The notes under the pieces: generated by a model
What the model was told of the DNA's origin: nothing
Seen by the model: only the letters and a program-made list of their open reading frames with translations
Databases searched by the model: none
Made by a program: the position numbers and the translations under genes
NCBI GenBank assembly: GCA_903908245.1
Contig: CAIVRE010000008.1
Span: 1,432 to 65,431 of the forward strand
Reading direction: 5' to 3'
From: Candidatus Omnitrophota bacterium
GTDB lineage: Bacteria; Omnitrophota; Gorgyraeia; Zapsychrales; Fredricksoniimonadaceae
Length of the DNA stretch: 64,000 bases
In this document: positions 1-64,000 of the stretch, piece after piece
Layout: each line of letters begins with the position of its first letter
How positions within the stretch are numbered: position 1 is the first letter of the stretch

Positions 1-3000
1 CCGCCACGCCACAGAAACAACATCACCTGAAAGAACAGCCCGGATCTCCCGCTCTAAAAGAACATTAGACTCATGGGAAAATTGCAGGAAAGCGCCGAAT
101 TCGTGCGTCAGTGTCAATGCAAAAGCAAGGGGATCAGAAAGAAGGGGCTCATCGAAGAAGACGCCCCGGTCGGGAATAAAAGAACCGTCCAGGACCTCCG
201 AAGGCCCGGCCCGTACCTGGTCCGCGCGCTTCAAATAATCCAGGAAAACGTCAAGCGAAGCATCGCCGAACAATACGCGCAGCGCCTCAACAGCTTCCTG
301 CGCCAGCGGATCATTCAGGAGCGGGCGCATGTCCACTATCCGAAGGCCCTGCCACACCCTCCTCAAACGCGCCTGCTCGGCCTCAGCCTCGGCCATGCCC
401 CGGCCAGGCTTCAAACGCGCCGGATCCAAAGGCCTGCGTTGTTTCTCCGGGAAAAGATGGCGGATCGGTTCCGCATTCCCCGGCGTCCCCGGCCGGACGA
501 CCTGCTCCAGGAACGCGTCCACATCAAAATAATAAACCCGGCTCAGCGCGCGGGGCGATGCCAGCTTATTGAACTGCACGGAGAAGCGGCGGATCCTTTC
601 CCTGGAATCGATCAGGATGACCCGCTTGCCATCCTCGATCTGCTGCAAGACCAGGCTGCGCTGATTCTTGCTGTCACTGACAAAATGAATGCGGAAGAAC
701 TTGCGCAACGGGACATCAGCCGCATGAAAATGTTCTTTCTGATAAGACAGGATCTCCGTGATCGCCCTAAGGATATTATTCTTGAACAGCCACAACTCAT
801 CCACGCTCAACGTCTTTCCCAGCTCGGAATGATAAAAAGCCCTCATGACATAATATTCGATATCCCGCATCGCGATCAGGTCGCGCCATCCATAACGCGG
901 GAAACTCAGCGCCAGCATGGTCACAATGAACCCGAAATATAACGGGGCCAGCGTCAGGACATAAGCCGAGGGATTAAGCACGAAATCCCTGTACTTCAAA
1001 CGATGCCACACCAGGACACAGAAACGGGCGATCCCCCCCAGGCACAGCAAAAATATGGATATCATGATCCCCAGCGCGGGATTCCCTGATGCCACCCCGC
1101 CGATCAAGGCCGGGATCCCCAGGAACTTCACAAAACCCAGAGTCCCTTCTATCCCCAGAACGATCTTGCGCACGCGCGTCATGACCGCGTCACGGTCGCC
1201 ATTCAAGGCCGAACTGTATTTCGCGATAAAACCCAGTATCCCGCGATGCTTCGGCTCAGGCAAAGCGGCCTTCTTTGCAATGGCCCTGCGCGCTTTCATT
1301 GAACGGGCCTGGGACCGGATCGCGGTCCTTTCCGTCGGCTTCGATTCATGGATAGCGACCTGGCTTACAAACCAGTCGATCTCCTGACGGGAATACCCTT
1401 CGACAGATCCCGATAACAGGGTCCGGACAGCGGATCCATCAAGCCCTGCCGACCAGCACCAGGTCCCGTCCTTCAACCGCCCGGCAACCGCCACATCTTC
1501 CAGAGACCGGACATCGCCCCCGACCGATGCCGTCTCCCGGGCGATACACAAGGCCATCTGCGCGATCTTCAGGAATTCTTTTGCAAAAGCCGGATACACT
1601 CTTGCCGCAAGGCGCATTCCGCGCGCAGTGATCAAATGCGCAATGGACGCCTTCCTGACAAAAGTACGCGGCCGGTAGATCTGGACAAAATATTCCTTCA
1701 CATAACCGGGAGGGGAAACATCCAGGGGGCGTTCCAACACGGGTTCAAGCCCGGGGAATTTATCAAAATCATACGCCAACTGCCCCGAGACAAAAAGCAT
1801 GACCACCCGGCTTTGCGGCGACATTTCCGCATTGATCTTTTCCTGAAGCCGCGTACGGAAAACCGCCGCCTCTCCCTGGTCAGAGGAATACGCATAAAAG
1901 AAATAGAAGATGTCAGTGCCTGTCCAGTCAAGCTGGAACGCGTCACCCTCATGCAAAACAATATCGGCCTCACCCACGATCTTTTCCTGGCGGGCTCTTT
2001 CCAGCGCCAGCCGGGATATCCGCGCAAGGGCCGGATCAAGTTCCGCCGCCACAGCCGTCATCCCGAAATATCCGCACGCCAGAAGCGCACCGCGCATATC
2101 CGCCCCTGATCCAAACTCAAAGAACCGTTTACCGGCCAATGCCCCGGCCTCCCCCAGCGCGGCGAATACTCCCCATAAACTCTCTATGGGTGTCGGAGAA
2201 TAGATCGTCCCGTTATCCAGCGTATCCCCGTCGTAACTCTTTGCATGCTTTTCATACACATCCTGCAAAAGCGCTTCCACGCGCGCACGCTTATCCTGCG
2301 GCTGCTCTCCTTCTGCCGGAACGCCTCTTTGATAAGCCGTATTAAAATATATTTTAATGAAATCCCGCAGGCTTTCCGGCGCGGTATCCATAACGGTGAA
2401 ATGATCCCGCATACTCTCCGACGGAGCAAGGCGATAAACAGCCCGGAGGGACGCATCGGGGATCCACAGCAGCGGCTCACGGCCGCCGGAAACTGTCTGC
2501 ACAAAAGCGGCATCTTCCTCCCGCGGCGCTAACGGCTGGAAATGGAACCTGGTGACCGCCAGCGACAACAGCAACGGATTGATGACCGTATTATGGATAC
2601 GCATGACTTCCGGAAAACGCGACAGGAACTGTGCGAACAAATGTCCCGCCAGGCCGCGGCCGCGCAGGTCTTCACGGACCCAGATCCCGCGGATGCCAAG
2701 CATATGCCCGTCTTCCTCGGCGCCATCCTCGTGCTGCTGGGCATACATAAAAGCCGCTTTTTTCCCGTCGGCGTCATGAACGTCCAGCGAATGATACGAA
2801 TCACCGATATCGATCGTCCTCATGCTGAAAGAGCCGGGAAGATCCCTCTTCGTCTCAGGCCCGGCCCTGTCGCCCAGCGTAAGCGGCGCCTCGGGATTAT
2901 CCGAATTGTGCATAAAATGCATCAGAACATCGCCAACCACCGCGCCCAGGAAACCACACACCGGCATCGCCAAAAACCACGGCGAGAAAAAGAACGCTCC

Positions 3001-6000
3001 GGCGCCCCCGGCCAGCACCGTTCCGGCGACCGCAGCCAGGCGGATCTCCAGGGTACCCTGCAACCGCGTTTCACGTTCCATCTCCGTCCGATTGTTATGG
3101 GCCATTTCATAACGCAAAGAGAACGCCATAAAAATTTCTATCAACGGCGCAATGAACAGCTCGGTCAGGCGGCCAACCTGTGCCGGCGAAGGACGCCAAA
3201 GGCCGAAGGTCATCTCCCGCACCCAGCCGAACACCCGGCGGCCGAACACATAAGTCTCCGGCAGGGTCAAGGGCGCGCCACCCCGCGGTAACGGAATGAC
3301 CGGAGCGCTTCCGGTCAGGATCGCTTCGACCAGGGCCCTGGCCCTTCTGAACCGCACACTGTCCGCCGCCTGCTCGTGCAGGATGATCCCCTGCAAATGA
3401 CAGAAGAACAGGTCACGGGACTGTGCCGAACGCTGCGCGACCGTACGGGAATACCAGGATAAAAGGATATCGCACACCGCCCCGTCCGGCAGGCAGCTGC
3501 TGATCACGCTCATCAGGGACTTGTCGCCGAAATTGTCGATCCGTTCATCGGTCACCATCCCCAGGAACGCCGCACCGGCCGCGATCCAGGACGCCCCCCG
3601 GCGAATATTCTCGTCGTGATTAAGCAGCATTTTCTTCAAGGCCATCGCCATAACATCCGCCGCGGCCGGGGCGAAATGCATGGCAATGACGTTCGCCATC
3701 GAGAATTCTCCGGAATGTTCGCTGGCATAGCGGCATATCCCGTCAACGGAAAGGTGCCACATCCGCTCGCCTTCATCGGAAACGTCTGCGCGCGGAAGGC
3801 GCCCCTCGCTCATGATCGACCTCAGCCCTGACAGAATATCCCCCACCACCTCCTTGCGCAGCATCTCGGCCCTGACGATCACCAGGACCCCGTCCACCCG
3901 CTGAACCGCCTTGCCGCCCCGGGAAAGAAGGGCCTCCAGCTCCGGCTGTAATGAAATATCGTCCTGTGAACAGATCGCCATCACATACGACCGGCGCCTG
4001 ATCACATCTGTCCCGATATGGATCCAGACGCGTGACTTGCCATCATCAAGGCGCTCGCGTATCGCGGCAATGACCGACGGCAACAATCGTTCGTACTGCC
4101 CGTGGTCCGCGTAAAAACGCTGGCTGATACTGACCCCCGGGGCATAGGACCCTTTGGTATCCAGCAGGATATCCTGCGGGGAAGACCGATGGATATCGTA
4201 CGCCGCCGCCGAAAATTCCTCGAAAAGACGGCCGATCCGCTCCCTGGACAGGCTAAGGACGGACGCGACAAGGCGGACCGTCTCTTCATAAATAGCCGGG
4301 CAACCGACCATGTTCTCCGTGAAATTCAATGTATCCGACATGATGCTGTAAACCGTCAGCCATGCGATCAAAGGGTCAAGCACGAGCGCGCTGGCCCCGT
4401 ACTCCTGGCTGATCATGAACGCGGCCGAAGCGCCCTTCTCGATGCGGCTCCCCTGCCCCGCGGCAGTCCCCGGACGGGCCGGATGATGGTCGATCGTCAG
4501 CCACGTGGCATGGCCTGTGGAATCCACCTGGACCGCATAGGAACGGCGCAGCAACGCAGGCAGGTCGACCTCTTCCGTAAAGCACATTCTGCTCAGGACG
4601 CCGCCGTCCAGGACCCGCGCAAACACAAAGCGGATCAGGTCGTCAACCTTCTCCCTGGCCCCGAACAATACCGGGGCAACAAGGACATCGCGGCGGCCAA
4701 GGACCGCAAACTGGCAATGCAGCAGATAAGCCGTATTCATCGCGCTGACGAAGGAATCGATATCCATATGATCCGCAAAAACGACCACACGCTGACGATC
4801 GTCCGACGTGTCCGCCAGTGCCGCACCCAGGTCCTGAGCAAAGAAATCGCGGGCCGTCATGGGAGCCCCCGCCTCTCCTCTGGTCCTCACCAGCGCGGCC
4901 GCCTGGCGGATGACCGCATAGGACGGCAAACGATCCCCCCTCACCCTGCCGCGGGCCAGATCGATAAGGAAGTCCCCTTCCGCGATCGTCGCCGCGCGGT
5001 GATCACCCGAGGCAAATGCCTTGAGTTCATGGACCAGGGTCGTTTCAAAGAAAGGATCATTCTGCACGGCAAGGAGGATGACAGGAAGGGACCGGTCGCC
5101 GTTATTGGCACCAAGAAAAATGTTCTGCCTATCCGGCCCGGCGAGAATGCGCCCGCAGCGGCGCACCTCCTCGATGAAGGCGGATTCTTTCGGATACGTC
5201 CGCACATACCAGGCCAGCACCGCCTGCACACGCGGATCCCGCATCACATCCGCGAATCCCGGGAATCCCGCGCCGGCCAGCACGCCAAAACGCGCCACCA
5301 CTTCCTGCTCGGTCCTGTCGGGGCACGGTTTGGCACGGTCTGTCTTCTCGCCATTGATCAAGGGCCTGGCAGCGGCAAGCGCCCGGCGCAAACGGCGATC
5401 GAACTGACGGGGCGCCTGCTTGAGGATAATGCTCTTGAACATCCGCCGGGCTTCGACCGAAAGATCGATCGTGGAGGCTTCGACCGAATCAAACCAGGCG
5501 ATCGGCACTTCCAGAACACGCGCGCCCGCCAGTTTTGAGAGCAGCAGCGCTTCCGTGTCCCACGAAAAGCCGCGGTCCTGCACATGCGGAAGGATCGCGC
5601 CGATGACCGCGCGTTTGAAAAGCTTGAACCCGCGCTGGGTGTCTTCGATCCCCCTCAAAGGCGGCAATCCCCAATGAATGATCAGATTAAAGATCTTGCT
5701 GGAAATATACCGCTTCAGCGGGACATGCTCACTCTCGCCGCCGGCAGTCCAGCGCGACCCGATCGCGACATCCGCCTGGCCGTTAACAATAACCGAGGAC
5801 AACAGCGGCGCCAATAACATATTCGTCGATATATCCAGGTCAGTGATCCCGATCAGTTCCGCCCAACCATCACCGTACGCCTCCTGGAACCCGCGATAGA
5901 CCGCGCCGCCCTTGCGGCTGGACAGATATTTCTTTTCCGGCGGTGTCATCACGATCACACGGACCATGTCCATGGGGAGATCATCGGGAAGCGCGATACC

Positions 6001-9000
6001 GCGGGCACGGTATTCATCCCGCACACGGACCCAGGACGCCTTGAAATCCTCCCAGATCGCGCGAACACACCCGGCAGACGCCGCACCCGGCGTGCCGTCA
6101 TCAACAAAATAATACCTGAGTTCCCGTGAAGGATTTTCCGACATCTGGACCAGGGCCTGCAGGAACTTCGCGCGGAGGGCATCTTCCCCGTTAGGATTCT
6201 CCCGGCTATACGGCATGGACCGCGCCATCTCGTTGAACATGGGGATGATCCACGCTTCGCGGATCACACGCCCGACAGGCGCGAGGCCCCGGTTCACGGA
6301 CGACGCTTCGCTGAACTTCACCTTCTCTTTCCCGGAACGCGGCTCAAGAGGAGAATGTTCCACCGGGCCGGCACGAGGCTCCTCGGCTTCACGCTTCAAC
6401 TTCGCCGTTCGAACAACGGCCCTGTTCCGGCTTAAGGCACGAATAACCAATACCGCGAGAATACCCAGCGTCACAATAATAGAAAGCTTGATCACTAATG
6501 GCGAAACCCCGATCGCGGACAATATCACCGGCGCCGCAAGCCAGGCATGGCATGGCATCCCCTTCTCCGAACGCCCGTCACCGGTGAAAACCAGCCCAAC
6601 GAACTGCTTGAATTCCGGCGAATCCAAACCAGCCTGTGCCGTGATCGATGCCGCGTCCAACTTCAGGTCTTCCGCCATGCCGCGCAAAATACCATAGATC
6701 TTCCGGGGATCCCCGCTGGAAGCGATCTGTTCAAGAGCGTCCTGCCAGACACGGCCCGGAATATGTTCAAGACCAAAATTGCCATCATATTCAACCAGCG
6801 CATTACCCTGTATGGTATACAACACCAGGCGCCACAGCTCCCCGGCCATCCTGCGGGTCGCGTTGTAAGCGTCAGTGGTATCAAAAAACGTTGTACGGCT
6901 TTCCGCGGACAGCCAGCCTTCTGCCTGAACCTTCCGTCGGAACGCATAAAAATTCGCCATGGTCCTGCGCTGCTGGACAGGGCTGGCGATAACGATGACC
7001 CGCACCGCAGAACGGGCCTGACGCCTTGCTTCAAGCCAGGGCAGGATATTCTGGAAATTCTCAAGCGTATTGGTGGACGCCGTCTCAAGCATGATCCGGC
7101 CCAGGGCCGGGGCACCGGGATGCTCATGGCGCAGGACAGCCTCAATAAGGCCCGCTTCACTCACTAGCGGCGCGCGGGCATTAAAGAATGCCATCTTCTC
7201 ATCGAGTTTCATGGCCTCGGACATCATGACATCGACAATGAGCCGGTATTCCGGGTGATCCATGGACGCGATCTCAACACCCTCGCGCAATCGTACCGTC
7301 ACCCCGCGCCTTAACGCCTCTCCCAGCGTTTTCCAGGTCAGCCGCCCGCGGCCGCTGGTGATAACAAGCTCCCTCACGTCCCCTTTTTCAAGAAGGCCAT
7401 ACGCCAGCGCCCATGTTTCCGGGACACACGACGCGCACAACACGGCCGCATCATACACGCCTTCCCTGCGTGACAACGCCCGGCCTCCATGAACGGTCAG
7501 GAAATCCACCAATGGCGCCAGCGGGATACGGACCGTCAACCGGGTCCCAGAGGGGATCCCCTCGCGCTCACCCTTGCGGAAACTGACCAGCTCCATGGAC
7601 CCGCCCAATCCCCGCGCGTATTCCCCGATGATCAACAACCCGCGCCCCCCCGTCCCCTTGGGCGATACCAGAGGGAACCTGGACAGATACCGCAGAGCCG
7701 CATCCATGTCCATCACGCCGCCCTCGGCAAAGAAACGGTCCCATTCCTGCAGGGCAGGATTTGGGCCATTCACTTCCCAGACTGTCCGCGTAGAATCCTC
7801 GTCGGCCAGCCAGGCCCTCGCGCCCTTCTCGATCGCGGACGGGTCGATCCCCTCACCCAGGTCACGGACCGACAGGCACAACGCGCCGTCGTCAATGACC
7901 GCGCAAAAAGCAGGCGGAGCGTCTTTGGGAGAAAAAACGACCGCGTTATTGAGCATCTCGAAAACGATCATCCCGATCTGATGCGTATCCATATCCGGCA
8001 GACTGGACGGCAGGTCGATCAACACCTCAAGCGAAGCCCCCGTCGGCGAAGCAGGATCGCTCACCTGCGCCCGGACCTCCTGTTCCACCGCGGAGACCAG
8101 CCCCGGGGCTGGAACAGCCTGCGGACGGGACATCACGGACAGTCCTGCAAAAACAGGGTCCAGGACATCATCGAGGAACAGATTGCGCGTCTTGCGCCGG
8201 CGCCCCTCGGCAAGAATATCCTTTTCAATACGGTCCAGTATCATGGAAAGCTCTTCCGGCGACTCAACGCGACGGATCAGCTCGTCCATGCGGCCATGCT
8301 GCAACAATCCATACGCCAGCAGGGCCCCGCGGCGATGGTCCGGGTCGCCATAGACCTTTTCCAGAAAATCGCGCGCCACCGTCACATATTGCTCAAAGAC
8401 CCTGAATTCCCCGCCGCAACGGTCAACAGCAGCCTCAAGCGCCGTCGCGATAAAGAACTTGAAGATGTAATATCTCTCTTTGGGAGACCACAACTCGGAC
8501 TCCATCTGCTGGAGAAAATCCAGGAACGCATCACGGTCCCCCGGCCTGAACTGCCGATACTGCGACTGTGCCATCGCCAGCGGAGAGAACGGCTTGGCTT
8601 CGGCAAAACGCGCCGCCAGCACCCCCAGAAGCTCCAGGATCTCGCGGCGCTCCCTGACATTGTTCTCGTCGGTCATTTCCGTCACGACACCCCGCGCGCG
8701 AAAAACCCGGTCGACCCCGTGCCACCCCTCCGCGCGGGACAACCGCCGGCGAACGCCCCAGGGGATACGCCGCAGGGCTTCCCCCGGCGTTGTCACCAGC
8801 GCCCTGAAATACGCCGGGGACAAAACCTCCCGACGAGTGCCATTGCGGATGGTCTGTCCGCTCAGCGGCGCCGGAAGCTCAACGAACACATCGTCCATAC
8901 CCTCCAACTGACACGCAGCAAAATATTCATGCCACCCCTGCACGATCTCGCGGCGTTCATTGCGCCCGAAATCATACCGCCCGCCGGCCAGGGCCATCAA

Positions 9001-12000
9001 AAGCCGCCGCAAAAGATTGAGCGACACTTCGCTGGAGATCCCCAGGGACGCCACCTCGCGCAACACACGCTCCCCCTCCGCCGGATGCGCCGCGATAAAA
9101 GCACGCAGGTCCCAGGCCGCGAGCAGGGCATTGTCCTTAAGCAGATCAAGCCCGTACCGCGCCGCCGTCTTTCCAAGCTCTCCGTCACCGCCCAGCGCCA
9201 GCACGGACAAAAGCACCGGCCGCTTCACCTGTCCTTCCACACGGGCCAGCATATCGAGCACGACCGTGTCAGTGACCGGGGACCGGATGGCCGCCTCGGG
9301 ATGTTCCGCGCGGTTGCGCGCGGTCACCGGATAAGGATAACGCGCCAGGACATCGCCCCCCATGTCAACGCCGATGGTCAGGACATCCTTGCCGCGGTTC
9401 ATCGCCAGATACTCTTTTGCCAGGGGTGCGCCGCCATAGGTCAGGTCCATCAGGACCAGGTCGATCCCGGCCGCCGCAAGGCCCTGGACGATCAGGCCCT
9501 CACTGATCCCGACGGATATCTGCCTGCCGCCCACATCCACCCGTGCGACCAGGCCCTCTTCTTTCAAGGGATAGAACAACCGTGTCCCCGACAAAGGCTG
9601 CAAGGGCGTAAAGATCCCGTTGCCTTCCGTCCCCAATGCCGCGGGCGGCGTCGGACCGCCGACTGGATTCTCCTCGCCGCGCTTGAGGTTGGTGGTAAAG
9701 ACCGTAAAATGCGGCACCGGGATCCCGTGTTCCCTGCACAACAGCGCGAGCATCCCGACAAAGAACGTCGCGCCCAAAGCGTCACCGCCCCCGCCAAGGG
9801 TCACAATATGGACTTCCTTGGGTGATCCCCGCAGGACATTAAGGAACAGATCATTGTTCAACACAGATGGTTTCGCGGCAAAAGAACGGGACAGGACCCG
9901 CGGCAGCCATCCCCAGGAACGACGGGCAGAAAAAGGCAGCAACGCCAGGACCTTGTCGGCCAGGGCAGGAAGGTCCTCGCACTCCGGCTCGCCGGCCTCC
10001 ATTGGCGCGACCTGATAATACCGGAAAGAACTATCCGGATACGCCGTGCCCTGCGTCCGCAGCACATCATGATCATCCACCAGCACGTGATACCCCAAAA
10101 GCCGCACATCCTTGATGCCCGGATATATCATGAAACGTTCGATCCAGTCCTCGGCCCGTTCCGGCGCATAAAGAGCATATGCCCCGGACAGGTCTTCAAA
10201 GAAATCCAGGTAATCGGCAGGATCCAGGTCATAACACGAATAATTTTCACGCGTGATGAAGAGTTCGAAATATCCGGCCAGTTGCGGGCAATGGTCGATG
10301 AACAATTCTACCGCCGGTCGCGCGGCATAACTCCACAACACCAAGCGGACCCCGGCATCTTCCAGCCGCTTCAATACTTTTGCCATACCCGGGCGGGCCG
10401 AATATGTATTCGTCACTGGATCATAAAGGGCAAGCGTATTGTCCATATCCATGGCCACCGTATGACGGCGGGAGGATATTTCACGCTGCAAACTGACGAA
10501 AGAATCCTTATAAATAGTTCCTGGGATAAAACGCGCATGAACCGGAACGCTTCTGGGATCAATGAATGCAGGGCAAGGCTGCGGACGAATGGCCTTCGCC
10601 GCTCTCCAGACCCCGCGCTTCCATCCCAGCCAGGCCAGGACCCCAAGCGCAACAGCAGCTCCCGCCAGCATCCAGGCCCCTCCCGCTGACGGCGCCATCA
10701 GGATCAGCGCCGGCCAGGCCGCGCACTGAAGCGACACGGACGGGTGCCGCCTGTCTTCTTCCGGACGGGATAAAAGCCTTTCAACAGACAGCAGCACAAG
10801 ATCCAACGCCTCATTCAAACCGGTTTTATGCCGTTCCGCTTCCATGTCATCAGGCGTCGTCAGAACGACCTCAAGTATAGCCTCCGCCCTGGACAGGGCG
10901 GCCGCAAGCGTGGCGTCTTTGGGATCAAGAATGACCGCCGCGTACGCCTTGAACCGCTCCACGACCGGCGCCGGCATGCTGAGCTTGACCCTGATCCCCT
11001 GGCGGTTAAGGTAGGCCCAGACCGGCCAGAACCGCGGCAGGGCCGCCATGTCCCCGCAAATGGAAGCGTCTTCTCCGGCGGCAGAGCCCGAAGCTGTCGT
11101 CTGGACAATAGCCCGCAAGACCCGCGGCGTCACATTCATAAAATACATTTCATGGTCCTTGGGATCAGCCCGGCGCACATTCGGATGCAGCGCCGCGGTA
11201 AGGTCGTTGGTCCCGAAACTGATGAACGAAGCCATCGTCAGGGCTTCCTGCGGCTCGGCGACCAGCTCCGCGGTCTCCACCATCGTCCCGACGGGGAATA
11301 AAACCTCTTCGTCCGGGACTCCTTCCATCCGGCGGGCCTCTGCCAGAAGGCCCAGGGCTTCTTTCATATCCGCGGCGGACTTGACCATCGGGAACATCAC
11401 CCGGAAATTGGTAAGCCCCCGGCGATAAAGCCGGATCCAGGCCCTGAACTGCTGCAGCGCGACCGCCCGGCCCAGCGGATGCTCCAGATACCACTTGTAA
11501 CCGACATACTTGATCCAGCTGAATGCCCGCGGCAATTTGTCTTCCTGCAGGTCGATCACGCGGAACGTGACCGACCGCCCTTTCGCCGCTTCCGCGATCC
11601 CGGTAAAAATGGCAAGCAACCGGTCGATCGACGGGATGGTCAGGCTCTCGTAAATGTTCTCCACCCGTACCAGTCCGATAAAATTCGCCCGCCAGCGCGT
11701 GACCGCATCCCCGATGAGCCGGCTATTGTCCGCATTGGCCCCTGCCACGATCCGTGGATCCTCCTCACCCTCAACAACGGCCGCCCTCTCTGAAACCGCG
11801 CCGGTCCCCGCCGCACGACGGGTCGAACGCCCCGGGTTGACCAGGATCCCGTCCGCCGTCAGAAGGACGCGCAGATCCTCATGAAGAGGGGTTCCCGCAT
11901 CCGCGAACGAAGCATCGATAACAATAACCGGAAGATTATAACTTTTGGCCATAAGCGCGTAATGAGACTGCGGCGAACCGGCCATATTGAGCACCGCCAG

Positions 12001-15000
12001 CAAACGCTTGCCGAACAGCGCCCGCAAACTCTCGAACTCGGAGGGGGTCGGCACATAGGACAATACCAGGACCACGTCATCCGGGATCTCCCCCATGCTC
12101 CTGGCGCGCACGCGGGACTGGGCTTCCACAATAATATTATTCGCCAGCGAAATAAGATACGGCCTTGCCTCCGCCGGAGGGACCTGGGACTCCGCCGCCA
12201 GTGCGGGAGTATCCGTCACTATCATCGCCTGCTCGTAAAGCTGCCGCCTGGAACTGAGATGCCTCCCCTGCCCGGACCCCAGGTGTATCAGCTCCCGTTC
12301 ACAATTCTCCAGCCAGTGCAGGGCAAGGGCAGACCAGTCCGCCGCCAGGGGCACATCGCGCCCCGCGGCATACCAGGAAGACAGCTGCGCGCGCTCCTCG
12401 GCCACGACTTCACGGATCACGTCCGCCATGTTCCCTTCAAACGCATTGAGGACCAGGCCCTTCAGGGCCGCATGCTGATATTCATGTTCATAAAAGAGTT
12501 CGTAAATGATCTCCTCGTAGATCGCGATCACCTCGGCCAGCTGTCCCTGCATCTTCAGCGAGAACAGGAGAGAACTTAAATGCTTCTCCCTTTTCGGGTC
12601 ATCCACAGGCGCGGCATTAAGGGCCGCCCGCGTCTGGGCAGAGGTTACGCGCATCGAGTCAATATAAGCCTGGACCTTGTCCATGCAATTGAGCAGGACC
12701 GCCTCCGCCCAGGACTCGCGCTGGACAGGCGCATCGAACGCCCTCAAAATATCGTTATGGACCATCTGCACATACACATTGTCGCAGACCACGATCCGCT
12801 CCATCACGGTATCGACCGCGGTCCGGCGCTGGCCGTCGCCGGAAAGGCGTTTTCTCTGCGCCTGCGCCATCTCGTCACGGTCCCCGATCGCCGGCAAATA
12901 ATAAAGATGCTGTTCCTTGGCAAGGCTCTGGACAAGAAGGGCGTACAGGGAATCATGAAAATCTTCGGTCTGCTCCAGCTGGCCCTCGCGGAATGCCCAG
13001 GAGGAAAGGACCTCCTTCTCCTCAGGTGCAACAAGATCGCCCACCAGCGCGATAGGATCGATCGGCAACTGCTGCAGGGCGGGGCTTGCCGCGACCCGGT
13101 CGATCAACGCCTCGATCGCAAGGACGGGGTTGATGCTTTTACTGCCAAAAAGTTTCTGCCAGAGGCTATGGCGCTCGCCCTGGTAGGCCGCGCGGACAAC
13201 AGCGGCAATATGATCAAGATTGCGCAGGGCCAGGATGATCCCCACCATATCGCGCGAAAGGGCATTACGCGTCAGCATCTTCAAATACCCGACCCCGGCG
13301 CGGATCCTCACACCGTTATCGGACAGCGGCACGATCTTCTGCTCCATCCGCTGGAAACGCTCGATGCGCTCGGCGACCGCCTCATAACCCGGTTCCTGCT
13401 TCTGCCCGTCCACGGCCTCCGAATGGCTGTAACCCAGCAGTTCAAGCACCTCATGGCGCACAATGACCCGCCGGGCGATGAATACTTCGTCAGGCGATGC
13501 CCCCTGGAACACATCACGGAAGATCTTGTGTGCCGCGCGGGAACGATAAATGACCAGGCTGTCACGCTCACCCTCCACCAGGTCATCAGCGATGACCGCG
13601 ACCTTGTTCAGCTCGCGCAGCGCGCCGTAACGAAGGGCCTTGGGAATATTGTCGTAATCGAACTGGGCAAAGCGGGCATCAACAACATGCGTGCGGCCGT
13701 CGCGGCCGTCAACAAGGACCGTGACCGCCGACAGGTTATCGACCGGGCTTGGCGTAACACGGCCCTCGCGGACCGCCTCCAGGAACGCCCCGCGCCCGCC
13801 CTCGTCGGTATCGCCGAAAAACCCGACCTTCCCCGTTTCGCGCGCCGCATCAACGGCCGGCAGGGCTTCAATATGCAATAACTGCACCTGACGCCAGCCC
13901 AGTTCCACATAAAGGCCATGCTCCCTCAGGACGCGGGCATCGACCTCGACGAACACCTGGCCGCTGACGGCATCAACGATACGATAACGCGGCGCCCCGG
14001 ACCTGAGCAGCTCGTCCATGTCCAGCTTCACAAAAGACTTGCCATCTTTCCCGGCATTGCCGATATGCGCCGCGACCACGGAAACATCCCCCTGATATTC
14101 GCGGATATAAGCCGCGATATCAGGATTTTCCCAGCCCGCCTTGGCATAGGCGTTGCGGCCGCTCCCCAGGCGATATAACGGCGCATTGACGACCTTAAGA
14201 AGCTCGTCGTAGAACGCCCGGAACTTCGGGTCGAACCTGTTCCAGTCGATCGGGGAACGCCGGTCATGCGGGCACGCATACCCCAGCACCGCCTCGGGCT
14301 GGCCGTTGAACAGCATGAACGGCCCCGGCAATGTCGCCAGCAGCCAGGCCACGCACTGGATCTCTTTGGACGTAAGCGTGCGGAGTTTCTCCATGGACGA
14401 ACGGAGGTCCTGATGGGCCGGATCGCGGATATCATGCCCGTCGGAAAGATGGATCGATGGCCCAAGGGCGCGGTCCGTAAAGAAGAACCGCTCCAGCTGT
14501 GCCTGAAAATAAGGCAGGGATCCTTTGCCGTGCAACACATCACACAAGGACGAGCTCAGGTCCACATCGACCATCGCAACATCGATGCCACACGCCTTGA
14601 GGACCAGGCGCTCCCGGTCATCACCCAGCGCTTCGGCCAGGAAGATCACCCCGGGATATTCCCGGCGCAATTCCCGCACCAGGACCGCCCAGAACTCCTC
14701 GGGGAACGCTTTTTCCACCTCGGCCTCACGGCCGGGATGCCATAATTTGATACGCTCTTTAAGCACGCCCTTGGGCGCGTCCAGGCGCAAGCCGCCAAAA
14801 CCAAGCTCCATCTTGTGGCGGGCGACCTTCATCAAATAAGGCACCACCTCGGGATGAAGAAGATCGAATTCCACACAATCCGCAAAATCCCAGGCCCCCC
14901 GGCAATCCGAGGCTTTGGCAAATGACCCGTTCTTTTCCTTGATGAACCACTCCGGATGGGCCCTGACCAGCGGGCTGTCGTCGGCGACATGGTTGGCTAT

Positions 15001-18000
15001 AAAACAATCCAGGACAACGATCCCCAGGCGGCGGGCTTCGCTCAACAGCTCTTTTAATTGCGCCTCCCCGCCGTAAGACGGCTCGACTGCCGTCGGGTCC
15101 CACAGCGCGAACGGCCATTCCCCGTTCCTGTTCGCCGATGTCCCCGTAAGCCAGATGACCTTGACGCCCTGTGCCGCCAGGCGCGGCAGGCCCTCTTTGG
15201 TAATATATTCGATCTGCCCGCCGGCCGGCCCGAAATCCCGCACCATGGCCTGATACCAGACACCCGCCGAAGCCTTGCGCAACGCCTCCGACGGACGAGC
15301 ATCAACGATATCATCGAACAGGCAATAAACGCTCTCGATCGCCGCGGCCAGGCTCCACGCCTGGGCCGGGCACCCTTCCCGGTTCCACTCGACAGGGCTC
15401 CGCGCGTTCCCGCTGAGGATCTCGGGGATCGAACGCCAGGTCGTGCCATCATTAAGGAATGCCTCGACCGACCGGAACCAGCCCGTTCCTGTCAACAACC
15501 CGGCTGTTCTCTCTTTCCCGTCCACATCAATACTGGCTTCAACAAAGCCCTTCATGAGCCAGGGCCAGATCGTCCCCTGATGATACGACTCGATATGTCC
15601 CTCGTTACGATGCTCGGCACGATACGCCTTGTCGTTCATCGACAGCGTCCGCAGTCCGAACGGCGTCAGCAATTCTTTCCTGACCGTATCGAGCGCCCGG
15701 CGCGCCCGATCCCCGCCGAGCAGGGCCGTACGGATCGCGAATACCTGGTTGGGCCGGACCTGGGCCTGCTGCCGCGGATCCCCGTCAATAACATCGAACA
15801 GGCATTGTTTTTCCTCATTCCAGAACTTCGCAAAGCCGGCAGCCACCCGCGCCGCCGCCGTCTCGTACCCGACGGCCCCGGCCTCATCACCCCTGAAACG
15901 CATCACGCGCGACATGAACAGGAGCCCGTCATACCACAACGCATTGATCTCGACGGCCTTGCCATGACGGCTGGTGGTCGGCCTGCCTCTGCCATCCTCG
16001 GGGGCCGCATCCATCCACGTCAAATTGGTATCCTCACTGCCTGCCGCAACAAGGCCGTCCGCCGGATCCATCCGCACACGCACGGTCTGGCGGTACTGCC
16101 CGCGCTCGCCCCAGACATCTTCGCAGGCAACACCCTCAAGGCTCTGCAGTTGCTCCATGATCCCGGCCAACACATCCAGGACTTTAACGGTCTTCCCCGC
16201 ATCCTTTCCGAACTTTCGCACAACAGGATCATTCAGGAAGGCGTAATCCCCGGTCGCTTTGATATGATCGCTGACCGCCCGGAACAGCCAAAAAGTAGCG
16301 TCAACGCTGTTATACCGCGGATCATTGCCGTTCCCGACAAGATTGGGCAACAGGCCGTCCTTGACGAAACGCAGATAATTCCTCAACACCTGCCGGAATA
16401 TTTCATGATTGCCGGTCATGGAACACAGAGCCGGCAGGGAGATCATGGTATCACGGCCCCAGTTCACGTAAGGCGCGCCGGAACGGCGGTCAAAATTCGG
16501 CATCCCGGCCACAACGGTCAGGCCGATATCGGGATCGTTCACAACAAAATCAAAAGCCGCCCGGCGCAAACGTCCGGCCAAAACCTTGACCTGGGCCGCT
16601 TCGTCATCCGGCATCGAAGAACGCCCTTCATCCAGGACACCGCGCAGGCACGCCGCAACAAAAGTCTCTCCCTGTTCAACCGCCCGCGCCTCCAGCGACC
16701 GGAGCATGGAACGGCGAAGTCCGTCAAGCCTGGCCGGGCCAAAAGCCATCACAAGGTCACGGACAACAAAAACCAGTGTCGTGCGCTCACGGGCACTGCG
16801 GCTCCCGGCCAATACCGCCAATACCGCGTCAATATTCTCAAGAGAAGCGAACCGCGCGCCTTCATGCCCGGCCAGGAACGCCAATGCAAGCGCTAGCCTC
16901 TGACGGACAGGATCCCTGTCCGCGCGGTCGAACAGGCCCGCCAGCCGCGCCGGAAAGGACGGATCGACCGGATATCCGAAAAGGACAGCCGATGTCAATG
17001 TCTCCCCGAAAAGAGCCGCCCAACGCACCGCCATATCCCCCGGCAACGTGATCCCCTGCCCGAACCCGCCAAGGATCCGTGCAAAAAGCTCAGGCGTCGT
17101 TTCCACCGCATCCGACAACCGGATCAGGGCCGTAATGCGGGCTTCCTCGTCATCCGATGTAAAATAAATATTCAAAAGCCGGTCGAACATCGCGGCCGCA
17201 TCCGCCGGCTTACGGACAACTTCAAAATAATTCCGGCTGTACGGGGCGGCCTCTCCCCGGCCGGCCGCAAAAACATGAACAGCCTGCTCAAGGATATCGC
17301 GCTGCGCCCGCGTATCGGCATCCGCCAGGGCCGCCAGCATCGACGGCATAATATCCTCGCCGGGCCGGTCCTGATGCTCATCCGCGAAATGGCGGGCCAG
17401 CCGGGCCAGCACTTCCCGGCGGGAAACATCTCTTTCTTTGCGATACCAGCCAAGCAGGGTCGGCAAAAGCGGATTGATCCGGCGGAACTTCTTCTCCGCC
17501 GTGGTCGATTCTTTAAGGCTCCCGTGGAACAACGCCTGCGCCAGCACAAAGATATCCCCGTCCTCATCCCGGCGGCCTCCCGGCACCATCATGCCTGCCA
17601 TCATCGCCATCCCGGCGGTCCCCGTATGAGAAGGAAAGGCCAAAGCCAGCGCAAGAACGCTCAACGCGACCAGGGCCCTGGCGACCCCGCGGCTTAAATG
17701 CCAGAACGGCTTGCAGGCCTCGCCAAAAGACATCCCGAGCGCACGGCCTTCAGGCCCGGCCACCGGAAGGGCATCCACCTCTTCCGCCGTGACCGGCGGA
17801 AAATGATCCATCAGCTCATGGTACAGCCCCCGGCGGTCCGCCGCATCCGGGCCGACAGCCTCGACCGCGGCCAGGAACTCCCGCTCCGCGCGCGCGAGCT
17901 TCAGGCCAAAAGCTTTTTTGGCGAAGAAATAATTGTAACGGAACAGCACCTCCGCCATGGCCATGATGCGCGTCTGCGGCACATACGACGGATGGTTCTG

Positions 18001-21000
18001 TTTCGGCCCGTCATACTTGCGGTACAGAACGTCCCGTGCCAGGTCGACCAGGCTCACCTGCTCGGACTGCTGGTTCCCGTGCTGATCGATATATTCGATC
18101 AACGCCAGGACATGCGGATCGAACAACCCTGTCTTCATGAAGCGCCGGGCCGTTACGATCATGTCGTTGCGCAGGACCCCCATGAGCTCATCCTCGGAGT
18201 AAGGTCCGAAACGGCCATGATGCTCCATGAACAGGTCGCAATTGCGCGGCTCCCGGCCCTGCAAGCAGATCCCCTCGTATTTTCCATTACCGGAGATAAA
18301 AATGACTCCGCGCAAATGATAGTGCACAAAGTTCGCCGTCTCCAGCGCGTTAAAGACCCTGAACTCGGCCCGTCCGCCCAGCGCCGGATAGACGGCAAAC
18401 CCGACCGCGACGGACTGACCGGCGCGGGCATCGCACAGCTTCTGCAGCGCCGCCAGGATCTGTTCATGGCCCTGCGGAAAAGCCTCGGCCAGCGGGGCCA
18501 TTATCTCCGACGGAGCCGAACGCAGGTACCCGCACACCCTTCCCGCCGCCATCGGCACCAGGATATGGGAATCGGTCAGCCACCGGAACACGGCGTCCGC
18601 ATCAACCCCTTCCGCGGCCAACAGGTTCTTGTCGATCTCGAGACGATACTGCCGAGCCGCGTTCTCGATCATGGACCTCATCTGCAGCGGATTTACCAAA
18701 GGCTGAAGGACTCTGCCCTGCGGATCAACGTTGACCTGAACATATCTCTCCCTCTCGCTGTCCTTCTCTTTAAAATGCTTCCTGAGCCGGTCTTCCAGCC
18801 GCGCCAGGTCATAGCGCCCCTTGACCTCGCTCCCGGCCAATTGCCCGCCGGCAAGGACATCCTCCGCCCGTTTCTGCGGGTCTGTACTGCCCGCGAACCG
18901 GTAGGCCGCAACAAGAATATCGCGCGCGCCGGGACTGGTCATGAACGCATCGGCCATCCGGTGGACGACCGACTGCTGATCATTGAGTTTCTTGCGGAAC
19001 CGGAAAAGCGACAGCGCGGCCGCGGCCCGTGCCCTGGCCTCATAGACCATGGCCTTCGAGAGCCAACGACGGAGCGGGATACGGGCCTCTCCCTCCATCC
19101 CCAGCTCGACAAGGCCGTAAGAATCATGATCACCGGTAGAGAAGAAATCCCGGTAACCGACAAAACGGACACGGAAATCATTCTTAAGCTCGATCTTCTC
19201 GAAGAACCGCTCAATGTCCTCGACATGGATCGCAATGTAGTCGGTGGTCGGCATCGACCCCAGCGGAGCCTCGTCCCGGGCCTGGTCTTTAAGCAGGGAC
19301 GCTTCCATCAGGCCTGTCATCTCGGCCGCCTCTTTGGTAAGGTCCACCGCATGCCCTTCCAGATGCAGGACCGCATAGCGGGAGGCCAGTTCAAGGGCCA
19401 GGTCGGCGGCCGGAACACCCCTTTTCAATTTGGCGATCGTACTTTCAAAACGGCGCCGGAGGCCTGCGATCTGGACATCCTTGCCGAACACCAGCTCGGC
19501 CGCGACCTTCTCGGCGGCGAGCTTGGCCAGCCGCTCGTGCAGGCGGCCAAAGTCACTGGCCCGAAGCAGGCTGACCGGATACGCCATGCCACGCAGATAT
19601 TTGCCTGCCACAGGCCCGTTCACATCCGGCCGGGACGCCAGATAGGCGAAAGACGTCACGCGCATCTGGTCGGCATAAACAATGTGGAAATAAATATCGT
19701 ACAACAGCGTCTCAAGCAATTCGCCGGAGGTCTTGCTGGAAGACACGTAACGCGCATAGTTGATGCGCAGGCGGCCATCGAGGATCTCGGCAACGTTCAG
19801 GGTCTTTGGATCAAAGGCAAAAAGGACCGAGGCAGGCATCAGGGCCTGCATCCCCGCGCTCTGCAATCCAAAACGGACATGATGTTCCAGCGCGTAATCC
19901 ACGTTCTTGGCAACATCCATCAGGCGGGAGAGTTCATCGATAAAAACCTCGCGCCCTTCACGTAAAAAGAGCTCGTGGAACCAGCCGATAAAAACATGAT
20001 CCATTTCCGTGATGCAAGAGGTCTCTGCCTGACTGGCAACAAGATCGGACAATAAAGTATGGAACGCACCGGCAGAAATGTCGGCCGGCACGGCCCTGGC
20101 ATTAACGAACTCGGTTACGCTCTTTTTATACGCCGCGCGCTGCTGGGCCGAAGAGCGCGCGATCAGCTGCCATGTCTCCCTTTGCACATTAGAGGTCGCA
20201 AATTTGAAATAACGATCTGCCGCCAGCTGGATAGCGACCGCTTCATTACGGGCAGACAGGTATATCTCGACCATATCCCCGGTGAGTTCCGCATCTTTCG
20301 GATCGACCCGGCGCACGTCGGTCAGCCAGGCCACAAATGTCTTTTTATCCACAAAAGAGCCCGGCGCCCAACGGACATCATTCCCGACCCTGGCCGCCAC
20401 CGGGAAATACGAATACAGAAAAATGGCCCCGTAACGATGCCAGGAAACATCCTTCTCGGCCATGACGACCTGGGTCTGATACAGGATACGGGAAACGCGC
20501 ATCAGCGCTTCACGCACCTCTTTGCGGCGGGAACGATAGGCGAACGACCGGAACGTCGCAGACGAAGCGATACGGGCTTCCTTTAAATGCGGCCAGAACA
20601 AAAGACGGAACACGCGCGACAGGACCACGCGCACCACCCCGTGCCAGCCGGCAAACAGCGCCGGCTCACCCAAACGCGCCCGTGACGAAGCAATGGAGCG
20701 CAGCGATAAAAGGAGCATGGCAATTCCCGCGATCCCTCCGGCCGCAAGCAAACACAATGAAACGATATGCGTTAAGGACATCCCGGCCGTGGCCAACACT
20801 ACCGGGAAAACCAGCCAGGCATGGCTGTAGAGTCGAACATCCTTGTCGGCAGGCAATGACGCGGGCTGCTGCCCGGGGAGCTCAACGCCATCAACCGTGA
20901 ACGCCTCGGCCAGGATCCGGCCCCAGGTGCCCGGCGCCAGGTCCCGGCGGGTATAAAGATCTCCCCCGGTGATCCTCCTGGCGGCCTCGATCATACGAAT

Positions 21001-24000
21001 CAGGGTCCTGTGCCACCCCTGCGATGCCACCGTGCGGACAAACGCCGCGCGCAGGCCGGTATTGGCAGGATCGATCTCACCCTTTTGGGCCTTCTCGGCC
21101 AGAAGCTCGTCGATATTGCGGCGTTCTTTGCTGTTAAGCCCGTCAGCCCCGCGTAACAGCACCGGATGCGGTACCAGAACGCCAAACAACGCAACCTTCG
21201 GCGAAAGCCGCTGATATTCTCCGGTCAATTCATGGATCACGATCCCCTGCGTGACCGTATCCACCACCGCGTCACCATTGAAAATGAACAGATACCCGCG
21301 CACATCCTTCATGCCCGCCGCGACACGGTCATATTTGGGCATCTTGTATTCGACCGTCGCGGCAATGGTCATGTCCATATCCGTACCGCGGTCCTCGGTC
21401 TTGGACTCGACCAGATAAACCCCTGCCGGCAGGACATTCGTCCGCTGATCGTTCTCATTCGAAGCCTGAGGCGCATCAACGGTCAATTCAAAATCTATTT
21501 CCGGATTCCCGAATGAGAACCGGGTGACCCTGGAATTCCGGACCGCATCCTCCAGGCTCCTGGCCGCAACAAGCTCGCCAAGGAACTCGACCTGCGGGCG
21601 GCCCCGGCCGTTGAAGATACGATTGAGAGTGAGTTCAACCCCGGGAACACGGCGCGCGATGAAATGCATCGCCGCCCGGAAGATGTCCGCAAACTCCGGC
21701 TCGCCGGCCATGATCTCCAGCGCCTGACGGGCTCTTGCCGACGTGACAAGATCATGCGGCTCATCATCGACCATGGCCGCGCGCTGACAAATATCATTCT
21801 CTGAAGCAGAAGGATCAACAAAATGCAGGAGCTCATGACGTGCGACCTTGCGCAGATCCTGCGGCGGTGCGCGCAAAGCGTAATTGTAGCTGACAAACAA
21901 ACGGCCGGCGGCAATATCAGCCTCGGCAATAATACCGGGGACGCTTTCCTCGATAGCAATACCATAAATATCAATACCCTCTGCGCCTTTACCGATCACG
22001 CGCCGGGCATCCGCCAGTGCCAGACGGACCCTGCCGCGAGCCTGGGCCTTCTCGATGTCCGTAAGCGGCACGCGCGGCTCGGTCTCCCCCTCGGGATATC
22101 CACGGCGCATGGGTTTCAGATGCGCGGTCAGCCACGGCACTTCCTGTGACCCGTACTCCCACAAAGCCGCTCCCGTCAACCAATACACCTTAGCCATACC
22201 ATCCGCGCGCATTTCCAGGAAGATCTGACTGTTGAAATCCAGGCAAAGCTCGGGACGGGCATTGTCAAGCATCGCATCCTTGATCCTCATCCCCGGCGTA
22301 GAAAGAGCCTCGAACCCGCCCCATGTGCCCCTGGAATGCCCCACGACCTGCGGCGGAATGCCTGGCACTGCCCGGGTCTGGTCGGCATCCGCCCAGAAAA
22401 TACCGCCGTACTCATTCCCGAAATTATCACTGGTCCTCGATCCCGGGACCCAGAAAAGCGGATGCGACATCACCCAGGCAATCTTCTCCTGGTCATCCCC
22501 GGCGTCGAGGACGATCTGCGCGGCCATACGAACGAAATCATTGATATACGCGACAACATCCCGGATCATCACCATCTGAACCGGGATCCCCTGCTGACGC
22601 GCCACTTCTTCCTTCAGGGATGCGAACATTTCCGGTACCAGCCCGCCATGAACGAACAGAACCCCTTTATGCAGGTACGCCCCGGGCAACCGGCCGGAAG
22701 CCGTTGCCTCAAGCACATACCTGCGCATTGCTTTATGTTCCGGCGTTGATTCGATCTGAAGCGAGCACAAAACCTTGTAAATACGGCTCACATGCCGGCC
22801 GCCGCGGATCTCGCCAAAGACCTTTAGCGGATCATTGGCCGCCTCCCAGCGCGCCCACCCGCCGGCGACAGGCGAAAGGTATTTCTGCTCGATCATCCAG
22901 TCGAACACCGACTCATCATCCGTGAACGCGCCCTTGCCAACGAATCCGTCGGCATTCCAGAGCATCAGCTCGTGATTCCCCATAAGCGTGACCACGCGCC
23001 CGCCGGCCTTCCCGGCCTCGACCTGCAGCGTTTCCAGGAAACGGAAAACGCTCATTGTATTGCGGATCCCCTCTTCGGTTTCCTGGCGCGTCACATCCCC
23101 CAGCTGAATGACCGTCGTATCGCCGCCGATCCAATGGTCCTGGTCATCGATCACCTTCATAAAACGCAAATGCGCGATCACGGAATCCAGCCATCCGTGA
23201 ACATCCGCCAAGACCACCGTACGGCCGGCCTTGTCATCAGCAGTGATCACCTTTGAAGTCGGAAGCGCCTGGACTTTGAAAGCGGACGTAGACGCCGGTA
23301 TCACGGGATCAGCCTTTACAACAGCCTCTTGGCTCTTCTTTCTCAACATCCAGGCAACAACAGAACCGGCCGCCAACGCCAAAAGCCCGGCGAGAGACGC
23401 ATAGAGGATCCACAGGTTGTTCACCGCCGGATGCGGCGCCTGCGGAACCACAGCTGATTGCGTTGCCGGGACATTGGGGACAATATTCGTGGACGGAACC
23501 GCGGGCTTAATGACCGCGGGAATCGTCGCAGGCTGAGCCGGAACATTAGTGACCGGTGTCACAACAGGCGCCGGAACCGTCGGCGCCACAGGCGCGGGCG
23601 GCTGAACAACCGCGACCGGCCGAGCCACTTTCTTCATCAACAGCTCGCGGACAACTTCCGCCGCAGGCTTGGGCGTCAGGTCGCTCTTGAAAAGACCAAA
23701 ATCATTCTCATTGGCGAAATTGTCATACGCCATACCCTCATGCCTGGCGCTGCCCGTTTTCCAGGACTCGTTGGTGAGCTCGAAAACAAACATACCCTTA
23801 AAGCGGGGATCCTTTGCCTTGTCGAGGCCCGCGATCATGCTCTTCAAAATATTACCGACCGCGCGAGTCTGCATCGGCGCATCCTCACGGCCGGTACGAT
23901 TGTTGAAAGAATCGGCGCCGGCCTCACCGAGCACAAGATGGACATCCTTCGGCATCCCCTCGGCAGAAAGCATCTGCTGCCAATCCCTGATGACACTCGC

Positions 24001-27000
24001 CGGAGCATCCCAGCGGTAAACATTGGCGAACCAGGTCTTGATCCCGCTGGAACGAACAGCCTCAGCCGTTGGCAGATCGGCCGTAGCAGAGGCCACCAAA
24101 ACGTTGGGGAAATTCCTGGCGATCCAGTCGGCCGCCGCGTTGCGCTCTTTCTGCCACTGCGCAAGGCTGCCGGCATAAGTCTTGTTCTCTTCTTCATTGC
24201 CCAGGACGATATAACGCAAAGCCGGATGACCGGCAACAGTGCGTAAATATTCCTGATAACTGCCGTTCTGGATATCGCGGCGCTCGATACCAACCGATAC
24301 CATCAGGCCGCGCTTAGCCGCTTCATCCAAAGTTTCCTTAGGCGTGAAAGAATAGGTGCGGATATCAGTAAAGCCGTAGGCACGGGCCAGGTCCATCATG
24401 GCCGGAGCTTTTTCCCAATGATGCTGCTTGCCGTTAAACGTCGAGAAGCACACGCCGCGGATCGGCATAACGCTATTGAGCTCGTCGCGGTTAACCCAGG
24501 TAACATCGGCCGCTATAGCCGGCGGAGCCAGCGTTTGCGGAACATTGTTCTCGATCTGCCGAGCAGGCTCATTCGGACTGGCGCGATCCGGAGCTATTAC
24601 GGCCGCCGGGGCTTGCGGTACAGCCGTCGGAGCTGTAGTAACCATCGTCGCCGCGGGCAGTACAGGCATCGGGGTATTATTAACACGCTTCGAATCCATC
24701 GGGGTCAGGAACAGCAAGGCAAGAAGGACGGCGCCAAAGATCCATTTTCTGATATGGGACATGCGGGACATGGCCGCGGAAGCACTGACCTGCGGCACAT
24801 CAACGCTATTAACCTCTGTGACCATCGTGTTAAATGTCGCGCGGGCCTTTGCCTCATTATTGCCATTGGCGTCCAAAAGACCCTGCCAGAACGCCTTGAA
24901 TTTCTTGTTCGTTGCAACAGCCGCCACCGACGCCTTCGCGATCGCTGTTTCACGCGCCGCATCAATGCCCTTCTGCATGGAAGCGGCCTGGGCGTCACTG
25001 ATCGCTTTCGCGAAAGCTTTCCTTGCGCCCGCTTCATCATTATAAGTCAGGGTCATGGCCTTCTTGAGGCCGGCATCAACCCCGCCCCAAATAACATCCG
25101 TCACCAACGAAGCAATATTGTCATCCTTGCGCGCTTGACGGATATCCGCGACTGCGATCGTTTTCAACGCGATCTCTGCCTGCTTGGCCTTACTATCTGC
25201 CTCGACCTTTTTAGCGTCTTCTTTGACTTTCTTCGCGGCCTCTTCGGCCTTCTGAGCGTCTTCCGCAGCCTTTTTCGCAGCAGCCTTGACCGGATCCGCC
25301 GCATCCCTGGCCGCGGCTTCTTTGTCCGCCGCCGCCTTCTGCGCCGCCAATTCAGCCGACGTCCTGGCGCCATTGACCTTCGCAGCCCCGGCCTGGACCT
25401 GAACAACATCAACCGCCGCCACTTTTGCCTGCGCCAGGAAGTTCGCGGTCACGGCCGGATCAACATTCTTAAAGCCCTTCACCGCCGCTGCCATATCAAC
25501 CGCAGCCAAACTCGCATTTACACCGAACACCCCGGACAGTACATGAACGAAACAACGAACACCGCCCCACAAAGACAGGAATATAAACGCCCCCAACTGC
25601 ACAAGAGCCTCGATCCCGATAAAAGACATGAACCGATCTATAACCTTGCTCCGGAAACCAGACTTACGATCGATCGCAATCGGGGCATATTCCATTTCCG
25701 TCAGCAGCCAGTCGATCGTCTCCAGTTGCTCGCGGGTCGGAGCGCCATTCAATGTTTCTTCCGCTCTCAGAAGCTGAGCGCGCAAGCCCTCAACCATATC
25801 AGCGGCACCCCTGACCAGTTCAAGCGCAGCGAGATATTTCTTCAGATATTCAATGCGATTCAACAGATCATACGCGAACGGATTATAATTGGTGCCATTG
25901 ATCGCCGCCCCCTTAAGAGCGCTCACTTCCACCGGAGCCGGGTAGACATAATCATCAGCGGAAGCATATGCCGCCTTGCCCGCCATCGGCGCATCGCGCA
26001 GGACCGTCAAGGCACGGAAGACCGACGGCAAGGAAGCACGCGTATACAGCCGGCGGGCATGCCCAGGATAAATATGGTACAGGCTCAGGACCTCAGCGAA
26101 TGGCTCATCCCCGCTCTTGCCAACCTTGGCCGCCGCATTAAGAATGCTCTTCTGCAAACGATCCTCGGCATTCCGAAGAACCGGCAGGAACCCGCTCAGC
26201 TTGTACTGCATCCGCTCGATGATATCGATCACGCCCCAGGCAAAGGCATAGCCGACATGACGGGCATTCTCAAGGCGGTCACTGATCTTATGATCCGTCC
26301 GGGCCGGATTTAAGATGAACGGCGCGCCAACGCCGGCCAGCGGCATAAGCATGGTCACGATCCAAAGGACTGCCTTGGCCGGATGGAACCCGACCGCGAT
26401 AAGCACGATCAAGGCGAAACCGGCCGCAGTCTGGATCGCCGGAGAACTGCGCATATAAACCGCCTGCCAATCCAGTTCACGCTCAATGTTCCCGCCCTTG
26501 CCACCCGTGCTGATAAAGCGCCCCAAACGGCTGGCCGCGAGTTTGCCAATGGTCTCGTTATACACAAAGATCATATGAACATAGAAAACAAACAACCTCG
26601 GGAAACCGGCAATGGTCTTGGCAATACCGCCGATATACCCGTTGGCACGGTCAAAAATGTTGTAGCAAAAGAGCCCTGAGCTGATCGCCTGCGACAAGGC
26701 CTGGGACCCGACCCACAATACCAGCGGCAACCCGGAGAAGAGGTTCCAGTCAAGGACCAGATAGAACGGCACCAACCACTTGAGGTAACGGACGATCGAC
26801 GGCTTCTTGAAATAGAACCCGAACCCGTCAAGCCAGAGGTTATTGGCCAGATACGGCCAATCCACGAACGGCGACATCATCATCTTGAGGTTGGTGCGGC
26901 CGGTCGCCGACTCAACAGAATCGTACGACCACTTGCGGATCGGATTACGGGCCGCCTGGAACTGGTTCGGCCAGCCTTTTTCGTCCTTCACATAACCGGC

Positions 27001-30000
27001 ATAACCCGTGATATAACCGAACCGGCGATAATTCATGGCCGTAAGTGCGTCCTCGGCAACGTACGAATCCGTGATCCCTTCCGACCAACGCAGCGCCGAC
27101 ACGCGCTCAAAAAGCTTGCCGTAAGCCGCAAGCCCGCCGAAGAGCGTCTTGCCCCTCATCGCGTGATAATAGAACGCATTTTCCGAAGTCGGCAGGATAC
27201 TGCCCAGAGGCCCGACATCCTGGGTGATCGTGTGTTTAACGACCGGAGTCGAGGTGGCCAGGCCGGGATTATAGAAGAACTCGTTAATATGGGCTGCAAT
27301 GAACTGGCTGTCCACCATATTGGCGCGATGGTCCGCGTCGATATTCAGGACGACCGGGCCGATCAAATACGGCAGGACACATGTTTTCTGATTCCACTTG
27401 GCGCGATGATAGATCTCCTGCTTGTCGCTGAACTTCGGCAATGATGTCCCTTCCAAAAGCAGGCCGGGGAACACACGGTCATTGCGGATCAGGCCGAACA
27501 ACATGCGCAAGCCTTCAGTCTTTGCCAAAAGCTGGACGATCTCCGCCGCCGTAAGGCCTTTGATGACCTGGCCATTGGCATCCAGTTTGGCTGTATCCGC
27601 ATAATTGGTCTCAATAAGAACATCAACAACCTGCCGCAATTTACCATTAAGAGCATTGTTCAACGCCGCCAGCGTCCCGAGGTTGCGCTCGATGACGCGG
27701 ATCTTTGTATAAGCCGCGTTCTCCTCAACACCGAACTGACGGGCATAAGACTTCGCTATTCTCAAGAGCACGTCCTGATGCGAACGGGCATTATTGTAAC
27801 CGGTCGGCAATTGACGGTTAGCCCATTCCTTGATCTCGGGCCAAACAGGCCATTTCACAAGCCCGGCCGGCATATAGCGCGGATCCTTGACCATCTTGAG
27901 GATCTCCTTGCGCTTGGCCGCATCATTGACCAAACGATCGACCATCAACAGGAACGCTTCCGTCTTGTACTTGGCCAGCATACCCAGGCGATGCGTGAAC
28001 TGCTCTGTGCCATCAACCTGCTGGGTAACCGTAAGGCCCGCATCATCGAACCAGTAATCTTCCGTTGCGCCATTGATCAGCAGCGTCATCGGGATCAGGT
28101 CATCCCAGCTCATCGGTTCCAGGCCCTTATCCTGACGATAATTCCCGTTAATATATTCGATCAAGCGAACGATGCCGATACGGTCATCATTCCTGGCTTT
28201 AACCCCGTCCACCACGACCCGGCGAGCCATCTGGGCCACCAGCGCCTCGATCTCAACACGAAGAGCCTTCAGCGCAACTGCCCTGCCAACCCCCATCGCC
28301 TCGACCAGGCTGTCCAGACGAGCCGCGATCGGAGTTCCGATCGTCGACACATCTTTAGCGAAGAAGTTATACCCGTTATTGGCGACCATCTCGCGAATAA
28401 CCTCAACAAAGAACGCCAGGCGCTCCTGGCCACGGGTCGTATACTGCGTACCGATAGCCGGAGTTTCATCGCCAAACAGAGACATCAGGCGACTTACGAC
28501 CTTCCCCGGGCTCTTCTTATTGTTCAACTCGTAGACATTGTTGACCCAGTTGTACCCGAAGCTCGCCATCCCCATGAAAAGATAATTGAACGCATAGAAA
28601 CTCAGGCGCCATGTATCAAGGAAGATGAGGGCCGGTATGACCTGCAAACCGATCTGCAACCAGACCGGCACTGCAATGATCAATGTCGGCAAGCACAGCG
28701 ACCACGGGAAGACCACGGCCGTAATAAGCGCCAGCGCCTGTGCCGCGTAGAACCACATCAGGCGGGAGCGCAGCTTCTTGATGATCGCGGCCTTCTTGGC
28801 CTCAAGCGCCTTGACCACCTGCTCGTTATCCTTGTTCTTGTCGATCGCCTTCTCCAACGCTTTAATATGAGCCTCAAAAGATCTGGTCAAACGCACCTTG
28901 ATCAGGGCACCGAAAATAAGGCCCATCAACGATGCAAATGCTCCCATGATCATGCCCCACGGCATGGCCACAAAATTGGCCACGCCCACACCCTTGACAA
29001 TAAGCCCGGCCGCCGGGAACGCCAGCCAGATGAACAGGGCGCTGACCGTGCCGATCAACGTATAATGATAAACACGGCGCATCAGGTCGCGGGCCGTCTG
29101 GTTATACGCCCCGCCCTGGGAGAAGATGGCCCGGCGCCAGGACCGGCTACTCACAATGGTCCACAGCGCGATCGCATTGATCTTCCACATGGCCAGGCGT
29201 GTCTTGACCACCGGCATGCCGATCTCCTGATCGACCGCGTTGACGAACGCCAGCATGACCGGCTTGAACTCGCGCAAGAAATCCTTGATCGCTTCCTCAC
29301 GCTGGGCTTCAGGGACCGCCAGAAGGCCCTGCATCTGATCCAGCATCGCTTCCATGGTCTGGCGCAGCGGCGCAACTTTGGCCAATGTTTCGGCAGATAA
29401 AGTCCAGCCGGGCGTCTTGATGGTCGGATCCTTCTGGCCCAGGAGATAACGGAACGCATCGTTATAGATCTCTTCGGCAATGATCTCATGGAAGTTCACA
29501 ACTTTGCCCTTGGGATCGCGATTCAATTCCAGACGCTCCTGTGTCTCATTGTTGAGCAACACATGGAACACCTGCTTGAATATCTTGACCTTGTCCAGGA
29601 AGTTCGTGCCGGCAAAGGAGCCGTTGACCGTAAGCGCCGGATAAGCATATTTGGCCCAGAGATAATCCTCGGCGCGGCCCTGGCCGGCCAGCCCGAAGAG
29701 GGCGCGCTGGAAGATGACCTGCATCACAAAAAGTTTCTCGACCGAGACCAGGGCGTTACGGACCTGGCGTTCCATATCGGGCATCTTATGCAGGTCGTCC
29801 CAGGCGTAAACAACCATACCGCTTGTGACATCAAACGTATTAAAGCTGAAAAGCTCCGGCAGCTTGCGGGCATTAAAGATATTGGCGAAGAACGTCTGTT
29901 TGAGCGCCTGGATCTGGTCAGGGAACGCTTTATCGAACCCGGTATCCGTAATGACCTTGTCCGCCGCCGCCTCAACCCTGGCCTCAAAATCCTTATGCTT

Positions 30001-33000
30001 GACCATCTCGGCATACAACCGGACAAGAATGGCCTGCGCGGCACGGCGTTTGTCGAAAGTATTCACCAGGCTCTTCACATAACCGGAATTGAGCACCGCG
30101 CTGATCTTGTTCATGCTCATCAATGCCTGAAGCATCGACTCAAACGCATTCGCCGCATTCTGCTCGGAAGCCTCCACGCCGTACAGCGCCTTAAGCTCCG
30201 CCATGAACGCCGCGATATCCCCGGCCGCGGCAAGTCGGGCAAGATCCGCGCCATCAAAGGCATTACGGGCGATCGTATAGCGGAAATACTTCACGTTGCT
30301 CATCGCCGTGTTAAAACGCGCCCTGGTCATCCAGCGGCGGAAAAGATGGCCGGAAAGAATATTGAGCTGCTGCAGCCTGGCTCCGATACGAGCCTTAAGG
30401 TCCGCCTCATTCCTGTAAGCCCCTTTAAGCTGACGCTCCCGCACGATAAGCTGCGCCTGCGACAGGGTGAAGCCCATCGATTCGAACGTCTGGACGCCAT
30501 CCCCGTTCACATCGGTCCTGGAACGGTTGCGCAACTGATAGAACCGGTGGCCGGCGAACGGCAGGAAGAACCCGATCGTAAGCAGAAGAGCGATCATCCC
30601 GCCGACAAACCAGCGGGCCCCGATACCGGCCTGCTCGAGCGCGCTCATCCAGGTCGAACCTTCCTTGCCTTCATACGCCCCGACCGCCGGGTTCTCGGCG
30701 TTGATCTTGACCTCCTGGCCGTACTGCTCGACATTCGCGATAACATTGTTGTATTCACGGTCCACGACCTTCTGGCCGATCCACCCGAACGGGCCATTGC
30801 GGAACACATCTTCCATATCAAAGATCGATGAATACGGCGTCGTATTATGGCTGAAGCGCTCCGCGGTCCAGACGCGGCGGCCATTCTTGAGCAGCATCTG
30901 ATGGTCCTTGTTGACCCAATTGGCCGCGACCTCATAACCGCTATCCGTCGCCAGCTTTTCCGTGACCAGCTGCCAGACATTCCCCTGCTCGTCGGCCCAA
31001 ACCTTGTTGACCATGCCGCGATAGGCATATTCCTTGCCATCGACCATCCGGTTAACAAAGACCGGATAACCGTTCATGTAATAAACGCGCAGGGTCATGG
31101 CGCTGTATTCGCGATGTTCGTAATACAGCCCCGTCGTGAGGTTAAAACGCGTATCGACATTGCGGACCTTCTCGATCCCCTCACGGCTGCCCGTGTAGGT
31201 GACCATCGACGTGACCGGATCGAAATCCGTATAGGTGGTCTCGCGCAGGACATTACTGCTGCCCGCGACGGTAATAATGCCGGGAGCGATAACGATCTGG
31301 CCGCGGGACAAGTCGCCCATCCCTTTGCCCCAGAGCTTGTTGATGCTAACCTCACCGCTCATGCTCACGCGGGCGATATCACGGGTCAGCGGATCATTGG
31401 GGACCTGATAACGGCTGGCATAGGCCGCGGCTTCCGTATAGGTGCCGTTACGCCAGATCAACGGGATCTCACGCAGCTGCTGGATCCTGCTGTCCGCTGT
31501 CAGCCCGACCACCGCAAACTCGGCGACCTGGCCGTCCACGACTTCAGATAATGCCTTATAACCGTTCGAGTGCAGCCGATAGAGGCGGCCGAATGCCAGG
31601 TCCGTGTTCCCGGGCATCTGGATCATGTAACCATCGGTCGGCTTATCCGCGCTCCAGGCGGCGTTAAGGATCACATCCTGATTACTGCCCGGACGGAGCA
31701 CCGCGACAATAACACGGGCATTCACATCACCATGGATACGATAATTCACGGAGATCTGGCCATAACGGGTCTCAACGGCTTTATCGACAACGATCTTGTC
31801 CAGCGGCCTGCCGGCCAGCCCGAGCTCGCTGAGGATCGCCCTGTAACCCGTCTCAAAACCATTCTCGACAACAGTCCCGTCATCGCGCGTGACCATGTGG
31901 TCCTTGTTCACATAGCCGAGAATATTATCGCCGGCTGTCCCCCGGACCATATCCAAAACAGCCTTCAGGTTGGTCGTTTCAGTCGCAACACCGAGGACCT
32001 TCTCTCCGACAACAAAACTATTGCCCTTCAGTTCCGCGAGATAGGTGGCTCCAACATTCGCATTCGCGACATCCCTGATATAAACGCTATAACCATCGCC
32101 AGGCACACGTTCGATCTTGCCGATCTCCTCGTTCGTATTGCGGTCGACAATAAAGAACTTGTTGTTCGTGGCCGGATCAAGATCATCCTCTTCCGCGATG
32201 ACCACGTCATGGATATTGGCACCCACGATGGTATATTGCGTGCGGATCGCCTGGCCGATCACCGTTCCGAAATCGATCTGATAACCCGGATTAAGCTTGT
32301 AAATATTCCGTAACGGGGCTTCTTTATAACCAACAATGACCTTGCCGTCGACCGGAACGCCATTGGCAAGAACGGTCGGATAAACCTCAACATATTCCTT
32401 GCCCTGCTCCGCTTTATTCTCCGCGCTCTTGATAACGCCCATGACCCGGTCCAGGATGCCGTGCACGCGGCGTTCATAAAGCTGGACCGTACGGCCCTGC
32501 AGGACAGGATCCTCGATCAGCGCCCCGATCTTTTTCGTGTCCGCGGCATACGAACCGTCCAGCAAATAAGTAACCCGCCCGGAAGCGACATCCAGCACCG
32601 TAGCTTTGGCGCGATTCTCTGGAAGGAAGATCATTTCCACCACATCATCGTCGAACGACTTTTCTTCCAGGGTCGGGTCAACCGCCCTGCGGGCGTTATA
32701 ATCCAGCGCCTCCTGCGACGTCGCGATCCGGGAAAGTTCATAATATTTCGAGCGCACAAAGTCATAGGCGCGGGCATCCTTCCTTAAAAGATCAGCGCTC
32801 ACGAAGAACGGCGCTTCAGGAACATTCACCAGGAAGAGATCCTTCATGCCTTCCCCGCTGAGGAGCCGATATTCCATCTTGCCGGTATAAACATGGACCA
32901 GGCGGAAGAACTCGACCGTATTGTTATTCTCGTCAAGCCGCTGGATGCTCTGCACCTTCCCGGCCAATTCTTCGGCATTCGCCATGATCTGCGCCTCGCG

Positions 33001-36000
33001 CATCCACTGGGCAACCCCGTTATTGCCGACAACCAGGCGATAATCCCTCACGAGCTCCGCCATAGTCGTCGCCGTAATATCGATCGGGGCCACCAGCTGG
33101 TTGGCCTTGAGCGTAACCACCATCTGCAGGAACGGACGATACACAACTCCATCAACCCTGACGAACTTTTCCTTGCCCTGCGCCTGGATGACCGCTTCGC
33201 CCTCGTCGAACTTCCCGTTGCGGTTCTCATCCTGATAATAAGGATACCCGTTATTCCAGCGGACATGCTGGAGCGCGGCGCGGCCTTCCCTGATCTTGCC
33301 CAGGAGATAAGACGAATCCTGAATTTCAAATTCCGGCTGTGCTGTCCTGGAAACGATCACCGTCTTGAACGTTCCATCCGCCAGCTCTTCAAAAACCTCA
33401 AAACCATTCTTCAGGGCTTCGATCTCGGCATTGATCCGCACCACGCGCGCCTCGATGGCCTTCACGCCAGGCTCGAAAACCTTGACCACCCCGTTCTCGA
33501 CCAGGACCATCGTATCCGCGCCGAAAACCCTGCCATTGATCGCATACAGGTTGCTCTGGCCGATCTGCTGGGCGCCCTTGGTATAACGGGCCGGCATGAA
33601 CGCCTTCACATCATCCATGCTGCCCACCACGGTGGCTTCCTTGCCGACAACGATATGCCCGAACCCGTTGATCCCGTCAATGCGCGCCTGATGCTCAAGC
33701 TTCTTGTTGGCCACATCCACCTGCCAGGCATTAAGGGTCTTGACCGACGGCTGGAAAATGCCCGCGATATCGCCGCGGAAATTCAGCTTCACGAACCCGT
33801 CCTCGGAAAGGCCCAGCACCTTCGCCTGGGCCTGGACTTTCTCTCCCGCCCAGCGGACGACCACCAGGCCATCGGTATTATCCACCGCCCTCGGCAGGCC
33901 GGTATTGTAGAAGATCACGCCGCCGCGGTTCAGCCCGCTCAGCACGATATCCTTGACCGCGTCACTGCCTTCCATGGAATACTTCATCTGGTCGATGCCC
34001 TGGCGGATCTTCTGCACCAAAGCCGCATCGGTCAGGCCGGGACGGGTACGGAACCCGTCAAACTCGCGGGCATCGTCAACCACCGTACGGGTCATGCCGC
34101 CGAACGAAGCCCAGTTATACCAGGACCGGCGGAACTCGTCGGTCACATAATCAGTGAAAATATTCCCCTTGGCCGGAGCGCGGACCGCAGGCTCGATCAC
34201 AAGGGCTGCATTGGTCCGGCCAACAGCCTGCATGGCCCGGGCACGATCAGGGCCAAGGTCCTCAACGCGCACAGCCACCGTACCCGCGGCCGGATATTCC
34301 GACCGGCTCGCCGTATAAATATCAATGATCCGCGTTGAATGCGGGACCCACTCGCCATTACTGCCTTTTTCGTAAGGACCGCTGTCATCCTTGCGGAACA
34401 CGCCCATCAGGGCGCCCGTATCCTGACGATAGACCGCGACCCAATTCCCATTGGCCACGGGCAGGCGCTCATTTAACGCGGCGCTGACGCCCGCTTCCAG
34501 GCGGTTCTCACGATTGCCTGTCTTTGTGCTGTTCCCGCCTTCATCAGGAGAATAGAAGGACGCTTCGCCCATAAACGCCCGGCCATTAGAGATCTGCGCC
34601 GCCGGGCCATTCTCCTGGCGCAGCGAATCCGTTACCATCTCGACGATCTCGCCCGAAATAGGATGACGGACAACCTGCAGGATCTGGTGGCCCTGCCTGT
34701 CGTAACCATTGATGAACGCTTTCTCTTTAAGGAGGGCATTGGTCGAAAGGCGGGCCTTCATGACCATGGTATCAAAATTATCAACATTGAACTCGCCCTG
34801 CAGGAAGCCCCTGGTAATGAAGCCCGGGGAAGCGAACACGTGGCGGGCGATCAGCTTGCCATTCTCGATCTTGCAGATGATCCCGTGGATCGTCGCGCGG
34901 CGGGCATCGCCCTGGTCGTTCTGCTTCCAGCCATTGGTCGCCTTATCCAGGGAATAGAAATGCTTGTCGCTGGTATTCGGCTGATAGATCTCCAGATAAA
35001 CCGTGTTGCTATCGCCATTGACCGCGGCAAGATGGTTATAAACGAGCTGATACGGGCCATACGCCAGCTGATCTCCCAGGTTCTCGAAATTGAAATGCTT
35101 GTTCACATCGCCGAAAAGTTTCCACAGCGGCGTAAGCTGATGGCCGGTCAGGCGGTCCATCGCGCCGGGCAGGGCACGAACAGTATCGAGCGCGCCCAGG
35201 CTCATCACCGTAGCCTCACGCGCTTTATTGTCCTGGTCATGGAACTCAACATCGGTCCAGTTCCACACCAGGGTGTTGAAGATGCCCTGGACCGGATTCT
35301 TGTCCGTATGATAAAGCTTGGTCTGGCCGCGGCCCGCATGCGTAACAGCGTAGGAATAGATCTCGGCCGCATGATCCGCCAGGATGGCCGGCCCGGCGTA
35401 AGCGCTGAATCCGGTGCCAATACCATTCTGCATCAAACCGGTAACGATCTGATAATCGGTCGCGAACCGCTTGCCCGGATGATCGATATCCAGGATCAGG
35501 GTGTTCGGGCCTGTACCATTGATGGAAACCATCGGGAAGTTATAATTCATGACATAACTAATGGCGACCGGGAAATTGGCATTGACCGTGCTGACCCCCT
35601 CCAGGGCCTTGTTCTCCCGAAGCTTCTTGTCAATATTCTCCAGGCGCTCGGCTGTCGTCTTGCGGCCATCCTTCTCCTTTTGCGCCTTTTCCAGGTTTAC
35701 CAGCGCGCCATTTTTAGGATCGTTCAGGTTCTGGTCCAGGGAAGCCGCGCGGACATCCTGCTCTTGCTTGGCCTTCTCTAATTTGGCAACTTCATCCTGG
35801 ATCGCCGCAATACCCACCTGAGCCTGTGTCAACTGCCCTTCACGGCCTCCATTCTCACCAACCGGAGCAAGATTAGCCGCAAGCATCCCGACAAGCGTGT
35901 TGGTATTCGGCCCCTTAATATCATAATTAATGCGAATACCACGAAGTGAATGATCTTGGAAGAAGCTCTCTTTAAGCTTGTAGGTTGCCCAGACATGTTC

Positions 36001-39000
36001 CGCACGGAGCATATCATCACCTGCCAACGCCTGAGGATCGACCATCATGGCCAACTTACCACCAACCGTAGCCTCTTCCACCTGCTGACGGGTCTCTTCT
36101 GTAACATCTTCGGGCAACCCGACCATCATTCCCGTATTAGCAATGGTCACAACTTTATCGCTGGCATTGCGCGTAACATATACAACACGACGACTCGGCT
36201 CATTATCCTTAGATTTATATTCAATAACACTGCTGACCGTAACCACAATGCGATCTTGCTCAAAAGAAACCGGCGACTTAACAACATGACTGACACTTGC
36301 CGTAGTTGTTAAGCCTGAAACCGCTGTGGCGGAATTATTATCATTGGCCGAAGCAATACCAGCTCCGGCGAACAACACCACCGCAACGATAATGACAATG
36401 ACCGCCCTCCTGATCGGGGAGATGACGGCCGAAAGAGCGGCCAGGGCGATGCGAACAAAGTGCATCGGGGCGGGCACTAATGCCTTTTGACCCTGGCCAG
36501 TGACCATGGCGGAGATACCGCCAATGATCTGGGTGACGAACCCTAAATTTTTATTGTTGGGATTATTGGTATCAGATATACGGCCGGAGAGCTCCGCCGA
36601 CACACCTTCTCCGGTGATGTTCGTTCCCTTGGCGGAACAAACTCCCGGATGCTCGCTATTCTTGCCTGAAGCGTTTGAGGTAAGTCTATCTACAGGGCCC
36701 TGACCGACACTTTCCACACCCTTCACACCTGGCACACCCTGCGCGGAGTAGGCTCTGTTATCGTAACCAGTTCCCACACTTTCCACACCCTGGGCATTGC
36801 CGTAATCGCGAGGAGCCCTTGCTCTGTCCAGAGATCCGGCAGGCACACTCATCACGATCCTGGTGTTACTTCCTACACTCTCGGTATTCGCGCTGTCTTT
36901 ATTACCAGCGATCACACTCCGTGCATAGGTGGTGCCAACGATCACACTACGGGCACCCTTACTTTCATTGCTAGTCCGCGCGTTGCCATTACTGGCAGTC
37001 GCAGTTCCTTCATCAGCGGCAGCACCAGGCACACTTTGGGCATCCGTACTGGACACACCTGTGTCGGTACCCCTGTCAGAGCGGGTAATCCTGGCCGACG
37101 GACGAACCCCGCGGTTCAACTTCAGGGCGAGCCCATTGACCGCTCTTAACACTCTCTCCACCGCGGGCACAATACTGGCACCCTTGGCAAGACCAATGTT
37201 CAGAGCCCTTCTATTCAGAGCCTTACCGATCCCGGCCGCATACCCCAAGATGGCGGCAAACACCAGGACAACACCAGTACGACCCGCAGAACGATGCAAC
37301 GGTACTTCATCGACAGTAACCGCACCGATCACGGCACGGGTATTCGCTACCTTACTCGTATTCGCTACTGTACTACCATTGCCCTTGGCGTGATTGTCAG
37401 CATTCGAACGGTCAGCCAGGACATTAGCCCGCTCGTTGCCTTTACTGTTATTATTACCAGCCTTCACCAGCGCTTTAGCGCCATTCACTACACCCTTACG
37501 AACTGCATTCACAACACTACGAACTACCTTCACTGCATTGCTGCGAACTGCATTCACTGCATTAACAGTACGTACAACCTTACTTGTATTCGCTACTGTA
37601 CTACCATTGCCCTGCTCTTTGTTCTCAGCATCGGTGCCAGCGGTCAGAGCTAGCGCTACATCGACGCTCTTTTCAGCGTTGCGATCATTTAACTTCACCT
37701 CGGCAACCGGCCTGCCGTTGGCCTTAAGCACAACATTAACAGTATCACTACTATCTCTCTTGCCATTCTCGACCGCTCCGCCCCTGAGAGAGGGACTGCG
37801 GCCGGGCTTACGACCTCCATCGCCGGAACGAGACGCAAGTTCCGAATCGGACGGCCCTTTCAGCCGTCCGGCAAAATATCTGGCCCCAAGAACAGCCAAA
37901 GCAAGTACCACACCAAAGACGATCACAGGCAGAGCCCCGGCTCCACCAGCCGCGGCTCCGGCACCCGTTGCCGCTGAAGCCGTATTCGGCGTTAAGGTAA
38001 AGAGAAGCCCCATCAAGCCCATTCCACCTGCTATAGGCCCGGCGCCGGGCAATTGAGGCCCTTGAGGCACTACAGGCATCGCAGGCACAACCGGTGCTGG
38101 CGCAGGCCCTGGTGTCGGTGTAGGCCCGGGTGTTGGCGTTGGCGGTAACGATGTATTAGGAATTGTATTATTGCCTGTAGGCGGAGGCGGCGTATTGAGC
38201 GGATCCGCCTTGGCCGGAGCATCGCCTTCATCCTTAGGCTTCTGCTCATTAGCCTTCAACAAGTCAGGGATATTAACTTCCATCGTAGAATTAGCCGCGA
38301 CCTGTCCAGTCTGGACATTCCCGGCCCTGAACCGATTGATCGCCCTTCTAATGAATCCGGGTTTAGCCGGGGCAGTAGCTTTCTCGAGGCCACTCTGGAC
38401 ATAATAATCGTGTTCTGCCTGCTTTTGCTCGGCTGTTAAAGCCTCGGCCTGAGCAAGAACATCAGAGACAAACTGTTCATCCGCCTGGTACGGAGTGCCG
38501 CCCATAGAATCTGTTACGATCTGCAGGGCCTTACGGACAGTATCCTGATCAGGCTGTTTCTGATCCTCAGCCAGCAGGCCAAAGAACTCAGCCTGCCGGA
38601 CCATGATCGCGGTCAACTTCGGAATATCCCCGGCATTCTTTGTGCTATCCAGGCCAAGCAGACGGATACCAATGGGCTTGAGCAGGATCGGGGCCATCAG
38701 ATCAGCCGGGATCTCGATCTCAAAGGACCGGGCCGCCTGCACCCCGGGATATTCCTTAATATCAAAGGCCGGAACAGTGACCTTGCGGCCATCAACATCC
38801 GCCCTCACGTCGCCATTATCGCCCCTGGAGAAGGCCGCACGGACAGACTGACGGTCATCCCCTTTAAGGATAACGACCAGGCCGATCTCCTCACCCTGCT
38901 CCTGCGCAAAACGGATCAGAATATCGCCCTTGACCAGGCCCAGAGACGGCACATCTTCGGCAATACGCTGTTCCTGAAGGTATTTTTCGCTATCTTTAAC

Positions 39001-42000
39001 ATTCACCAAAAGCTGAACCTTGACCTGCTCTCCGCCAATAGTCTCGGTCTGAATATCACGCGCCGCTACACCATCCTTCACCTCAAGGCGTTCGGTCTTG
39101 TTCCTGCCATCGGTAACCGCGATACCCGTGACCGTACGGTCCTTCACCTCAAAGGCGCCATTAATATCCTTGGGCGCGGTAGCAGCAGGAGCATAGATCA
39201 GGCCGGTTTTGGTCTCATAGGTTTCGCCGGGCTGCAATGTAATGCCGTTATGCTCAACAGGCTTGTCAGCGGTATTATTAACAGCCTTGACCTCTTCTGT
39301 CCCGATCTGGCCGGACTTGTTAAGAATGGTCTGGACCGCCAAAGGCTTGCCCTTGGCCCCGTTGGCCTTCTGATAAGTGACCGCGAGCAGGCTGTCCGGC
39401 CTTGACCCGGCGAACTGCCCAGGCACACGGTCAGCCGGCGTGATCCGGTTGAACACTTTAACGAAATCTTTAAGGTTATCCGCGTGCATAAGATCCGCCG
39501 GGCCGGGCTCTTTCACATCGACCGCGCCAGGCTCGAACGCGAACACGTCAGCCAGAGGCACCGTTGCCGTCAGCTTTTTCGCGGCTTCCTCGGGCATATT
39601 CTTGTCGGCCAGCGCCGCCAGCACGATCGCCTGCATACCGCGCACCATCATGTCGATCGCATTCTGGTAATACTCGCGCATCCTGACAACGCCGCCATCC
39701 ATCACCAGATGATGCAGTTCATACATATCCAGGCTTAACTGATCGGCCTTCTGGCGCATCATTGTGCGGATATCGACAGGGATGGTCTCATCCGCCAGGA
39801 ACGGCTCGAAGACCCTCTTGCCGAACGCGATCAGGTCGTTGGAACGGGATGTCCCGGCGATCTCGCGGTCGAATTCCTGTTCATTGATATCGATCGTGCC
39901 TGCAATATATTTTCCAAAGCTCGTACCGGACGGAATATTGACCGCCAGGACAAATTTATCGATCGGCGTCTCCGTCAGCCGGCCACTCACCTTGACACCG
40001 CGGCTGCGGCCAAGCCCCTGGTCGATCTCGGTATGCGTTGACTTGGTGTCCGCCAGGACCACTAACACATCACCGCTCTTGGTATCGACCGTTTCACCAC
40101 GGATACGGCCCCTGGAAAGAACCACAAGATAACGGCGAGTCGTATCCGCCAGGATCCCGGCCAGAGCTTCAGGCGCGATCTTTGCGTAAGTCCCGTCAGG
40201 CAGGACAAAATAATCATCACCCTCGGGCTTCTCAAGGATCACGCCCATATTATTGCCCGCGGCAACTTCAGCCAGCCGGGCCAGATAAAGGTCTTCGGAA
40301 GAACCTGTTTCTCCAGGCTCGCGGGCCGCCAGCGGAATGACCACATTGCCCGAAGAACCCTTGACCAGTTCATCAAGCTTGCTCATTCCATCAGCTATAC
40401 TGCCGGTAAGGATCGTCCGGCCTTCATCCACAGGATTATCTTTATCCGTCCCGAACATCTTGCGCGACGGCGGCTCAATAGCGGTCAAAGGCTTGGCACC
40501 GTAGAACATGTTCTGTTCCCCGGCAATAAATTCCGTCAAACTACCCGACGCCAGGATGACCGGGCGCTTGGCCAGGGCGAACTGCCGGATGACTTCATCG
40601 CCCCGCACACGCTCACCCTCGATCTGATGCTCGATATCAGCCAAATTAAGCTGCGCGAGTTTGCGGCCTTGCTGTTCAGCGGCCTTGCGAAGCACAAGTG
40701 TTTGCGCCACGATCAGCCACGGGTCAGAGGTAACAACGCCGGGAGAGACCACGCCGTAAGAGTTCACCAGATAAACTTTTTTGCCATCCGCGCTAAGGGC
40801 GATCTCGCCTTCCTTATACATGGCCATGGCTTCCACCACCGCCTGCATATACGCAATGGCCTTGCGCCCGCCGTTCTTGGTGTCGCCACGGATCTCTTCG
40901 ATGGTCATGCCGCTAAAACGCTTGAGCAGAAGATCCTGGGCTTTCTGGCTGACAGCAATACGGATCTGATCCGGCGTGCGGGTCTGCACATCGGCGATCT
41001 GCTCGATCCCAAGCTCGTTGATCGCGGCCTCGATCCCCTGGATAATATCGCCATTAACCTTGCCATGCGCCTTGCCGGCGGTATTAAGGTCAGGATCGGA
41101 AGAAAGCTCGTCGTCATACAACGCGGACCTGGACATCAGCGCGTCCCACGCGGCTTTTGCCGGCGGATGATCCTTGGCCAGGCCGATCAGGGTCTGGATA
41201 TCTTTATTGTCGATCAGAAGGATGTGGTTCTCATCAATGGTCTTTTTAACCTGGTCAATATTCTTGCCATCCGGGCGAACACTGACCTGGGCCACACGTA
41301 AATTCGGGTCATACGCCCTGGCATATTCCGTAACCTCATTGAGGTTCTGGACCATCAACTTGGGCGAATGCAACCGCACCACCAGCTTGCCGTCAGGATC
41401 GTTCTTCCTGTGATCCGCGGCCATGGCAACCACCGCCACCGAGCTCTTACCGGCACCTGTACCGATCTTGGCGATCCAGACACCGGCCTGCTTGAGCGCC
41501 GCAGCGATCTTGCCACTGGCGAACAATTCATTGAAAAGAGTCTGCTCACCCTTGCGCAATACTTTCTTATTCGCGACCAGGACCTGCTCAAAGGAAGACT
41601 GCGCGGCATCAAAGCCGGGGAAGCTCAGCTGAACCGGCTTTTTGACTTCAGGCGCACTCGGCTGTTCCGACACGATCCGCATGGGCGGAGCCACCATCGG
41701 CGTAATCGCCGGAACAACAGGGACGACAGGAACAGCTGGCGGCATAACCCGAACGGGCGAAGGCAGCGGGACAGCCGGGACATTCCTCGGCGTCCTGACC
41801 GGAACAAAGCTGTTCACAACCCGCATGACACTGGCCTGTTGACTTAAAATAAAGGATCGGGACGATCCCGCGAATCTCCTGTTAAGGATGCCCTGGACAT
41901 ATCCCGAAAGGCTGTAAATATCTTTGGGAGCCTTGGCCATAGCCTCGCCAACGGTAAAGAGCGCAGGCTCAATATTGCTCCATTCAGAATTCTTGCGGGC

Positions 42001-45000
42001 CGCGAGGATCTTCCGGCCAAGGTCATTCGCTTCGGCAGCGGTCAATGCCGCGGCGTCAGCATCATTCTTGTCCGTATCATCAGACCGGGCCCAGGAAGGA
42101 AGATGCGGAGCGGTATCCGGATTGCCAGACAGGAAATTATAGAAGGCCTTCCACGAAGCCACCATGCTGCCCGCCATGACCAGCCCGGGATGTTTGCCCA
42201 CTGCCTCAGCGTCCCTGCTGGCAGGCTGAACGATCTCCACCGTTTTCTTTTCATCGGGACGAAGAGCCGCCAGCGACTTGAACAATAAGACGGAAGGCGC
42301 CTTGATAATATAATCGACAGCCTTCTTCACCGGCGAAGGAACGACCGGCACGGTAGCATTGGCCGGCGTAACGCGGGTGGACCACTCGGGGACATTGTAT
42401 TTCTTGAGCTTTTGCGCATCGATCGCGGCCGGAGCAGCTTTGACACTGCCGGTGTCTTCAAAGAAATTCTTACCCTGAGAGCCATCATTCAAAGGAACCT
42501 CGGCAACAACAGGCGCGGCTACCGGCGCAACGGCACCAACAACGGCTTTATGCTGCAGAGCGGCAGACTCGGCCTTGGCAACAGCTTTGGCATCATTCCA
42601 GGGATTCTGGGCGTTATAAGCCTCGGCCGTAACTTCGGGCCTGCCGCCTTCACGCAGATTCTTAAGGTTACGGATCTTGGCAAGAAGGGCCAGTTTCGCA
42701 TCGGTGCTAAGGGTACCGTTAAGCGTGCCGTCATGGAGCTCCTGACGCATTCTGTCAAGCGCCTTGACCTGGCCAACATGCGCTTCCACCTTCTTGGGTT
42801 CGGCGCGTTTAAAGTTCTTCGAATAGAGATCGTCGTAATTCGCATTGGTGGTCTTGATCCAGATCTCGCCCTTCTGGTCAATGTAAACCTTGAGCTGACG
42901 GCCTTCCCACATTCCAAGCCAGGCCTGGAACTTGGCCGTACGGGCCTCGATCGCCGCGGCATTACCGGCATTGGCCTTAATGAACACCCGGACTTCGACC
43001 AGCTGGCTATAGAGCGCATCATTAAGCTCGACCATCTTGAGCACGCGGCCAGAAGCGGCAAGTTCACCATTAACTCCGGCCCAGGCATCCGCAACCTCTT
43101 TCGGCCATTTGCCCGTGCCGAACTTGAAGTTGAGCGTATCCTCAATACCCTTGCGCTGAAGTTCAGCTTTATTCTTGCTATGCTTAAAGGCCTGGATCGC
43201 CTTAACGGCCACAGCCGAGGTAAGCTCGACAGGCTTGATCATCGCCTTCACATCCTGCGGGACAGCTTCAACAAAGATATTGCTTAAGAACCATGTCCAG
43301 AACCCGTCCGGGTTCCCCTTGTACTTCGTATTCAGCGCCCAATCGACCCAAGTGGTCTGACTCGCGTCCTGTTGAGAGCTGGATGAAACCTTGAAGCAGG
43401 AACCGACCTTCTCGGATGGATCGGCCTTATCGGCCTTACGGTCAAGCGCCGGTAAATTCAACTGCTCTATTCTAAATTTATTGATCTTCCAGTCAGGGAA
43501 CCTGGCAAGATGCGCAAGGACCTCAGGATCGGCCGTACCGCCATTAATAGCGCTGACCAGCGATGGCATCGAATAATGCTGCAAAAGAAGTTCAGGTACC
43601 GAGTACACCGGCGCCGGGCCCGGCACAGGACGGTTGATCTCCGGCTTGACGAACGGTGTTGCCCCCTCAATGACCGCGGCACGATCGGCTTCATTGGAAG
43701 GCGTCAATTCCGCTTTATCTTTCTCAACCTTGGCGGCCTGGATACCGGCAAGGCGCATCAGAATACGATTGAAACGCTCAATAACACGCTTGACCAGGTC
43801 ATCGGACGCAATAATATTGCTCTTAGATCCCAGGCGATCTCTTACCGCATCCGATTTAATAAGCGCTGCAACCAAAGGCTTTAATTCATCCGCCCCCTTG
43901 CCTTTAAACATTTCAAGATTGCGATCGATCATCTCCTGGGTAATGATCTTAACGTCTTTCTGATCAAATTCCGGAGCATCTTCGTCGTTGAGCGCCGCTA
44001 AAGTTTGCGGCGCAACAGGCGGCGTGATCACAGGTACCGCAGGAGCCTGAGCGACCACCGAAGTAACCGCCGGAATAACTGATGCCATGGGCTGATTAAC
44101 AACAGGTGTTGGTGTTGTCGTAACTGTAATAGATGAAGTAGATGTTGTGGGCAGAGCAACAGGAGCGGGTGCAGTGCTAGCTGGGCCAACCGGCGCCACT
44201 TGGTTAATATTAGATGTAGATGTTTTTCCTTGTACGATATCAAGCACATCTTGAACCTTCTTCGCAATGTCTGGAGGAGGACCAGCGCCAGCCAGTATCG
44301 GAGCGGAGGCCTTACTCTTCATTGCATCCTTATTATCTTTCACTTCAAGCCCCTGCCCCTGCGGAACAGTACCAGGAAGCTCCTGCTCAGCCGGAACCCC
44401 GAAATTCTTAAGCACACCCGATTGCATATTCTTCACTGTTGAATCGATCTGAGTTGCAATAAAATCGGTAAACGACTGCTCCTGCCCGCTCAAAGCTTTA
44501 ATATCGCCATCCTTGCCCAATGTGACTGAGCGCTTCGCAGCAACAGATGTATATGTGATCGTACCATCCGCATTATCTTTTCTTGTAAAAGCCTCATCCG
44601 CAAAAATTGCCGCCACATGACGATACAACGTAGCGCTATCAGCAACTTTTAACCTCTGCAAGTCAGTCGGCGTCAACGGATCGCTAAAAACAAGCTCCTG
44701 CCCGGGCTGAGTCGCCTTCTTGAGCAACGTCACACGTTCACCAACATACGGCTTGGCGAGGCCAAGGATCATCTGAACCACCGGTTTGTCACTCCACAGA
44801 TCGCCTTTCATGCGATCCTCAGACAAAGACGTCAACAGACTCGCCAAAGGAATGGACATCTCCAGTTGGCCGATCGTACCTGCCAGCATTGTCTTGAGAT
44901 TTTCCGTATATTTACCATCTGCCTGCTGCGGCATCATCAAAACCACCTGCGGATTCTCCTTCTCGCCCATCGGGAGGGTCACGGTAACCTGAACAGGACT

Positions 45001-48000
45001 TTTGCTGTCTGTCGCCGTCCCAATTTTTACAAGTGATCCGCTCTTATCAGAAACAAGCGCATCGTAAACTAACTTCAAGGCCGTCATATCCATACGGCCG
45101 ATATAAAGCGAACGATGCGCAACCTGATAACTGGCATCTCTTAAAGCCGTTTCGCGACCCGCGCCCATCCGGGAAGCACTTTCCAATTTGCCATCAAAAG
45201 AACCTGAATCGCCCACCAATTCACGCATATGAGCAAGCACCTCTTCAACCGCATTCTCAAGGAAATAAATACCGGTGAACATACTGCCTAACTTTTGACC
45301 GGGATCCTGCACACGGACCTGAGTATCAAACAATAATGAGCGTCCCTTGGTCAAACGGGTCAAACTATGGACATCCAATTCATGCGGGAGAACACCCGCC
45401 TCGAGGAACGTATGGGCGTACACTTCATTAAGGAAGACCTCAACACCCAAACGGATCGATGTATCATCTGCCAACGCCGCACTTGCCTTCTTGGTCAATT
45501 CCGGATCAATAATGATCTTTTTATGATTCTTGTGCTCATTCAACCGTTCAATGAACTGATAGCGTTTAAACTTCTGCACATCCGCCAGGGAAACATTCTC
45601 GCCGCCCTTGTTAGAAGCTTCAATTTTCGCTCTTAATCCGGCGTAATCAGCTTTTTCCTGATCATTCAAATCAACGATGCTTTCAACATCCAAAGAACCA
45701 TCTTTAAACTTGATACCACGATCCTTACCCAACAAATTCTCTCCGGCCGCGCGTATCATTGTTGTCAACTTCTCCCGGGCGGCTTCAAGCGGCATTTCCT
45801 GATCCATCTTGCCTTTTAAATTTTTATAAACTTTCTCAAGCATCCCCTCATCAGCACCACGAAGAGCCCCGAACCCGGCATTAATTTCCTGCTTGCGCCC
45901 AAGCAATTCTTTCTGCGCTGCCGATAACTCGGCAAGTTTCTCCCCTGCGGCCTTCCCGACCTTCTCCATATCCTGCATATCACTTGCTTCCAAAGAAAGG
46001 GTCGTCCGCAGCCAATCCAATTTCTTTTGATTTTCTTTAATGATCGCTTCAGCCGACTGCCCCGCTGCAATAAGTTTCGCCACTTTCTTCGTACTATCCA
46101 ATGAATCACTAATATCCTTTGCCATCTTTTCATACTGCGCCATCACCTGTTGATACGGATCGATCTTCCCAATAGCTGCCTTAAAAGCATCAAAATTAAT
46201 AAAGGCCTTCCGCTCTTCATTCTTAACAGAGAAGATCATGCCACGAGTATCAGAATCAAACCATCCAGTCATCTTTAACGCATTCCAGATCGAACGATCA
46301 AAATCTTTAGAAAACTCCTGCATCTGCAGAACGCCATCACGGCTTATCATCTGGGCCAAACGATTGACCTCATACATTTCCGAAGATACCAACGCCGGGC
46401 GGGTCTCTCCCGGAATATACATCAAATGACCAACAAGGCTGTTATCCACAAGATTACGAACGGCACCATCTTTGATATCGATCTTGTGTACCATTGGGTC
46501 AAACTTGAACGCGCCGGAAGCATTTTCAACGATCTTATGATACTCAAGGCCACTGCTTGTACTTAAGGTAGCAAAAGCCGCAGTATTATTTCCAGCGGAC
46601 GGATTAAAAAGAACATTATTCTGCACATTCCACACCATCCCGCGCGGAATGATCAAGCCGCCACCGAGCTGAATGTTCCCATTAAGGGCTTCATAATAAA
46701 CTGGCTCAAAATCCTGGATCTTGTAAACCGTTTTTCCGTCTTGATCCTGTTCAACAATATACCGCGGCGCATAACCGACACGGCGGGAATTCTGCCCCTC
46801 GGTCCTCGCCACGATCGGGCGCTGATCCAAAGCATTATTGATCGTCTTGCCCGTCCGCTCCAAATAAGCAGACAAAATCTCGTTCCTGGAGGCCTTTTCC
46901 ATCGTAGCCAAAGAACCTTCCACACGAGCACGCTGCACTCCTGAAGATACCTGGGCAACCGACACAACAGACTGCGTTAAAGCTTCCTGGGAATGCTGTG
47001 CAGCAATAGAACTGAATTCAGTCACAACTTGCTCAAAAGCCGTTTTGTACGCATCAGAACTCTTATAATCCCCACCCTTTGCTCTGATCGCATCTAATTG
47101 ACTGACCGCATCCTTCAGCATGGTTCTTTGCCCAGTGGTCAAATTAACATCCAATGCGCTAGCCACAAAGAAGTCCATTGTCCCAGGTGTACGCTCATCA
47201 ATAACTTGCGGCACCAATCCAATACGGGTCGGCTGTTGAACAATACCCGTACTATCAAGGACCGCTGTCCCAATAATATGCGCCAAACCGCGGACTTCCA
47301 CCGAGACGCCTTCAACAAAATCTCCCAGAAGAATGCGATGCGTCAAATTCACACGATCCGTCTCCCCATCCCTTTCTGCCTCTAAATAATTCGTTAACCC
47401 TGTTGAAACTTCCTCACCCTTCTCTGTCGTAAAATCCTTAACCCTCTCTTTACCAGATGCCAGCAATGTATCAAAGTTCCATTTAGTCCGGATCTCGTCA
47501 AATGCCACGCGAACTTTTCCGCCATCTTTTGCATTATAAATCTTATCCCAAAGAACATCTCTTTGTGCGCCTTTCTCCATCCATGCATCACGAATTTTCT
47601 TATCCCCAACCAATTTTACAACTTCATTCTTGATCGCATTCTGCAGCAACTCAGGATTCGTCTGAAGTAACTTATATACAGCATCACGGAATAAAGAATC
47701 ATGGCTGGAAACAAGGATCGTATTGGCACGTGCGTAAACCGGCTCAGTATTCAAAGGATCAAGAACCTTTGTTACCACATCATCACTAAACCACCTCTCC
47801 AAATATGTGATCGTATCTGCCTTTACTTTCTGTTCTAATTGTTCGCCGGATAATGATCCCTCAGCCTTGGCATTATTCCTATCTCTAACCCCCTGTTGAA
47901 ACTCATTGGCAATAGTTTTCACATCCCATTGACGCGCAATACCATACGCGATACGACCCACAATGTCCTGCGCCGCGCCGGAACGATCCTTGGCTGAACT

Positions 48001-51000
48001 GATAAAAAAGTTCGTTTTATCTTTATTAATCGAAATGTGCTTGGCAAATTCAACCGGATCAGAGAACCGGGCGATCTTAAAGCCCGACGCATGTAAAGTA
48101 TTATTAATATCCTTGGCTGTACCGGTCATACCAAGAACCTGGTCAAAGAAGTCAATGGCATTGGCTGCGCTCATTCGATCAGAAACGCTCCCCATGGCCT
48201 GCTGAAGAATAGAAGCCTCTTTATCAACCTTTATGCGCTGCGCATCCGGCATTTCCCACATCAAATGAGACAAGGCCATCAACGCACGCGCATTTAATCC
48301 CGTAGGATCACTAAAAATATTATTATCCATATATTTATCGCGCGACTTATCTTTGACCGCGTACTTTACAATTCCGGTGGCCTCATCAAAACTGACCCTA
48401 TATCGTTCACCGATCGTGCCGATCTGATCCAAAGACCAAGCCGCCTCATTAAGCAACTCCCGCAACTGAGATCTTGATAATGCACTCTCTACCCCGTCGA
48501 TCTTTGAAACTTTTTTCCATAATGCTTCAAATGCCTCTGGGGTAAACTGTTTTCGATCAGAAACCTCAGAACCGCCCGCTGTCTTATATGTTTCGATCTG
48601 ATCTTTAAGTTTTGAAGCGATGTCCTTTTCTCCAGGCTTGATCTCAAAATGGCTAGTAACAACTTCCCAAACCTTCCCTGCGATCTCGCCTCTCTGACTA
48701 TAACGCTCCAGCATGCCGGGCATCAAAGCAGACATGATCTCTTTATTGCTGCTTCCCTGGTCGGTAACACGCTCAGGAGCTAAATAAACCCGGTGGAACT
48801 CATCCATCACCGCGGTCACGCCCTCAAAATAATTTGCCGCCGACCCGTTCCTCGACGCATGAACCGCATAATCCTGCACATCAAGAAGTTTAAGGACCCT
48901 GACCTCCCCATCCTTGAATGCCTCAACCTCAACCTTATCACCAGACCGGGTTGCTTCGCGAAACAACCCGCCAAACTTCTTATTCATTGCACCCATTACC
49001 TCATGACTATCAACATTGGCCCAAGCCTTATAAAGGTCATCACTGGTAGCGACCAGGGCTACTTTCTTTCCCGTAGCGGCCAACACCCCGGCCATGGCCA
49101 CAGCAATAGTCGATTTACCACCACCAACGAACTGGTCCCACATCATACGACCGCTCTTACCGAATGCCGTCTGAAAGAATCCATAAATAGCCGCCGCTTG
49201 TTCTTCACGAATATCGAATCTCTTCCCATTAGAGGTCCTCACATCTTTAAGAATACCCAAAACCATCTTTGTCGCGACTTCCGCACGTTCATTAATATCT
49301 TTAATATCATTGAGTTTTTTTATGTCTGCACGCGTTCTCGGAATAGTCAACACTTCAGCGATCGTTGAACTCTGATCAGCAATTGAGTCTTTATTAATTT
49401 TTAACAACCTGTTCAGATCCTGCGCGATCTTCCTCCCTGAAGAGAAAATATCGCTCGAAAACGTCTTAATATCGCTTTCAAGATCTTTATCTGAACCAGG
49501 ATTCTTCCGCCCCTGTTCTGCCTTTACTGCCGCCGTCCTACGACTCGACTCAAAATCCGCCCCATAGAACGGCAATTTCCCGCCTAAGGCATTGCTTTCA
49601 CGTAAAGCGCGTGTCCAGGGAGATGAGCCCATCCCGGGATCATTACGAAGAGCTTTAGCACTATCAGATATGGCTGTTGGTTTAGAAGAGGATTTATCAA
49701 TGGAAACTTCGGCGGGAGAACCTTTCCCAGTCGGAGGTGCTTGAGGCTTAAGAGCTGTCTCAAGCTTGAGCATTGCCTGACGAACATTATTGAATTGCGC
49801 ATCAGAGCCAAGGGAACCAGCCAATTCACGCAATCCCCCAACCAGGTCTGTTGCAGGAGCACTTAAGCCCTTCTTGCCGTTGATCATTTCCGTTGCCTTC
49901 GCTAAAAATTCCCCAAGGCCGGAACGAATACCAATATCATCCCCATTCAATTTTCCCTGCTCTATAGAAACAGCCTCACGCATGGCATCAAACGCTTGCG
50001 CAAATGTCGCACGATCACCTAAAGATTCATACGCCCGAAGCTCCAAAAGCTTCGCTTCCAGCATATTGACAAGCTTTGGCTGATCCTTGCTTTCGCCTTG
50101 CTTATTATTCTGAACTTTCAGGATAGTCTGAACCTGTTCTGCTGCCTTACCAAAATCCCCGCTTCTCTGCAAGGCCTGAACATAGTCCATGCGTAATCCG
50201 ATATCACTAAAACCATTAATACCTTTATTGCCCTTATCACTTAGATCATTGCGGTTTTCCTTCGCGGCTAACGCATCCAATTTAACCGCCTTCTCAAGCA
50301 GCTTAACCGCTTTATTGATCTTCCCGCCTTCAAGCGCCTCGACCCCCTGCTGCCGCACCTGCGCCGCTTCCAACATAGTACGCAACGTCTTAATATCCGT
50401 CTTTAAATTCTCCAGGCTTTCCGCACCATTATCCGCATCTTTCACCCTGGACGATTCTTTAGCAAGAAAAGATTCCAATGACTTGATAACAGAAGCTACC
50501 TCTGCGAAATCTGCGGAAGCGTCCAGCCTCTCGGTTCCCCGCTCACTGATCCGGGTAAGCCTGACAGCCGCGATATTCTTTAAAAGATCCGAATTATTCG
50601 GATTCATTACCTTCGCCAATTCCAAAAGATCAACAGCCCTGGTCGTCTGCTGCGACTGCGCCGAAGCCCGTGCATTCTCTAATAAATGATTGTACCCATT
50701 CTCTCCAAGAACAAGTTCTCTCATGGATGCCAGAACAAAACGAGTCTCCTTCGGTGCGCGATCGTATAAATTATCCACAATATCAAGCATGGATCTCGCA
50801 TGCCCCACTTGAGCTTTTACCGACTCAGCGAATTTATCCATGTCGAAAGACACCGTGCCCTTATCATCAGCCTTATACTCCGTTGCCAGAACAGTCTTGG
50901 ATGCTATATCATTAACCCATGCCTTCCGTGCCTGCGCTACTTCTGCTGCAATAGTCTTCCTGGCACCAACCGAAACGCCTCCCTGCTGATCTAATAAATG

Positions 51001-54000
51001 CTCTATGATCGCATTCTCTAATTTTTCAACTGTCTGATGCTCTCTTTTCAATGCATTAAGTGTATCCTGATCAATCAATTTACGCGTAACAAACTCACCA
51101 TACGCCCCCTCAAGCCCATCGCTGATAATTTTTCTAATAGGCGATTCCGCCCCCGCATCCTTACCACCTACTGTTGTAGTCAAATTATCCACAAGAAGAG
51201 AACCATTGTTCTTTAAATGCGAGGTAACTTCACTGATAGTGCTATCGAGCAATTCATGATATCTTGTCCACTCCCCATGATCCGCCGGCTGAACCCTTTC
51301 AGCACTACTAAACTGCTCAATAAGTTTATTGAACTTCTCGGCATCGATCGTTCTCAAAGGACGAACCTTGTCATAAAAACTCAACGTGTCCCTCGCCCGA
51401 TCAACCATCCGCTCCAAGCGTCCGGCACTTCCCTCTGAAGCTGTTAAAGTATCCGCAACCGCCTTACGAAGTTTCTCCGCAACCTGCGCAGCAGCACCCC
51501 CCTTAAACTCCAGGGCATAATCGTTAAGGTCCCGCGTAAGCCTGTCCAGATCGCTTCCTCGAGAAGCAGACTTTAACTGTGCCTTGGCGATATCCGCCCG
51601 CCCGATCTCCTGCAAACGCCCTTGAGCCAAGGCGCTATTGTTTGATGATTGTGCCACTTCCTGATGAAGCGCTTCAACTTCAGCATCAGTTCCGGATTTT
51701 TTGGAATCCCGAACCAATTCTCTCACATTCTGACTGCGCTCTTTACTGCCCTTGATAGCAGTTTCTAAGAATCTTGCTAATTCCGCTTTCTTTTGCTCAA
51801 GTCTTTTCTGGAACATCCCGACCTTGCTGAATTTTGTTAAGGCTGCGATCTCTTGCTCAAGTTTCTTAACCTGAGCACGTTCAACCGCTGCATTAACAGC
51901 ATGATCTACAAGAAGCTTGAATTTGCCGATCTCCATCTCCACCTTTTCCCGCCGCTGTTTTAACGCAGTTGAATCGCCCATCCCATTTTCGATCTTCCAG
52001 TCAATGAGAGAAAGCTCTGTTTCAAGCGACCGGCTCCGCGCATTAGTCCTATCAGCGATCGCTAACGCCTTTTCCGTTGTCCCAGCTTTCCTGGACATTA
52101 CATTAACCAATGTGTTCCCAAGAATAAAAGCATCCCGCAGAAGTTGCGTCCGCAGTTGAGCCGCTTTCGACATCTTGTCGATCCTCACATCGAGGGTCTG
52201 CGGCGTAGCCGTAGTGCTGGCCTGTGGGGCGATCGCAACATCGCCAACCGCCTTCGCAGAATTCAACCCATCATTCAAAGCTTTATTACGAACTTCCAAA
52301 GCCGTGCGTTCCTGTAATAATTGATTCCTTTGCTCCGAAGTAACATCCGGCTTAATAAGCGCCGCATCAATGGCCACTGTTCTGGCATTATTGACAGCCA
52401 TGGTTCTCCGCGCGAAATCCTCAACACGTTTGGCCACGTTCTCTTGCAACCGGGGAGCAGACCCATCATTGGCTTCAACCGCGCTCTGAAGTTTTTGTTC
52501 TGCCCGAGCTAATCCTTCCGCCCGAACCTGAAGAGCCGCCTGGTCATGGATAAATTGAGCCTGATCAAGTGCTCCCTTGGCTTCCTGGGCCGCTGGAGAC
52601 TCCTTATCTGTTATAGATTCATAAACAGTCTTCGCTTCCGTAAGGTCACGACGAGCCATCCTGTACGCCTCAACCGGAGAGGTGGCATTATGATACGATT
52701 TCACAGCCAGCATGGGTGCATACGCCCAAACCGTTTCCTCAAGCCCAGAAGAAATAATCGTCCGGTCCTTAGGATTAAACCCTTTACCATCGATCAAATT
52801 GGACAACGACGCAAGAGACCACTTTCCAGCCTCAAGTCTTTTCTTATCTTCCTCGCTTTTTATTAGAGATTTATCTTTATACTCACCAAACATGTAATTA
52901 ACCGCCTCCTTCGTTCCCGTAACAACCAGCGGCATATAAAACATATCTCTATACGCGGCACTAGCAATAGAACCTTCAGCAAAAGGCTGTTGAATATAGC
53001 CGAAGCCCTTCTGTACGCTGCTCATCAATCCATTGCCCGGCTTCGGAGTCCCCTGTAACTGAAGGACCGCGAACAACGGAGACATCCATGCGCCCTGCCG
53101 CGGGGACATAATGGTCTCTTCTCCGAGTAAAGCCTGATGTAAATTGTCCTGGGTAAACAACGACCGCCCGTTATCAGCCATGAAAAGCGGAATATCTTTC
53201 CAGCTACGATACCCATACTTCTTAAAAGCACGCGAATCCTCTCCATCAATCGCCACTTCAATCTGCGCCGATGCGCCTTTCCAGAAAGCACCGCCACCGC
53301 CCATCATAATATTGACACCCGGCCAGCGCACTGCACCGCTGGAGGTCATATCAATAAGCCCTTTCTCGGCACCAGGGTTGGAATAGAACCCCTTAAGTGT
53401 ATTCATGTTTGTCATCCCGAGACCTTTCAAGATCCGCAAAGACAACATCGCAGCGCCAGCACCTGCAATAGCATCTGTTACCCCACGCCCCACAGTATAA
53501 TTCTTACGATCATTGTAATATTCATACCCGACCTTTAACCCCGCGCCTGCCAATCCAGTCGCGGTATATTTGACCCAAGTAGGCGTTTTGGAAAGAGCGC
53601 TCACAAAGCTGTTATTAAAAAGTCTGCTCCCCGAAGCATACGTGGCGGCAGCACCAGCTCCGACAAAAACCGTTCCCCATACTGCCCCGGTCTTAAGGCC
53701 TTCTTTATAATCTTGCGCCATCGCCGAATCAAAAGTATCTGTTTCCAATCTTCCTCTGGAAGCCGTTCCGGTCACAGCGTATGTTTGACCAAAAACAAGC
53801 GCCTCCGAACCGATCGACCTTGCCGTACGCTGAGCAATATTAATAGCCCTTCCCCATGTCATAGCGCCTCCTTCTAACGCACTAGCAGGCGCGATCGCTT
53901 TTGCTAACGGATATGAAGCAGCTATTCCAAGCAATTGCACATTTTGCTTCCAGGTCAATTCCCCTTTTCCATTCATTAACGATATCGCATTGGCACCACC

Positions 54001-57000
54001 GATCGAAAGAGAAGCACTCGCCGCATACTGCAGCCCAATCCTGGCAGCCGCTGTCTTGACACTACTGGCAGCACCGGAGAAAGGAACCGACAGCGCAGCA
54101 AGGGAGACAAACGCGCTTTCTTGCAAATCTAACCCGCGGCCTCTGGCCGCATAAGAAATAGCATTACCACCGATATTAAATGCCCCGATAGCTCCGACAC
54201 CACGAACCACGCCCACAGCCCATGGGTTGGCGGACATCGCTATTAACGACGTTCCTACGCCAGCTAAACGTGTTCCCTGCAAAGCATTCCCCGTGCCTGC
54301 CATAAATCTGGTTGCGAGCGAAAGATTACTGCTCCCCAGCCATCCACCCGCACGCGCCATCAATGCGCTCGAAACACCCGCCTGCAAAATATTACTAACA
54401 GAAAAATCGCCCGTTTTATTATATTTATAGATTTCTGCCGCTGTCGCAACCCCCGCGCCAAGCGCAGCGTACACCAAAACCCTTTTAGTGGCATACCTTG
54501 TCGCAATTGTCTCCGTAGCCTGAACAGCAACTCTAACCGCCACCCTAGCTGCAGTAGTCACCGATGCATGCAATGCCCCTTTAGCTGATTCAGCAGCAAG
54601 AACAGAAGTTCCCGCAGAAAAAAGAGCCGTACCCAATTCAACCGCCGTAATAACTCCATCTACCACATAAATAGCCCCCATCACTTTTGCACCGTTATTC
54701 ATCGCGTGCAACTGATCCGAGAATGCCCTGGCACTGGAATAATCATTGCGAACCAATTCATCCGCGATCCCTTTCATTTCATTACCATCAGCAAAATAAT
54801 GATTCATACGTCCGTCTTTATTCACATACCAGACCGCAATATCATTATCCCGAACTCCCATCCAAGCCTCACCCTTACTCTTCCATGCATTGATCTCTTC
54901 AGGCAATGCAGCCGTACCCGCCTTATTTGCGCCAAACACTGAATCCATCCAGTTCGACCCGGAACCACCGGACTTGCTGGATATTTTATCCATATCATTC
55001 AACCAGACCGTCTTCCCCTCACCCCACCTGTTCACAACATCCGTAGACCCTGAACCAAACATTGGATAAATATAGCGAGCCGCAAGTGAATTTCGTCCAC
55101 CGACCCAATACCCCTGATGATTTTCTATCTCGGAGGATCTTGTGATCGCAAAATCCCCTTCCGGCGTCTTAACGATCGTTGAATCTTGTAATATCCTGTC
55201 TGACTGCGCCGGATTAAGCAGCAGCTTCATGATCTTGATCGCCTCGGGAGAATATTGAGTGTCTAAAACTTTCTTGCCATCTTTCACAACCCATTGTTCT
55301 GAAACGATATCCGGCATATAAACAAATGCCTGCATCCCTATTCCACCTAACCCGCCTTGATTACGCGGAGTGATCAGCCCTTGGACCAAGCTGACCATCA
55401 AAACCTCGGAATCCCTTTCTTTCGAATACTCCGCATACGAACCAGAACCATATTTATTCCTGATCTCTGTCGGCTTGGACAGGTCATTTCCCAACGCTGA
55501 ACGCACCGCAAACTCCGTCATCTGCGAATTACCCATTCGAGGATCACGCAACAAATCGTTATAAAGAAGAAGGTTTTTATTAGAACCAACATCCATCGGC
55601 GGCATATTGGAAGGCAACGCCGGCAAAGAAGCAATCCTGTCGCCCCAAATAACAGAAGAATACGCATTATCAAAAGCCGTTGTCTGGGCGCCCACTGTAA
55701 CAGTCGTCAATTGCTGATTATCCAATTCAGACAAGAACCGGCCACCATTACGCATATCTCCGGTCTCAACATCCTGCAATAACAATCTGGATCCCGTACC
55801 ATATCCAGTTTCTACCACAACAGTACCGCGATCTTGTAAATGCCCCGCGATATTAGAGGTCACCTTTGTTGGTTTCCCATCAGTCCCAAGGACAGCAAGC
55901 TCAACATCTTTCATGGCTTGCCCATAAGGCGTTGTTGATGTCGCCGCATCACTTGTTTTCTTGGAAGACAGCAGATCTTTAAGCATCGCAGTGAACCGTG
56001 ATCCAGGCAGGTTCGCGAACAACGTTGCAGAAAAAGGAACCTCTACCAATCCTTCATTAACCACCAATCGCTCACCGACCACTTTTCCCGTCTTGCTATC
56101 GATTATCGCAACCCAACCCGGATCGCGAGAACCATACGATCGAGACCCTATCTCAAAACCTTGTCCTGAAGCCCCTAATTCTATTTTATAACTGCCATCG
56201 GCCTGAATATCCTTGGCAAGGCCTGAACGGAACTCCCCGCTAACCCGATACTGACCGGCAACACCAACAAAAGTTCCCCAGCCTTCTACATTCCTTGTTA
56301 ATTGTTTAAGACCATGTTCTGATAAAGTGCCATAAGCCGCAGGCAATCCCTGGGACAAATTAACATTAGCAAGCGTATCCGTATGCTGACTCGGCTGAAG
56401 AAGCACGGTCATAACTTTATAAATATTGGTATCCTTTACTAATGTACCTTCACCAAAAAAATCAACAAGTCCATCTTGTCTATACGTCCATCCGGCGAAA
56501 GCATCCTTAGCTCCTTCTTTCATATAAAGTTTTGAATCCTCGGAATACCACATCCCCGAACCAACTTTATCCCCTTTCCTAACGCCATCATATTTAAGGG
56601 CAAAGAAAGTGGATTGATCAAGGCCGACCGTGCTTAATGCCTCTTTCTCCTGCCTGCTCAATGAAAAATAATCAGTCCACGCTTTCTCTGCGATAGACAG
56701 CCTTTCACCAGACACCCCAGCGGTCTTAAGCTTGGCAATAAAATCCGCTTTGGTCTGCCGCGGCGCTTTATATTCGTAAGGAGCAGAACCAAAATCCGAT
56801 TTAACCGGAACACCCATATTCTGGTCTTTATTTTCCTGGCGCGCTTCATCGGCTAACAAAACAACCGATCCCTTCTTGTCCCCGGCGAACCGCAATCCAT
56901 CCGTCATGATCCACTTGCCATCACTATCAAGTCCACCTAAGTGAAATCCAAGACGGGTGACATAACTGCCTTTATCATCCAAGAGCCCTTTTTCTGATGC

Positions 57001-60000
57001 CGCAGCGTTGGGGATCGCACTCGCAAATCGAAGGTCCGCCTTATTCCCCACAGAATAAACAACCTTATCCGAACCCGCCTCGCCTGTGCCTCTGGCCGTA
57101 TAAAGAGAACGCTGCTCAAAATCCGCCTGAAGGCGGCGCTGTTTTCCTGCTTGATCAGCATCCGCGATCGCAGACTCTTTAAGTGCAAACTCGGGCCCCT
57201 TGCTCTTCTCTTGTGTCGAGCCCTGACCGGTCTTTTTATGCGGTGTCACATCTGAATAAGACCCGTTAGTCTTCCCATCGGATACCGCCATGATCAAACT
57301 CTCTCCTAAGAAAGCAACATCTTCTGACTGCCCCAATGGACCAGACGCAAGCTTACGCCAAGTCGGAGAGAACATATTAAATGCCAACTCGTTCTTAACT
57401 TCCCCTGTAACGACCCCATTCTCCATCTTGGCACCCTTGGCATATTCCTTAACCCCGCCACGGGCAAGAACATTCGTCCTGGAATCATCAGCAAAAACAA
57501 CAATGCCATCCTTATATTCCAACATGGCCTTACGAATATCCCCGTCATTGATCGCAACACCTTGCGCCATCAGCCCGTTGGTTGAAACATATGATTGCAA
57601 TGGGCCGCTCAAATTATTTATATTAGTAAAAAGCTCCGCGATCTGCTGTTTCTTGGTTTCCGGGTTCCAATTGGCTTCCTTCAAATAAAGCACCATATTC
57701 TGCTTACTACCGGACACAGCATCGGGCAGGGTAACAAACTGCTTAAGAATCCCGCCGCCATTCCCTGATATCGATCTTTCCATGGCAACAGTGCTTCCAT
57801 CCATCACATATTTACCGTCCTGTACCGTAAACCCGCCCTTATATATCCCGTCCTGACGTGCCCCAGCATAATCATAAAGCAATAAAGGAGACGACCAAAT
57901 AACCCCTCTCCCCGATACTGATTTACTTCCTGTGGCAATTCCATCCTGCTGTTGGGGAATAATATTGGTAATAGCCTGCGTTGCCGCCGTTCCTTCGTTA
58001 TATTTATAATGAGACCCTGTCGTCTGAAAATGGATCGGAGTGACATCTCCCGTCAACACGATCTTCCCGGCCAACGGGTTCTGACTAACGGCAAAATTAT
58101 TTAAATTATCACCGGTAAACATCAACGCGGATATCTGCTTGGCTGTCGATGAAAAAACCTTGGCATCAATCCCGGAACCATCTTCTTTTAACGCTTTTAA
58201 AGCCACCTGCTCCTGCTGCATGGTCTTAATATCCGTGTCCGAAACTCCCATCGACTTTAACGCTTCTGCAAATTTTTCCGGAGTCATCTCCCGAATAGCC
58301 TGGACAGCGATACCTCCAACACCCAAGGCCTGCCCCATCCCCGCTGTCAATCGTTGTCCTGGTTCATTGGCACTTAACACAACATGTCCAGCCTCCACTC
58401 CACTCTGACCGACCGTCGCCTCTTCTTTGACCGGAACAAATGTTCCTGCATGCGCCCCAAATATCTTCTGCCTGGATTCTTCTTCTGCGGCAGCAGCCAC
58501 AAGTTGCTGCCCTTGGGAAACCCATGCAGTGACTGCACCCATATCCGCACCAGCTTTTGTCAACTCCGTCGCTTTTATCTTTAGATCAAAAGCCTTATAA
58601 GACTTGTCTTCCGCACCCTTGCGAACTTTCTCGTCAGTTGACTCCCTATCGGCAACAACCTCTGCGTCAAGCGCCGTAGACTGCCTCATCAAGTCCTGCG
58701 CAGTTTCCGCTATGGCTGTCTTTAATATTTTCTTTTCATCATCAGAAAGAACAGCGCCGGGCTTCATGGACTTCTGGACAACTTCTGCCATCGATCCCAG
58801 ATTCTTCGCCTGCAACGACTGGACCATCATCTGTGCCGCGCTGATCGACCTCACCGGAGCGTTTGTCTTTTCCGTCCCTGAATAAACCGCAACCGCCTGA
58901 GAAAGCGGCAACGTCTTTTCACCATTACCTTCAGCTTTATACTCCCTAAGATCTGTGACTTCCTTCCCGTCAGCATCCACCGTCTTAACCGGGATCTTGC
59001 CGGATACAGAAGCGCCGTTCATCATCGGCATCCATCCATCGCCCGCCGGATCATAAAGATATTGATTGGAGCCTGTCTGATATGTTAATTTCCCAAGGCC
59101 CAATTGAGCATTATTTAAGAAAACCAGTTTTCCGCCTTTAAACAACCCATCCCTAAAATTATCCTGATTATAGCCACGCTGCATCCTGCCGGAACTGCCA
59201 TCACCGATAGTAGCCTGGCCATCAAAATAATCCACAATAGCTCTGTCTCCCGCCGTACCCGCGATAACATCTACCCTGCCCGTTTCATTAGATAGCGCCT
59301 TGCCATCGATAATATAACGCGCTCCATGATATTTATCCGTCCCGTTCACAACACTCATGCCACCCTGATTCATTCCCAAACTAAATGGCTGCGCGATATA
59401 CCCGATCGCATCCTTAACACTGGTGTCCTCAGTCCTGAGCGTTTCCGTACCATCCAAAACCGGTATATTTTCTCTGACGATCCCCCGGCCTAAACCGATC
59501 TCCGTCGCCTTCGCCCCATCAACCTTTACCTCTGCCGAACCTCCTGTATAATTCAATAATCTCCCAACAACCTGTTCTTTATCATCGAGGATCGCCCCTA
59601 TAAGATTCTTTGAATTGATGCTCAAGACAGTATCTGTACTCTTTACCCCTGACGCCGGTTCATCAGCAGAATTATCCTTCTTGGGATCAGCATCCCCTTT
59701 TGCCAACCCGAACGGCGTTGCCATAAACCACCCGGTCGTCTTGCCCTTGCCAACAAGAGGATTCGACCCTGCGAACTTGATCTGGCCATCACTTGTTACA
59801 GAAGCCTCAGCATCACTTAAGCGGCCAACAGACGAAGGATCTTTGCCCTTCTCTGTCCCATTCTCCCACCTAGACTGAGTCATTGCCGTATTTGCAAACG
59901 TTGCGTTAGGCTGAAGTCTTACATTCAAATACGGAAAATCTGCCAATGTGACCACGCCATCTTGTAAAGCGGACTGATATTTTTCCTTTACCCCAAAATT

Positions 60001-63000
60001 AAATGTTCCGGTAATATCAGTCTGCGCGGCATCTTGATACTTAATAACCTGCCCATTGGCATCCAATTTAGCTGTACGCTCACCATCGAAAAAGGAATGC
60101 GTAACACCTTCCTGTGTTAACGTTCCAACTTTTCCTTTCTCAACACCAAACATGACCTTTCCATCCTTCATAAAGATCGTAAGATTATCGGCGATCCCCT
60201 GAGCGGTAGTACTATATGCACTGTGATACCGAAGGATACTATTGCTTGTCTCAACATTCAGCGCACCGCCCGTCAGCATGCTGACCGATAATTGTTTATT
60301 ATAATCTGTAAGGGGAAGACTTTCCAAAGAAGCCCCTTTAAGACTCTCTTCAGAAAGAGTATTTGTCGTTAATTTCCCATTAGCCGAATACAGCAGAGCC
60401 CTGTTTGTAGCAGTATCCAGCGTGGCCAAATTCCCGGTCAATATCCCATGAAATTCACTAATATTGCCGCTCTTATCCGTCGTCCAGGGATTCTTCCCTG
60501 AAACCAACGACGCTGAATAAGCCACTCCATCTTTGGAAGAATCCCAGCCATACACCTCCGCAACAGTCTGATTACCCGATTCCTTTGCTTCCGGACCATC
60601 AACTCCTTTGACAACTTTAGCCTGACCACGTTCCCAAACCATGGATATAACTCCACCCTGGCCATTGTCCTTATTATCCGCGCCGACCTGGGTAAAAGAA
60701 GCCGAACGATTCGGGTTAACCAGCCACTTGCTAATATCATCCGCCCGTATACCAACAAGACTTCCCGCCTGGAATGTCTTCCTATAAGCCCCAGCCCCCA
60801 TCAACGCATGAGCAGCATTAATATTCACCCCGCGAAAATCACCATGCAATACCGGATCTGGAACGCCCATATTATAAAAGTCAACCGTACCATGGAACTC
60901 ATCACGTGACTGAACCTGTCCCTGCTCCTGAACACTCTTGAACGTCATGTTCTGTGCGAAAACCTTTTGGGTTGCAGCCTCACCGGCTTTGGAACTAGCC
61001 TTTCCCGTCGGCGTCAAAACACTGAAATTCAACGCGATCGGATCGCTCACCTTGCCACTGCTTTCCTGCGACGGAGTGATCACATAATCATTGCCACGGC
61101 TCAATCCTTGAGAAGACGCCGTCAACTCCGTCATCAATGCCGCCAACTCAGTATCCCCTGTGGCCTGAGTAACCAGCGCTCCGGCCATGCCACTAAAACC
61201 AACACGAGTCAGCTCCTTTGCCAATGCAAGCGATTCCTGGGCCTCCGGTGTTGATAATTGTTTCGCAAGGTACGGCGCGCTAATAGAAAGTTCTTTGGGA
61301 GTTCCCCGAGGATCATTCATCTGACGATTGACATAAGTCGTCGCAATCGTCTGCAAGGGATCGCCGCTAAAATTAAAATCCCCGGCTGAAAGATCCAGCA
61401 GGGTCTTTTTCTGGGCATCTGCCTGATAAACAAAACCAAACCCGCCCTTGCTTTCCTGGCCGACAAAAGACCCGTAGAATGATGTCGATGCCGCCGAGGA
61501 ATAATCGCTCTTCGCCAGGGCCAACGCCGCAGGATCAGCATTCAATGTGTCCACTTTCACTTGCAATTCATTAAGCTGATTATTAAGCCTTGCAATCTGC
61601 ACTGGATCGGCACTAGCCCCCTTGGCATTTTCTTTGGCTATGGCAAGCTTAAGACTATCCCCCTGACCCTTCAGTTGTTCCACGGCATTTTGTAAATTAT
61701 TTGAAACACTGCTCGAAACACCCCGCCACGCGCCCGGCATCCCCTGCACACTCGTAAATCCTTCAGTCACGAGCTGCTGGGCTTGAGCATTATTTGCATC
61801 CTGCATATTCAACACCGGAACAACCTTGGCGTTCGAAACCAATCCAAAAAAAGATGTTCCATCAGGCTCAAGCTTGGACGCCGACTCTTTTGTATAAGTA
61901 CCATACGAAATCCCATTCACAGAATTCCCGCTCACCGGAACAGTAATACTCACATTGCCAATATTCATGCTCTGCGCATAAACCTGCCCGCCAAGGCCAC
62001 TGAGCCCGTTGGTTCCGGCATCACCTAATGTCGCCGCCATCAACTGTTGATACGCCACGCTCTTTGCTGACCCGTCATTGAACATCGGCTGAAGGCCCAT
62101 AAAATACTGATCCTGCCCCGCCGGAAGCTTACCGCAGCAATAATTCATCGCACTAAAGTCCGCCACCAGGCGCGTTTGAGCCTGCACATCCGAATCCGTG
62201 AATGACATCGTCATCTTATAGAAATTGGGCGTATAAAGCTCTGTTTCAAACTGTTGCCCTGTTCCAACCTTTGCGCCGGAGAATGCCTGAAAAGCCCCGG
62301 TATTCTGATTATAAAGCTGTTGATTAACGATCGATAGAGACCCGGTCGTATTAGCTGCGAACTTCTGGCCAAAAGTATAGGTATTGGCTGTCTTCACTAA
62401 ATTATTCATGGATTCGGAGCCAACCTGGGCATACTGGTTGCTCATATAGCTCACCCCCGCCAGGGTATGACGATTCACTGAATCCATGCGCCACTGCGTA
62501 TCCATTTGTTCATCCGTACGGCGCTGGTCCTCAGGCAAAGCGGCGTTCTCTTTTTCGGACTTCTTCTGCTGACGCTCAAACTCGATCGCGCTATCAATAG
62601 AGAAGCCAGCTGCTCCGGCAAGATGCTCACCATACCCCATCATGGCTGTTGGACTATCAAACGAAAAACCGCCCTTTGTATTAATAAAGTTCGTACCATA
62701 AACGATCCCCATCCCCATATTAGCCTGGGAATACATTGCCGCGCCAAACATATCGCCTTGCAAAATACCTGTTGCTGAACTAACGAGCGCAAGCTTCCCC
62801 TGGAACGTATCAATATTCTGTTTGAACTCCCAGCCATTGGTAGCCGACATTCTTACCAATTTTGCCATATTCTTTTCATCATTAGCCCAAGCTTGCACGA
62901 TCGGCGCCGCGGCAATAACAGCCTGTCCGGCCGCCGTTTTACTTTCTGTTTCCCACGCCGCTGCATACGCTGCCTTAACAACATCAGGCCGGATCCCGGC

Positions 63001-64000
63001 AATGCTTTGATAAAGCGCTGTTTTCTCCTCCATAGTCCCTGCCGTAGCCAATGCCGCATTAAGCTTGGCAAGATCCCCTGGCGAAAGATTTGCAATTTTA
63101 GCCTGAAGAACCGCATCTTGCGTCTTTGCCGTCTGATCCATATCCCTTTGAACAGTTTGAGCATTTGCCGTAAGTTCCTCCACACCCCCCTGTCCAGCAT
63201 CTTTCAATGTGGAATTCAGACCTTCTCTTTCTTTTGATCTCTCCCACTCCGCAGCTCCACCCAACACAATTCCGGATACCATATTCATTGAAAGCCCGGC
63301 AACCATATTGAACTGGGCAGCGCTATATGTATAATTCCTTGACCCGTCATCTTTACCGATCGCCGACTCCCGCAATTTATCAAAAACAAGCCCTGTCCCG
63401 GCCACAAGAAGACCAGAAATCACACGTGCACCCATGTTGTCCCAAAGCTGCCCACTGGCCATTGATTTCTGTCCGGAATCCATCATCGTATAACCTACGC
63501 CATACGAAACAACCGCTGAAACACCCTGGCCGATCCCCTTGGAAAGAGCGCTGTCCGGATCGCCGCCGAAGGCATAGCGGGCAACACCGCCTGCCGCTTT
63601 ACCCACAGAATCAGCTACAACAGAAGAAAGATTTTTCGATAATGCTGCACCAAAACTCGCCCAGCTCACTTTGCCATAAGACGTTTCCGCCTTTGCCATG
63701 GCCTGATCCGCGTCCATATGCCCACCGTCAATGGCATCTTGCTTCAAAATCTTCTGCTGTTCCGCCTTAAGACCTTCTTGATTAGAAGGATCACTCACCC
63801 AAGCTTGTCCGGCAACAGCCTGAGACGCACCGTCATATGCCTTATATACATCACTGTTCATGATCGCTGCCGCTTTGGCATTGGTCATTCCACCGTCACT
63901 GGCATTGGCCTCCGCGATCTTTTGATTGATCAGATCTGCATTAGGCAGATCCGCACCCCCGGCCTGTGTCGGAAGAGCTTTGCCATCAGCAACAGTATTC
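1..64000 (-). CDS. Single giant ORF spanning the whole window (>=21,333 codons), partial at both ends; multi-domain membrane-anchored mega-protein of unknown overall function
   Basis: Minus-strand codons correspond to + triplets 1-3, 4-6, etc. No tta/cta/tca in that + phase in any scanned line (1-420, 36421-37680, 44041-44400, 50161-50760, plus 53401, 55021, 57001, 60001, 63841-64000). About ten independent motif anchors are in this one phase: GNAT ~2640, MTase ~2090, DHH ~4490, GT2 ~5600/6100, DUF218 ~7040, HATPase ~7650, FCP1-like DxDxT ~10435, PEP-utiliser ~11200/11950, GH13 ~14793, GDE_C ~16400, DVHG ~23205, Walker A ~41440 and ~49120. The ORF track lists no minus ORF ending on a coordinate divisible by 3. 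All long + ORFs share the antisense-aligned phase. Strong GC3 bias on the minus frame in the GC-rich part. Confidence 0.8.
880..1180 (-). other. C-proximal cluster of about three transmembrane helices
   Basis: Reverse complement of 900-1185 reads MTRVRKIVLGIEGTLGFVKFLGIPALIGGVASGNPALGIMISIFLLCLGGIARFCVLVWHRLKYRDFVLNPSAYVLTLAPLYFGFIVTMLALSFPRYGW. Confidence 0.4.
1500..2250 (-). other. Class I SAM-dependent methyltransferase-like fold
   Basis: Reverse complement of 2041-2127 reads RFFEFGSGADMRGALLACGYFGMTAVAAE (motif I-like h-h-E-h-G-x-G-x-x), followed about 20 aa later by an acidic ELDP (motif II-like). Confidence 0.35.
2520..2950 (-). other. GNAT-type N-acetyltransferase-like domain
   Basis: Reverse complement of 2581-2670 reads ...IWVREDLRGRGLAGHLFAQFLSRFPEVM (GNAT motif A, R-x-x-G-x-G/A). 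Preceded by a hydrophobic TM pair (2930-3050). Confidence 0.45.
4300..4850 (-). other. DHH-family phosphoesterase-like domain (N-terminal DHH motifs only)
   Basis: VVVFADHMDIDSFV (reverse complement of 4748-4790; DHH motifs I/II) and ATWLTIDHHPARPG (4476-4499; DHH motif III). No GGGH DHHA1 motif seen downstream. Confidence 0.35.
5450..6150 (-). other. Family-2 glycosyltransferase (GT2, DPM1/GtrB-like) domain
   Basis: LRYYFVDDGTPGAASAGCVR (reverse complement of 6061-6120), SKIFNLIIHWGLPPLRGIED and TQRGFKLFKRAVIGAILPHV (reverse complement of 5581-5700): DDG ... ED ... QRGFK motifs. Preceded by a hydrophobic TM stretch (6440-6545). Confidence 0.6.
6850..7330 (-). other. DUF218 (YdcF/SanA/ElyC-type) domain
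   Basis: ELVITSGRGRLTW ... LETASTNTLENFQNILPWLEARR (reverse complement of 7021-7090; the S-x-T-x-EN signature of DUF218). Confidence 0.45.
7560..8000 (-). other. GHKL-type ATPase (HATPase_c; histidine-kinase / anti-sigma Ser-kinase-like)
   Basis: IVFEMLNNAVVFSPKDA (N-box; 7921-7970) ... DLGEGIDP (G1) ... RFPLVSPKGTGGRGLLIIGE (G2; reverse complement of 7621-7680). Confidence 0.5.
10000..10460 (-). other. FCP1/NIF-type HAD phosphatase domain
   Basis: Reverse complement of 10381-10500 reads FVSLQREISSRRHTVAMDMDNTLALYDPVTNTYSARPGMA (DxDxT/L signature), followed by ...VRLVLWSYA... and ...HVLVDDHD... Confidence 0.5.
10900..12000 (-). other. PEP-utilising enzyme module: swivelling phospho-histidine domain plus TIM-barrel PEP-binding domain
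   Basis: LAVLNMAGSPQSHYALMAKS (reverse complement of 11941-12000; PEP-utiliser signature 1-like, G-x-x-x-S-H-x-A-h-h-A-K) and MASFISFGTNDLTAAL (11185-11226; signature 2, S-h-G-T-N-D-L). Confidence 0.55.
14300..15350 (-). other. GH13 (alpha-amylase family) catalytic-domain-like module immediately downstream of GDE_C
   Basis: DCFIANHVADDSP (14972-15016; region I, DxxxNH) and GFGGLRLDAPKG (14767-14800; region II GFRxDAAK-like with the catalytic Asp). Confidence 0.5.
15400..16500 (-). other. Glycogen-debranching-enzyme C-terminal (amylo-alpha-1,6-glucosidase, GDE_C / six-hairpin) domain
   Basis: YVNWGRDTMISLPAL (16390-16470), RYNSVDATFWLF (16283-16320), GKAVEINALWYDGL (15900-15970), QGTIWPWL, CPAQAWSLAAAIE. 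These are characteristic GDE_C signatures. Confidence 0.6.
22400..23230 (-). other. Calcineurin-like metallophosphoesterase domain
   Basis: Full motif set in order: LADVHG (23194-23205), QLGDVTRQ (GDxxDR), LMGNHE (about 22960-22976), LFVHGG (about 22640-22665). Preceded by a TM helix (23345-23420) and a Pro-rich hinge (23440-23640). Confidence 0.65.
23650..24520 (-). other. Clan GH-A-like (beta/alpha)8 glycoside hydrolase domain (GH5/GH17/GH128-type NE acid/base motif)
   Basis: Reverse complement of 24181-24240 reads TVAGHPALRYIVLGNEEENK (h-h-h-G-N-E motif). Downstream LVLGEAGAD and ELTNESW. Preceded by a signal-anchor-like TM (24705-24750) and a P/T/A hinge (24530-24690). Confidence 0.45.
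25100..25460 (-). other. Lys/Ala/Glu-rich charged segment (ER/K-type single alpha-helix-like spacer)
   Basis: Reverse complement of 25201-25320 reads EAAARDAADPVKAAAKKAAEDAQKAEEAAKKVKEDAKKVE. The track's minus ORF 25164..25412 is the out-of-phase Arg/Lys-rich image of the same region. Confidence 0.45.
25480..30620 (-). other. Polytopic membrane module (about 1,700 aa; ten or more hydrophobic helix-length segments separated by soluble loops)
   Basis: Examples: ARWFVGGMIALLLTIGFFLPFAGHRF (reverse complement of 30541-30610); LIGTVSALFIWLAFPAAGLIVKGVGVANFVAMPWGMIMGAFASLMGLIFGALI; LMWFYAAQALALITAVVFPWSLCLPTLIIAVPVWLQIGLQVIPALIFL; LIVLIAVGFHPAKAVLWIVTMLMPLAGVGAPFI; GIEALVQLGAFIFLSLWGGV. Confidence 0.4.
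30650..36340 (-). other. Large soluble region (about 1,900 aa) of unrecognised function between the membrane anchor and the polytopic membrane module
   Basis: Open minus frame; hand translation is protein-like but no confident family motif was recognised. Confidence 0.25.
36340..37940 (-). other. Membrane-anchor segment with three predicted TM helices (about 37875-37935, 37215-37270, 36345-36405) flanking an internal repeat region
   Basis: Hydrophobic runs: LPVIVFGVVLALAVLGARYF (reverse complement of 37861-37940), TGVVLVFAAILGYAAGIG (reverse complement of 37201-37290), VIVIIVAVVLFAGAGIA (reverse complement of 36340-36420). Confidence 0.4.
37300..37660 (-). repeat. In-frame coding repeats: a 34-nt core duplicated with a 228-nt period (37351-37384 and 37579-37612, 33/34 identical), plus 21-nt periodic units at 37440-37575
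   Basis: Direct repeat cttact[c/t]gtattcgctactgtactaccattgccc at 37351-37384 and 37579-37612. Each copy sits in the reverse complement of a run encoding GNGSTVANTSKV. Short repeats gaactgcattcac / cactgcatt encode VNAVRSNAVKVVRSVVNAVRKGVVNGAK (heptad-like VNAVR units). The frame stays open throughout. Confidence 0.6.
38040..38200 (-). other. Pro/Thr/Gly-rich hinge
   Basis: Reverse complement of 38041-38160 reads ...NTSLPPTPTPGPTPTPGPAPAPVVPAMPVVPQGPQLPGAG... Confidence 0.5.
39950..41500 (-). other. Second P-loop SF2/SecA-like ATPase module (paralogous to module 1)
   Basis: Reverse complement of 41401-41490 reads QAGVWIAKIGTGAGKSSVAVVAMAADHRKN, a Walker A close to the one in module 1. Reverse complement of about 39961-40080 reads ...SGDVLVVLADTKSTHTEIDQGLGRSRGVKVSGRLTETPI, resembling SF2 helicase motifs V and VI (QxxGRxxR). 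Confidence 0.4.
41650..41830 (-). other. Pro/Val-rich hinge
   Basis: Reverse complement of 41641-41820 reads ...VPVRTPRNVPAVPLPSPVRVMPPAVPVVPVVPAITPMVAPPMRIVSEQPSAPEVKK. Confidence 0.45.
44000..44290 (-). other. Pro/Thr/Ser/Ala/Val-rich low-complexity hinge
   Basis: Reverse complement of 43981-44280 reads ...GPASTAPAPVALPTTSTSSITVTTTPTPVVNQPMASVIPAVTSVVAQAPAVPVITPPVAPQTLAALNDE. Confidence 0.5.
47950..49250 (-). other. SecA-like DEAD motor ATPase module 1 (P-loop NTPase)
   Basis: Reverse complement of 49021-49200 reads ...GFFQTAFGKSGRMMWDQFVGGGKSTIAVAMAGVLAATGKKVALVATSDDLYKAW. This matches the SecA N-domain pattern RHFDVQLxGG...GEGKT...LNALTGKGVHVVTVNDYLA. Upstream KRFDIREEQ matches SecA RHFDVQ. 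Downstream MDEFHRV is Walker-B-like (about 49.0-48.8 kb in the uncheck hand read). About 330 aa further on, VLGMTGTAKD (+ 48100-48135) matches the SecA GMTGTA motif. Confidence 0.55.
49300..53100 (-). other. Long charged alpha-helical/coiled-coil spacer (E/K/A/L/Q/R-rich, heptad-like)
   Basis: Verified stretch: reverse complement of 51721-51840 gives LTKFSKVGMFQKRLEQKKAELARFLETAIKGSKERSQNVR. Similar composition throughout, e.g. ...LEAAQVRQQGVEALEGGKINKAVKLLEKAVKLDALAAKENRNDL... Confidence 0.4.
53100..64000 (-). other. N-terminal Gly/Ser/Thr/Asn/Ala/Tyr-rich beta-type region (about 3,600 aa) with alternating aromatic/hydrophobic patterns; adhesin-, beta-helix- or beta-barrel-like; no catalytic motif recognised
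   Basis: Hand translation of the minus frame, e.g. ...NTVADGKALPTQAGGADLPNADLINQKIAEANASDGGMTNAKAAAIMNSDVYKAYDGAS... Repeated G-x-G, N-x-x-G and Y/F-alternating stretches. Lower GC (~45-50%). Confidence 0.35.

Follow-up and report, generated by a model that had tools for sequence, protein, structure and literature searches.

A probable internal segment of an Omnitrophota giant gene combining a SecA-like motor, predicted membrane helices and alpha-glucan and phosphotransfer enzyme domains

The stretch of DNA analysed here (the window, 64,000 nucleotides of contig CAIVRE010000008.1 from a Candidatus Omnitrophota bacterium) is very probably a 64 kb section from inside a single, real Omnitrophota giant protein-coding gene of the archaeovorin/multi-enzyme-metabolic class. 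A first-pass annotation had proposed that a single giant gene, over 21,000 codons long, extends past both edges, a proposal now supported by a stop-free frame, coding-type composition, protein domains lying in that frame and giant homologues in Omnitrophota. Its further claim that such genes are extremely rare was overrated: giant ORFs of 20-440 kb have been documented and are common in Omnitrophota, with ORFs >20 kb in 77 of 116 Velamenicoccia genomes (PMC10066038), and a study of 18 samples recorded 3,650 proteins with a length of 10,000 aa or more, up to a maximum of 147,155 aa (bioRxiv 10.64898/2026.06.07.730766). The window gene is a very divergent new example of the known 'archaeovorin'/multi-enzyme giants, not a new category.

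When the reverse complement was translated in the phase whose codons occupy plus-strand triplets 1-3 to 63997-63999, no stop was found among 21,333 codons, giving a single minus-strand ORF (1..63999) that is open at both window edges; residue i of the giant protein corresponds to window positions 64000-3i to 64002-3i. About 500 stops would be expected from the frame's own position-specific base frequencies (ln P(0) of about -506), and the other five frames of the 64 kb window contain 259, 621, 992, 1,332 and 751. The absence of stops is the only observation that favours an artefact, in which an unusual genetic code or non-coding sequence makes ordinary genes look fused, with stops reassigned or absent by composition. 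Such an artefact is exceedingly improbable, as all three stop codons are missing in one frame alone, that frame's composition predicts hundreds of them, and Velamenicoccus archaeovorus and other relatives whose genomes are complete and use the standard code are equally stop-free in this respect. GC1>GC3>GC2 holds along the entire frame, a coding-type composition, and the Pfam and NCBIfam domains sit in the giant frame itself. Two further observations of the first-pass annotation were also reproduced. Each of the 10 plus-strand ORFs that reach 300 aa or more has a start coordinate of 1 mod 3, these being codon-aligned antisense shadow ORFs of at most 778 aa, and GC differs between sections (0.56-0.63 at positions 1-44000, 0.46-0.50 at 44000-64000). 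The window contains no N runs, no marker genes and no match to a tRNA, Rfam family or ribozyme. With at least 21,333 codons visible, the ORF lies above the >10,000 aa mark for 'large' ORFs, those of at least 30,000 aa being termed 'giant' (West-Roberts et al. 2023).

The C-terminal third of the visible protein bears a string of cytoplasm-type enzyme domains, and about 10 distinct Pfam families occur in the frame, one copy each, all features lying on the minus strand; their functional roles are predicted from domain names. A calcineurin-like metallophosphoesterase (aa 13,593-13,714; 22858..23223; PF00149, 24.6 bits against a cut-off of 21.5, E=3.9e-5) precedes an amylo-alpha-1,6-glucosidase GDE_C domain of the glycogen-debranching type (aa 15,815-16,221; 15337..16557; PF06202 E=1.9e-81; TIGR01561/TIGR01531), which is followed by an alpha-amylase family catalytic domain (aa 16,271-16,463; 14611..15189; PF00128 E=9.5e-9; cyclomaltodextrinase model E=4e-10). 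Next comes a PEP-utilising module (aa 17,297-17,688; 10936..12111; PF02896 E=1.4e-30; PF00391 E=3.4e-4; TIGR01417 PTS_I_fam E=2.5e-25), composed of a phospho-histidine swivel domain and a PEP-binding barrel of the Enzyme-I/PPDK C-terminal type, with which no ATP-grasp domain was detected. Further along lie a DUF1152 domain (aa 18,172-18,279; 9163..9486; PF06626, 33.8 bits, cut-off 27, E=2.9e-8), a GHKL (histidine-kinase/HSP90-like) ATPase (aa 18,671-18,828; 7516..7989; PF02518, 28.1 bits, cut-off 26.4, E=2.9e-6) and a DUF218 domain found in a 5,000-aa scan (aa 18,901-19,024; 6928..7299; PF02698, 30.5 bits, cut-off 27.6). Weaker matches include a HAD-type phosphatase-like segment (aa 17,846-17,937; 10189..10464; PF00702, 22.2 bits, below the cut-off of 26.4; TIGR01681 E=1.2e-3), a GNAT acetyltransferase-like segment (aa 20,408-20,464; 2608..2778; PF00583, 18 bits, below the cut-off of 20.7, E=3.5e-3) and a TPR. 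In addition, putative class-I SAM-methyltransferase-like motifs (FFEFGSGADMRG … AAELD … HEGDAF; 1558..2340) were seen in the translation; this region (aa 20,624) gave no Pfam match at E<0.1 and no PDB sequence match, and no Pfam methyltransferase was detected elsewhere in the frame either.

Upstream of the enzyme string, aa 7,470-7,990 (40030..41592, minus strand) carry an SF2/SecA-like ATPase motor, recognised from motifs and predicted structure. A Walker A motif GTGAGKS (window 41443-41463), an inserted helical domain of ~170 aa, the motif VILASGS (window 40540-40560) and a second RecA-like domain follow one another in this order. When an alignment of 8 sequences was used to build an AF2 model of the motor (pLDDT 69, against 39.5 for a single-sequence AlphaFold model), the best 8 Foldseek matches were all SecA structures. 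In sequence searches of the motor, Pfam SecA_DEAD gave no match, DEAD alone scored, below threshold, and phmmer and profile searches against PDB sequences returned no SecA, just weak SF2 N-domain matches. Among known motors, the closest is that of the SecA preprotein translocase (B. subtilis SecA, PDB 1tf2/1tf5; E. coli 3bxz). Nine homologues of the region were found, every named one being an Omnitrophica giant fragment.

Strong hydrophobic segments, called with a crude predictor (19-residue Kyte-Doolittle window, mean of at least 1.7), number about 20 between aa 8,688 and 21,014, or about 1 per 1,000 aa over the last ~12,600 aa, which matches the catalogue value for the class (10.64898/2026.06.07.730766); the scan found none before about aa 8,690. 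The first cluster (aa 8,688, 8,910 and 9,199; 36349..37938; Kyte-Doolittle means of 2.0-2.8 with 0-1 charges) comes just after the motor, a central region at aa 11,126-14,436 (20692..30624) has about 12 predicted transmembrane helices, and a helix pair lies near the C-terminal window edge (aa 20,969-21,032; 904..1095), all on the minus strand. This crude scan also places one single helix between ATP- or PEP-dependent domains, an implausible topology.

Bacterial ORFs longer than 30 kb are usually explained as giant surface adhesins, RTX or Ig-repeat proteins, or NRPS/PKS megasynthases, and each of these conventional identities has a negligible chance of applying here. When the giant protein was compared with itself, neither blastp (E<1e-5) nor phmmer (E<0.1) revealed similar segments, so that no repeat array is present of the kind that builds repetitive giant adhesins (the 36,805-aa protein of Chlorobium chlorochromatii; RTX/Ig/cadherin arrays). 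In Pfam and NCBIfam scans the frame also lacks any adhesin, cadherin, Ig or RTX domain, as well as the dockerin/EF-hand domains and thrombospondin type-3 repeats of dockerin-type Omnitrophota giants. Likewise, Pfam and NCBIfam scans of the whole frame revealed no condensation/adenylation/thiolation and no KS/AT/ACP modules. At the DNA level, no significant tandem or dispersed repeats were found in the window, the total amount being negligible; given the absence of protein and DNA repeats, collapsed repeats are no concern for the assembly.

Every identifiable relative of the window gene is an Omnitrophota giant ORF or a fragment of one, and the nearest relatives of two independent regions are all Omnitrophota or Velamenicoccus-like. 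The best genome matches to the GDE block are Omnitrophica UBA6210 (62%) and the V. archaeovorus LiM chromosome (positions 107,996-129,237; 60%), with further matches in two MAGs whose identity to V. archaeovorus is 72-88%; the giant loci of these relatives are stop-free across all 21 kb compared. At the protein level, aa 14,678-16,775 (13675..19968, minus strand) are collinear with the V. archaeovorus LiM giant gene in three blocks of 26%, 27% and 52% identity that keep the same order and spacing over ~2,100 aa (NZ_CP019384.1:107,996-129,237). The UBA6210 giant gene contains a block that shares 34% identity with the PEP-utilising module across 1,000 aa and lies upstream of GDE; in the window gene the module lies downstream. 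This difference in order implies that each module acts as a unit of its own, and it favours an 'operon in one ORF', that is, a real ORF whose product does not act as one protein, either because a polyprotein is cut into many separate enzymes and structural pieces or because parts are expressed from internal starts, the giant frame then serving for co-expression. The same reading is favoured by unrelated enzyme domains being set apart by long linkers and hydrophobic helices. Such a fragmented product is nevertheless rather unlikely: Pfam scans found no peptidase domain in the window, promoter- and terminator-like sites inside it occur near shuffle expectation, and none of the RNA families sought, ribozymes included, was found. 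To our knowledge, moreover, cleavage sites are known for no giant protein of the class.

The domain-poor part of the protein has one detectable homologue, MBF0486244.1 (P0047), annotated as 'GNAT family N-acetyltransferase, partial' in the Candidatus Omnitrophica MAG GCA_015233145.1, which is the N-terminal 5,689 aa of the product of a giant gene running off its own contig. It is collinear with aa 3,464-7,916 of the window protein in three blocks. The first (aa 3,464-3,776; 52672..53610, minus strand) matches its aa 538-828 (blastp 25% identity, E=9e-12; phmmer sub-block iE 4e-7), and the third (aa 7,470-7,916) is the SF2/SecA-like motor, 32% identical over 479 aa. The second (aa 6,148-6,226; 45322..45558, minus strand) matches its aa 3541-3618 (blastp E=1.8e-4; phmmer iE 0.0036) and is weak taken alone, yet collinear with the other blocks. 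Identity is only 25-32% and confined to patches, and the motor of this homologue lies at aa 5,224, as opposed to aa 7,470 at the earliest in the window gene. Based on this collinearity, the gene probably starts ~2,900 codons past window position 64000. Its end lies past position 1.

The N-terminal visible part (aa 1-6,770; 43690..63999, minus strand) is K/N/Q/S/T-rich and R-poor, with a GC3 of 0.47. Neither strong hydrophobic helices nor Pfam domains were detected within it, and homologues are almost undetectable; no Pfam match exceeded threshold anywhere in aa 1-7,400. A word-indexed search of 5.8 billion proteins returned no match for aa 1-2000, and such a search returned none for aa 7,300-8,300. 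The V. archaeovorus giant protein, whose GDE block aligns at 52% when genome loci are compared, was itself not returned by the word-indexed database, from which full-length giants are thus seemingly absent, and the lack of homologues is therefore weak evidence. Both window ends were also scanned against a genome collection, with no match. An origin of the low-GC part from a phage or plasmid was considered and rejected, there being no match to either.

At aa ~6,770 (window ~43.7 kb), synonymous codon usage steps sharply, GC3 rising from 0.47 to 0.69 and the A/C/G/T frequencies at fourfold sites changing from.16/.17/.31/.35 to.05/.33/.45/.17, and amino-acid usage (K/R ratio) shifts at the same point. 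Codon quirks are nonetheless common to both sides, with CTA and CGA avoided and GAT, AAT, TAT and CAT preferred. A transcription-associated C-to-T deamination gradient was rejected as the cause, since A and T both rise in a roughly symmetric GC-to-AT change and the change is abrupt. A low GC3 at the 5' end as a universal trait of these giant genes was rejected as well, given that GC3 stays flat along two giants related to the window gene (L083 and L084). In the Candidatus Omnitrophica homologue described above, GC3 does climb from 5' to 3' (0.38 to 0.59), gradually rather than abruptly as in the window gene.

The step could stem from modules exchanged in frame; a chimeric assembly is a less likely source. 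In the latter case, two different giant genes, one from a population of lower GC and the other from one of higher GC, would have been joined in frame near 43.7 kb, and 21,333 codons would overstate one gene. The abruptness of the shift in synonymous usage and K/R ratio and the flat GC3 of L083 and L084 speak for such a join, and joins of this type do occur around the gene, as illustrated by a metagenome contig. The scan of metagenomes gave a sole match, in which 143 nt (2809..2951, minus strand) recur with 100% identity at the end of JGI metagenome contig Ga0118677_10021673 (L001), whose join to the 143-nt piece looks chimeric. This contig was rejected as evidence of a mis-join of the window at 2,951; it is more likely to be the chimera itself, because the junction cuts its BatE-like TPR gene out of frame. 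A chimera at 43.7 kb is quite improbable, as the Candidatus Omnitrophica homologue spans the equivalent junction collinearly with blocks on both sides and likewise rises in GC3, the two sides of the step share their codon quirks, and the window contains no repeat or shared k-mer that would cause a mis-join. The conclusion of a giant gene would survive even a chimera, each half alone being stop-free over >6,700 or >14,500 codons. Alternatively, and only tentatively, the step may be an in-frame recombination junction at which a block of >20 kb from a lower-GC relative was grafted onto a conserved chassis. The grafted block could then be the transmembrane-free orphan sequence, with a presumed role in host-cell contact, and the chassis could comprise the SecA-like motor, membrane helices and enzyme domains. 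If so, giant genes would evolve by swapping specificity cassettes of tens of kilobases, an exchange resembling that of tail-fibre, Rhs and CDI tips, which swap at far smaller scale. The codon-usage boundary, if real, would provide direct evidence on how such genes are assembled.

Omnitrophota, the phylum to which V. archaeovorus belongs, are bacteria of ultra-small size that use other cells as hosts or as prey, and giant ORFs are a signature, still unexplained feature of the phylum. Following published hypotheses for the class, the product may be a one-chain polypeptide threaded repeatedly through the cytoplasmic membrane, in which a built-in SecA-like motor beside the protein's own membrane helices would aid export or insertion of its own segments. 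The polar, arginine-poor N-terminal region might be displayed outside the cell and touch a host or prey cell, and membrane-tethered alpha-glucan and phosphotransfer enzymes would process sugars taken from that cell. We know of no class member whose mechanism of synthesis, export or action has been demonstrated. For the V. archaeovorus giant protein (39,678 aa, 42 predicted transmembrane helices), peptide evidence and a 3-fold increase in attached cells have been reported (PMC10066038). Most of the window protein has no detectable relative; a recurring core is visible, running from a domain-poor N-terminal region through an SF2/SecA-like motor and membrane helices to alpha-glucan and phosphotransfer enzymes. 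The known picture is unchanged, and the value of the new example is incremental.

Among known systems, archaeovorins combine divergent SecA_DEAD domains, domain-poor N-terminal regions, glycoside hydrolases, GNAT and PPDK domains (10.1101/2023.11.21.568195). Their SecA domains are without scaffold or wing, and their set of domains includes glycosyl hydrolases/transferases, methyltransferases, GNAT, NUDIX, PPDK-type and HEAT/TPR; a C39/S8 peptidase lies near the N-terminus, a T2SS-like locus upstream, and pilZ and sugar-transport genes downstream (West-Roberts et al. 2023). At the related locus L083, T2SSF genes precede a giant gene with a C39 domain. The window gene resembles this class in its putative SecA-like motor and its PEP-utilising/PPDK-type domains (10.1101/2023.11.21.568195; PMC10066038), but the typical GT5/GT1 glycosyltransferases, HEAT and NUDIX were not detected in Pfam/NCBIfam scans of the frame. 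It shares with class 1 'multi-enzyme metabolic cluster' giants a polypeptide tiled by many Pfam families, none repeated, with GHKL ATPase, GNAT, HAD and sugar-metabolism content and ~1 transmembrane helix per 1,000 aa, a membership that refers to architecture alone and not to sequence comparison with the catalogue (Nielsen & Lui 2026); it differs in that scans of the frame detected no starch synthase, phosphoglucomutase or ROK kinase domain. The type 'archaeovorin', the V. archaeovorus LiM giant, is likewise a stop-free giant ORF, non-repetitive, with transmembrane helices mixed with enzyme domains, a similar local GC (0.56) and a GDE_C plus alpha-amylase block that is 52% identical over 975 aa, although outside the ~2,100 aa of collinearity no similarity was found to the 7,080 aa of the type gene compared. 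Finally, stand-alone glycogen-debranching/amylase/starch-synthase fusions of ~1,540 aa from Planctomycetota and relatives (P0001-P0030) carry the same GDE_C plus alpha-amylase pair at 35-37% identity over ~800 aa. These are soluble enzymes of ordinary size, in contrast to a pair embedded in a protein of >21,000 aa, and the pair in the window gene is closer to the copies in Omnitrophota giants (52-62%) than to the stand-alone fusions.

Read on the reverse complement, with codons on plus-strand triplets 1-3 to 63997-63999 (residue i of the giant protein occupying window positions 64000-3i to 64002-3i), the window contains no stop in 21,333 codons, against about 500 expected by chance from the position-specific base frequencies of that frame (ln P about -506), and no N runs occur within it. 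The single stop-free minus-strand ORF proposed in the first-pass annotation is thus borne out; the remaining five frames carry from 259 to 1,332 stops. The encoded protein has an ordinary composition (A 11.7%, L 8.9%, C 0.3%), the order GC1>GC3>GC2 holds along the whole giant frame, and matches to curated domain models fall in it. The contrast in GC content that had been described along the window was also recovered, with 0.56-0.63 giving way to 0.46-0.50 beyond about 44 kb. Plus-strand GC skew is negative over the entire window (-0.07 to -0.28), meaning that the coding strand is G-rich; towards the 5' end of the gene, where GC is low, the skew roughly doubles in strength.

Long plus-strand ORFs had been reported to begin at coordinates equal to 1 mod 3, which proved true of every plus-strand ORF that reaches 300 aa. 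Plus-strand frame 1 holds ten such ORFs with lengths of 372-778 aa (for example 7,489-9,825, 17,698-19,965 and 24,418-26,313), antisense "shadows" that are all codon-aligned with the sense frame. Just 259 stops interrupt the 21,333 codons of frame 1, and such ORFs are expected because TTA, CTA and TCA codons are rare in the GC-rich part; they do not count as evidence for genes. Neither tRNAs nor Rfam families were found in the window, the numbers of promoter-like and terminator-like motifs are close to those expected from shuffling, and nothing suggests several transcription units.

The window protein is organized as a long domain-poor region followed by a motor, membrane helices and enzymes. 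In aa 1 to ~7,400, a polar stretch high in K, N, Q, S and T and low in R, no Pfam model scored above its threshold and strong hydrophobic helices were absent. It is followed by a P-loop motor at aa 7,470-7,990 with the Walker A motif GTGAGKS, which the Pfam DEAD model matches at 22-23 bits, under the cut-off of 26. Three very hydrophobic helices are located within aa 8,688-9,217 and about twelve further ones within aa 11,126-14,436. Overall, the predicted density is approximately one helix per 1,000 aa. Domain models place a metallophosphatase at aa 13,593-13,714, GDE_C at aa 15,815-16,221 (E=1.9e-81), an alpha-amylase at aa 16,271-16,463, and an Enzyme-I/PPDK-type PEP-utilising module at aa 17,297-17,688 (PF02896, E=1.4e-30; TIGR01417, E=2.5e-25). 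The C-terminal enzyme region also contains DUF1152, a GHKL ATPase and DUF218, together with weak HAD and GNAT segments. In the translation of window 1,558-2,340 (aa 20,554-20,814), motifs resembling those of class-I SAM-dependent methyltransferases can be seen (FFEFGSGADMRG, AAELD and HEGDAF); these motifs, visible from aa 20,624 onwards, found no support in Pfam or PDB sequence searches.

Internal protein repeats were absent from the whole window protein, both by blastp with 500-aa chunks (E<1e-5) and by phmmer with 300-aa tiles (E<0.1). DNA repeats in the window are trivial, so that repeat collapse is of no concern. The sole local repeat of the gene, at window 37,340-37,640 (aa 8,786-8,887), is a 55-nt unit present twice at 85% identity and encoding GNGSTVANTSKV; the two copies flank a short tandem of 21-24 nt that encodes a VVRSxNAV-like motif, and the pair is located between the first hydrophobic helices.

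Word-indexed protein searches returned no match for the N-terminal 2,000 aa or for aa 7,300-8,300. With the motor (aa 7,234-8,033) as query, HMMER run exhaustively against 1.84 billion representatives yielded nine matches, every named one from a Candidatus Omnitrophica/Omnitrophota MAG. The top match, MBF0486244.1, comprises the first 5,689 aa encoded by a gene whose start lies 88 nt inside a 17-kb contig and which continues past the contig end. Three of its segments are collinear with the window protein (aa 538-828, 3,541-3,618 and 5,224-5,689 corresponding to window protein aa 3,464-3,776, 6,148-6,226 and 7,470-7,916, respectively), so that the domain-poor region is coupled to the motor in a second organism too. 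By extrapolation from this alignment, the start of the window gene would lie about 2,900 codons beyond position 64000. Another match is a 7,820-aa "C39 peptidase domain-containing" fragment from a related Omnitrophota locus (GCA_050250375.1, JBFWOS010000003.1:721,133-764,593), where two T2SSF genes lie upstream of this ORF and only a 10-N scaffold gap separates it from the next, of at least 17,588 aa; the two annotated partial proteins probably belong to a single giant gene encoding over 25,000 aa. The motor-family alignment conserves TGxGKSSV, DIDxK, YEGE…PLN and VVLASGSIT, and an AlphaFold model built with it (pLDDT 69, pTM 0.54) predicts two RecA-like domains with an insertion of ~170 residues between them.

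At aa ~6,770 (window ~43.7 kb; region 43,000-45,000, aa ~6,350-7,000), synonymous codon usage and amino-acid composition shift abruptly, the synonymous change taking only a few hundred codons. From the 5' to the 3' side of this step, GC3 rises from 0.47 to 0.69, A/C/G/T frequencies at fourfold sites change from.16/.17/.31/.35 to.05/.33/.45/.17, the CTG share of Leu codons increases from 0.12 to 0.44, and the K/R ratio falls from ~2 to ~0.3. Both sides avoid CTA and CGA and prefer T-ending Asp, Asn, Tyr and His codons. Coding-strand deamination was ruled out as the cause, since the shift is roughly symmetric from GC to AT. One candidate explanation is that the 5' block was acquired in frame from a relative of lower GC. 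The other, an assembly chimera, is less likely, given that MBF0486244.1 has a collinear architecture on both sides of the step, the reading frame is preserved over it, and the window holds no repeat able to cause a mis-join. In the gene encoding MBF0486244.1, GC3 rises more smoothly (0.38 to 0.59), and in two other Omnitrophota giants, one of them the C39-bearing locus of GCA_050250375.1, it is flat. Whichever explanation holds, either side taken by itself remains a giant ORF, and the step is the sole feature of this gene that might teach something new.

For the GDE region, many ordinary debranching, amylase and starch-synthase enzymes of ~1,540 aa match at 35-37% identity. Closer fragments (43-57%), each filling a whole short contig from Omnitrophica and similar MAGs, align with the window protein over the GDE module only. 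A scan of one genome per species with an alignment of GDE-region matches placed the best loci in Omnitrophica UBA6210 (62%), the chromosome of Candidatus Velamenicoccus archaeovorus LiM (107,996-129,237; 60%) and two MAGs labelled Planctomycetia (59%). No stop interrupts any of these loci across the full 21 kb retrieved, and their GC is 0.55-0.57. Giant-gene segments of the two MAGs share 72-88% protein identity with V. archaeovorus LiM, which makes their labels doubtful; these are probably wrong, or the contigs mis-binned. An 8.2-kb JGI contig, Ga0118677_10021673, is identical to window 2951-2809 over its terminal 143 nt (8,072-8,214; 100%), and the remainder is an unrelated ordinary operon with ankyrin, metallophosphatase, VWA-TPR and BatB-D-like genes. 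The junction cuts off a BatE-like TPR gene out of frame and probably reflects a chimeric end of that contig or a branch in the assembly graph. The only use of this match is to place the same sequence in an independent metagenome.

Three blocks of V. archaeovorus LiM match the window protein in the same order and spacing, at aa 14,678-15,064 (26% identity), 15,213-15,408 (27%) and 15,805-16,775 (52%). The UBA6210 giant gene shares the PEP-utilising block, with 34% identity over 1,000 aa; there it lies upstream of GDE, whereas in the window, where the two blocks occupy 10,900-16,600, it lies downstream. Modules are thus conserved while order and linkers are fluid, and the enzyme modules have been reshuffled within giant ORFs.

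The window ORF matches the published "archaeovorins" (10.1101/2023.11.21.568195) and the "multi-enzyme metabolic cluster" class (10.64898/2026.06.07.730766), because it is giant and non-repetitive, its N-terminal region is poor in domains, a divergent SecA-like motor adjoins membrane helices spaced at about one per 1,000 aa, it encodes alpha-glucan enzymes along with a module of PPDK/Enzyme-I type and with GNAT and GHKL ATPase domains, and its nearest relatives are exclusively Omnitrophota giants. Following published hypotheses for archaeovorin-type proteins, a single polypeptide would be threaded through the membrane, with the motor possibly serving self-export, the N-terminal region exposed and making contact, and sugar and phosphotransfer enzymes tethered; this topology is putative, as just one predicted helix stands between ATP- or PEP-dependent domains. 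The V. archaeovorus protein comprises 39,678 aa with 42 TM helices, is backed by peptide evidence, and reaches higher abundance in prey-attached cells (PMC10066038). The first-pass interpretation as one giant gene was right, given the stop-free frame, in-frame domains and Omnitrophota giants as relatives, but it overrated the rarity of such genes: the class is already known and common in this phylum, and the window ORF is a highly divergent new addition to it.

Follow-up and report, generated by a model that had tools for sequence, protein, structure and literature searches.

The locus studied here raises the question of whether a single bacterial reading frame can hold more than a dozen unrelated enzymes and, if so, what kind of protein it would encode. 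An initial annotation of the window (the whole 64,000-base stretch of DNA that was analysed) had described such a string in the C-terminal 36 kb of one membrane-anchored polypeptide and had considered it unlike any known multifunctional enzyme. We consider it probable that the window encodes the inner part of a giant, non-repetitive, membrane-threaded Omnitrophota multi-enzyme protein, which would hold its enzymes at the cytoplasmic face and serve as a platform at the cell envelope.

According to a six-frame stop count, one minus-strand frame, starting at window 63999, has no stops in 21,333 codons, and each of the other five frames has 259-1,332. The frame is open at both window ends, giving a protein of more than 21,333 aa, and because no stop codon is present, the term C-terminal is valid only with respect to the window itself. 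In window coordinates, residue i is 64002-3i..64000-3i, and the region covered by the initial annotation (window 1..36300) equals residues 9234-21333. Base composition is of the coding type in every 500-codon block (GC3 0.44-0.76, GC2 0.35-0.53), with a leap in GC3 from ~0.47 to ~0.65-0.75 at an uncharged linker outside that region (Table 1). Neither internal protein repeats in the giant nor notable DNA tandem repeats in the window were found. As the 64 kb contain no marker gene, the taxonomic placement is based on the names given to homologues of the modules.

The last ~9,000 residues hold about 15 different, non-repetitive enzyme domains, identified from Pfam, NCBIfam, PDB or homologue profiles, in agreement with the claim of more than a dozen unrelated types. 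All eleven families that had been named were recovered in frame and in the order given, and the retained motifs suggest that the domains are mostly catalytically intact. Control searches with Pfam at E<=0.01 gave no match, either on the eight longest plus-strand ORFs (4,722 aa) or on residues 1-7500. The chain of enzymes is real, although it begins only at about window 27,400 and not at 36,300, with no recognised enzyme domain between these positions. Recognised domains make up only ~30% of residues 9234-21333, and ~70% are without assigned function. Three further modules join the families first listed: DUF1152, a membrane module tentatively likened to glucan synthases, and a zincin-like module that is uncatalogued and present twice.

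Table 1. Features of the giant reading frame, all on the minus strand.
Feature	Residues	Window position	Basis
Giant-gene part, 21,333-codon uninterrupted frame		1..63999	0 stops, coding-type GC3/GC2, repeat-free
79-residue uncharged Ser/Thr/Pro/Val linker	6593-6671	43987..44223	GC3 jump site
Processive glycan-synthase-like module (tentative), in multi-helix membrane region	12209-12477	26569..27375	Alignment to P0177
Clan GH-A TIM-barrel, GH158-like	13199-13310	24070..24405	PDB 9oro_A match; GNEEE motif
Pro/Val/Ala-rich hinge adjoining membrane helix	13458-13498	23506..23628	Composition
Membrane helix, site of cysteine step	13531-13552	23344..23409	Hydrophobicity, charge
Calcineurin-like/PPP-type metallophosphatase	13593-~13790	22630..23223	Pfam, PDB, motifs
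GDE_C amylo-alpha-1,6-glucosidase	15815-16221	15337..16557	Pfam E 7e-82; TIGR01561 2e-52
GH13 alpha-amylase-family catalytic domain	16229-16644	14068..15315	Pfam Alpha-amylase 2.7e-9
PEP-utilising enzyme, mobile His + PEP-binding domains	17302-17690	10930..12096	PEP-utilizers_C 7e-30
42-residue uncharged hydrophobic stretch	17752-17793	10621..10746	K/R-rich outer flanks
Capless HAD phosphatase, motif DMDNT	17846-17937	10189..10464	Pfam, NCBIfam, sub-cut-off
DUF1152	18172-18279	9163..9486	Pfam E 1.6e-7
GHKL ATPase HATPase_c	18671-18828	7516..7989	Pfam E 1.4e-5
DUF218	18900-19024	6928..7302	Pfam E 2.7e-8
Codon within DUF218	18950	7150..7152	GGC (Gly) in window, TGA in ENA contig L023
Helical hairpin	19147-19186	6442..6561	Followed by basic flank, 7 K/R in 20 residues
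GT2, dolichol/polyprenol-phosphate-sugar-synthase-like	19250-19529	5413..6252	PDB 5mlz 6.7e-11 (DPM synthase)
Zincin-like module (predicted), ~140 aa, motif LVHELKAFASGDH	19540-19681	4957..5382	Predicted fold
DHH/DHHA2 phosphoesterase, family-II-pyrophosphatase/exopolyphosphatase-like	19689-20240	3280..4935	NCBIfam 7e-3; profile A3
GNAT acetyltransferase, motif RGRGLA	20398-20565	2305..2808	Pfam Acetyltransf_1 2.3e-3, under cut-off
Class-I SAM-methyltransferase-like module, motif FFEFGSGAD	20564-20744	1768..2310	Profile A1
Membrane helix pair	20959-21034	898..1125	Hydrophobicity
Zincin-like module, divergent copy 2, motif LTHEFGAFLQFSHE	~21252-21316	52..252	Local alignment

Among the glycan-acting modules, GDE_C keeps 81 of the 100 alignable columns with >=95% conservation among 111 ordinary homologues, and retains the Asp of its TWMD motif, which we take to be catalytic D1241 of Candida glabrata GDE. 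The adjacent GH13 domain matches a PDB pullulanase at 5e-14 and features the RLD nucleophile, LAEAL acid/base and GHD motifs; the same fusion is carried by fragments P0002-P0006. For the GH-A domain, the phmmer match to the GH158 structure has an E of 8.3e-5 when a 651-aa tile is the query and 7.9e-4 with a 4,500-aa tile, and the NE acid/base motif lies within GNEEE. The metallophosphatase scores 22.7 bits over residues 13593-13714 (Pfam Metallophos, gathering cut-off 21.5), matches PDB 2z72/1v73 at E 3e-7 and has its DVHG, GD, GNHE and HGG motifs. Residues 12209-12477 tentatively represent a processive glycan synthase, with 25% identity to P0177 (E 1e-12) and the motifs NIDAD, VAEDAL and IRKWS. 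The matching P0177 stretch itself exceeds the gathering score of Pfam Glucan_synthase (PF02364; E 1.1e-12), and since the giant's own Pfam scan of these residues is empty, the link to glucan synthases is transitive only.

The PEP-utilising enzyme aligns with residues 149-510 of E. coli Enzyme I (5.5e-19) and with TIGR01417 (2.6e-26), retains the QSH, GTNDL and ICGD motifs and is without the HPr-binding N-domain. What had been called an FCP1/NIF HAD phosphatase is a HAD domain of IIIC-like type (Pfam Hydrolase 1.6e-4, DUF705 2.6e-3, TIGR01681 HAD-IIIC 2.3e-4 and TIGR01684 2.9e-4, all under curated cut-offs), whereas the FCP1/NIF subfamily was not recovered, with no NIF match in profile searches. 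Against their Pfam cut-offs, DUF1152 reaches 31.3 bits (27), DUF218 34.2 (27.6) and HATPase_c 26.0 (26.4), the latter with N-box, G1 and G2 motifs and a long ATP-lid insert. Further along, the GT2 module carries IIPMFNE, VDDG and DLD, and PF00535 is found in its homologues P0122 and P0123 (45-46% identical). The DHH module carries HMDID and IDHH; its homologues P0126 and P0127 are 37-38% identical across ~540 aa, and the homologue profile A3 matches PDB family II PPases at 1.5e-13. The GNAT-homologous stretch of P0133 matches Acetyltransf_1 at 6.8e-6, above the cut-off. For the methyltransferase-like module, which has more than 40 homologues in a family absent from Pfam, profile A1 (27 sequences) gave 2.7e-54 on the giant (hmmsearch) and 3.4e-5 against PDB methyltransferases. 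The second zincin-like copy aligns with residues 19607-19674 at a score of 59 (shuffles 28.9 +/- 4.8, 0/500 reaching 59), and the zincin-like HMM matches only its helix, without significance (E 0.19).

The interleaving with transmembrane helices and Pro-rich hinges was confirmed on both counts, with ~20 hydrophobic segments, a number that leaves out further amphipathic helices within 12395-12481. Within residues 15476-19146, where GDE_C through DUF218 lie, there is no hydrophobic segment except 17752-17793, which we read as a helical hairpin; the outer flanks of paired helices are K/R-rich and their turns uncharged. Helix 13531-13552 has no K/R in the preceding 20 residues and four after, and here cysteine rises about 11-fold, from 10 in the 13,552 residues ahead to 57 in the 7,781 behind (Fisher p 3e-16). 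Taken together, the cofactor needs, this cysteine step and the positive-inside charge pattern of the hairpins suggest a cytoplasmic-face location for the enzyme string, with the GH-A domain and the N-terminal portion outside. Upstream of the annotated region, a weak DEAD/helicase-like P-loop with Walker A GTGAGKS (res 7509-7605, window 41185..41475, minus strand; Pfam DEAD 6.6e-4, under cut-off, and no match in PDB) may be the divergent SecA_DEAD domain that such giants typically carry.

The protein probably originated by fusion and shuffling of enzyme modules that occur elsewhere as stand-alone genes. From helix 13531-13552 on, helical hairpins would tether the chain to the cytoplasmic face, where its domains could reach PEP, ATP, NDP-sugars, acetyl-CoA and SAM. 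This string would start with the PPP-type phosphatase, GDE_C+GH13, the PEP-utilising phosphotransferase, HAD and DUF1152, and continue with the GHKL ATPase, DUF218, GT2, DHH pyrophosphatase, GNAT and methyltransferase, while the N-terminal 8.6 k residues, a beta-rich part (9220-11129) and the loop with the beta-glucanase-like GH-A domain would face outwards. Such a platform could co-localise carbohydrate handling and phosphoryl transfer at the envelope. Alpha-glucan would be mobilised inside the cell, the membrane would be the site where sugars are passed to a lipid or polymer, and glycans outside would be trimmed or attacked. Against this arrangement speak the stretches of the cysteine-poor zone that the parity model places inside, the DEAD-like P-loop in the part placed outside and, as described next, the N-terminus of P0126 and a possible single span at 15438-15456.

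Alternatively, the enzymes might be mostly displayed outside or introduced into host or prey cells, digesting and remodelling prey surface polysaccharides, as proposed in the literature for Velamenicoccus archaeovorus and the 'Archaeovorins'. GH-A, GDE_C and GH13 cleave glycans, P0126, a stand-alone homologue of the DHH module, has a signal-peptide-like N-terminus, a hint that this module may be located outside the cytoplasm, and helix 15438-15456, if a single span, would flip the GDE-to-DUF218 block outside. However, the PEP, ATP, NDP-sugar, acetyl-CoA and SAM needed by the PEP-utiliser, GHKL ATPase, GT2, GNAT and methyltransferase are absent outside cells (a host cytoplasm, if reached by the chain, would supply them), and the substrate of GDE_C and GH13 is a glycogen-type storage glucan. 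Cysteine, moreover, is normal in the enzyme-dense part and nearly nil in the putatively exposed parts, and both outer flanks of the hairpins are positively charged, and we regard an external location as unlikely.

Still less likely, in our judgement, is a polyprotein, made as a single chain that is afterwards cleaved into individual membrane-tethered enzymes, for which the embedded zincin-like modules, or N-terminal C39/S8 peptidases beyond the window, might be the cutters. Cleavage has already been suggested in the literature, the two zincin-like copies mark module boundaries, one behind GT2 and the other behind the last helix pair, the module recurs in many long relatives, and there are Pro-rich and S/T/P linkers between the blocks, but the module has no canonical HExxH, the His, Glu and distal His are not conserved in every copy, and no cleavage sites are known.

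The uninterrupted ORF stands, whereas its translation as one polypeptide is unproven, since L023, a contig of an independent and near-identical assembly, has an in-frame TGA at which the gene caller breaks its ORF. The two sequences differ at only 2 of 7,064 aligned bases, both in codon 18950, where chance is unlikely to put two changes, and in the final 48 bases of the contig. A split or decaying gene with a nonsense allele, or a continuity produced by assembly or polishing, is nevertheless very improbable given 21,333 stop-free codons in one frame that would not survive chimeric assembly over 64 kb, significant in-frame domains over the last 9,000 residues, intact catalytic motifs, a uniform coding-type GC3 pattern and a single discrepant codon in 7 kb.

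The preferred reading, a membrane-threaded multi-enzyme protein, can be set beside its relatives. For four separate modules, the nearest relatives are pieces of very long ORFs from Candidatus Omnitrophota MAGs, and module-level homologues are found almost exclusively in such fragments from Omnitrophota. Every module relative with a source organism name is assigned to Candidatus Omnitrophota/Omnitrophica (P0141 and P0146 carry Omnitrophota names), and a few, such as P0126 and P0002, are named by function alone. The GDE_C relative P0001, occupying an entire 3.9-kb contig, is 61% identical according to the search tool and 57% over 400 aa in BLASTP, and the GT2 relatives P0123 and P0124 are 45-46% identical. 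Stand-alone versions include P0126 for DHH and methyltransferase-like proteins of 243-283 aa. Long relatives have merely one or two modules in common with the giant, in a different order.

Giant multi-enzyme proteins have already been published as the 'Archaeovorin' type (West-Roberts 2023) and as class 1 'multi-enzyme metabolic cluster' giants (Nielsen & Lui 2026), including the same repertoire and the same cytoplasmic-face reading (West-Roberts 2023; Nielsen & Lui 2026). Publication of this class makes the view of the chain as unlike any known multifunctional enzyme outdated. The suggested likeness to multi-enzyme giants from bacteria that live as predators or episymbionts is supported by the recovery of all named families, the lack of internal repeats, the Omnitrophota long-ORF relatives and the literature. 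One such relative, L024, is an open-ended C-terminal piece of a similar gene followed by PilZ, the same neighbour as the literature describes for these genes. Since its module relatives and repertoire match the published giants, the protein is, judged from its sequence, of a rare yet already described kind from tiny host-dependent Omnitrophota bacteria, and it matches the descriptions of both the 'Archaeovorin' and the 'multi-enzyme metabolic cluster' giants.

The minus-strand frame beginning at window position 63999 contains no stop in 21,333 codons, against 259-1,332 stops in the five other frames, and as it stays open over 64,000 nt, the whole window is an internal piece of one gene, hereafter the giant. 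Start and stop codons are both absent from the window and the ORF is open at both ends; no ORF is listed under translation table 11 because ORFs running off the window ends are omitted. The initial annotation had called its domain string C-terminal, which is correct relative to the window, in which no stop codon marks the end of the protein. With at least 21,333 aa without a stop, the giant exceeds the length of at least 10,000 aa used by Nielsen & Lui, and the >30,000 aa used by West-Roberts is more than a 64-kb window can hold. The amino-acid composition is protein-like over the entire ORF, and 500-codon blocks have GC3 of 0.44-0.76 and GC2 of 0.35-0.53. Stop-codon reassignment was ruled out as the source of the long ORF, as TAA, TAG and TGA are all missing from the frame, and the plus-strand ORFs (at most 778 aa) were ruled out as true genes, being an antisense shadow frame with 0 Pfam matches. 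Rfam families were not found in the window, DNA tandem arrays were limited to four short, low-scoring ones, and the protein has no internal repeats at E<0.01 (best non-self internal match E 0.01).

Codon usage along the giant is mosaic, with GC3 of ~0.44-0.54 in residues 1-6500 and 0.63-0.76 thereafter, apart from lower values at residues 8501-9500. A 79-residue linker of uncharged Ser/Thr/Pro/Val sequence (window 43987-44223) sits at the switch (residues ~6,500-7,000, window ~43,000-44,500). The mosaic suggests an N-terminal part that has another history or was swapped in by recombination.

The giant had been described as one polypeptide, which holds for the uninterrupted frame in the window and is qualified by a TGA at codon 18950 in a near-identical contig of an independent ENA assembly (L023; ERZ18626419, BUCK21-1_SAMEA6872779_METAG-scaffold_6444). 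This contig matches window 10115..3052 with two mismatches, both in that codon, within DUF218 (window 7150-7152 GGC, Gly; L023 2964-2966 TGA; local 5-mers GTGAC and GGGCC), and across 7,064 aligned bases no other difference occurs; in L023 the ORF is split at the TGA by the gene caller. This codon may differ because of a real nonsense allele or a multi-nucleotide variant, or because of polishing. Reading TGA as Gly (genetic code 25) was rejected, as 7 kb contain a single such site and the window none. The 48 bases at the end of L023 (7065-7112) depart from the window sequence, have no match elsewhere in it and introduce an apparent stop at 7098; they probably reflect an artefact of the assembly end or a structural variant.

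Tiled Pfam, NCBIfam and PDB-sequence searches of the giant's translation, together with homologue profiles for the DHH, GNAT and methyltransferase regions, retrieved the families that had been named from the sequence, and in the same order along the chain, from the clan GH-A hydrolase to the methyltransferase-like module. In total, ~15 different domains were found, none dominating by copy number, and only the zincin-like module was found twice. The string had been drawn over window 1-36300; it stands for the downstream part of that stretch, within which window 24,405 is the upstream limit of the named families and 27,375 that of everything recognised. Recognised domains cover ~30% of residues 9234-21333, and hydrophobic segments and Pro-rich hinges, located by hydropathy and composition, sit between the domain blocks as had been described.

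Features located in the giant gene and its window (residues are those of the giant; E-values are from the searches named)
Feature	Window	Residues	Strand	Evidence
DEAD-box/helicase-like P-loop, Walker A GTGAGKS	41185-41475	7509-7605	-	Pfam DEAD 6.6e-4, below cut-off
Synthase-like module, helix-rich membrane region	26569-27375	12209-12477	-	P0177, 25% identity, E 1e-12
GH158-like, clan GH-A, with GNEEE		13199-13310	-	E 8e-5
Metallophos		13593-13714	-	above Pfam cut-off; PDB 3e-7
GDE_C		15815-16221	-	7e-82
GH13		16229-16644	-	Pfam/PDB searches
PEP-utiliser, His domain and PEP-binding domain		17302-17690	-	7e-30; E. coli EI 149-510
HAD, IIIC-like		17846-17937	-	1.6e-4
DUF1152, not among the families first named		18172-18279	-	Pfam
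HATPase_c		18671-18828	-	Pfam
DUF218		18900-19024	-	2.7e-8
GT2		19250-19529	-	6.7e-11 to DPM synthase
Zincin-like module, ~140 aa		19540-19681	-	
Zincin-like module, second, divergent copy		~21252-21316	-	
Methyltransferase-like module	1768-2310		-	
Antisense shadow ORFs (examples), opposite the giant gene	7489-9825, 17698-19965, 24418-26313		+	no Pfam match

The catalytic motifs of these domains can be read in the sequence, including DVHG, GD, GNHE and HGG in Metallophos, the catalytic Asp, Glu and Asp of GH13, the QSH histidine, GTNDL and ICGD in the PEP-utiliser, the N-box, G1 and G2 of the GHKL ATPase, IIPMFNE, VDDG and DLD in GT2, RGRGLA in GNAT and FFEFGSGAD in the methyltransferase-like module. 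GDE_C retains the WMD aspartate and 81 of the 100 aligned columns with at least 95% conservation in ordinary homologues (19 are changed). For the HAD domain, the proposed FCP1/NIF subtype was not confirmed: DMDNT is there, no NIF match appears at E<=1, and the matches are to Hydrolase, DUF705, HAD-IIIC and viral-phosphatase models. The domain is a capless HAD.

When searched with the giant's sequence alone, DHH and GNAT reached 7e-3 and 2e-3, respectively, and the methyltransferase was without any match. An exhaustive phmmer search with residues 19530-20729 returned 76 matches. As a profile with four homologues, the DHH region matched family II pyrophosphatases at 1.5e-13 over both domains and PPX1 at 1.6e-5, and it has the HMDID and IDHH motifs plus a DHHA2-type C-terminal domain match that define the class. 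P0133, a homologue of the GNAT region, matches Acetyltransf_1 above the cut-off, and a 27-sequence profile of the methyltransferase-like module matches methyltransferases at 3.4e-5. Chance similarity, foreseen as an objection, was ruled out for the weak matches, as neither of the control sequences, residues 1-7500 and the antisense shadow ORFs (4,722 aa), yielded a Pfam match at E<=0.01. There was no PDB match in residues 5334-10333, no NCBIfam match in residues 9001-13333 and no homologue of residues 17700-18700 at 1e-5. The observed string is real and well above chance, and its interpretation in the initial annotation is essentially right.

Beyond these families, the zincin-like module recurs in 18 mostly very long proteins and has no Pfam match and no PDB sequence match. 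Its AF2 model, built with a 19-sequence alignment, has a pLDDT of 84.7, and a Foldseek search of this model against the PDB found nothing. In place of HExxH the module has the motif HELKA...H, which varies among the copies, and it falls short of the signature of a zincin metallopeptidase, in which the active-site helix bears HExxH or a variant of it and a third ligand binds the metal. The methyltransferase-like module represents a family of >40 cluster representatives with the motif LLDFGAGDLR, and Pfam models did not match any of four small members of this family.

Regarding the synthase-like stretch, the aligned part of its relative P0177 matches Pfam Glucan_synthase (GT48; 1,3-beta-glucan synthase) at 1.1e-12, and the giant retains D-x-D, ED and R-x-W-like motifs. 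The giant itself has no Pfam match in this region, and a tblastn search of the stretch against plasmids gave no match. We tentatively regard it as a synthase-like module placed just upstream of the glucanase-like GH-A domain, the link being transitive via P0177. For the DEAD-like P-loop region, there was no SecA_DEAD match and no PDB match, and a single-sequence AF2 prediction of residues 7450-8590 without an alignment had a pLDDT of 36; the P-loop may be a divergent form of the SecA_DEAD domain reported for Omnitrophota giants.

The best match of the GDE_C domain is P0001, a protein filling a whole 3.9-kb Candidatus Omnitrophica contig (61% identity by the search tool, 57% over 400 aa by BLASTP), and matches to GDE_C among GTDB representatives were ordinary GDEs only, with 29-36% identity. 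The GT2 relatives P0123 and P0124 are Omnitrophota MAG proteins (45-46% identity), and P0141 and P0146, retrieved by the exhaustive search for the A2 module and the methyltransferase-like module, respectively, are named Omnitrophota. Wherever an organism is named, the closest homologues of the GDE_C, GT2, A2 and methyltransferase-like modules are Candidatus Omnitrophota/Omnitrophica MAG proteins, and it is via these homologues that the window, which is without a marker gene, is indirectly linked here to Omnitrophota. The Candidatus Omnitrophica contig L024 (1-4757) starts inside the long ORF P0124, with a GT2 domain 46% identical to that of the window; P0124, an open-ended fragment, represents the C-terminal end of a longer gene, and a PilZ gene directly follows it, a context of giant genes reported in the literature. 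Long relatives have only one or two modules in common with the giant and in a different order, and outside single modules no sequence similarity to any database giant was found. Stand-alone methyltransferase-like proteins of 243-283 aa exist, and the DHH module has a stand-alone homologue in P0126 (contig L026, 8299-10149; 616 aa), which is 38% identical over ~545 aa and lies in an ordinary, housekeeping gene neighbourhood.

Hydropathy gives 23 hydrophobic segments, ~20 of them within residues 9199-21034. From residue 11643 onward, most occur as closely spaced pairs whose outer flanks are basic and whose turns are uncharged, as would be expected for hairpins inserted from the cytoplasm. The helix at residues 13531-13552 is preceded by a Pro-rich hinge without K/R and followed by four K/R, and cysteine rises across it from 10 in 13,552 residues to 57 in 7,781 (p 3e-16). 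From GDE_C through DUF218 (residues 15476-19146), the only hydrophobic segment is a 42-residue uncharged stretch (17752-17793), which we read as a probable hairpin returning the chain to the same side. The favoured topology would thus place the enzyme string from residue ~13,553 onward at the cytoplasmic face, tethered to the membrane, and leave the GH-A loop, the beta-rich stretch 9220-11129 and the 8.6 k N-terminal residues outside. The cytoplasmic side is favoured by the dependence of the PEP-utiliser, GHKL ATPase, GT2, GNAT and methyltransferase on cofactors of the cytoplasm, and by the cysteine step, the flank charges and the uninterrupted residues 15476-19146. However, topology from hydropathy and charge is crude, and several observations speak against this placement: helix 15438-15456, if a single span, would move the block after it to the other side; P0126, the stand-alone homologue of the DHH module, begins with a signal-peptide-like sequence; and the DEAD-like P-loop sits in the part placed outside. 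In the passages of Nielsen & Lui (2026, 10.64898/2026.06.07.730766) dealing with TM-only giants, the general reading is that of membrane-anchored proteins with their metabolic content on the cytoplasmic face. The helix at residues 13531-13552 (window 23344-23409) is the boundary for cysteine, which is nearly missing before it and at a normal level after it, and Arg replaces Lys towards the C-terminal part.

We consider it quite improbable that the chain is an envelope-glycan assembly line, instead of or besides a prey-digesting coat, with a self-cutting zincin-like module. In such a line, cytoplasmic GDE_C and GH13 would mobilise storage alpha-glucan, and the PEP-utiliser, the HAD and PPP phosphatases, the DHH pyrophosphatase and the GHKL ATPase would drive and regulate sugar activation. 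GT2 would load sugars onto polyprenol phosphate, and GNAT and the methyltransferase would decorate them. The glucan-synthase-like membrane module would export the polymer, and the adjacent GH158-like glucanase would trim it outside. The non-canonical zincin-like module, present twice here and found in many Omnitrophota giants, would cleave the chain into pieces that stay tethered to the membrane.

The giant proteins of Omnitrophota rank with the longest that are predicted in biology, and the one described here is a useful specimen, as its enzyme domains are unusually readable and their catalytic motifs intact, and as a cysteine and charge signature sets the probable outside part apart from the cytoplasm-facing enzyme string. 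The zincin-like and methyltransferase-like modules missing from Pfam, and the possible synthase-plus-glucanase pair, are leads applicable to hundreds of published giants. The picture of such proteins is unchanged, and a well-dissected example and specific hypotheses are added to it.

Like NRPS/PKS and giant adhesins (RTX/Bap-type, Chlorobium chlorochromatii giants), the giant is a very long single bacterial ORF, but it is without repeated modules, carrier/condensation domains and Ig/cadherin/RTX repeats, and a repetitive adhesin or NRPS/PKS was rejected as its identity. Its putative synthase-like core and GH-A domain resemble the arrangement of a membrane-embedded polysaccharide synthase with a partner hydrolase (BcsA/BcsZ; fungal FKS1 of GT48), as the D-x-D, ED and R-x-W core lies between membrane helices and is followed by a glycanase-like GH-A domain in a predicted outside loop; it differs in that the PF02364 link is transitive through P0177.

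The eukaryotic glycogen debranching enzyme (GH13 transferase and GH133 glucosidase; PDB 5d06, 8zeq) also combines both domains in one chain, and the 'WMD' Asp of the GDE_C-type (alpha/alpha)6 glucosidase and the GH13 Asp/Glu/Asp are retained in the giant. In contrast to that enzyme, the order is reversed, with GDE_C ahead of GH13, the two domains are nearer to bacterial/archaeal stand-alone types (30-40% identity), and the pair is embedded in a >21,000-aa protein. With PTS Enzyme I, PEP synthase and PPDK, the PEP-utiliser shares the QSH mobile His domain, the PEP-binding TIM barrel with GTNDL and the catalytic-loop Cys, whereas it is without an HPr-binding N-terminal domain and an ATP-grasp nucleotide domain. 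The match to Enzyme I spans EI residues ~143-514 with scores far below equivalog cut-offs (TIGR01417, 92 bits against a cut-off of 342), and no HPr-binding domain, as needed for PTS Enzyme I (ptsI), was detected at the PEP-utiliser; it is thus classed as a PEP-utilising module and not as Enzyme I.

The closest comparisons are with other Omnitrophota giants, reported across classes of the phylum (Seymour et al. 2023, PMC10066038). In the passages of Nielsen & Lui (2026, bioRxiv 10.64898/2026.06.07.730766) describing class 1, the 'multi-enzyme metabolic cluster', this comprises long proteins of the class Gorgyraeia with a Pfam vocabulary that includes methyltransferase, HATPase_c, GNAT, HAD and sugar metabolism, and most long proteins are noted to be sequence singletons. 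As described in those passages, the giant agrees with this cluster in having many distinct Pfam families with none repeated, a unique sequence with a common architecture vocabulary, the 'module 1' content (methyltransferase, HATPase_c, GNAT, HAD) along with sugar-metabolism content, and a TM density of roughly 2%, and in being read as membrane-anchored with cytoplasmic metabolic content. It differs in its GDE_C and PEP-utiliser families, absent from the main text of that paper, and in DHH, DUF218 and DUF1152, which are not among the families named in those passages; its zincin-like and methyltransferase-like modules are invisible to the class 1 catalogue because they lie outside Pfam.

The type protein of the Archaeovorins, 39,678 aa long, comes from Candidatus Velamenicoccus archaeovorus LiM (West-Roberts et al. 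2023, bioRxiv 10.1101/2023.11.21.568195; Seymour et al. 2023, PMC10066038). Archaeovorins have many TM helices and N-termini poor in domains, and carry glycosyltransferase, hydrolase, methyltransferase and dikinase-type domains (West-Roberts et al. 2023, 10.1101/2023.11.21.568195). Most members of this class have a SecA_DEAD/SecA preprotein-binding domain, and type II secretion-like genes upstream and PilZ and sugar-import genes downstream are a trait of its neighbourhood. The giant differs in having no Pfam match to HEAT, TPR, NUDIX, GT5 or GT1 at E<=0.01, and its only candidate for SecA_DEAD is the weak DEAD-like P-loop, although the domain could lie beyond the window. What it has in common with the Archaeovorin is an enormous single ORF with many TM helices, named relatives in Omnitrophota, domains highly divergent from ordinary homologues and a long domain-poor N-terminal part (residues 1-7500), a likeness that covers window residues, the true N-terminus being beyond the window. 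Glycosyltransferase, glycoside hydrolase, methyltransferase and PEP/pyruvate-dikinase-type domains are likewise common to both, and the giant also holds the GNAT, HAD and HATPase_c domains of the class repertoire. It belongs to the published, still enigmatic class of Omnitrophota giant multi-enzyme proteins, and the kind of system is not new.

Follow-up and report, generated by a model that had tools for sequence, protein, structure and literature searches.

The stretch of DNA analysed (64 kb, hereafter the window) consists of one minus-strand reading frame of 21,333 codons, open at both ends (1..64000, the first full codon starting at 63999). Frame 2 of the reverse complement is free of stops throughout, against 259 to 1,332 stops in the other five frames, and thus the mega-protein assumed in a preliminary description of this DNA is real and runs past both window ends. 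The plus-strand ORFs of the ORF list are shadow ORFs of this frame. No internal repeats were found in the giant ORF within the 64-kb window, and enzyme-domain islands are sparse along it (PEP-utilising, HATPase_c, GNAT, GT2 and phosphoesterase). A GT2 proposed earlier at 5.45-6.15 kb and a GH-A barrel proposed at 23.65-24.5 kb were both retained, although more weakly. The former segment (5910..5494) matched dolichol-phosphate mannose synthase (5mlz, E=1e-10), and the block homologous to it in the relative L002 matched PF00535. The latter (24405..24070) matched a GH158 structure (9oro, E=4e-5), with no match from Pfam or NCBIfam.

Giant ORFs of Omnitrophota have been described as 'Archaeovorins' (West-Roberts et al. 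2023 preprint) and as 'multi-enzyme metabolic' giants (2026 preprint). The ORF of the window resembles them in its length (>64 kb), scattered hydrophobic helices and sparse enzyme-domain islands. The preprints report a 'sugar metabolism' set centred on GT5 for this class, while no GT5 was found within the window; neither text (2023, 2026) mentions GDE_C or alpha-amylase domains. The window itself carries no marker gene.

The GDE_C and GH13 domains form a cassette at 13825..16608 on the minus strand, ~928 aa long and covering about residues 15,798-16,725 of the mega-protein. The family calls rest on Pfam, NCBIfam and PDB sequence searches and a fold search. The preliminary description, which left out the strand, had assigned the two families rightly and located the pair at 14300-16500, but its lower limit fell short, the GH13 domain reaching ~13825. 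The six peptide motifs it listed were all exact matches on the minus strand, in the frame without stops: WGRDTMISLPAL (16461..16426), YNSVDATFWLF (16314..16282), VEINALWYDGL (15954..15922), CPAQAWS (15372..15352), DCFIANHVADD (15009..14977) and GFGGLRLDAPKG (14802..14767).

Hydrophobic, transmembrane-like segments are predicted on the minus strand ~360 aa upstream (N-terminal) of the cassette, at 17632..17688 (Kyte-Doolittle 19-residue mean 1.99), and next downstream at 10627..10707 (H=1.59-1.73). The ~2,300-aa stretch ending at the latter contains the cassette and PEP-utilising domains, the PtsI-like enzyme at 10936..12084 on the minus strand having a mobile His domain (12084..11920) and a PEP-binding domain (11751..10936; PF02896 1.7e-29, PF00391 0.0018, TIGR01417 4.5e-26). 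Apart from the pair, the 21,333 aa encoded by the window showed no GT5, GH77 or other glycogen enzyme, and this absence counts against an alpha-glucan role of the pair.

The GDE_C and GH13 domains

The GDE_C domain, a GH133-type (alpha/alpha)6 amylo-alpha-1,6-glucosidase domain, covers 15337..16557 on the minus strand and was matched by PF06202 at E=1.9e-81, with 274 bits against a cut-off of 21. This match and that of PF00128 to the GH13 domain are far beyond chance. NCBIfam matches were TIGR01561 (1e-52) and TIGR01531 (4e-38), and phmmer matched human GDE (8zeq) at 8e-26. In the AF2 model this half (about residues 60-400) has pLDDT mostly 70-97 with short low-confidence loops, and its best fold match in Foldseek was Candida glabrata GDE (E about 2e-16).

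The three acidic residues tested by mutagenesis in the yeast and human debranching enzyme are all kept (minus strand). The Asp of WGRD (16450..16452) aligns with C. glabrata Asp1078 and is Asp in 35 of the 35 aligned homologs. The Asp of TWMD (16009..16011), whose counterparts Asp1241 of C. glabrata and Asp1261 of the human enzyme are catalytic, is Asp in 37 of 37. By residue-by-residue alignment count the Glu of SIPEIL (15421..15423) corresponds to Glu1492 of C. glabrata and Glu1502 of the human enzyme, likewise catalytic, and is Glu in 37/37 homologs. Glucosidase activity is lost when these residues are mutated, in C. glabrata (Asp1078, Asp1241 and Glu1492; PMC4837477) and in the human enzyme (Asp1261 and Glu1502).

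A linker of ~25 aa (15262..15336, minus strand) separates the GDE_C domain from the GH13 unit (13825..15261, minus strand); linkers of comparable length occur in L001 and the tri-domain family described below. The GH13 unit, recognised by PF00128, phmmer and the clade alignment, includes a TIM barrel with a short domain B and a C-terminal beta-sandwich, and aligns in full length with free-standing enzymes of 478-495 aa. The Alpha-amylase model PF00128 matched at 15189..14611 (E=3.2e-7, 30.4 bits against a cut-off of 22), and phmmer found 5ot1 (1.8e-15), 4gkl (2.7e-14) and 3dhu (2.2e-13). A profile from the alignment of the GH13 clade (A2), searched against PDB, matched TK-PUL (5ot1, 1.4e-38), the GH13_45 amylases 5a2a and 4e2o, AmyB (4gkl) and cyclomaltodextrinase (1ea9). 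These are all alpha-glucan hydrolases, and the closest solved relatives of the GH13 domain are enzymes of the intracellular-type maltogenic amylase, neopullulanase and pullulan-hydrolase kinds. In the fold search GH13 structures matched the non-GDE_C half of the model. Beta strands are present at residues 845-930 with low confidence, and pLDDT is below 50 in the GH13 second half, which counts against reading the pair as an alpha-glucan cassette.

The GH13 domain has its conserved regions I-IV and VII (all on the minus strand), and its Asp-Glu-Asp triad is intact and invariant in A2. Together with the three GDE_C acidics this leaves both active sites intact, a point that the preliminary description had marked for checking. 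Region I (VVLDCFIANH, 14989..15018) has an Asn-His invariant in the clade. Region II (GFGGLRLDAPKG, 14767..14802) includes the nucleophile Asp (14781..14779; D169, invariant in A2). Its usual terminal His is Gly in the window, which also counts against the alpha-glucan reading; 5ot1 likewise is without the His (DVPNE). Region III (VIFLAEAL, 14626..14649), aligned to LLGEVW of 4e2o, carries the acid/base Glu (14634..14632), invariant in A2 (E218) and present in 35/35 sequences of alignment A1. Region IV (HLSDGHDIRD, 14422..14451), whose His and transition-state Asp lie at 14436..14434 and 14433..14431, aligns with VDSHD of 5ot1 and LDNHD of 4e2o. Its D282, H284 and D285 are invariant in A2, and MAFFT pairs its GHD with EHD of the tri-domain family. 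Region VII (FMLFNGQPEAVLGYA, 14275..14319) contains FNGQPEAVLGY, with N327, E331 and A332 invariant in A2. After region II there is a clade-specific insertion of ~20 aa, ERIKLWHPGREAEVEKAFPEEFW (14689..14757), opposite a gap in 4e2o and 5ot1; it is kept across the clade as NWYxGRExEVDKxFPEEFW (A2) and absent from solved GH13 structures.

PF14701 (hDGE_amylase) was not among the Pfam matches at E<=0.01. The GH13 domain, with hydrolases as its closest solved relatives, is not the GDE-type transferase domain, and transferase activity cannot be read from its sequence.

The same folds could also carry a different chemistry. What the six-hairpin domain hydrolyses would then be a compatible solute or some other small alpha-glucoside (trehalose, glucosylglycerate or mannosylglycerate). 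With a GH13 domain that is a transglycosylase resembling TreS or GlgE, the pair would serve trehalose/maltose-1-phosphate interconversion or osmolyte turnover, not debranching. Such a role agrees with weak overlapping matches to trehalase TreA (NF009774, 2.7e-5), weak matches of relatives to MGH1-like GH (PF22422) and weak matches of the GH13 half to TreS and GlgE; a 2014 survey also found direct functional evidence for no bacterial GDE_C protein, GDE_N-GDE_C proteins included. It is nevertheless improbable: the GDE models (TIGR01561, TIGR01531 and PF06202, E-values above) lie far above the trehalase models, GDE is the best fold match, TreS (about 1e-25 to 1e-22) comes well behind the structures of amylases and pullulan hydrolases (1e-38 to 1e-30) in the clade-profile search, and the fusion partners are GT5 and GH77.

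Relatives and fusion partners

The cassette aligns in BLASTP as a single collinear block (49% identity) with a giant ORF from an Omnitrophota MAG (locus L001). Its flanks could not be aligned and neighbouring blocks are in different order, the block homologous to the PtsI-like neighbour being upstream of the cassette in L001. That the domains are a catalytically irrelevant relic, kept in a scaffold protein only to bind glucan or as structural spacers, is very improbable. Giant ORFs are poorly conserved overall with shuffled domain order, the region II Arg is lost in L002 and L030 has an in-frame stop, but every catalytic residue of both domains is kept in the window and L001, and no other block is as well conserved between these two giant proteins, which cannot otherwise be aligned, as the cassette.

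The GDE_C-then-GH13 pair recurs in bacterial GT5-GDE_C-GH13 proteins of ~1,540 aa (e.g. P0001, P0002 and P0006), in a GH77-GDE_C-GH13-GT5 polyprotein (P0135) and in the L001 giant ORF, and GH77-GDE_C fusions are also present (P0035, P0126). These GDE_C-GH13 fusions, including the tri-domain proteins, are known from sequence alone. The closest relatives of the cassette carry Omnitrophota labels. The tri-domain proteins are labelled 'glycogen debranching enzyme/glycosidase' or 'glycogen/starch synthase [Planctomycetes bacterium]'. They share with the window the domain order, a comparable short linker, the catalytic residues and collinearity over ~800 residues (36% identity, E=2e-139; residues 623-1383 of P0006), their GDE_C halves being 44-49% identical. 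The window differs in having no GT5 upstream of the cassette or anywhere, and the GH13 halves are only ~25% identical, with differences in regions II-IV and domain B length. The tri-domain proteins are also free-standing and without hydrophobic helices.

The GH13 domain of the window belongs with a separate clade, made up of free-standing enzymes of 478-495 aa and of domains within other long proteins (P0129, P0134, P0138, P0149, P0165; P0127, P0128, P0131; L001, L002). The solved structures nearest to it are TK-PUL 5OT1, the GH13_45 amylases 5A2A and 4E2O, and GH13_48 AmyB 4GKL and 3DHU. Identity over the full GH13 unit is 31-49%, and the signatures DFxxNHVS, GFDGLRxDAP, FLAEA, KDGHDIRD and NGExEAVLGYAY and the insertion after region II are held in common. 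A short domain B is common to them as well; this feature and, in the window, the GQ ending region VII agree with the description of GH13_48/49/38 (PMC11239784). Most clade members, known from sequences, have GE in place of GQ and Leu or Ile in place of Cys before the nucleophile, and are unfused to GDE_C. Since the GH13 domain is closer to this clade (31-41%) than to the tri-domain GH13 (~25%), the two domains may have been paired anew, or the GH13 domain replaced, which also counts against the alpha-glucan reading.

Eukaryotic GDE/AGL (C. glabrata 5D06, human 8ZEQ) likewise combines a GH13 barrel, the GH13_25 4-alpha-glucanotransferase, and a GDE_C six-hairpin barrel, the GH133 amylo-alpha-1,6-glucosidase, in one polypeptide, and shares the homologous GDE_C half and its mutagenised acidics with the window. 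The earlier term 'glycogen-debranching-type pair' holds with reservations: in comparison to the animal and fungal enzyme the order is reversed, GDE_C coming first, and the GH13 is of another lineage with hydrolases as solved relatives. Furthermore, hGDE_N, hDGE_amylase and hGDE_central were undetected in the window (Pfam), TIGR01531 scores 130 against a cut-off of 1,399, and the cassette is one module of a >21,333-aa protein. Prokaryotic GDE_N-GDE_C proteins (GH133; TIGR01561, 'putative glycogen debranching enzyme, archaeal type') have a homologous GDE_C (37-40% identity), but are ~650 aa long and unfused to GH13, while the window is without GDE_N (PF12439) and scores 180 against the TIGR01561 cut-off of 364.

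Location and predicted function

The preliminary description allowed either a polysaccharide envelope or a storage glucan as target. The evidence favours the storage glucan, and envelope attack has no specific support from the pair. The latter would have the cassette exposed on the giant protein's outer side, as an extracellular weapon that degrades or remodels surface polysaccharide of prey or host, and derives solely from the general predation hypothesis for giant proteins. Cell-wall degradation by such proteins has been proposed (10.1101/2023.11.21.568195), and secretion and CAZyme genes flank giant-protein genes (10.64898/2026.06.07.730766). The Lys/Arg bias around the hydrophobic segments on either side speaks weakly for a non-cytoplasmic ('outside') cassette, several long relatives with complete N-termini have a signal-peptide-like start, and the ORF has GH158-like and GT2-like segments elsewhere. 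However, a PEP-dependent domain occupies the same inter-helix stretch as the cassette, and in L001 the cassette lies in a ~5,000-aa stretch without a hydrophobic helix and with ATP-, SAM- and PEP-dependent domains. The cassette also includes 12 cysteines in 928 aa (two family-invariant), whereas only six fall within the ORF's first ~11,500 residues. An extracellular weapon is accordingly unlikely.

The storage glucan is favoured because alpha-glucans, the substrates of GH133 and of this part of GH13, serve for storage and are not typical of cell walls, because the same pair is fused elsewhere to GT5 starch/glycogen synthase and GH77 amylomaltase, because free-standing GH13 relatives and tri-domain proteins are without signal peptides, and because a Sulfolobus (archaeal) GH133 null mutant accumulates excess glycogen (PMC11046441). 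Fusion partners and nearest solved structures all point to trimming and debranching of an alpha-glucan (glycogen or maltodextrin), not to envelope attack. The lack of glycogen genes in the gene neighbourhoods of the free-standing relatives counts against an alpha-glucan role.

The cassette combines known families in a variant architecture, inside an already described giant-gene class. On balance it is probably a catalytically competent two-enzyme alpha-glucan cassette in a giant multi-enzyme protein like those described from Omnitrophota. It may work in the cytoplasm of the producing cell, in the periplasm or outside, or in a prey cell. The N-terminal domain is a GH133-type (alpha/alpha)6 inverting glucosidase, with the fold and active site of the glucosidase half of eukaryotic GDE, and would take off alpha-1,6-linked stubs. 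The GH13 domain ~25 residues on is a retaining enzyme that, by hydrolysis or transfer, would shorten or rearrange the alpha-1,4 chains of a branched glucan, glycogen or maltodextrin. On one polypeptide, the two domains would then do the job of eukaryotic GDE, but with their order reversed and a GH13 domain of another lineage.

The paired GDE_C and GH13 domains

The preliminary description placed a glycogen-debranching-type pair, a GDE_C domain followed by a GH13 domain, at 14300-16500 inside a mega-protein. All six peptide motifs quoted for it were found exact in the stop-free frame of the minus strand, from 16461 to 14767, and the identity of the two domains was borne out by Pfam matches above cut-off for both and by agreeing sequence and fold matches. 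The pair is present at the coordinates 14300-16500, but the GH13 unit reaches beyond them: the block conserved with the giant ORF of L001, a locus from a Candidatus Omnitrophota MAG, covers 16608..13825 on the minus strand. About 25 residues link one domain to the other.

GDE_C (PF06202; 16557..15337) scored 274.3 bits in Pfam (cut-off 21; E=1.9e-81), with profile positions 3-366 of 367 covered. The NCBIfam models for whole debranching enzymes (GDE) also matched, TIGR01561 of the archaeal type with 1e-52 (179.6 bits, cut-off 364.15) and TIGR01531 of the eukaryotic type with 4e-38 (130 bits, cut-off 1,399.55; model positions 1003-1442 only), both staying under their full-length cut-offs as expected of a single domain. 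Among PDB sequences, the first half of the cassette matched human GDE (8e-26) and Candida glabrata GDE (9e-23). The AlphaFold2 model, constructed with 37 homologs, had a mean pLDDT of 64.5 over the whole cassette; its GDE_C half was helical, and block-mean pLDDT over residues ~60-400 lay mostly at 70-97, short loops of low confidence excepted. When the model was compared with the PDB using Foldseek, C. glabrata GDE ranked at the top (E ~2e-16, probability 1.0) and many GH13 structures came next. By model and fold match, the GDE_C half has the (alpha/alpha)6-barrel fold.

The three acidic residues of GDE_C could be placed by HMMER alignment. The leaving-group Asp of WGRD (16452..16450, minus strand) corresponds to C. 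glabrata Asp1078 by alignment count, the catalytic Asp of TWMD (16011..16009, minus strand) to C. glabrata Asp1241 and human Asp1261, and the catalytic Glu of SIPEIL (15423..15421, minus strand) to C. glabrata Glu1492 and human Glu1502. All three are kept in every homolog covering the position (35-37 aligned), and mutating each of them abolishes or strongly lowers glucosidase activity (PMC4837477; PMC12219210). The domain, assigned to family GH133, is predicted to hydrolyse alpha-1,6-linked glucose stubs (EC 3.2.1.33).

For the GH13 domain, the Pfam match to Alpha-amylase (PF00128; 15189..14611) scored 30.4 bits (cut-off 22) and included only profile positions 25-247, and NCBIfam gave only weak generic GH13 matches. 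The unit is longer than its Pfam match: free-standing enzymes of 478-495 aa match it end to end, and its C-terminal part aligns in sequence with the C-terminal parts of the pullulan hydrolase TK-PUL (5ot1) and of a GH13_45 amylase (4e2o). Model residues 845-930 form beta strands, where a putative domain C beta-sandwich would follow the barrel; pLDDT was moderate for the barrel's first half, below 50 for its second and poor throughout the remainder. In the sequence search of the PDB, the GH13 half matched TK-PUL (1.8e-15), AmyB (4gkl; 2.7e-14) and a Lactobacillus plantarum amylase (3dhu; 2.2e-13). With the profile of the GH13 clade, which includes free-standing enzymes and domains of long proteins, the best match among GH13 structures was 1.4e-38. 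The top ranks were held by TK-PUL, GH13_45 amylases, AmyB (GH13_48) and a cyclomaltodextrinase, all of them alpha-glucan hydrolases, some with transglycosylation side activity. No homolog came up at E≤1e-20 when the GH13 half by itself was used in a word-index search, which is a sensitivity artefact, as relatives exist.

A check of the catalytic residues in alignments, which had been named as a possible refutation of the pair, spoke in its favour: both the GDE_C acidic residues and the Asp-Glu-Asp of GH13 are intact. All GH13 motifs lie on the minus strand. Region I, DCFIANH, aligned to 5ot1 and 4e2o; region II, GLRLDAPKG, contains the nucleophile Asp (D169; 14781..14779), and region III, VIFLAEAL, the acid/base Glu (E218; 14634..14632), pairing with LLGEVW of 4e2o after allowing a 20-residue insertion. 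The His-Asp of region IV, LSDGHD (H284 and the stabiliser Asp D285; 14436..14431), aligns with VDSHD of 5ot1, and region VII was found as FNGQPEAVLGY by sequence alignment. D169, E218, H284 and D285 are all invariant in the alignment of the clade. At the end of region II, where a His is typical of GH13 though not universal, the window has Gly, the tri-domain family of GT5-GDE_C-GH13 proteins has Ser, and the clade has mostly Gly or Ala; 5ot1, the best structural relative, is likewise without the His (DVPNE).

Four features have been given for the subfamily GH13_48 of AmyB-like maltogenic amylases (PMC11239784, Janecek's group): a Cys (or Ala/Val/Leu) preceding the nucleophile, a region VII with GQ at its end, a region V with L-[DN] at its end, and a domain B some 30-40 residues long. 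Compared without region V, the window GH13 has traits of this type: Leu before the nucleophile, NGQ and a short domain B. The alignments to 4gkl and 3dhu extend mainly over the first 160-200 residues of the GH13 half, and the clade profile scores TK-PUL and the GH13_45 structures as well as or above the GH13_48 ones. The clade itself has the signatures GFDGLRxDAP, FLAEA, KDGHDIRD and NGExEAVLGYAY, together with a conserved insertion of ~20 residues after region II that is absent from the solved structures.

Relatives of the cassette and their domain architectures

The best database matches to the pair were proteins of ~1,540 aa with 36-37% identity over ~78% of the query. In Pfam they consist of GT5 (starch/glycogen synthase-like), then GDE_C and then Alpha-amylase, in order and spacing as in the window. 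The window is collinear with only the GDE_C-GH13 part of these tri-domain proteins (E=2e-139): it gave no alignment to their GT5 part (residues 1-620 of P0006, P0002 or P0122), and PF08323 had no match anywhere in the window. Neither Pfam nor phmmer searches with the GT5 and GH77 parts of the relatives found a GT5 or GH77 partner in the whole ORF.

The two halves of the cassette have partly different relatives. Nearest to the GDE_C half were fragments of giant proteins with 61% (P0007), 57% and 50% identity, followed by the tri-domain family with 44-49%. The GH13 half was nearest to that of L001 (49%); GH13 domains of other long proteins followed with 36-41% and the free-standing enzymes with 31-37%. 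With 31-49% identity to these and only ~25% to the tri-domain GH13, the window GH13 is assigned by sequence to a clade distinct from that of the tri-domain proteins. The closest relatives of the cassette, P0007 and L001, carry Omnitrophota or Omnitrophica labels, which indirectly suggests an Omnitrophota genome for the window, itself devoid of marker genes.

When 1.84 billion cluster representatives were searched exhaustively with HMMER, 5,705 proteins matched at E≤1e-3, many of them long and with one or both domains. Their architectures included GH77 - GDE_C - GH13 - GT5 (P0135), GH77 - GDE_C (P0126 and P0035) and GT5, GH13 and GDE_C in still another order (P0122). The gene neighbourhoods of two tri-domain genes contained no glycogen operon.

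In a scan of one genome per species, the L001 locus of 22.8 kb was found to be a single ORF with a cassette 49% identical to that of the window. Only two blocks of it align with the window, the cassette and a PEP-utilising block, and their relative order differs, which indicates that the enzyme islands are conserved and shuffled and the linking sequence is not conserved. The domain order of L001 (JBAZMA010000001.1) begins with PEP-utilizers_C, a mobile domain, PPDK_N, CheR, GDE_C and GH13, and goes on with a Kdo-transferase N domain, GGDEF, HATPase_c, GNAT, a methyltransferase and a LOG-like domain.

A metagenome scan with the GH13 clade alignment confirmed at least three loci. One free-standing member of the clade, of 479 aa (L031:9962-11401) and the only one of these loci with an informative context, lies amid the housekeeping genes MlaEFD, a HEAT-repeat protein, purB and ispG, and no glycogen genes were found within 10 kb of it. 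Another homolog (L030:1113-2561), 51% identical across the full domain, has an in-frame stop near 1977; recoding, an error of the assembly or decay to a pseudogene could account for it. L002 (CAYYAU010000045.1, binned as Clostridia) is a contig of 8.3 kb that a single ORF fills without interruption, with sigma-70 region 2, alanine dehydrogenase, GH13 without GDE_C, GT2 and NUDIX domains; its GH13 region II has Phe in place of Arg. This contig is probably a misbinned piece of a giant gene.

The giant reading frame and the location of the cassette

The mega-protein proved real: reverse-complement frame 2 of the minus strand had no stops in 21,333 codons (first full codon at 63999) and was open at both ends, and the other five frames contained 259 to 1,332 stops each in the window. 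The 35 ORFs of at least 150 aa listed by the ORF finder on the plus strand, all of moderate size, are shadow ORFs of this frame, which is itself missing from the list because the listing omits ORFs running off both ends. Plus-strand frame 1 was poor in stops, above all in TAG (9 of 259 stops). An alternative genetic code, considered on this account, was dropped after the minus-strand frame without stops had been found. With more than 64 kb free of stops, islands of enzyme domains and ~20 hydrophobic segments, the ORF has the features of the giant ORFs of Omnitrophota, defined by a length of at least 20 kb, and of their Archaeovorin / multi-enzyme metabolic class. No internal repeats and no second copy of the cassette were found in a search of the whole ORF.

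The same ORF includes, on the minus strand, DUF1152 (9486-9163), HATPase_c (7989-7516; below cut-off), DUF218 (7299-6928), a calcineurin-like phosphoesterase (23223-22858) and weak matches to DEAD/SecA-like proteins (41481-41185) and, near 2.7 kb, to GNAT. A GT2 and a GH-A TIM barrel had also been proposed for it. The former was recovered at 5910-5494 (minus strand) with a match to dolichol-phosphate mannose synthase (5mlz, E=1e-10) and weak AglJ/DPM-type matches in NCBIfam; this block is 38% identical to L002:5512-6480, which matches PF00535. As to the latter, the segment 24405-24070 (minus strand) weakly resembles GH158 9oro (E=4e-5), GH158 being a family of clan GH-A, but it had no match in Pfam or NCBIfam.

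The composition changes within this single ORF. GC content is 0.46-0.50 for 64-44 kb against 0.54-0.63 elsewhere. The first ~11,500 residues (64000 to 29500) are Lys-rich, mostly Ser/Thr/Asn-rich and without a confident Pfam domain, and contain six Cys, two of them adjacent. The last ~7,000 residues are Arg-rich, with 3-8 Cys per 500 aa, and include all the confident enzyme domains. The change could separate an exported from a cytoplasmic part, or it could reflect a chimeric origin.

The evidence on whether the cassette works in a cytoplasm-like compartment is conflicting. Such a location agrees with the inter-helix stretch from 17688 to 10627, in which the cassette lies together with a PtsI-like PEP-utilising enzyme. 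This enzyme, just downstream of the cassette (12084-10936, minus strand; TIGR01417, 4.5e-26), consists of a mobile His domain and a PEP-binding barrel; neither an ATP-grasp domain nor the N-terminal HPr-binding domain was detected. In L001 the homologous PEP-utilising block lies ~2,400 residues upstream of the cassette, and PPDK_N is present too. There the first 5,027 residues have no hydrophobic segment, and the cassette stands within them beside domains using ATP (PPDK_N), SAM (CheR) and PEP. Also the free-standing relatives and the tri-domain proteins are without a signal peptide, and the cassette is the most Cys-rich part of an ORF so poor in Cys over its first ~11,500 residues. The Lys/Arg counts at the flanking helices, however, lean towards 'outside', and several long relatives with complete N-termini open with signal-peptide-like sequences.

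Such complete N-termini, signal-peptide-like or anchor-like, were seen in P0128, P0130, P0131, P0133, P0135, P0228 and P0236 (e.g. MKKSSIIIKKILSIGIITSFVFTAAIGNADA), and the motif D[IL]AWA[IY]P recurs in P0128 and P0131. The long relatives with signal-like N-termini bear ADP-glucose-, ATP- or NAD-dependent domains. The same paradox has been discussed for the giant-protein class (2026 preprint, 10.64898/2026.06.07.730766).

Putative function and comparison with known debranching enzymes

The best-supported reading of the pair is a cassette for alpha-glucan trimming and debranching, in which GH13 would act on the alpha-1,4 chains and GH133 on the alpha-1,6 stubs. It is based mainly on 'Rosetta stone' fusions, GDE_C being repeatedly joined to an alpha-1,4-active enzyme: to GH13_25 in eukaryotes, to GH77 in P0035 and P0126, and to GH13 in the window and the tri-domain family. 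Further fusions join GDE_C to glycogen synthase, and in Sulfolobus the loss of GH133 in a null mutant leads to accumulation of glycogen (PMC11046441). Between the two substrates that had been suggested, a storage glucan is thus favoured, but the pair lends no support to an attack on a polysaccharide envelope. The GH13 domain may carry out either chain transfer, as in the indirect debranching of eukaryotes, or plain hydrolysis; the solved structures nearest to it are hydrolases.

In eukaryotic GDE the GH13_25 transferase is N-terminal to GDE_C, whereas in the window the order is reversed, and the eukaryotic GDE domains PF14701, PF14699 and PF14702 had no Pfam match in the window. The domain PF12439 of the prokaryotic GDE_N-GDE_C arrangement was not found in Pfam searches of the 800 residues upstream of GDE_C. 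A phylogenomic survey of GDE_C reported only GDE_N-GDE_C from prokaryotes, for which there was at that time no direct functional evidence. Giant ORFs of Omnitrophota in which enzyme domains are scattered have been described by Seymour et al. 2023, by West-Roberts et al. (2023 preprint, 10.1101/2023.11.21.568195), with GT5 glycogen-synthase-like domains as the commonest glycosyltransferase, and by the 2026 preprint, in which a 'sugar metabolism' domain community was defined. The texts of these three do not mention GDE_C or alpha-amylase domains. The permuted GDE_C-GH13 cassette thus appears to be undescribed in the literature found, though databases annotate its members automatically. It is the architectural variant that is new, the enzyme families and the giant-gene class being already known.

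A far wider reading, to which little probability is given, takes the cassette as a prokaryotic, domain-permuted 'indirect' debrancher, independent of the eukaryotic GDE or ancestral in kind to it, and as a single stop along a 'pathway on a string', tethered to the membrane, that would combine alpha-glucan turnover with other cofactor-dependent enzymes in episymbiotic or predatory Omnitrophota. The relatives' signal-like N-termini, next to domains dependent on ATP, PEP and SAM, would on this view place the working array in a foreign cytoplasm, where it might for instance mobilise glycogen of methanogen prey.

The cassette alone does not tell what the giant proteins are for; it sharpens the question of how cofactor-dependent enzymes sit behind signal-like N-termini. 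Few blocks are conserved between giant proteins that do not align elsewhere, and as one of them the cassette lends itself to expression and assay. Its GH13 clade is set apart by KDGHDIRD and the insertion after region II, and no characterised member of it was identified in the literature found. On the trimming and debranching reading, the eukaryotic GDE would have in this pair its bacterial counterpart, with the opposite domain order and another GH13 lineage. With the recurrent fusions to glycogen synthase and amylomaltase, whole alpha-glucan pathways appear to be encoded as single polypeptides, and the kind of substrate suggests that the giant proteins, at least in part, handle storage-type sugars and not cell walls.

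What the first reader, a model, noticed from the sequence alone, without database searches (positions are those of the whole stretch)
25480..30620. About 1,700-aa polytopic membrane module in the middle of the protein, plus at least eight further isolated TM helices elsewhere
Many helix-length hydrophobic runs appear in 30.6-25.5 kb. Single or paired TM segments appear at about 37.9, 37.25, 36.4, 24.7, 23.4, 20.8, 17.66, 10.7, 6.5, 3.0 and 1.0 kb. Soluble enzyme domains alternate between TM segments, so the chain probably threads the membrane repeatedly, placing catalytic domains on both sides. Glycoside hydrolases and a Ca/Mn phosphatase would be outside, and ATPases and PEP/kinase-type domains inside.
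Basis: inference. Interest (0 to 1): 0.6.

Follow-up and report, generated by a model that had tools for sequence, protein, structure and literature searches.

The report
Glucan-synthase-like module inside giant gene
The hydrophobic stretch is real and is a hidden sugar-polymer-making and -exporting enzyme, related to the fungal cell-wall glucan synthase FKS1, built into a bacterial (Omnitrophota-type) protein of more than 21,000 amino acids; the scattered membrane helices elsewhere are already known for such proteins.

Summary
The whole window is one stop-free minus-strand frame of 21,333 codons, open at both ends. Its nearest relatives are giant genes of Omnitrophota.

The 25.5-30.6 kb region is not a continuous polytopic block. 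It lies within a conserved ~2,400-aa cassette (window 25,354-32,562) shared by otherwise unrelated giant proteins. In order, it holds one TM helix, a ~500-aa helical domain, 4 TM helices, a ~600-aa GT-A glycosyltransferase domain, 4-5 TM and interface helices, a ~230-aa stretch and a TM hairpin.

A family profile hits FKS1/GSC2 1,3-beta-glucan synthase at E=1.7e-24, against 4e-6 for BcsA. An AlphaFold model (pLDDT 81.6) matches Fks1/Fks2, BcsA, HAS, CesA and Chs. The DxD, ED, K/R-W and gating-loop-like motifs are conserved. Pfam does not detect the window's own sequence.

The most likely function is a processive polysaccharide synthase and exporter. Scattered TM helices in these giant proteins are already published. 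I found no report of the synthase cassette in the papers I searched.

The parts
1..63999 (-). One uninterrupted reading frame of 21,333 codons, open at both ends. It is an internal piece of a giant gene.
   Evidence: the only stop-free stretch over 800 codons. Pfam domains fall in this frame (for example GDE_C at 2e-82). Related loci L001-L004 are equally stop-free.
25354..32562 (-). Conserved ~2,400-aa cassette (aa ~10480-12882). It is shared with other giant genes whose flanks are otherwise unrelated.
   Evidence: 57, 46, 38 and 35% identity to L001-L004 over this span only; in the giant-protein fragments retrieved, almost the only part matching this protein is the cassette (exceptions: two short L001 matches just upstream and one L002 match at aa 18839-19129); 72 representatives at E<1e-3.
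30610..32562 (-). Upstream conserved part of the cassette (aa 10480-11130). It is predicted extracytoplasmic and its fold is unknown.
   Evidence: Conserved in L001-L004, P0001, P0008, P0011, P0013 and P0017. The AlphaFold model has pLDDT ~25 here. No Pfam hit.
30553..30609 (-). Single TM helix, aa 11131-11149, followed by the conserved basic flank FYQLRNR (out-to-in).
   Evidence: hydrophobicity conserved in 5 sequences. (F, Y, Q, R, N, R invariant).
29056..30552 (-). ~500-aa all-helical domain (aa 11150-11648), cytoplasmic by inference. It sits where the FKS1 accessory domain sits, but shows no detectable similarity to anything solved.
   Evidence: pLDDT 70-92 for model residues ~690-920, all helices; no Foldseek hit at E<1; 40% identity to P0001.
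28621..29055 (-). N-terminal TM bundle of the synthase: 4 helices (aa 11649-67, 11682-700, 11750-68, 11775-93).
   Evidence: AlphaFold helices H2-28, H41-81, H86-127 and H139-179.
26821..28620 (-). Cytoplasmic GT-A glycosyltransferase domain (aa 11794-12393).
   Evidence: profile A5 positions 408-1010 align to FKS1 residues 831-1503, E=1.7e-24. Foldseek matches Fks2/Fks1 at 2e-9, BcsA at 2.5e-7, and also HAS, CesA and Chs; pLDDT mostly above 90.
27331..27339 (-). DAD (DxD) motif, aa 12221-12223. It aligns with the DAN motif of FKS1.
   Evidence: D12221 in 27/27 and D12223 in 23/27 family members. alignment. FKS1 DAN motif from PMC12715860.
27049..27054 (-). ED motif (VAEDA), aa 12316-12317, the position of the catalytic base in this fold.
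   Evidence: E and D in 27/27. Aligned to FKS1 'NEDI'.
26929..26937 (-). R-K-W, aa 12355-12357, at the position of QxxRW in GT2 synthases and of K-I in FKS1. E12363 follows.
   Evidence: K/R in 27/27, W/Y/F in 27/27, E12363 in 25/27. alignments.
26311..26820 (-). C-terminal TM and interface-helix bundle (aa 12394-12563), ending in the conserved PF(I/F)(L/F)NP motif.
   Evidence: helices H754-775, H784-810, H814-850, H879-895 and H907-922.. One search aligns this region to the FKS1 TM region up to 'APFIFNP'.
26494..26517 (-). FISTGGKG loop, aa 12495-12502, resembling the FxVTxK gating loop of BcsA and 'ISTGRGF' of FKS1.
   Evidence: F in 25/27, T in 21/27, K in 24/27. alignment ('FistkgKggn' against 'YISTG-RGFA'). 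The comparison with the BcsA motif is from my own knowledge.
25498..25632 (-). TM hairpin, aa 12790-12834, at the end of the cassette. It is poorly modelled.
   Evidence: pLDDT below 50.
36349..37938 (-). Three to four TM helices upstream (aa 8688-8706, 8910-8928, weak 9175-9193, 9199-9217). The last looks like a signal peptide (PIRR + h-region + ASA).
30610..36348 (-). ~1,900-aa stretch (aa 9218-11130) between a signal-peptide-like helix and a stop-transfer-like helix. It is inferred to be extracytoplasmic if the GT domain is cytoplasmic.
   Evidence: Inference plus the cytoplasmic location of GT-A domains in this enzyme class (PMC12715860). Composition is rich in V, G, N and T. No Pfam hit.
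23359..24753 (-). A signal-peptide-like helix (aa 13083-13101) and a stop-transfer-like helix (aa 13529-13547) bracketing ~430 aa.
20701..20817 (-). TM hairpin, aa 14395-14433.
17632..17688 (-). Hydrophobic, signal-peptide-like segment, aa 15438-15456.
10621..10737 (-). 39-aa uncharged stretch, aa 17755-17793, forming one strong TM helix or a hairpin.
6442..6561 (-). 40-aa stretch, aa 19147-19186, forming one strong TM helix or a hairpin. Its start resembles that of aa 17759.
907..3039 (-). Two TM hairpins, aa 20321-20360 and aa 20978-21031.

Best explanation
**What it is.** The window is an internal 64-kb piece of an Omnitrophota-type giant gene of more than 21,333 codons. The hydrophobic region at 25.5-30.6 kb belongs to a conserved ~2,400-aa cassette. 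Its C-terminal ~1,250 aa form a membrane-integrated, processive glycosyltransferase with the cellulose-synthase-like fold. The closest solved relative is the eukaryotic 1,3-beta-glucan synthase FKS1/FKS2 (GT48).

**Architecture along the chain:**
1. a single TM helix;
2. a ~500-aa helical cytoplasmic domain;
3. four TM helices;
4. a ~600-aa GT-A catalytic domain carrying the K, DAD, YGK, ED and (R/K)W..E motifs;
5. interface helices plus four TM helices with an FxxTxxK loop and a PFxxNP motif;
6. a ~230-aa stretch;
7. a TM hairpin.

**Shown.** The homology, the fold, the conservation of the motifs, and the conservation of helix hydrophobicity across homologues.

**Inferred.**
- The GT domain faces the cytoplasm and takes a nucleotide-sugar (UDP-glucose is the obvious guess).
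- It adds sugars one at a time and pushes the growing glycan through a channel made by its own TM helices to the outside, as BcsA and FKS1 do.
- Anchoring the topology on a cytoplasmic GT domain puts the ~1,900 aa upstream (aa 9218-11130) outside the membrane. The product would therefore emerge next to an exported part of the same polypeptide.

**The other helices.** The isolated helices elsewhere look like single-span anchors or helical hairpins. Signal-peptide-like and stop-transfer-like segments alternate along the chain. This is the known build of these giant proteins, and their exact sidedness cannot be settled here.
For: **Single giant frame and its relatives**
- One stop-free frame of 21,333 codons.
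- Nearest relatives are Omnitrophota MAG proteins and loci, all stop-free over 4,163-7,391 codons.

**Cassette conservation**
- Identity of 35-57% over aa 10480-12882 only.
- 72 representatives among 1.84 billion proteins, 35 of them at E<1e-30.

**Homology to glucan synthase**
- Pfam Glucan_synthase or Glyco_trans_2_3 hits in family members.
- Of 18 family members scanned, 5 hit Glucan_synthase (best 1e-24) and 3 hit Glyco_trans_2_3.
- The 18-sequence profile hits FKS1 at 1.2e-18 and BcsA at 2e-10.
- The 32-sequence profile hits GSC2/FKS1 at 1.7e-24 over ~670 FKS1 residues (831-1503), and BcsA at 4e-6.

**Fold**
- AlphaFold model of aa 11641-12840: pLDDT 81.6, pTM 0.82.
- All 36 Foldseek PDB hits at E<=1e-3 are membrane-integrated GT-A glycosyltransferases, nearly all processive polysaccharide synthases: Fks2/Fks1 at 2e-9 to 1e-7, BcsA at 2.5e-7, then HAS, CesA, Chs1 and PcManGT; Cgs follows at 4e-3.

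**Motifs**
- K12201, D12221, Y12293-G12294 and E12316-D12317 are in 27/27 members.
- D12223 is in 23/27.
- K/R12356 is in 27/27 and the aromatic residue at 12357 in 27/27.
- E12363 is in 25/27.

**TM helices**
- Hydrophobicity is conserved in 4-5 homologues.
- The positive-inside pattern agrees with a cytoplasmic GT domain. Flanking K+R counts before/after each helix are 1/4 at TM 11131, 3/1 at 11649, 1/4 at 11682 and 2/0 at 11758.
Against: - The window's own sequence matches no Pfam, NCBIfam or PDB entry by itself. The assignment rests on family profiles and a predicted structure.
- Foldseek TM-scores to FKS are moderate (0.40-0.44), with large rmsd.
- The helix count (~10-12) differs from the 17 of FKS1.
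- The FKS1 'DAN' motif is 'DAD' here, and there is no canonical QxxRW.
- No substrate, product or activity can be inferred from sequence.
- Nothing here shows that the cassette works while still part of a >21,000-aa chain rather than after cleavage.
- The upstream half of the cassette (aa 10480-11650) has no assignable fold.
- Sidedness rests on the positive-inside rule and on analogy with known enzymes, not on a trained topology predictor.
Confidence: 0.8

Rival explanations
1. The hydrophobic segments are only membrane anchors. The GT-like domain is a decayed, catalytically dead relic that serves as a scaffold within the giant protein.
For: The window's own sequence falls below every Pfam threshold. 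The canonical QxxRW motif and the FKS 'DAN' motif are not reproduced exactly. Giant-protein domains are reported to be highly divergent (10.1101/2023.11.21.568195).
Against: The residues that matter are invariant or nearly so across 27 members that are otherwise only 17-77% identical: D12221, E12316-D12317, K12201 and Y-G at 27/27, and D12223 at 23/27. This is the signature of purifying selection on an active site. The cassette is the best-conserved part of these proteins.
Confidence: 0.08
2. The module is a protein-conducting or insertion device for the giant protein itself. It would work with the SecA-like ATPase domains rather than as a glycan synthase.
For: West-Roberts et al. propose that divergent SecA_DEAD domains and the adjacent TM regions help export the giant protein (10.1101/2023.11.21.568195). 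A weak SecA_DEAD/ResIII signal exists at aa ~4928-5300.
Against: No fold or profile hit at E<=1e-3 is a protein translocase; all are membrane-integrated glycosyltransferases. The SecA-like signal is below threshold, lies ~6,000 aa away, and has no PDB sequence match.
Confidence: 0.02
3. The frame is not one functional polypeptide. Either it is cut into many proteins after or during translation, in which case the TM helices are ordinary signal peptides and anchors of separate enzymes. Or the 64-kb contig is partly a chimeric assembly.
For: Several internal hydrophobic segments look like N-terminal signal peptides, some preceded by Met: aa 13076-13101, 15421-15456 and 9195-9218, the last with an ASA|N site. 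Third-position GC jumps from ~0.47 to ~0.65 at aa ~6600-6800. Peptidase domains that might cleave giant proteins are discussed in 10.1101/2023.11.21.568195.
Against: No stop codon occurs in 21,333 codons, and relatives show the same. The cassette itself lies far from the GC3 step, and its internal order is conserved in at least 10 independent contigs. Cleavage would not change what the cassette is.
Confidence: 0.1
4. The hydrophobic runs are chance products, or buried cores of soluble domains, in an Ala/Leu/Val-rich protein.
For: Five of the 45 windows with KD>=1.6 are exactly that: P/A/V linkers at aa 6641, 7152 and 7418, a P-loop strand at aa 4965 and a DUF1152 strand at aa 18168.
Against: There are 17 regions with dG<=1.5, against 3.5 expected. 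The segments are charge-free 19-24-aa runs with K/R-rich flanks and low hydrophobic moment. Their hydrophobicity is conserved in homologues. They are modelled as membrane-length helices around a synthase fold.
Confidence: 0.02

Closest known systems
Fungal 1,3-beta-glucan synthase FKS1/FKS2 (GSC2), CAZy GT48; PDB 7XE4, 8JZN, 9WZS
   Same: - A GT-A domain inserted between two TM bundles, with the cellulose-synthase-like fold.
- The profile aligns over FKS1 residues 831-1503 at E=1.7e-24, and FKS proteins are the best Foldseek hits.
- Shared K..NQ, (I/L)DA(D/N), YG(K/H), (A/N)ED, K.(..)E, (I)STG(G/R)(K/G) and APF.FNP motifs.
- A helical cytoplasmic domain precedes the first TM bundle.
   Different: - The host is bacterial, and the enzyme is embedded in a >21,000-aa chain.
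- It has ~10-12 helices against 17 in FKS1.
- DAD (canonical DxD, which implies a metal) stands where FKS1 has the metal-independent DAN (PMC12715860).
- K-W stands where FKS1 has K-I.
- There is no detectable FKS1_dom1 or accessory-domain similarity.
- Rho1 regulation cannot apply.
- The window sequence does not reach the Pfam PF02364 cut-off.
Bacterial cellulose synthase BcsA (GT2; PDB 4HG6, 4P00)
   Same: Same overall mechanism class and fold. It has DxD and ED motifs, an R/K-W after the catalytic base, an FxxTxxK-type loop before the last TM pair, and a 4+4 TM layout similar to the one here.
   Different: The match is much weaker than to FKS (E 4e-6 against 1.7e-24) and covers only the GT core. 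There is no PilZ domain and no BcsB partner. The Q of QxxRW is absent.
Giant 'Archaeovorin'-type proteins of Omnitrophota, including the 39,678-aa protein of 'Ca. Velamenicoccus archaeovorus' (42 predicted TM helices)
   Same: - An uninterrupted ORF of tens of kilobases, with dozens of scattered TM helices.
- A mix of sugar-metabolism, HATPase, PEP/PPDK-type, HAD and GNAT domains.
- A weak SecA_DEAD-like signal, and mostly unannotated sequence.

Sources: PMC10066038; 10.1101/2023.11.21.568195; 10.64898/2026.06.07.730766.
   Different: Those studies list soluble GT1 and GT5 glycosyltransferases. In the texts I searched they do not mention a membrane-integrated FKS/cellulose-synthase-type module. 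Here the TM-rich core is assigned to such a module.
Cyclic beta-1,2-glucan synthase Cgs (PDB 8RF9)
   Same: A very large bacterial membrane protein that combines a processive glucan-making GT domain with other carbohydrate-active domains in one chain. It is a weak Foldseek hit (E 4e-3).
   Different: It belongs to a different GT family and has a different domain order. The similarity is far weaker than to FKS or BcsA.

Membership tests
Omnitrophota giant ('Archaeovorin'-type) proteins | Uninterrupted ORF of more than 10,000-30,000 codons | tested here: met
   At least 21,333 codons without a stop, open at both ends.
Omnitrophota giant ('Archaeovorin'-type) proteins | Encoded in Omnitrophota genomes | tested here: inconclusive
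   The window's own source is unknown. All named relatives of the cassette but two are Omnitrophota or Omnitrophica MAGs. The exceptions are an Elusimicrobia fragment and a bin labelled Planctomycetales.
Omnitrophota giant ('Archaeovorin'-type) proteins | Numerous TM helices scattered along the chain (about 1 per several hundred residues) | tested here: met
   About 25-29 helices in 21,333 aa, all after aa 8,687. Compare 42 helices in 39,678 aa (PMC10066038) and a mean of 22 at >=10 kAA (10.64898/2026.06.07.730766).
Omnitrophota giant ('Archaeovorin'-type) proteins | Divergent SecA_DEAD helicase domain | tested here: inconclusive
   SecA_DEAD scores 17.4 bits (cut-off 24.6) and ResIII 17.3 bits. 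DEAD scores 21.5 bits (cut-off 26). No PDB sequence match.
Omnitrophota giant ('Archaeovorin'-type) proteins | Sugar-metabolism, HATPase, PPDK-type, HAD and GNAT domain content | tested here: met
   GDE_C 2e-82, Alpha-amylase 1.5e-8, PEP-utilizers_C 1.7e-30, HATPase_c 4e-6, DUF218, weak HAD and weak GNAT. Metallophos 2e-5.
GT48 / FKS 1,3-beta-glucan synthases | Sequence match to Pfam Glucan_synthase (PF02364) above its cut-off of 37.2 bits | tested here: not met
   The window sequence has no hit at E<=10. Among relatives, P0071 scores 108 bits, and 5 of 18 family members hit at E<=0.01.
GT48 / FKS 1,3-beta-glucan synthases | Profile-level homology to FKS1 across the GT domain and the following TM helices | tested here: met
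   E=1.2e-18 (A2). E=1.7e-24 over FKS1 residues 831-1503 (A5). FKS scores far better than BcsA.
GT48 / FKS 1,3-beta-glucan synthases | GT-A domain inserted between two TM bundles, with the cellulose-synthase-like fold | tested here: met
   AlphaFold model with pLDDT 81.6. Foldseek top hits are Fks2 and Fks1.
GT48 / FKS 1,3-beta-glucan synthases | Metal-independent 'DAN' motif in place of DxD | tested here: not met
   The sequence here is D-A-D (aa 12221-12223). D12223 is in 23/27 members. The FKS1 feature is from PMC12715860.
GT48 / FKS 1,3-beta-glucan synthases | 17 TM helices plus an N-terminal accessory (AC) domain | tested here: not met
   There are about 10-12 helices. A helical domain sits in the AC position, but it has no detectable similarity to anything solved.
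GT48 / FKS 1,3-beta-glucan synthases | Makes beta-1,3-glucan from UDP-glucose | not testable with these tools
   This needs an enzyme assay and linkage analysis.
GT2 processive synthases (BcsA/CesA/HAS/Chs type) | D, DxD, (T)ED and QxxRW motifs | tested here: inconclusive
   DxD is present (DAD) and ED is present (27/27). The QxxRW position reads P-I-R-K-W: the R/K-W is kept and the Q is absent.
GT2 processive synthases (BcsA/CesA/HAS/Chs type) | Pfam Glyco_trans_2_3 or Glycos_transf_2 above cut-off | tested here: not met
   The window sequence scores 9.9 bits at E=0.82, against a cut-off of 27. Some relatives pass: P0053 at 31.9 and P0071 at 35.3 bits.
GT2 processive synthases (BcsA/CesA/HAS/Chs type) | Same fold, with a channel-forming TM bundle under the GT domain | tested here: met
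   Foldseek matches BcsA at 2.5e-7, HAS at 3e-5, CesA at 1e-4 and Chs1 at 8e-4. Whether the helices form an open channel was not examined, because model coordinates could not be inspected.
GT2 processive synthases (BcsA/CesA/HAS/Chs type) | c-di-GMP-binding PilZ domain after the last TM helix (specific to BcsA) | tested here: not met
   No PilZ hit in aa 12564-12900.

The most novel reading that the evidence does not exclude
The TM-rich core conserved among Omnitrophota giant proteins is a bacterial lineage of FKS-like (GT48-related) glucan synthases that works while still part of the giant polypeptide. It would extrude a glucan directly beside a ~1,900-aa exported domain of the same chain. 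This would build the polysaccharide 'coat' or attachment matrix of these ultra-small predatory or episymbiotic cells. If so, giant proteins make surface polymer as well as degrading prey walls, and the lineage could bear on where the eukaryotic GT48 enzymes came from.
Probability: 0.2. Interest if true: 0.8.

Novelty: new variant of a known kind. Interest (0 to 1): 0.55.

Why it matters
Giant Omnitrophota proteins are among the largest known and are almost entirely unannotated. Published surveys report their many TM helices but give those helices no function, and call the topology ambiguous.

Showing that the best-conserved, most TM-dense part is a processive glycan synthase and exporter does three things:
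- It gives that region a concrete, testable job.
- It supplies an anchor point for the topology, because the GT domain should be cytoplasmic.
- It suggests that these proteins build surface polysaccharide, not only degrade it.

It also adds a family of FKS1-related membrane synthases, so far seen almost only in Omnitrophota-type bacterial contigs, that Pfam-based annotation cannot see. That is relevant to the evolutionary link between the GT2 cellulose-synthase-type enzymes and the eukaryotic GT48 glucan synthases, which are antifungal drug targets.

The part of the finding about scattered TM helices is ordinary for this class of protein.

Tried and rejected
**Searches that found nothing**
- Direct searches with the window's own module sequence returned nothing usable from Pfam at E<=0.01, NCBIfam or the PDB. 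Even at E<=10, Pfam gives only Glyco_trans_2_3 at 0.82.
- The word-index protein search found 1 hit with the 1,761-aa module and 4 hits with the family alignment. It is nearly blind to these proteins. The exhaustive HMMER search was what opened the case.
- A 5-sequence profile of the whole cassette finds nothing in the PDB, because it is not diverse enough.
- PDB sequence searches of the DEAD/SecA-like regions (aa ~4734-5600 and ~7234-8033) found nothing relevant. I therefore do not use them as firm cytoplasmic markers.

**Structure prediction that did not resolve**
- In the AlphaFold model of the upstream half of the cassette (aa 10480-11660), the first 646 residues are unmodelled (pLDDT ~25). 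The helical domain has no Foldseek match at E<1. The idea that it is an FKS1 accessory-domain homologue is unsupported.

**Topology attempt**
- I tried to close a single consistent topology for all ~28 helices using the positive-inside rule plus domain logic. It fails downstream of aa 13548 and was abandoned.

**Rejected as TM helices**
- aa 3109, 4965, 6641, 7152, 7418 and 18168.

Full report
**1. What the window is.** Translating all six frames shows that the minus strand of window 1-63,999 is a single stop-free frame of 21,333 codons that runs off both ends.
- The 35 ORFs of 150 aa or more that the ORF lister reports, mostly on the plus strand, all lie on top of this frame.
- Known domains and homologues fall in the minus-strand frame.
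- Codon i starts at window coordinate 63,999-3(i-1).
- The finding's 25,480-30,620 is aa ~11,127-12,840.

**2. Checking the observation.**
- With the Hessa 'biological' scale, 19 non-overlapping windows have a summed dG of 4 kcal/mol or less and 0-1 charged residues. Most have a K/R-rich flank on one side.
- Regions with dG<=1.5 number 17, against 3.5 +/- 2.0 in shuffles that keep the composition of each 200-aa block.
- Hydrophobic moments are low (0.02-0.31), so the helices are not amphipathic.
- No such segment occurs in aa 1-8,687.
- A few hits of the simple filter are false: P/A/V-rich linkers at aa 6641, 7152 and 7418; a P-loop strand at aa 4965 inside a ResIII-like match; and a strand at aa 18168 inside DUF1152.

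Inside 25.5-30.6 kb the helices form four clusters: aa 11131-49, 11649-11793, 12394-12563 and 12790-12834. They are separated by ~500, ~600 and ~230 soluble residues. '1,700-aa polytopic module' therefore overstates it.

**3. Relatives.** The word-index search found one relative, a partial Omnitrophota protein 40% identical over the first 723 aa.
- A scan of one genome per species found four loci, three labelled Omnitrophota or Omnitrophica and one labelled Planctomycetales. Each is stop-free over its whole length of 4,163-7,391 codons.
- BLASTP shows that what they share with this protein is one block, aa ~10,480-12,882 (window 25,354-32,562), at 57, 46, 38 and 35% identity. Homology stops at the block's downstream edge even where 2,000 more residues are available; only L001 (two short matches just upstream) and L002 (aa 18839-19129) share anything else.
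- An exhaustive HMMER search of 1.84 billion representatives with aa 11641-12840 gave 72 hits, 35 of them at E<1e-30.
- Nearly all of those hits are fragments of very long proteins. Where a source name exists it is Omnitrophota, apart from one Elusimicrobia fragment.
- The hydrophobic region is thus part of a conserved cassette carried by otherwise divergent giant proteins.

**4. What the cassette is.** The most widely shared sub-region is aa ~12,194-12,600. It also occurs in 500-1,000-aa proteins that hit Pfam Glyco_trans_2_3 and Glucan_synthase, the FKS family. One of these is a complete 949-aa gene next to an outer-membrane efflux gene.

An alignment of 27 family members shows these conserved motifs:
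- HxAK(W/Y)NQ, with K12201 in 27/27;
- LN(I/L)DADH, with D12221 in 27/27 and D12223 in 23/27;
- YGK, with Y and G in 27/27;
- YVAED, with E12316-D12317 in 27/27;
- (R/K)W..D..E;
- F(I)xTxGKG;
- PFxxNP.

The profile and structure evidence is as follows:
- An 18-sequence profile hits FKS1/GSC2 1,3-beta-glucan synthase at E=1.2e-18 and BcsA at ~2e-10.
- A 32-sequence profile of aa 11641-12840 hits GSC2/FKS1 at E=1.7e-24. The match covers FKS1 residues 831-1503, that is, most of the GT domain and the following TM helices up to 'APFIFNP'. BcsA scores 4e-6 and matches only in the GT core.
- AlphaFold2 on the same alignment gives pLDDT 81.6 and pTM 0.82.
- All 36 Foldseek matches to the PDB at E<=1e-3 are membrane-integrated GT-A glycosyltransferases, nearly all processive polysaccharide synthases: Fks2/Fks1 (2e-9 to 1e-7), BcsA (2.5e-7), hyaluronan synthase, plant CesA, chitin synthase and PcManGT; Cgs follows at 4e-3.
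- The window's own sequence is invisible to Pfam, NCBIfam and the PDB on its own. Domain surveys would have missed it for that reason.

**5. Anatomy.** The cassette reads as follows:

| Residues | Element |
|---|---|
| aa 10480-11130 | Conserved, unmodelled, no family |
| aa 11131-49 | TM helix followed by the conserved FYQLRNR flank |
| aa 11150-11648 | All-helical domain; pLDDT 70-92 in its core; no structural match |
| aa 11649-11793 | Four TM helices |
| aa 11794-12393 | GT-A domain |
| aa 12394-12563 | Interface and TM helices, with the FISTGGKG loop between them |
| aa 12564-12789 | ~230-aa stretch |
| aa 12790-12834 | TM hairpin |

This order parallels FKS1, which runs accessory domain, TM1-6, GT domain, TM7-17 (PMC12715860), but in a leaner form close to the 4+4 layout of BcsA.

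**6. Mechanism.**

Shown: homology and fold, conserved catalytic-type residues, and conserved helix hydrophobicity in homologues.

Inferred from how this enzyme class works (PMC12715860, and BcsA from my own knowledge):
- The GT domain sits in the cytoplasm.
- It binds a nucleotide-sugar through the DxD motif. DAD rather than the DAN of FKS1 suggests a metal.
- It uses the ED aspartate as the catalytic base.
- It threads the polymer through a channel formed by its own helices.

The K/R distribution fits this orientation. Flanking K+R counts before/after each helix are 1/4 at TM 11131, 3/1 at 11649, 1/4 at 11682 and 2/0 at 11758. With the GT domain inside, aa 9218-11130 must be outside. That stretch begins after a helix that looks like a signal peptide (PIRR, an h-region, then ASA|N) and ends at the stop-transfer-like TM 11131. 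The product cannot be named. A beta-glucan is a guess by analogy.

**7. The other helices and the sidedness claim.** Downstream there are:
- signal-peptide-like segments at aa 13076-13101 and 15421-15456, both preceded by Met;
- stop-transfer-like helices at aa 13529, 14415, 17775, 19168 and 20978;
- hairpins at aa 14395-14433, 20321-60 and 20978-21031.

Read literally, these bracket exported stretches at aa 13102-13528 and 15457-17774. The second bracket contains GDE_C, alpha-amylase and both PEP-utilising domains together. The Metallophos domain comes out cytoplasmic.

In an alternative reading, the 39-40-aa uncharged stretches at aa 17755-93 and 19147-86 are hairpins and aa 15438 does not span the membrane. 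Everything after aa 13548 would then be cytoplasmic. I cannot decide between the two readings. The published studies report the same ambiguity (10.1101/2023.11.21.568195).

**8. Comparison with what is known.**
- Giant Omnitrophota ORFs with many TM helices are established. The 39,678-aa protein has 42 helices (PMC10066038).
- 94% of 916 long proteins carry TM helices or a signal peptide, with a mean of 22 helices at >=10 kAA (10.64898/2026.06.07.730766).
- This window has about 25-29 helices in 21,333 aa, which is typical.
- Those papers list GT1, GT5 and starch-synthase domains. In their text I found no membrane-integrated glucan or cellulose-synthase-type module.
- No paper in the library combines 'Omnitrophota' with 'glucan synthase'. 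That library is incomplete, so this is absence of evidence only.

**9. Verdict.** The scattered helices are ordinary for this protein class.

The module is a new variant of a known kind: an FKS-related synthase with the cellulose-synthase fold, carrying DAD instead of DAN and about 10-12 helices, conserved as a cassette inside giant bacterial proteins.

My confidence that it belongs to this enzyme superfamily is about 0.9. My confidence that it is an active glycan synthase and exporter is about 0.6-0.7. The identity of the product is open.

Noticed in passing
window ~43,600-44,200 (aa ~6600-6800): Within the single reading frame, third-position GC steps from ~0.47 (aa 1-6600) to 0.63-0.71 (aa 6800-21333). 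Lys/Arg usage shifts in parallel: K 6-7% and R 3-5% before, K 2.8% and R 8.8% at the far end. This points either to a mosaic origin of the gene or to an in-frame chimeric assembly join.
   Followed up: partly
window 36,349-36,417; 24,697-24,774; 17,632-17,739 (aa 9195-9218, 13076-13101, 15421-15456): Internal segments have the build of N-terminal Sec signal peptides: a basic n-region, an h-region and a small-residue c-region. Two begin with Met and one ends in ASA|N. They could be relics of once-separate secreted proteins fused into the giant ORF, or internal export signals.
   Followed up: no
window 10,621-10,737 and 6,442-6,561 (aa 17755-17793, 19147-19186): Two 39-40-aa uncharged stretches share a similar opening, CAAWPALILMAPSAGG... 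and CHAWLAAPVILSAIGVSP.... Each is followed by a strong helix and a K/R-rich tail. They may be a repeated hairpin-anchor motif.
   Followed up: no
window ~30,330-30,520 (aa ~11160-11225): Directly after TM 11131 lies a motif that is invariant in five cassettes: D.N......F.SMGFT..QAQ.I..R...G.Y. From memory it resembles the ComEA-type helix-hairpin-helix signature. Pfam does not detect it.
   Followed up: partly
window 41,692-44,079 (aa 6641-7436): Pro/Ala/Val-rich low-complexity linkers, for example VIPAVTSVVAQAPAVPVIT, pass a hydropathy threshold but are not TM helices.
   Followed up: no
window 1-43,300, plus strand: Many long plus-strand ORFs, up to 778 aa (7489-9825), lie antisense to the giant frame. 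No domain or homologue evidence was sought for them. They look like shadow ORFs of a GC-rich coding strand and could mislead gene callers.
   Followed up: no
window 47,200-50,900 and 39,900-42,300 (aa ~4928-5300, ~7507-7605): The SecA_DEAD, ResIII and DEAD signals are all below Pfam cut-offs, and these regions have no PDB sequence match. The helicase- or SecA-like nature of these parts is unproven here.
   Followed up: partly
P0052 (949 aa) on an 11.9-kb ENA contig: A complete stand-alone relative of the synthase domain sits beside an outer-membrane efflux (OEP) gene, a B12-binding/radical SAM gene and a Mg-chelatase-like gene. The family is therefore not confined to giant proteins.
   Followed up: partly
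L003 (CAZAXH010000003.1, 348-kb contig), 1-21,724: A bin labelled 'uncultured Planctomycetales' carries the same cassette in a 7,241-codon stop-free frame that runs off the contig start. Either the bin is mislabelled or giant genes with this cassette occur outside Omnitrophota.
   Followed up: no
window 10,936-16,557 (aa 15815-17688): GDE_C (2e-82), a GH13 alpha-amylase catalytic domain and PEP-utilising mobile and C-terminal domains follow one another with no TM helix between them. This is a glycogen/alpha-glucan and phosphotransfer block whose predicted 'outside' location is implausible.
   Followed up: partly

Follow-up and report, generated by a model that had tools for sequence, protein, structure and literature searches.

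Sharp codon-usage provinces within a single giant open reading frame of an Omnitrophota bacterium

We wondered how one uninterrupted reading frame of a Candidatus Omnitrophota bacterium can hold DNA of markedly different base composition. The frame fills the whole stretch that we analyzed (64,000 nucleotides, hereafter the window), which contains this giant ORF only and no second gene. A six-frame stop count found no stop in frame 1 of the minus strand across 21,333 codons, versus 259-1,332 stops in each of the other five frames. 'N-terminal' and 'C-terminal' are relative terms here because the ORF extends past both window ends. No internal protein repeats were detected in the ORF at E<1e-3, domain profile searches found no NRPS/PKS domains in it, and neither tRNA nor Rfam matches occur within the 64-kb window. 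The frame thus exceeds 10,000 aa without interruption and is neither an NRPS/PKS nor a simple repeat array.

1..64000, minus strand: fragment of the giant ORF, at least 21,333 codons, both ends open, codon 1 at window position 63999.

A sequence-only reading of this locus had described a compositional gradient, with GC falling from about 63% to about 45% along the frame. In 2-kb windows, bulk GC was 0.59-0.63 at 1-23 kb, 0.54-0.57 at 36-44 kb and 0.46-0.51 at 45-64 kb, so the values were roughly right and only their extremes slightly overstated. The gradient itself has to be abandoned: the composition is a patchwork of steps that delimit at least three or four sharp DNA provinces. The composition shifts at codons 6656, 8476 and 9396 (window 44031/44032, 38571/38572 and 35811/35812), and G-versus-C usage shifts once more at codon 11654 (window ~29038). 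The provinces are given below with their GC4, the GC at four-fold synonymous sites.

44032..63999, minus strand: province A (aa 1-6656), bulk GC 0.48, GC3 0.47, GC4 0.48, four-fold G/(G+C) 0.64, two-fold C/(C+T) 0.18.
43990..44232, minus strand: P/T/V/A-rich low-complexity inter-module linker (aa ~6590-6670), read from the sequence, GC4 0.27; the main step begins here.
43798..44082, minus strand: main compositional step, from four independent synonymous change-point estimates (codons 6640-6734).
38572..44031, minus strand: province B (aa 6657-8476), GC4 0.69, no four-fold G/C skew, still Lys-rich.
35812..38571, minus strand: province C (aa 8477-9396), GC4 0.53, with a P-rich linker, three transmembrane helices and low-complexity R/N/V/A/S/G sequence.
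37882-37938, 37216-37272 and 36349-36405, minus strand: the transmembrane helices of province C, predicted by hydropathy scan.
1..35811, minus strand: provinces D-F (aa 9397-21333, 35.8 kb), GC4 0.76, about 17 transmembrane helices among enzyme modules.

The large discontinuity in synonymous codon usage that had been noted inside this stop-free frame was confirmed. The best change point reached an LLR of 331, while 500 synonymous shuffles, which kept the protein and the usage of each codon family, gave a mean of 3.0 and a maximum of 9.2. GC3 was 0.473 over aa 1-6656 and 0.704 over aa 9397-21333, against an expectation conditioned on amino acids of 0.62 in both parts (z = -26 and +21, respectively); GC3 therefore did not become uniform when amino-acid composition was controlled for. 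Four independent measures (GC4, G versus C, A versus T and two-fold C versus T) place the main step at codons 6640-6734, with a transition of at most 1 kb. Under a full codon-table likelihood the main step falls at codon ~6721 with intermediate usage over about codons 6650-6950, and it is therefore not razor-sharp. Lys/Arg usage switches away from the main step, at codons ~7750 and ~13730 (window ~22810). Since several synonymous axes switch together and Lys/Arg usage switches elsewhere, the signal lies at the DNA level and not at the protein level. The third-position change is a symmetric C-to-T plus G-to-A shift, and four-fold G/(G+C) switches along the gene from 0.64 to 0.49 to 0.59 with the strand constant. 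By a regression reportedly introduced by Lawrence and Ochman in 1997, GC1 and GC3 imply matching equilibrium genome GC in each province (46/47 for A, 57/57 for B and 59/61 for D-F). Tetranucleotide z-scores of the low-GC part correlate with those of the high-GC parts at 0.12-0.53, as opposed to 0.64-0.76 among the high-GC parts, and composition-based tools would indeed break up this single-gene locus, as the sequence-only reading had warned.

Do these steps follow the protein that is encoded? The modules that could be recognized are the following.

48100..49218, minus strand: putative P-loop ATPase module of a divergent SecA/SF2-like type (aa 4928-5300), inside province A; it carries the motifs GGGKST, MDEFH and GMTGTA.
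22858..23223, minus strand: predicted module of the calcineurin-like phosphoesterase type (aa 13593-13714), whose Pfam match (E=3.6e-4) just reaches the gathering score; PDB phosphatases match at E~4e-7.
14611..16557, minus strand: predicted module of a glycogen-debranching domain, GDE_C (aa 15815-16221, Pfam E=1.9e-81), and an alpha-amylase domain (aa 16271-16463, Pfam E=3.2e-07).
7516..12084, minus strand: predicted PEP-utilising (aa 17306-17688), HAD-like, DUF1152 and HATPase_c (aa 18671-18828) modules, PEP-utilizers_C E=1.7e-29, the rest weaker.

The provinces are internally uniform in synonymous usage over very different protein modules, and the steps, at most 1 kb wide, fall at low-complexity inter-module linkers. 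Province A spans beta-rich, Ala/Gly-rich, coiled-coil and ATPase parts with a GC4 of 0.43-0.56 throughout. It has no predicted transmembrane helices and almost no domain matches, none of them a confident Pfam or PDB match: aa 1-5000 yielded no Pfam family at E<0.01 and no PDB match, aa 1-2500 no homologues among 5.8 billion proteins, and aa 3701-6656 no phage or plasmid similarity. No homologue was found for aa 6301-7500 either. The profile scores of the ATPase module (SecA_DEAD E=0.0047, 16.7 bits with a cut-off of 24.6; ResIII E=0.0067) are both below the Pfam gathering scores; its Walker A, DExH-like and GMTGTA motifs are visible by eye, and its AlphaFold model (pLDDT 39) is too low for use. 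Province B carries a second P-loop module, with a weak DEAD match at aa 7507-7605, and province C holds local repeats at 37340-37631. In D-F, GC4 ranges over many enzyme families from 0.67 to 0.83, mostly 0.72-0.83, and the highest value (0.80) belongs to province D (aa 9400-12400), which has no Pfam or NCBIfam match. Each enzyme family is single-copy and none dominates by number. GDE_C, Alpha-amylase, PEP-utilizers_C, DUF218, DUF1152 and Metallophos matched at or near the Pfam cut-offs, HATPase_c, HAD and GNAT weakly. The best relatives of the GDE plus amylase module are 35-40% identical proteins of 870-1,283 aa with the same two-domain layout, several of which end at contig edges.

A crude Kyte-Doolittle scan, not DeepTMHMM, defined 21 transmembrane helices, all beyond aa 7150. 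The first match (aa 7152) sits in an Ala/Pro/Val linker, and A and B lie in one stretch free of credible helices. As A and B differ without credible helices and D-F alternates over its helices without GC change, topology offers no explanation. The steps are thus decoupled from amino-acid shifts and from membrane topology, and the contrasts in GC1 and amino acids among the provinces could be partly functional.

The sole detectable relative of the giant gene, P0121 (MBF0595135.1), is a 4,542-aa fragment, ~25% identical, on a 13.6-kb contig of a Candidatus Omnitrophica MAG. Its alignment crosses the steps.

37753..49233, minus strand: stretch collinear with P0121 by BLASTP (codons 4923-8749), which spans the A|B and B|C steps with similar spacing.

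Six collinear BLASTP blocks were found, five at E 2e-25 to 6e-5 and a low-complexity sixth (aa 8597-8749) at E 0.10; a seventh match (E 0.005) is off the diagonal. The ATPase module is the best-conserved block, and collinear matches right after the main step (aa 6657-7514) are weak and non-significant. As P0121 is collinear across the main step, the architecture is older than the compositional difference. Blocks equivalent to A have a GC4 of 0.49 in the giant gene versus 0.74 in P0121, those equivalent to B 0.72 versus 0.60, and GC1 shifts in the same direction as GC4. P0121 has its own step at codon ~3044 (LLR 28, null maximum 8.8), which maps to the next linker, at about aa 7400 of the giant protein, with reversed polarity. 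The P0121 equivalent of the linker and transmembrane stretch of province C is also low in GC4 (0.44). An unrelated giant gene (L003) was homogeneous in the same change-point test. The alignment therefore indicates that the architecture is ancestral and the composition lineage-specific. This combination weighs against three readings: that unrelated genes were fused, that codon usage follows a conserved functional programme, and that the contig is a crude chimera. With the GC ranking of homologous modules reversed in P0121, nothing module-specific or position-specific appears to be conserved. This reversal, together with the flat composition across protein types within provinces, contradicts the earlier idea of different selective constraints on the N-terminal third. 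The companion idea, a mosaic built by fusion, survives in part: different histories remain the best reading of the provinces, and the collinearity with P0121 contradicts any joining of unrelated modules. One odd codon dialect is common to P0121 and every province: His is CAT in 82-88% of cases, NAT is more frequent than NAC, four-fold codons that end in A are avoided, and CCG, ACG and GCG are favoured. Such a common dialect fits donors from related lineages.

We propose, with about even confidence, that the patchwork arose by module-wise segment replacement between lineages of different GC. Whole blocks of modules would have been swapped for their homologous counterparts in a related giant gene whose lineage has another genomic GC, by homeologous recombination or gene conversion whose junctions are tolerated in linkers only. 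Module order would stay unchanged, and each block would still reflect its genome of origin in codon usage and, to some extent, in first-position GC. Provinces D-F probably represent the resident composition, equivalent to a ~59-61% GC genome, because many unrelated enzyme modules there share a uniform composition. Province A (20 kb, ~46-47% GC equivalent) may then have been imported last, after an earlier import of province B; the opposite course is just as possible. Mechanism, donors, direction and timing of the recombination are all inferred from a discordant composition in a collinear framework, seen in two sequences, the giant gene and P0121. No repeat family touches the main-step interval (43798..44082), which shows no promoter or terminator excess, and no recombination hallmarks (repeats, tRNA, integrase) were found at the province boundaries. 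Homologous replacement can proceed without any of these three at its junctions. A classical horizontally acquired genomic island was considered and set aside, as the window contains no tRNA, no boundary repeats and no other gene.

Could the provinces have arisen in place, without foreign DNA? Mutation bias, GC-biased gene conversion or synonymous-site selection might act at kb scale along a very long gene; for example, a hypervariable N-terminal part might recombine less and decay towards AT, or codon choice might match the speed of elongation to co-translational export driven by putative SecA-like motors within the protein. The single idiosyncratic dialect of all provinces, a symmetric third-position shift as expected under stronger AT pressure and the scarcity of detectable homologues in province A would agree with this, and the low GC4 of P-rich linkers in both genes demonstrates that the local class of sequence has some influence on synonymous sites. 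We nevertheless consider such an origin unlikely: homologous modules rank oppositely in P0121, province D is as devoid of Pfam and NCBIfam matches as A and yet has the highest GC4, the steps are abrupt and not graded, and the four-fold G/C skew switches too despite constant strand and replichore. Stable mutational regimes at kb scale inside one bacterial gene have, to our knowledge, no established mechanism. Expression-linked codon selection cannot differ within one ORF, and translational selection is therefore no explanation, because the expression level is constant along it.

An assembly artefact, in which orthologous giant genes of two related organisms of different GC were joined in-frame in the P/T/V linker, appears improbable to us. 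It would account for a step in a low-complexity linker, where spurious k-mer sharing is likeliest, for strongly different tetranucleotide signatures and for sides that each look equilibrated for a separate genome GC, and two related organisms would also be expected to share a codon dialect. However, module order and spacing across the join match those of the independent P0121, so the join would have had to hit the orthologous position and frame. Organisms 0.2-0.3 apart in GC4 would be expected to have hardly any long exact k-mers in common, and the junction lacks any repeat. At least three further significant change points would demand several joins, and the homologous contig, which comes from another study, has a step of its own. 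Still harder to credit is accretion, by which province A began as one or more separate foreign genes and was joined to the giant gene's 5' end when a stop codon was lost. The boundary does lie at a linker, and stand-alone homologues of enzyme modules, such as GDE plus amylase at 40% identity and 0.9-1.3 kaa, indicate that fusion does build such genes over long times. P0121, though, keeps the A-to-B-to-C module order without a stop codon, so any fusion would predate the split of lineages that are now ~25% identical, and synonymous sites should since have lost a compositional difference of such age.

Beyond this locus, we tentatively suggest, with rather less than even confidence, that the giant genes of Omnitrophota behave in evolution as series of interchangeable modules, with multi-kb blocks repeatedly replaced at linkers by homologous ones from lineages of different GC. 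If true, codon-usage provinces within ORFs would be a readable record of the manner and order in which the largest known bacterial genes are assembled and diversified. A more radical version, in which the provinces are purposely maintained and program elongation speed along a >64-kb mRNA, seems very unlikely.

How does the gene compare with known systems? Omnitrophota giant proteins include an 'Archaeovorin' type (West-Roberts et al., 2023, bioRxiv 10.1101/2023.11.21.568195) and a 'multi-enzyme metabolic cluster' class (Nielsen and Lui, 2026, bioRxiv 10.64898/2026.06.07.730766), and judged by its sequence the gene appears to match the giant multi-enzyme, membrane-anchored, Archaeovorin-like class. 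Like these, it is a >64-kb single ORF and not a repeat array, has an N-terminal part without confident domain matches (the true N-terminus lies outside the window) and modules for sugar metabolism (GDE, amylase) alongside PEP/PPDK-type, HAD, HATPase_c and GNAT modules (the last three weak here), and its enzyme part carries a transmembrane helix roughly once per 500-1000 aa. The putative divergent SecA_DEAD-like ATPase, with its sub-threshold profile scores, would be a further point of resemblance. It is likewise an orphan except for one Candidatus Omnitrophica relative; in long Omnitrophota proteins, 80% of sequence clusters are singletons and domain architectures are conserved (Nielsen and Lui, 2026). 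The fragment showed none of the glycosyltransferase GT5, methyltransferase, NUDIX and C39 peptidase domains that are typical of the class. Flanks of the giant genes are often mobile-element-rich (Nielsen and Lui, 2026) and typically carry type II or type IV secretion or pilus genes; our window consists of the ORF alone. Neither West-Roberts et al. (2023) nor Nielsen and Lui (2026) mention intragenic GC, codon-usage or mosaic structure.

Precedents for such structure come from other genes. In its intact ORF with blocks of proposed different ancestry, kept order and frame and junctions where the protein tolerates them, the giant gene resembles the penicillin-binding protein genes of Streptococcus and Neisseria and phage tail-fibre genes, which are mosaics formed by homologous recombination between lineages. 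Its blocks differ from theirs in being 5-20 kb long and ~13 GC points apart, with an ancestry that is inferred from composition and not from phylogeny. Giant surface-protein genes in the atypical-GC flexible genomic islands of marine picocyanobacteria, Alteromonas and Haloquadratum are likewise very long, cell-surface and often exchanged; there, however, it is the entire gene or island that departs from the genomic composition, whereas here the discontinuity lies inside the ORF.

We found that minus frame 1 runs without a single stop across all 64,000 bases (21,333 codons), with 259-1,332 stops in each of the remaining five frames. The window thus lies inside a single giant ORF that is open at both ends, and the full gene exceeds 64 kb and encodes at least 21,333 aa. 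Codon i begins at window position 63999-3(i-1). Internal protein repeats were not detected in the 21,333-aa translation at E<1e-3, nor were tRNA or Rfam families within the 64-kb window.

The sequence-only reading had described GC content falling from about 63% to about 45% as a gradient inside this one frame. The figures are roughly correct, as bulk GC is 0.59-0.63 at 1-23 kb, 0.54-0.57 at 36-44 kb and 0.46-0.51 at 45-64 kb. GC3 is 0.473 in aa 1-6656 versus 0.704 in aa 9397-21333, and the value expected from the amino acids under pooled codon usage is 0.62 in both parts (z = -26 and +21, respectively). GC3 is thus not uniform once the amino acids are controlled for, which rules out amino-acid composition as the cause of the shift. 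Binary segmentation on GC at four-fold synonymous sites (GC4) divided the ORF into the following provinces.

Composition provinces of the giant ORF
Window 44032-63999 (-), codons 1-6656: province A, GC4 0.48
Window 38572-44031 (-), codons 6657-8476: province B, GC4 0.69
Window 35812-38571 (-), codons 8477-9396: province C, GC4 0.53
Window 1-35811 (-), codons 9397-21333: provinces D-F, GC4 0.76

The top split reached a change-point log-likelihood score (LLR) of 331, compared with a mean of 3.0 and a maximum of 9.2 in 500 shuffles that left the protein and all codon-family usages unchanged. Change points by several synonymous measures describe a set of steps rather than the gradient proposed earlier. 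GC4, G-versus-C, A-versus-T and two-fold C-versus-T each placed the main step at codons 6640-6734 (window 43.80-44.08 kb), and the full codon-table likelihood placed it at codon ~6721, with usage remaining intermediate to about codon 6950. An additional G/C-usage change point lies at codon 11654. The final 7,800 codons have four-fold A/C/G/T frequencies of 0.06/0.31/0.45/0.18, compared with 0.16/0.17/0.31/0.35 in province A. Between the two, the C-to-T and G-to-A changes are symmetric, with no one-strand effect. The equilibrium genome GC implied by GC1/GC3, calculated with regression coefficients that reportedly stem from Lawrence and Ochman 1997, is 46/47 for A, 57/57 for B and 59/61 for D-F. 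Dinucleotide delta* was not decisive (~0.08-0.10 for A versus F, 0.02-0.06 within provinces). Tetranucleotide z-scores correlate at 0.64-0.76 among B, D and F and at only 0.12-0.53 for A versus the rest, so that, as had been anticipated, binning or island callers would break the gene apart; calling part of a single gene foreign or binning it separately can corrupt MAG curation. Plus-strand ORFs of at least 300 aa (n=10, longest 778 aa) all lie at window 4102-35781, antisense to the high-GC part, and none accompanies the low-GC part. These seem to arise as a by-product of codon bias, and such long spurious ORFs could mislead gene callers and corrupt annotation.

With aa 4801-6000 as the query, a complete HMMER scan across 1.84 billion representatives returned a sole match (E=7e-25), P0121, a 4,542-aa partial 'hypothetical protein' (MBF0595135.1) from a Candidatus Omnitrophica MAG that wholly occupies the 13,627-bp contig JADFWR010000070.1. 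BLASTP aligned P0121 1000-4542 with giant aa 4923-8749 in six collinear blocks of similar spacing, five at E 2e-25 to 6e-5 and the sixth, a proline-rich linker plus transmembrane stretch, at E 0.10. Collinearity spans both the A|B and the B|C step, with no more than weak matches directly after the main step, and the module order there is therefore ancestral. The fusion of modules suspected by the sequence-only reading does not hold, since the step is neither a join of unrelated DNA nor a recent gene fusion. Composition is not conserved between the two genes.

Composition of equivalent blocks in the giant gene and P0121
A-equivalent blocks: GC4 0.49 here, 0.74 in P0121; GC1 0.55 here, 0.58 in P0121
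B-equivalent blocks: GC4 0.72 here, 0.60 in P0121; GC1 0.64 here, 0.58 in P0121

P0121 has its own step at codon ~3044 (GC4 0.72 to 0.56, LLR 28 versus a null maximum of 8.8), which corresponds to the next inter-module linker, at about giant aa 7400. The provinces are lineage-specific in position and polarity and superposed on a conserved architecture. Lys/(Lys+Arg) is ~0.6 in both genes, indicating that Lys-richness is a property of the protein. At ~25% identity overall, the motifs EDVPxLGLVKGDI and VLKGDD (window 38600-39510, aa ~8164-8466) are nearly invariant between the two, and this segment appears to be a strongly constrained module without assigned function.

All provinces share a codon dialect in which His is CAT in 82-88%, usage leans towards CCG, ACG and GCG, CTA and CGA are nearly missing, and four-fold codons ending in A are avoided (only 3-6% outside province A). 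In province A, Leu is additionally biased towards TTG and TTA, and Arg towards AGR. This unusual dialect is also present in P0121, including NAT over NAC for Asn, Asp and Tyr, which persists even at GC4 0.76, and, on the coding strand, third positions with G > C and T > A, as in the whole window. Proline-rich inter-module linkers in both genes use A/T-ending codons (GC4 0.27-0.54) whatever the surrounding province.

Proline-rich linkers with A/T-ending codons
Window 43990-44232: giant gene
Window 37753-38209: giant gene
P0121 aa 2426-2493
P0121 aa 4373-4542

Because such linkers are low in GC4 in both genes, they account for part of the dip in province C.

The provinces are a property of the DNA, being uniform across protein types and linker-bounded, with several codon-usage axes switching together. 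Province A comprises beta-rich G/S/T/N sequence, Ala/Gly-rich hydrophobic sequence, a long coiled-coil and an ATPase module, with GC4 of 0.43-0.56 in all. Its Ala/Gly-rich stretch (window ~53300-54700, aa ~3100-3560; GC2 0.53 in aa 3001-3500) is not transmembrane by a strict hydropathy scan and could interact with the membrane. Lys/(Lys+Arg) shifts off the synonymous steps, near codon 7750 and, with a strong signal, near codon 13730 (LLR 108). At the latter (window ~22810), Lys-rich sequence (0.48-0.62) becomes Arg-rich (0.26) with unchanged synonymous composition, and the protein may have a functional or topological boundary at this switch. The hydropathy scan placed its first helix at aa 7152, within an Ala/Pro/Val linker; clear transmembrane helices begin with the three in province C, followed by ~17 more downstream. 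A and B thus form one stretch free of clear helices, yet differ in composition, and D-F are uniform despite many membrane crossings, which rejects membrane topology as the cause. A division into conserved and orphan sequence fails as well, since province D, without Pfam or NCBIfam match, has the highest GC4. Expression-linked translational selection cannot vary between parts of one ORF. A 5'-to-3' transcription-linked gradient is contradicted by a profile that is not monotonic, a shift symmetric on both strands and reversed polarity in P0121. The idea of an internal promoter or terminator was dropped, as neither is in excess at the main step, and an opposite-strand gene in province C found no convincing candidate. 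Between transmembrane helices, window 37340-37631 (aa ~8790-8890) encodes low-complexity R/N/V/A/S/G sequence with 18-24-nt tandem units and a 55-nt repeat, its copies 228 nt apart, encoding GNGSTVANTSKV; this stretch is a dinucleotide outlier versus every other part (delta* 0.10-0.175).

How might one gene have come by such steps? Judging from the composition of two sequences, we see an even chance that multi-kb module blocks were swapped for their homologues from related lineages that differ in GC, and the shared codon dialect suggests that the donors were indeed related. The same dialect, together with the linker effect on codon usage, would also fit a local mutational or selective regime acting in place; the reversed polarity in P0121, the abruptness of the steps and the GC-richness of orphan province D make this unlikely. 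An assembly chimera joined in a low-complexity linker is more doubtful still, since P0121 is collinear and has an independent step of its own, repeats are absent at the main step, and several steps occur rather than one. That separate genes fused long ago is very improbable, as such an event would be too old for a synonymous signal to persist.

Genes of 60-440 kb raise the question of how they originate and are kept whole, and mosaic genes are an already known kind. If intragenic codon-usage provinces were common in Omnitrophota giants, they would offer a cheap, alignment-free map of module exchange in sequence orphans, and on the present basis of two compositionally analyzed sequences they could prove useful as an evolutionary marker. 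The prey- or host-contact role proposed for these proteins could involve the exchanged N-terminal part. The texts of West-Roberts et al. 2023 and Nielsen and Lui 2026 make no mention of such provinces.

Homologues of aa 6301-7500 and aa 1-2500 were absent among 5.8 billion proteins. Scanning of the genome contig collection gave no relative, nor did an exact 32-mer or degenerate VPxLGLVKGDI search of the metagenome contig collection; a single TARA metagenome match was a chance match. There was no match in the viral contig collection, for aa 3701-6656 against phages and plasmids (tblastn) or for aa 5001-15000 in NCBIfam, and the PDB sequence search gave nothing beyond a phosphatase and a weak GH158 match. 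The Pfam search gave the following matches.

Pfam matches in the giant protein
aa 4928-5073: ResIII, SecA/SF2-like module, E 0.0067, weak
aa 5264-5300: SecA_DEAD, SecA/SF2-like module, E 0.0047, weak
aa 7507-7605: DEAD-like P-loop, E 8.8e-04, weak
aa 13593-13714: Metallophos, E 3.6e-04, at cut-off
aa 15815-16221: GDE_C, E 1.9e-81
aa 16271-16463: Alpha-amylase, E 3.2e-07
aa 17417-17688: PEP-utilizers_C, E 1.7e-29
aa 17862-17937: HAD (Hydrolase), E 0.0021, weak
aa 18172-18279: DUF1152, E 5.8e-07
aa 18671-18828: HATPase_c, E 3.1e-05, below cut-off
aa 18901-19024: DUF218, E 3.9e-07
aa 20408-20464: GNAT (Acetyltransf_1), E 0.0036-0.005, weak

GGGKST, MDEFH and GMTGTA motifs are present in the SecA/ResIII-like module, whose AlphaFold2 model, built on a two-sequence alignment, had a pLDDT of 39, too low for a fold search; paralogy between the P-loop modules of provinces A and B was not detectable. 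The GDE/amylase module finds its nearest relatives, at 35-40% identity, in proteins of 870-1,283 aa that share its two-domain make-up; contig ends truncate several of these. On a JGI metagenome contig (L003 37-13780; 3300009694 Ga0116170_10001638), a GH77 + GDE fusion gene (1,247 aa) is immediately followed downstream by a giant ORF of >6,200 aa that extends past the contig end. This giant gene is unrelated to ours, its fragment (3,300 codons) is homogeneous in composition, and the locus is another instance of glycogen-type enzymes beside or inside giant genes.

By its sequence, the giant gene is a new and, in essence, orphan representative of the giant multi-enzyme proteins of Omnitrophota, whose features have been described (West-Roberts et al. 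2023, bioRxiv 10.1101/2023.11.21.568195) and which include a 'multi-enzyme metabolic cluster' class (Nielsen and Lui 2026, bioRxiv 10.64898/2026.06.07.730766). As in these giants, an N-terminal region without identifiable domains is combined with sugar-metabolism, HATPase_c, HAD, GNAT and PPDK-type modules and many transmembrane helices, and their fast-evolving SecA_DEAD domains may have a counterpart here in the weak SecA_DEAD match (E 0.0047).
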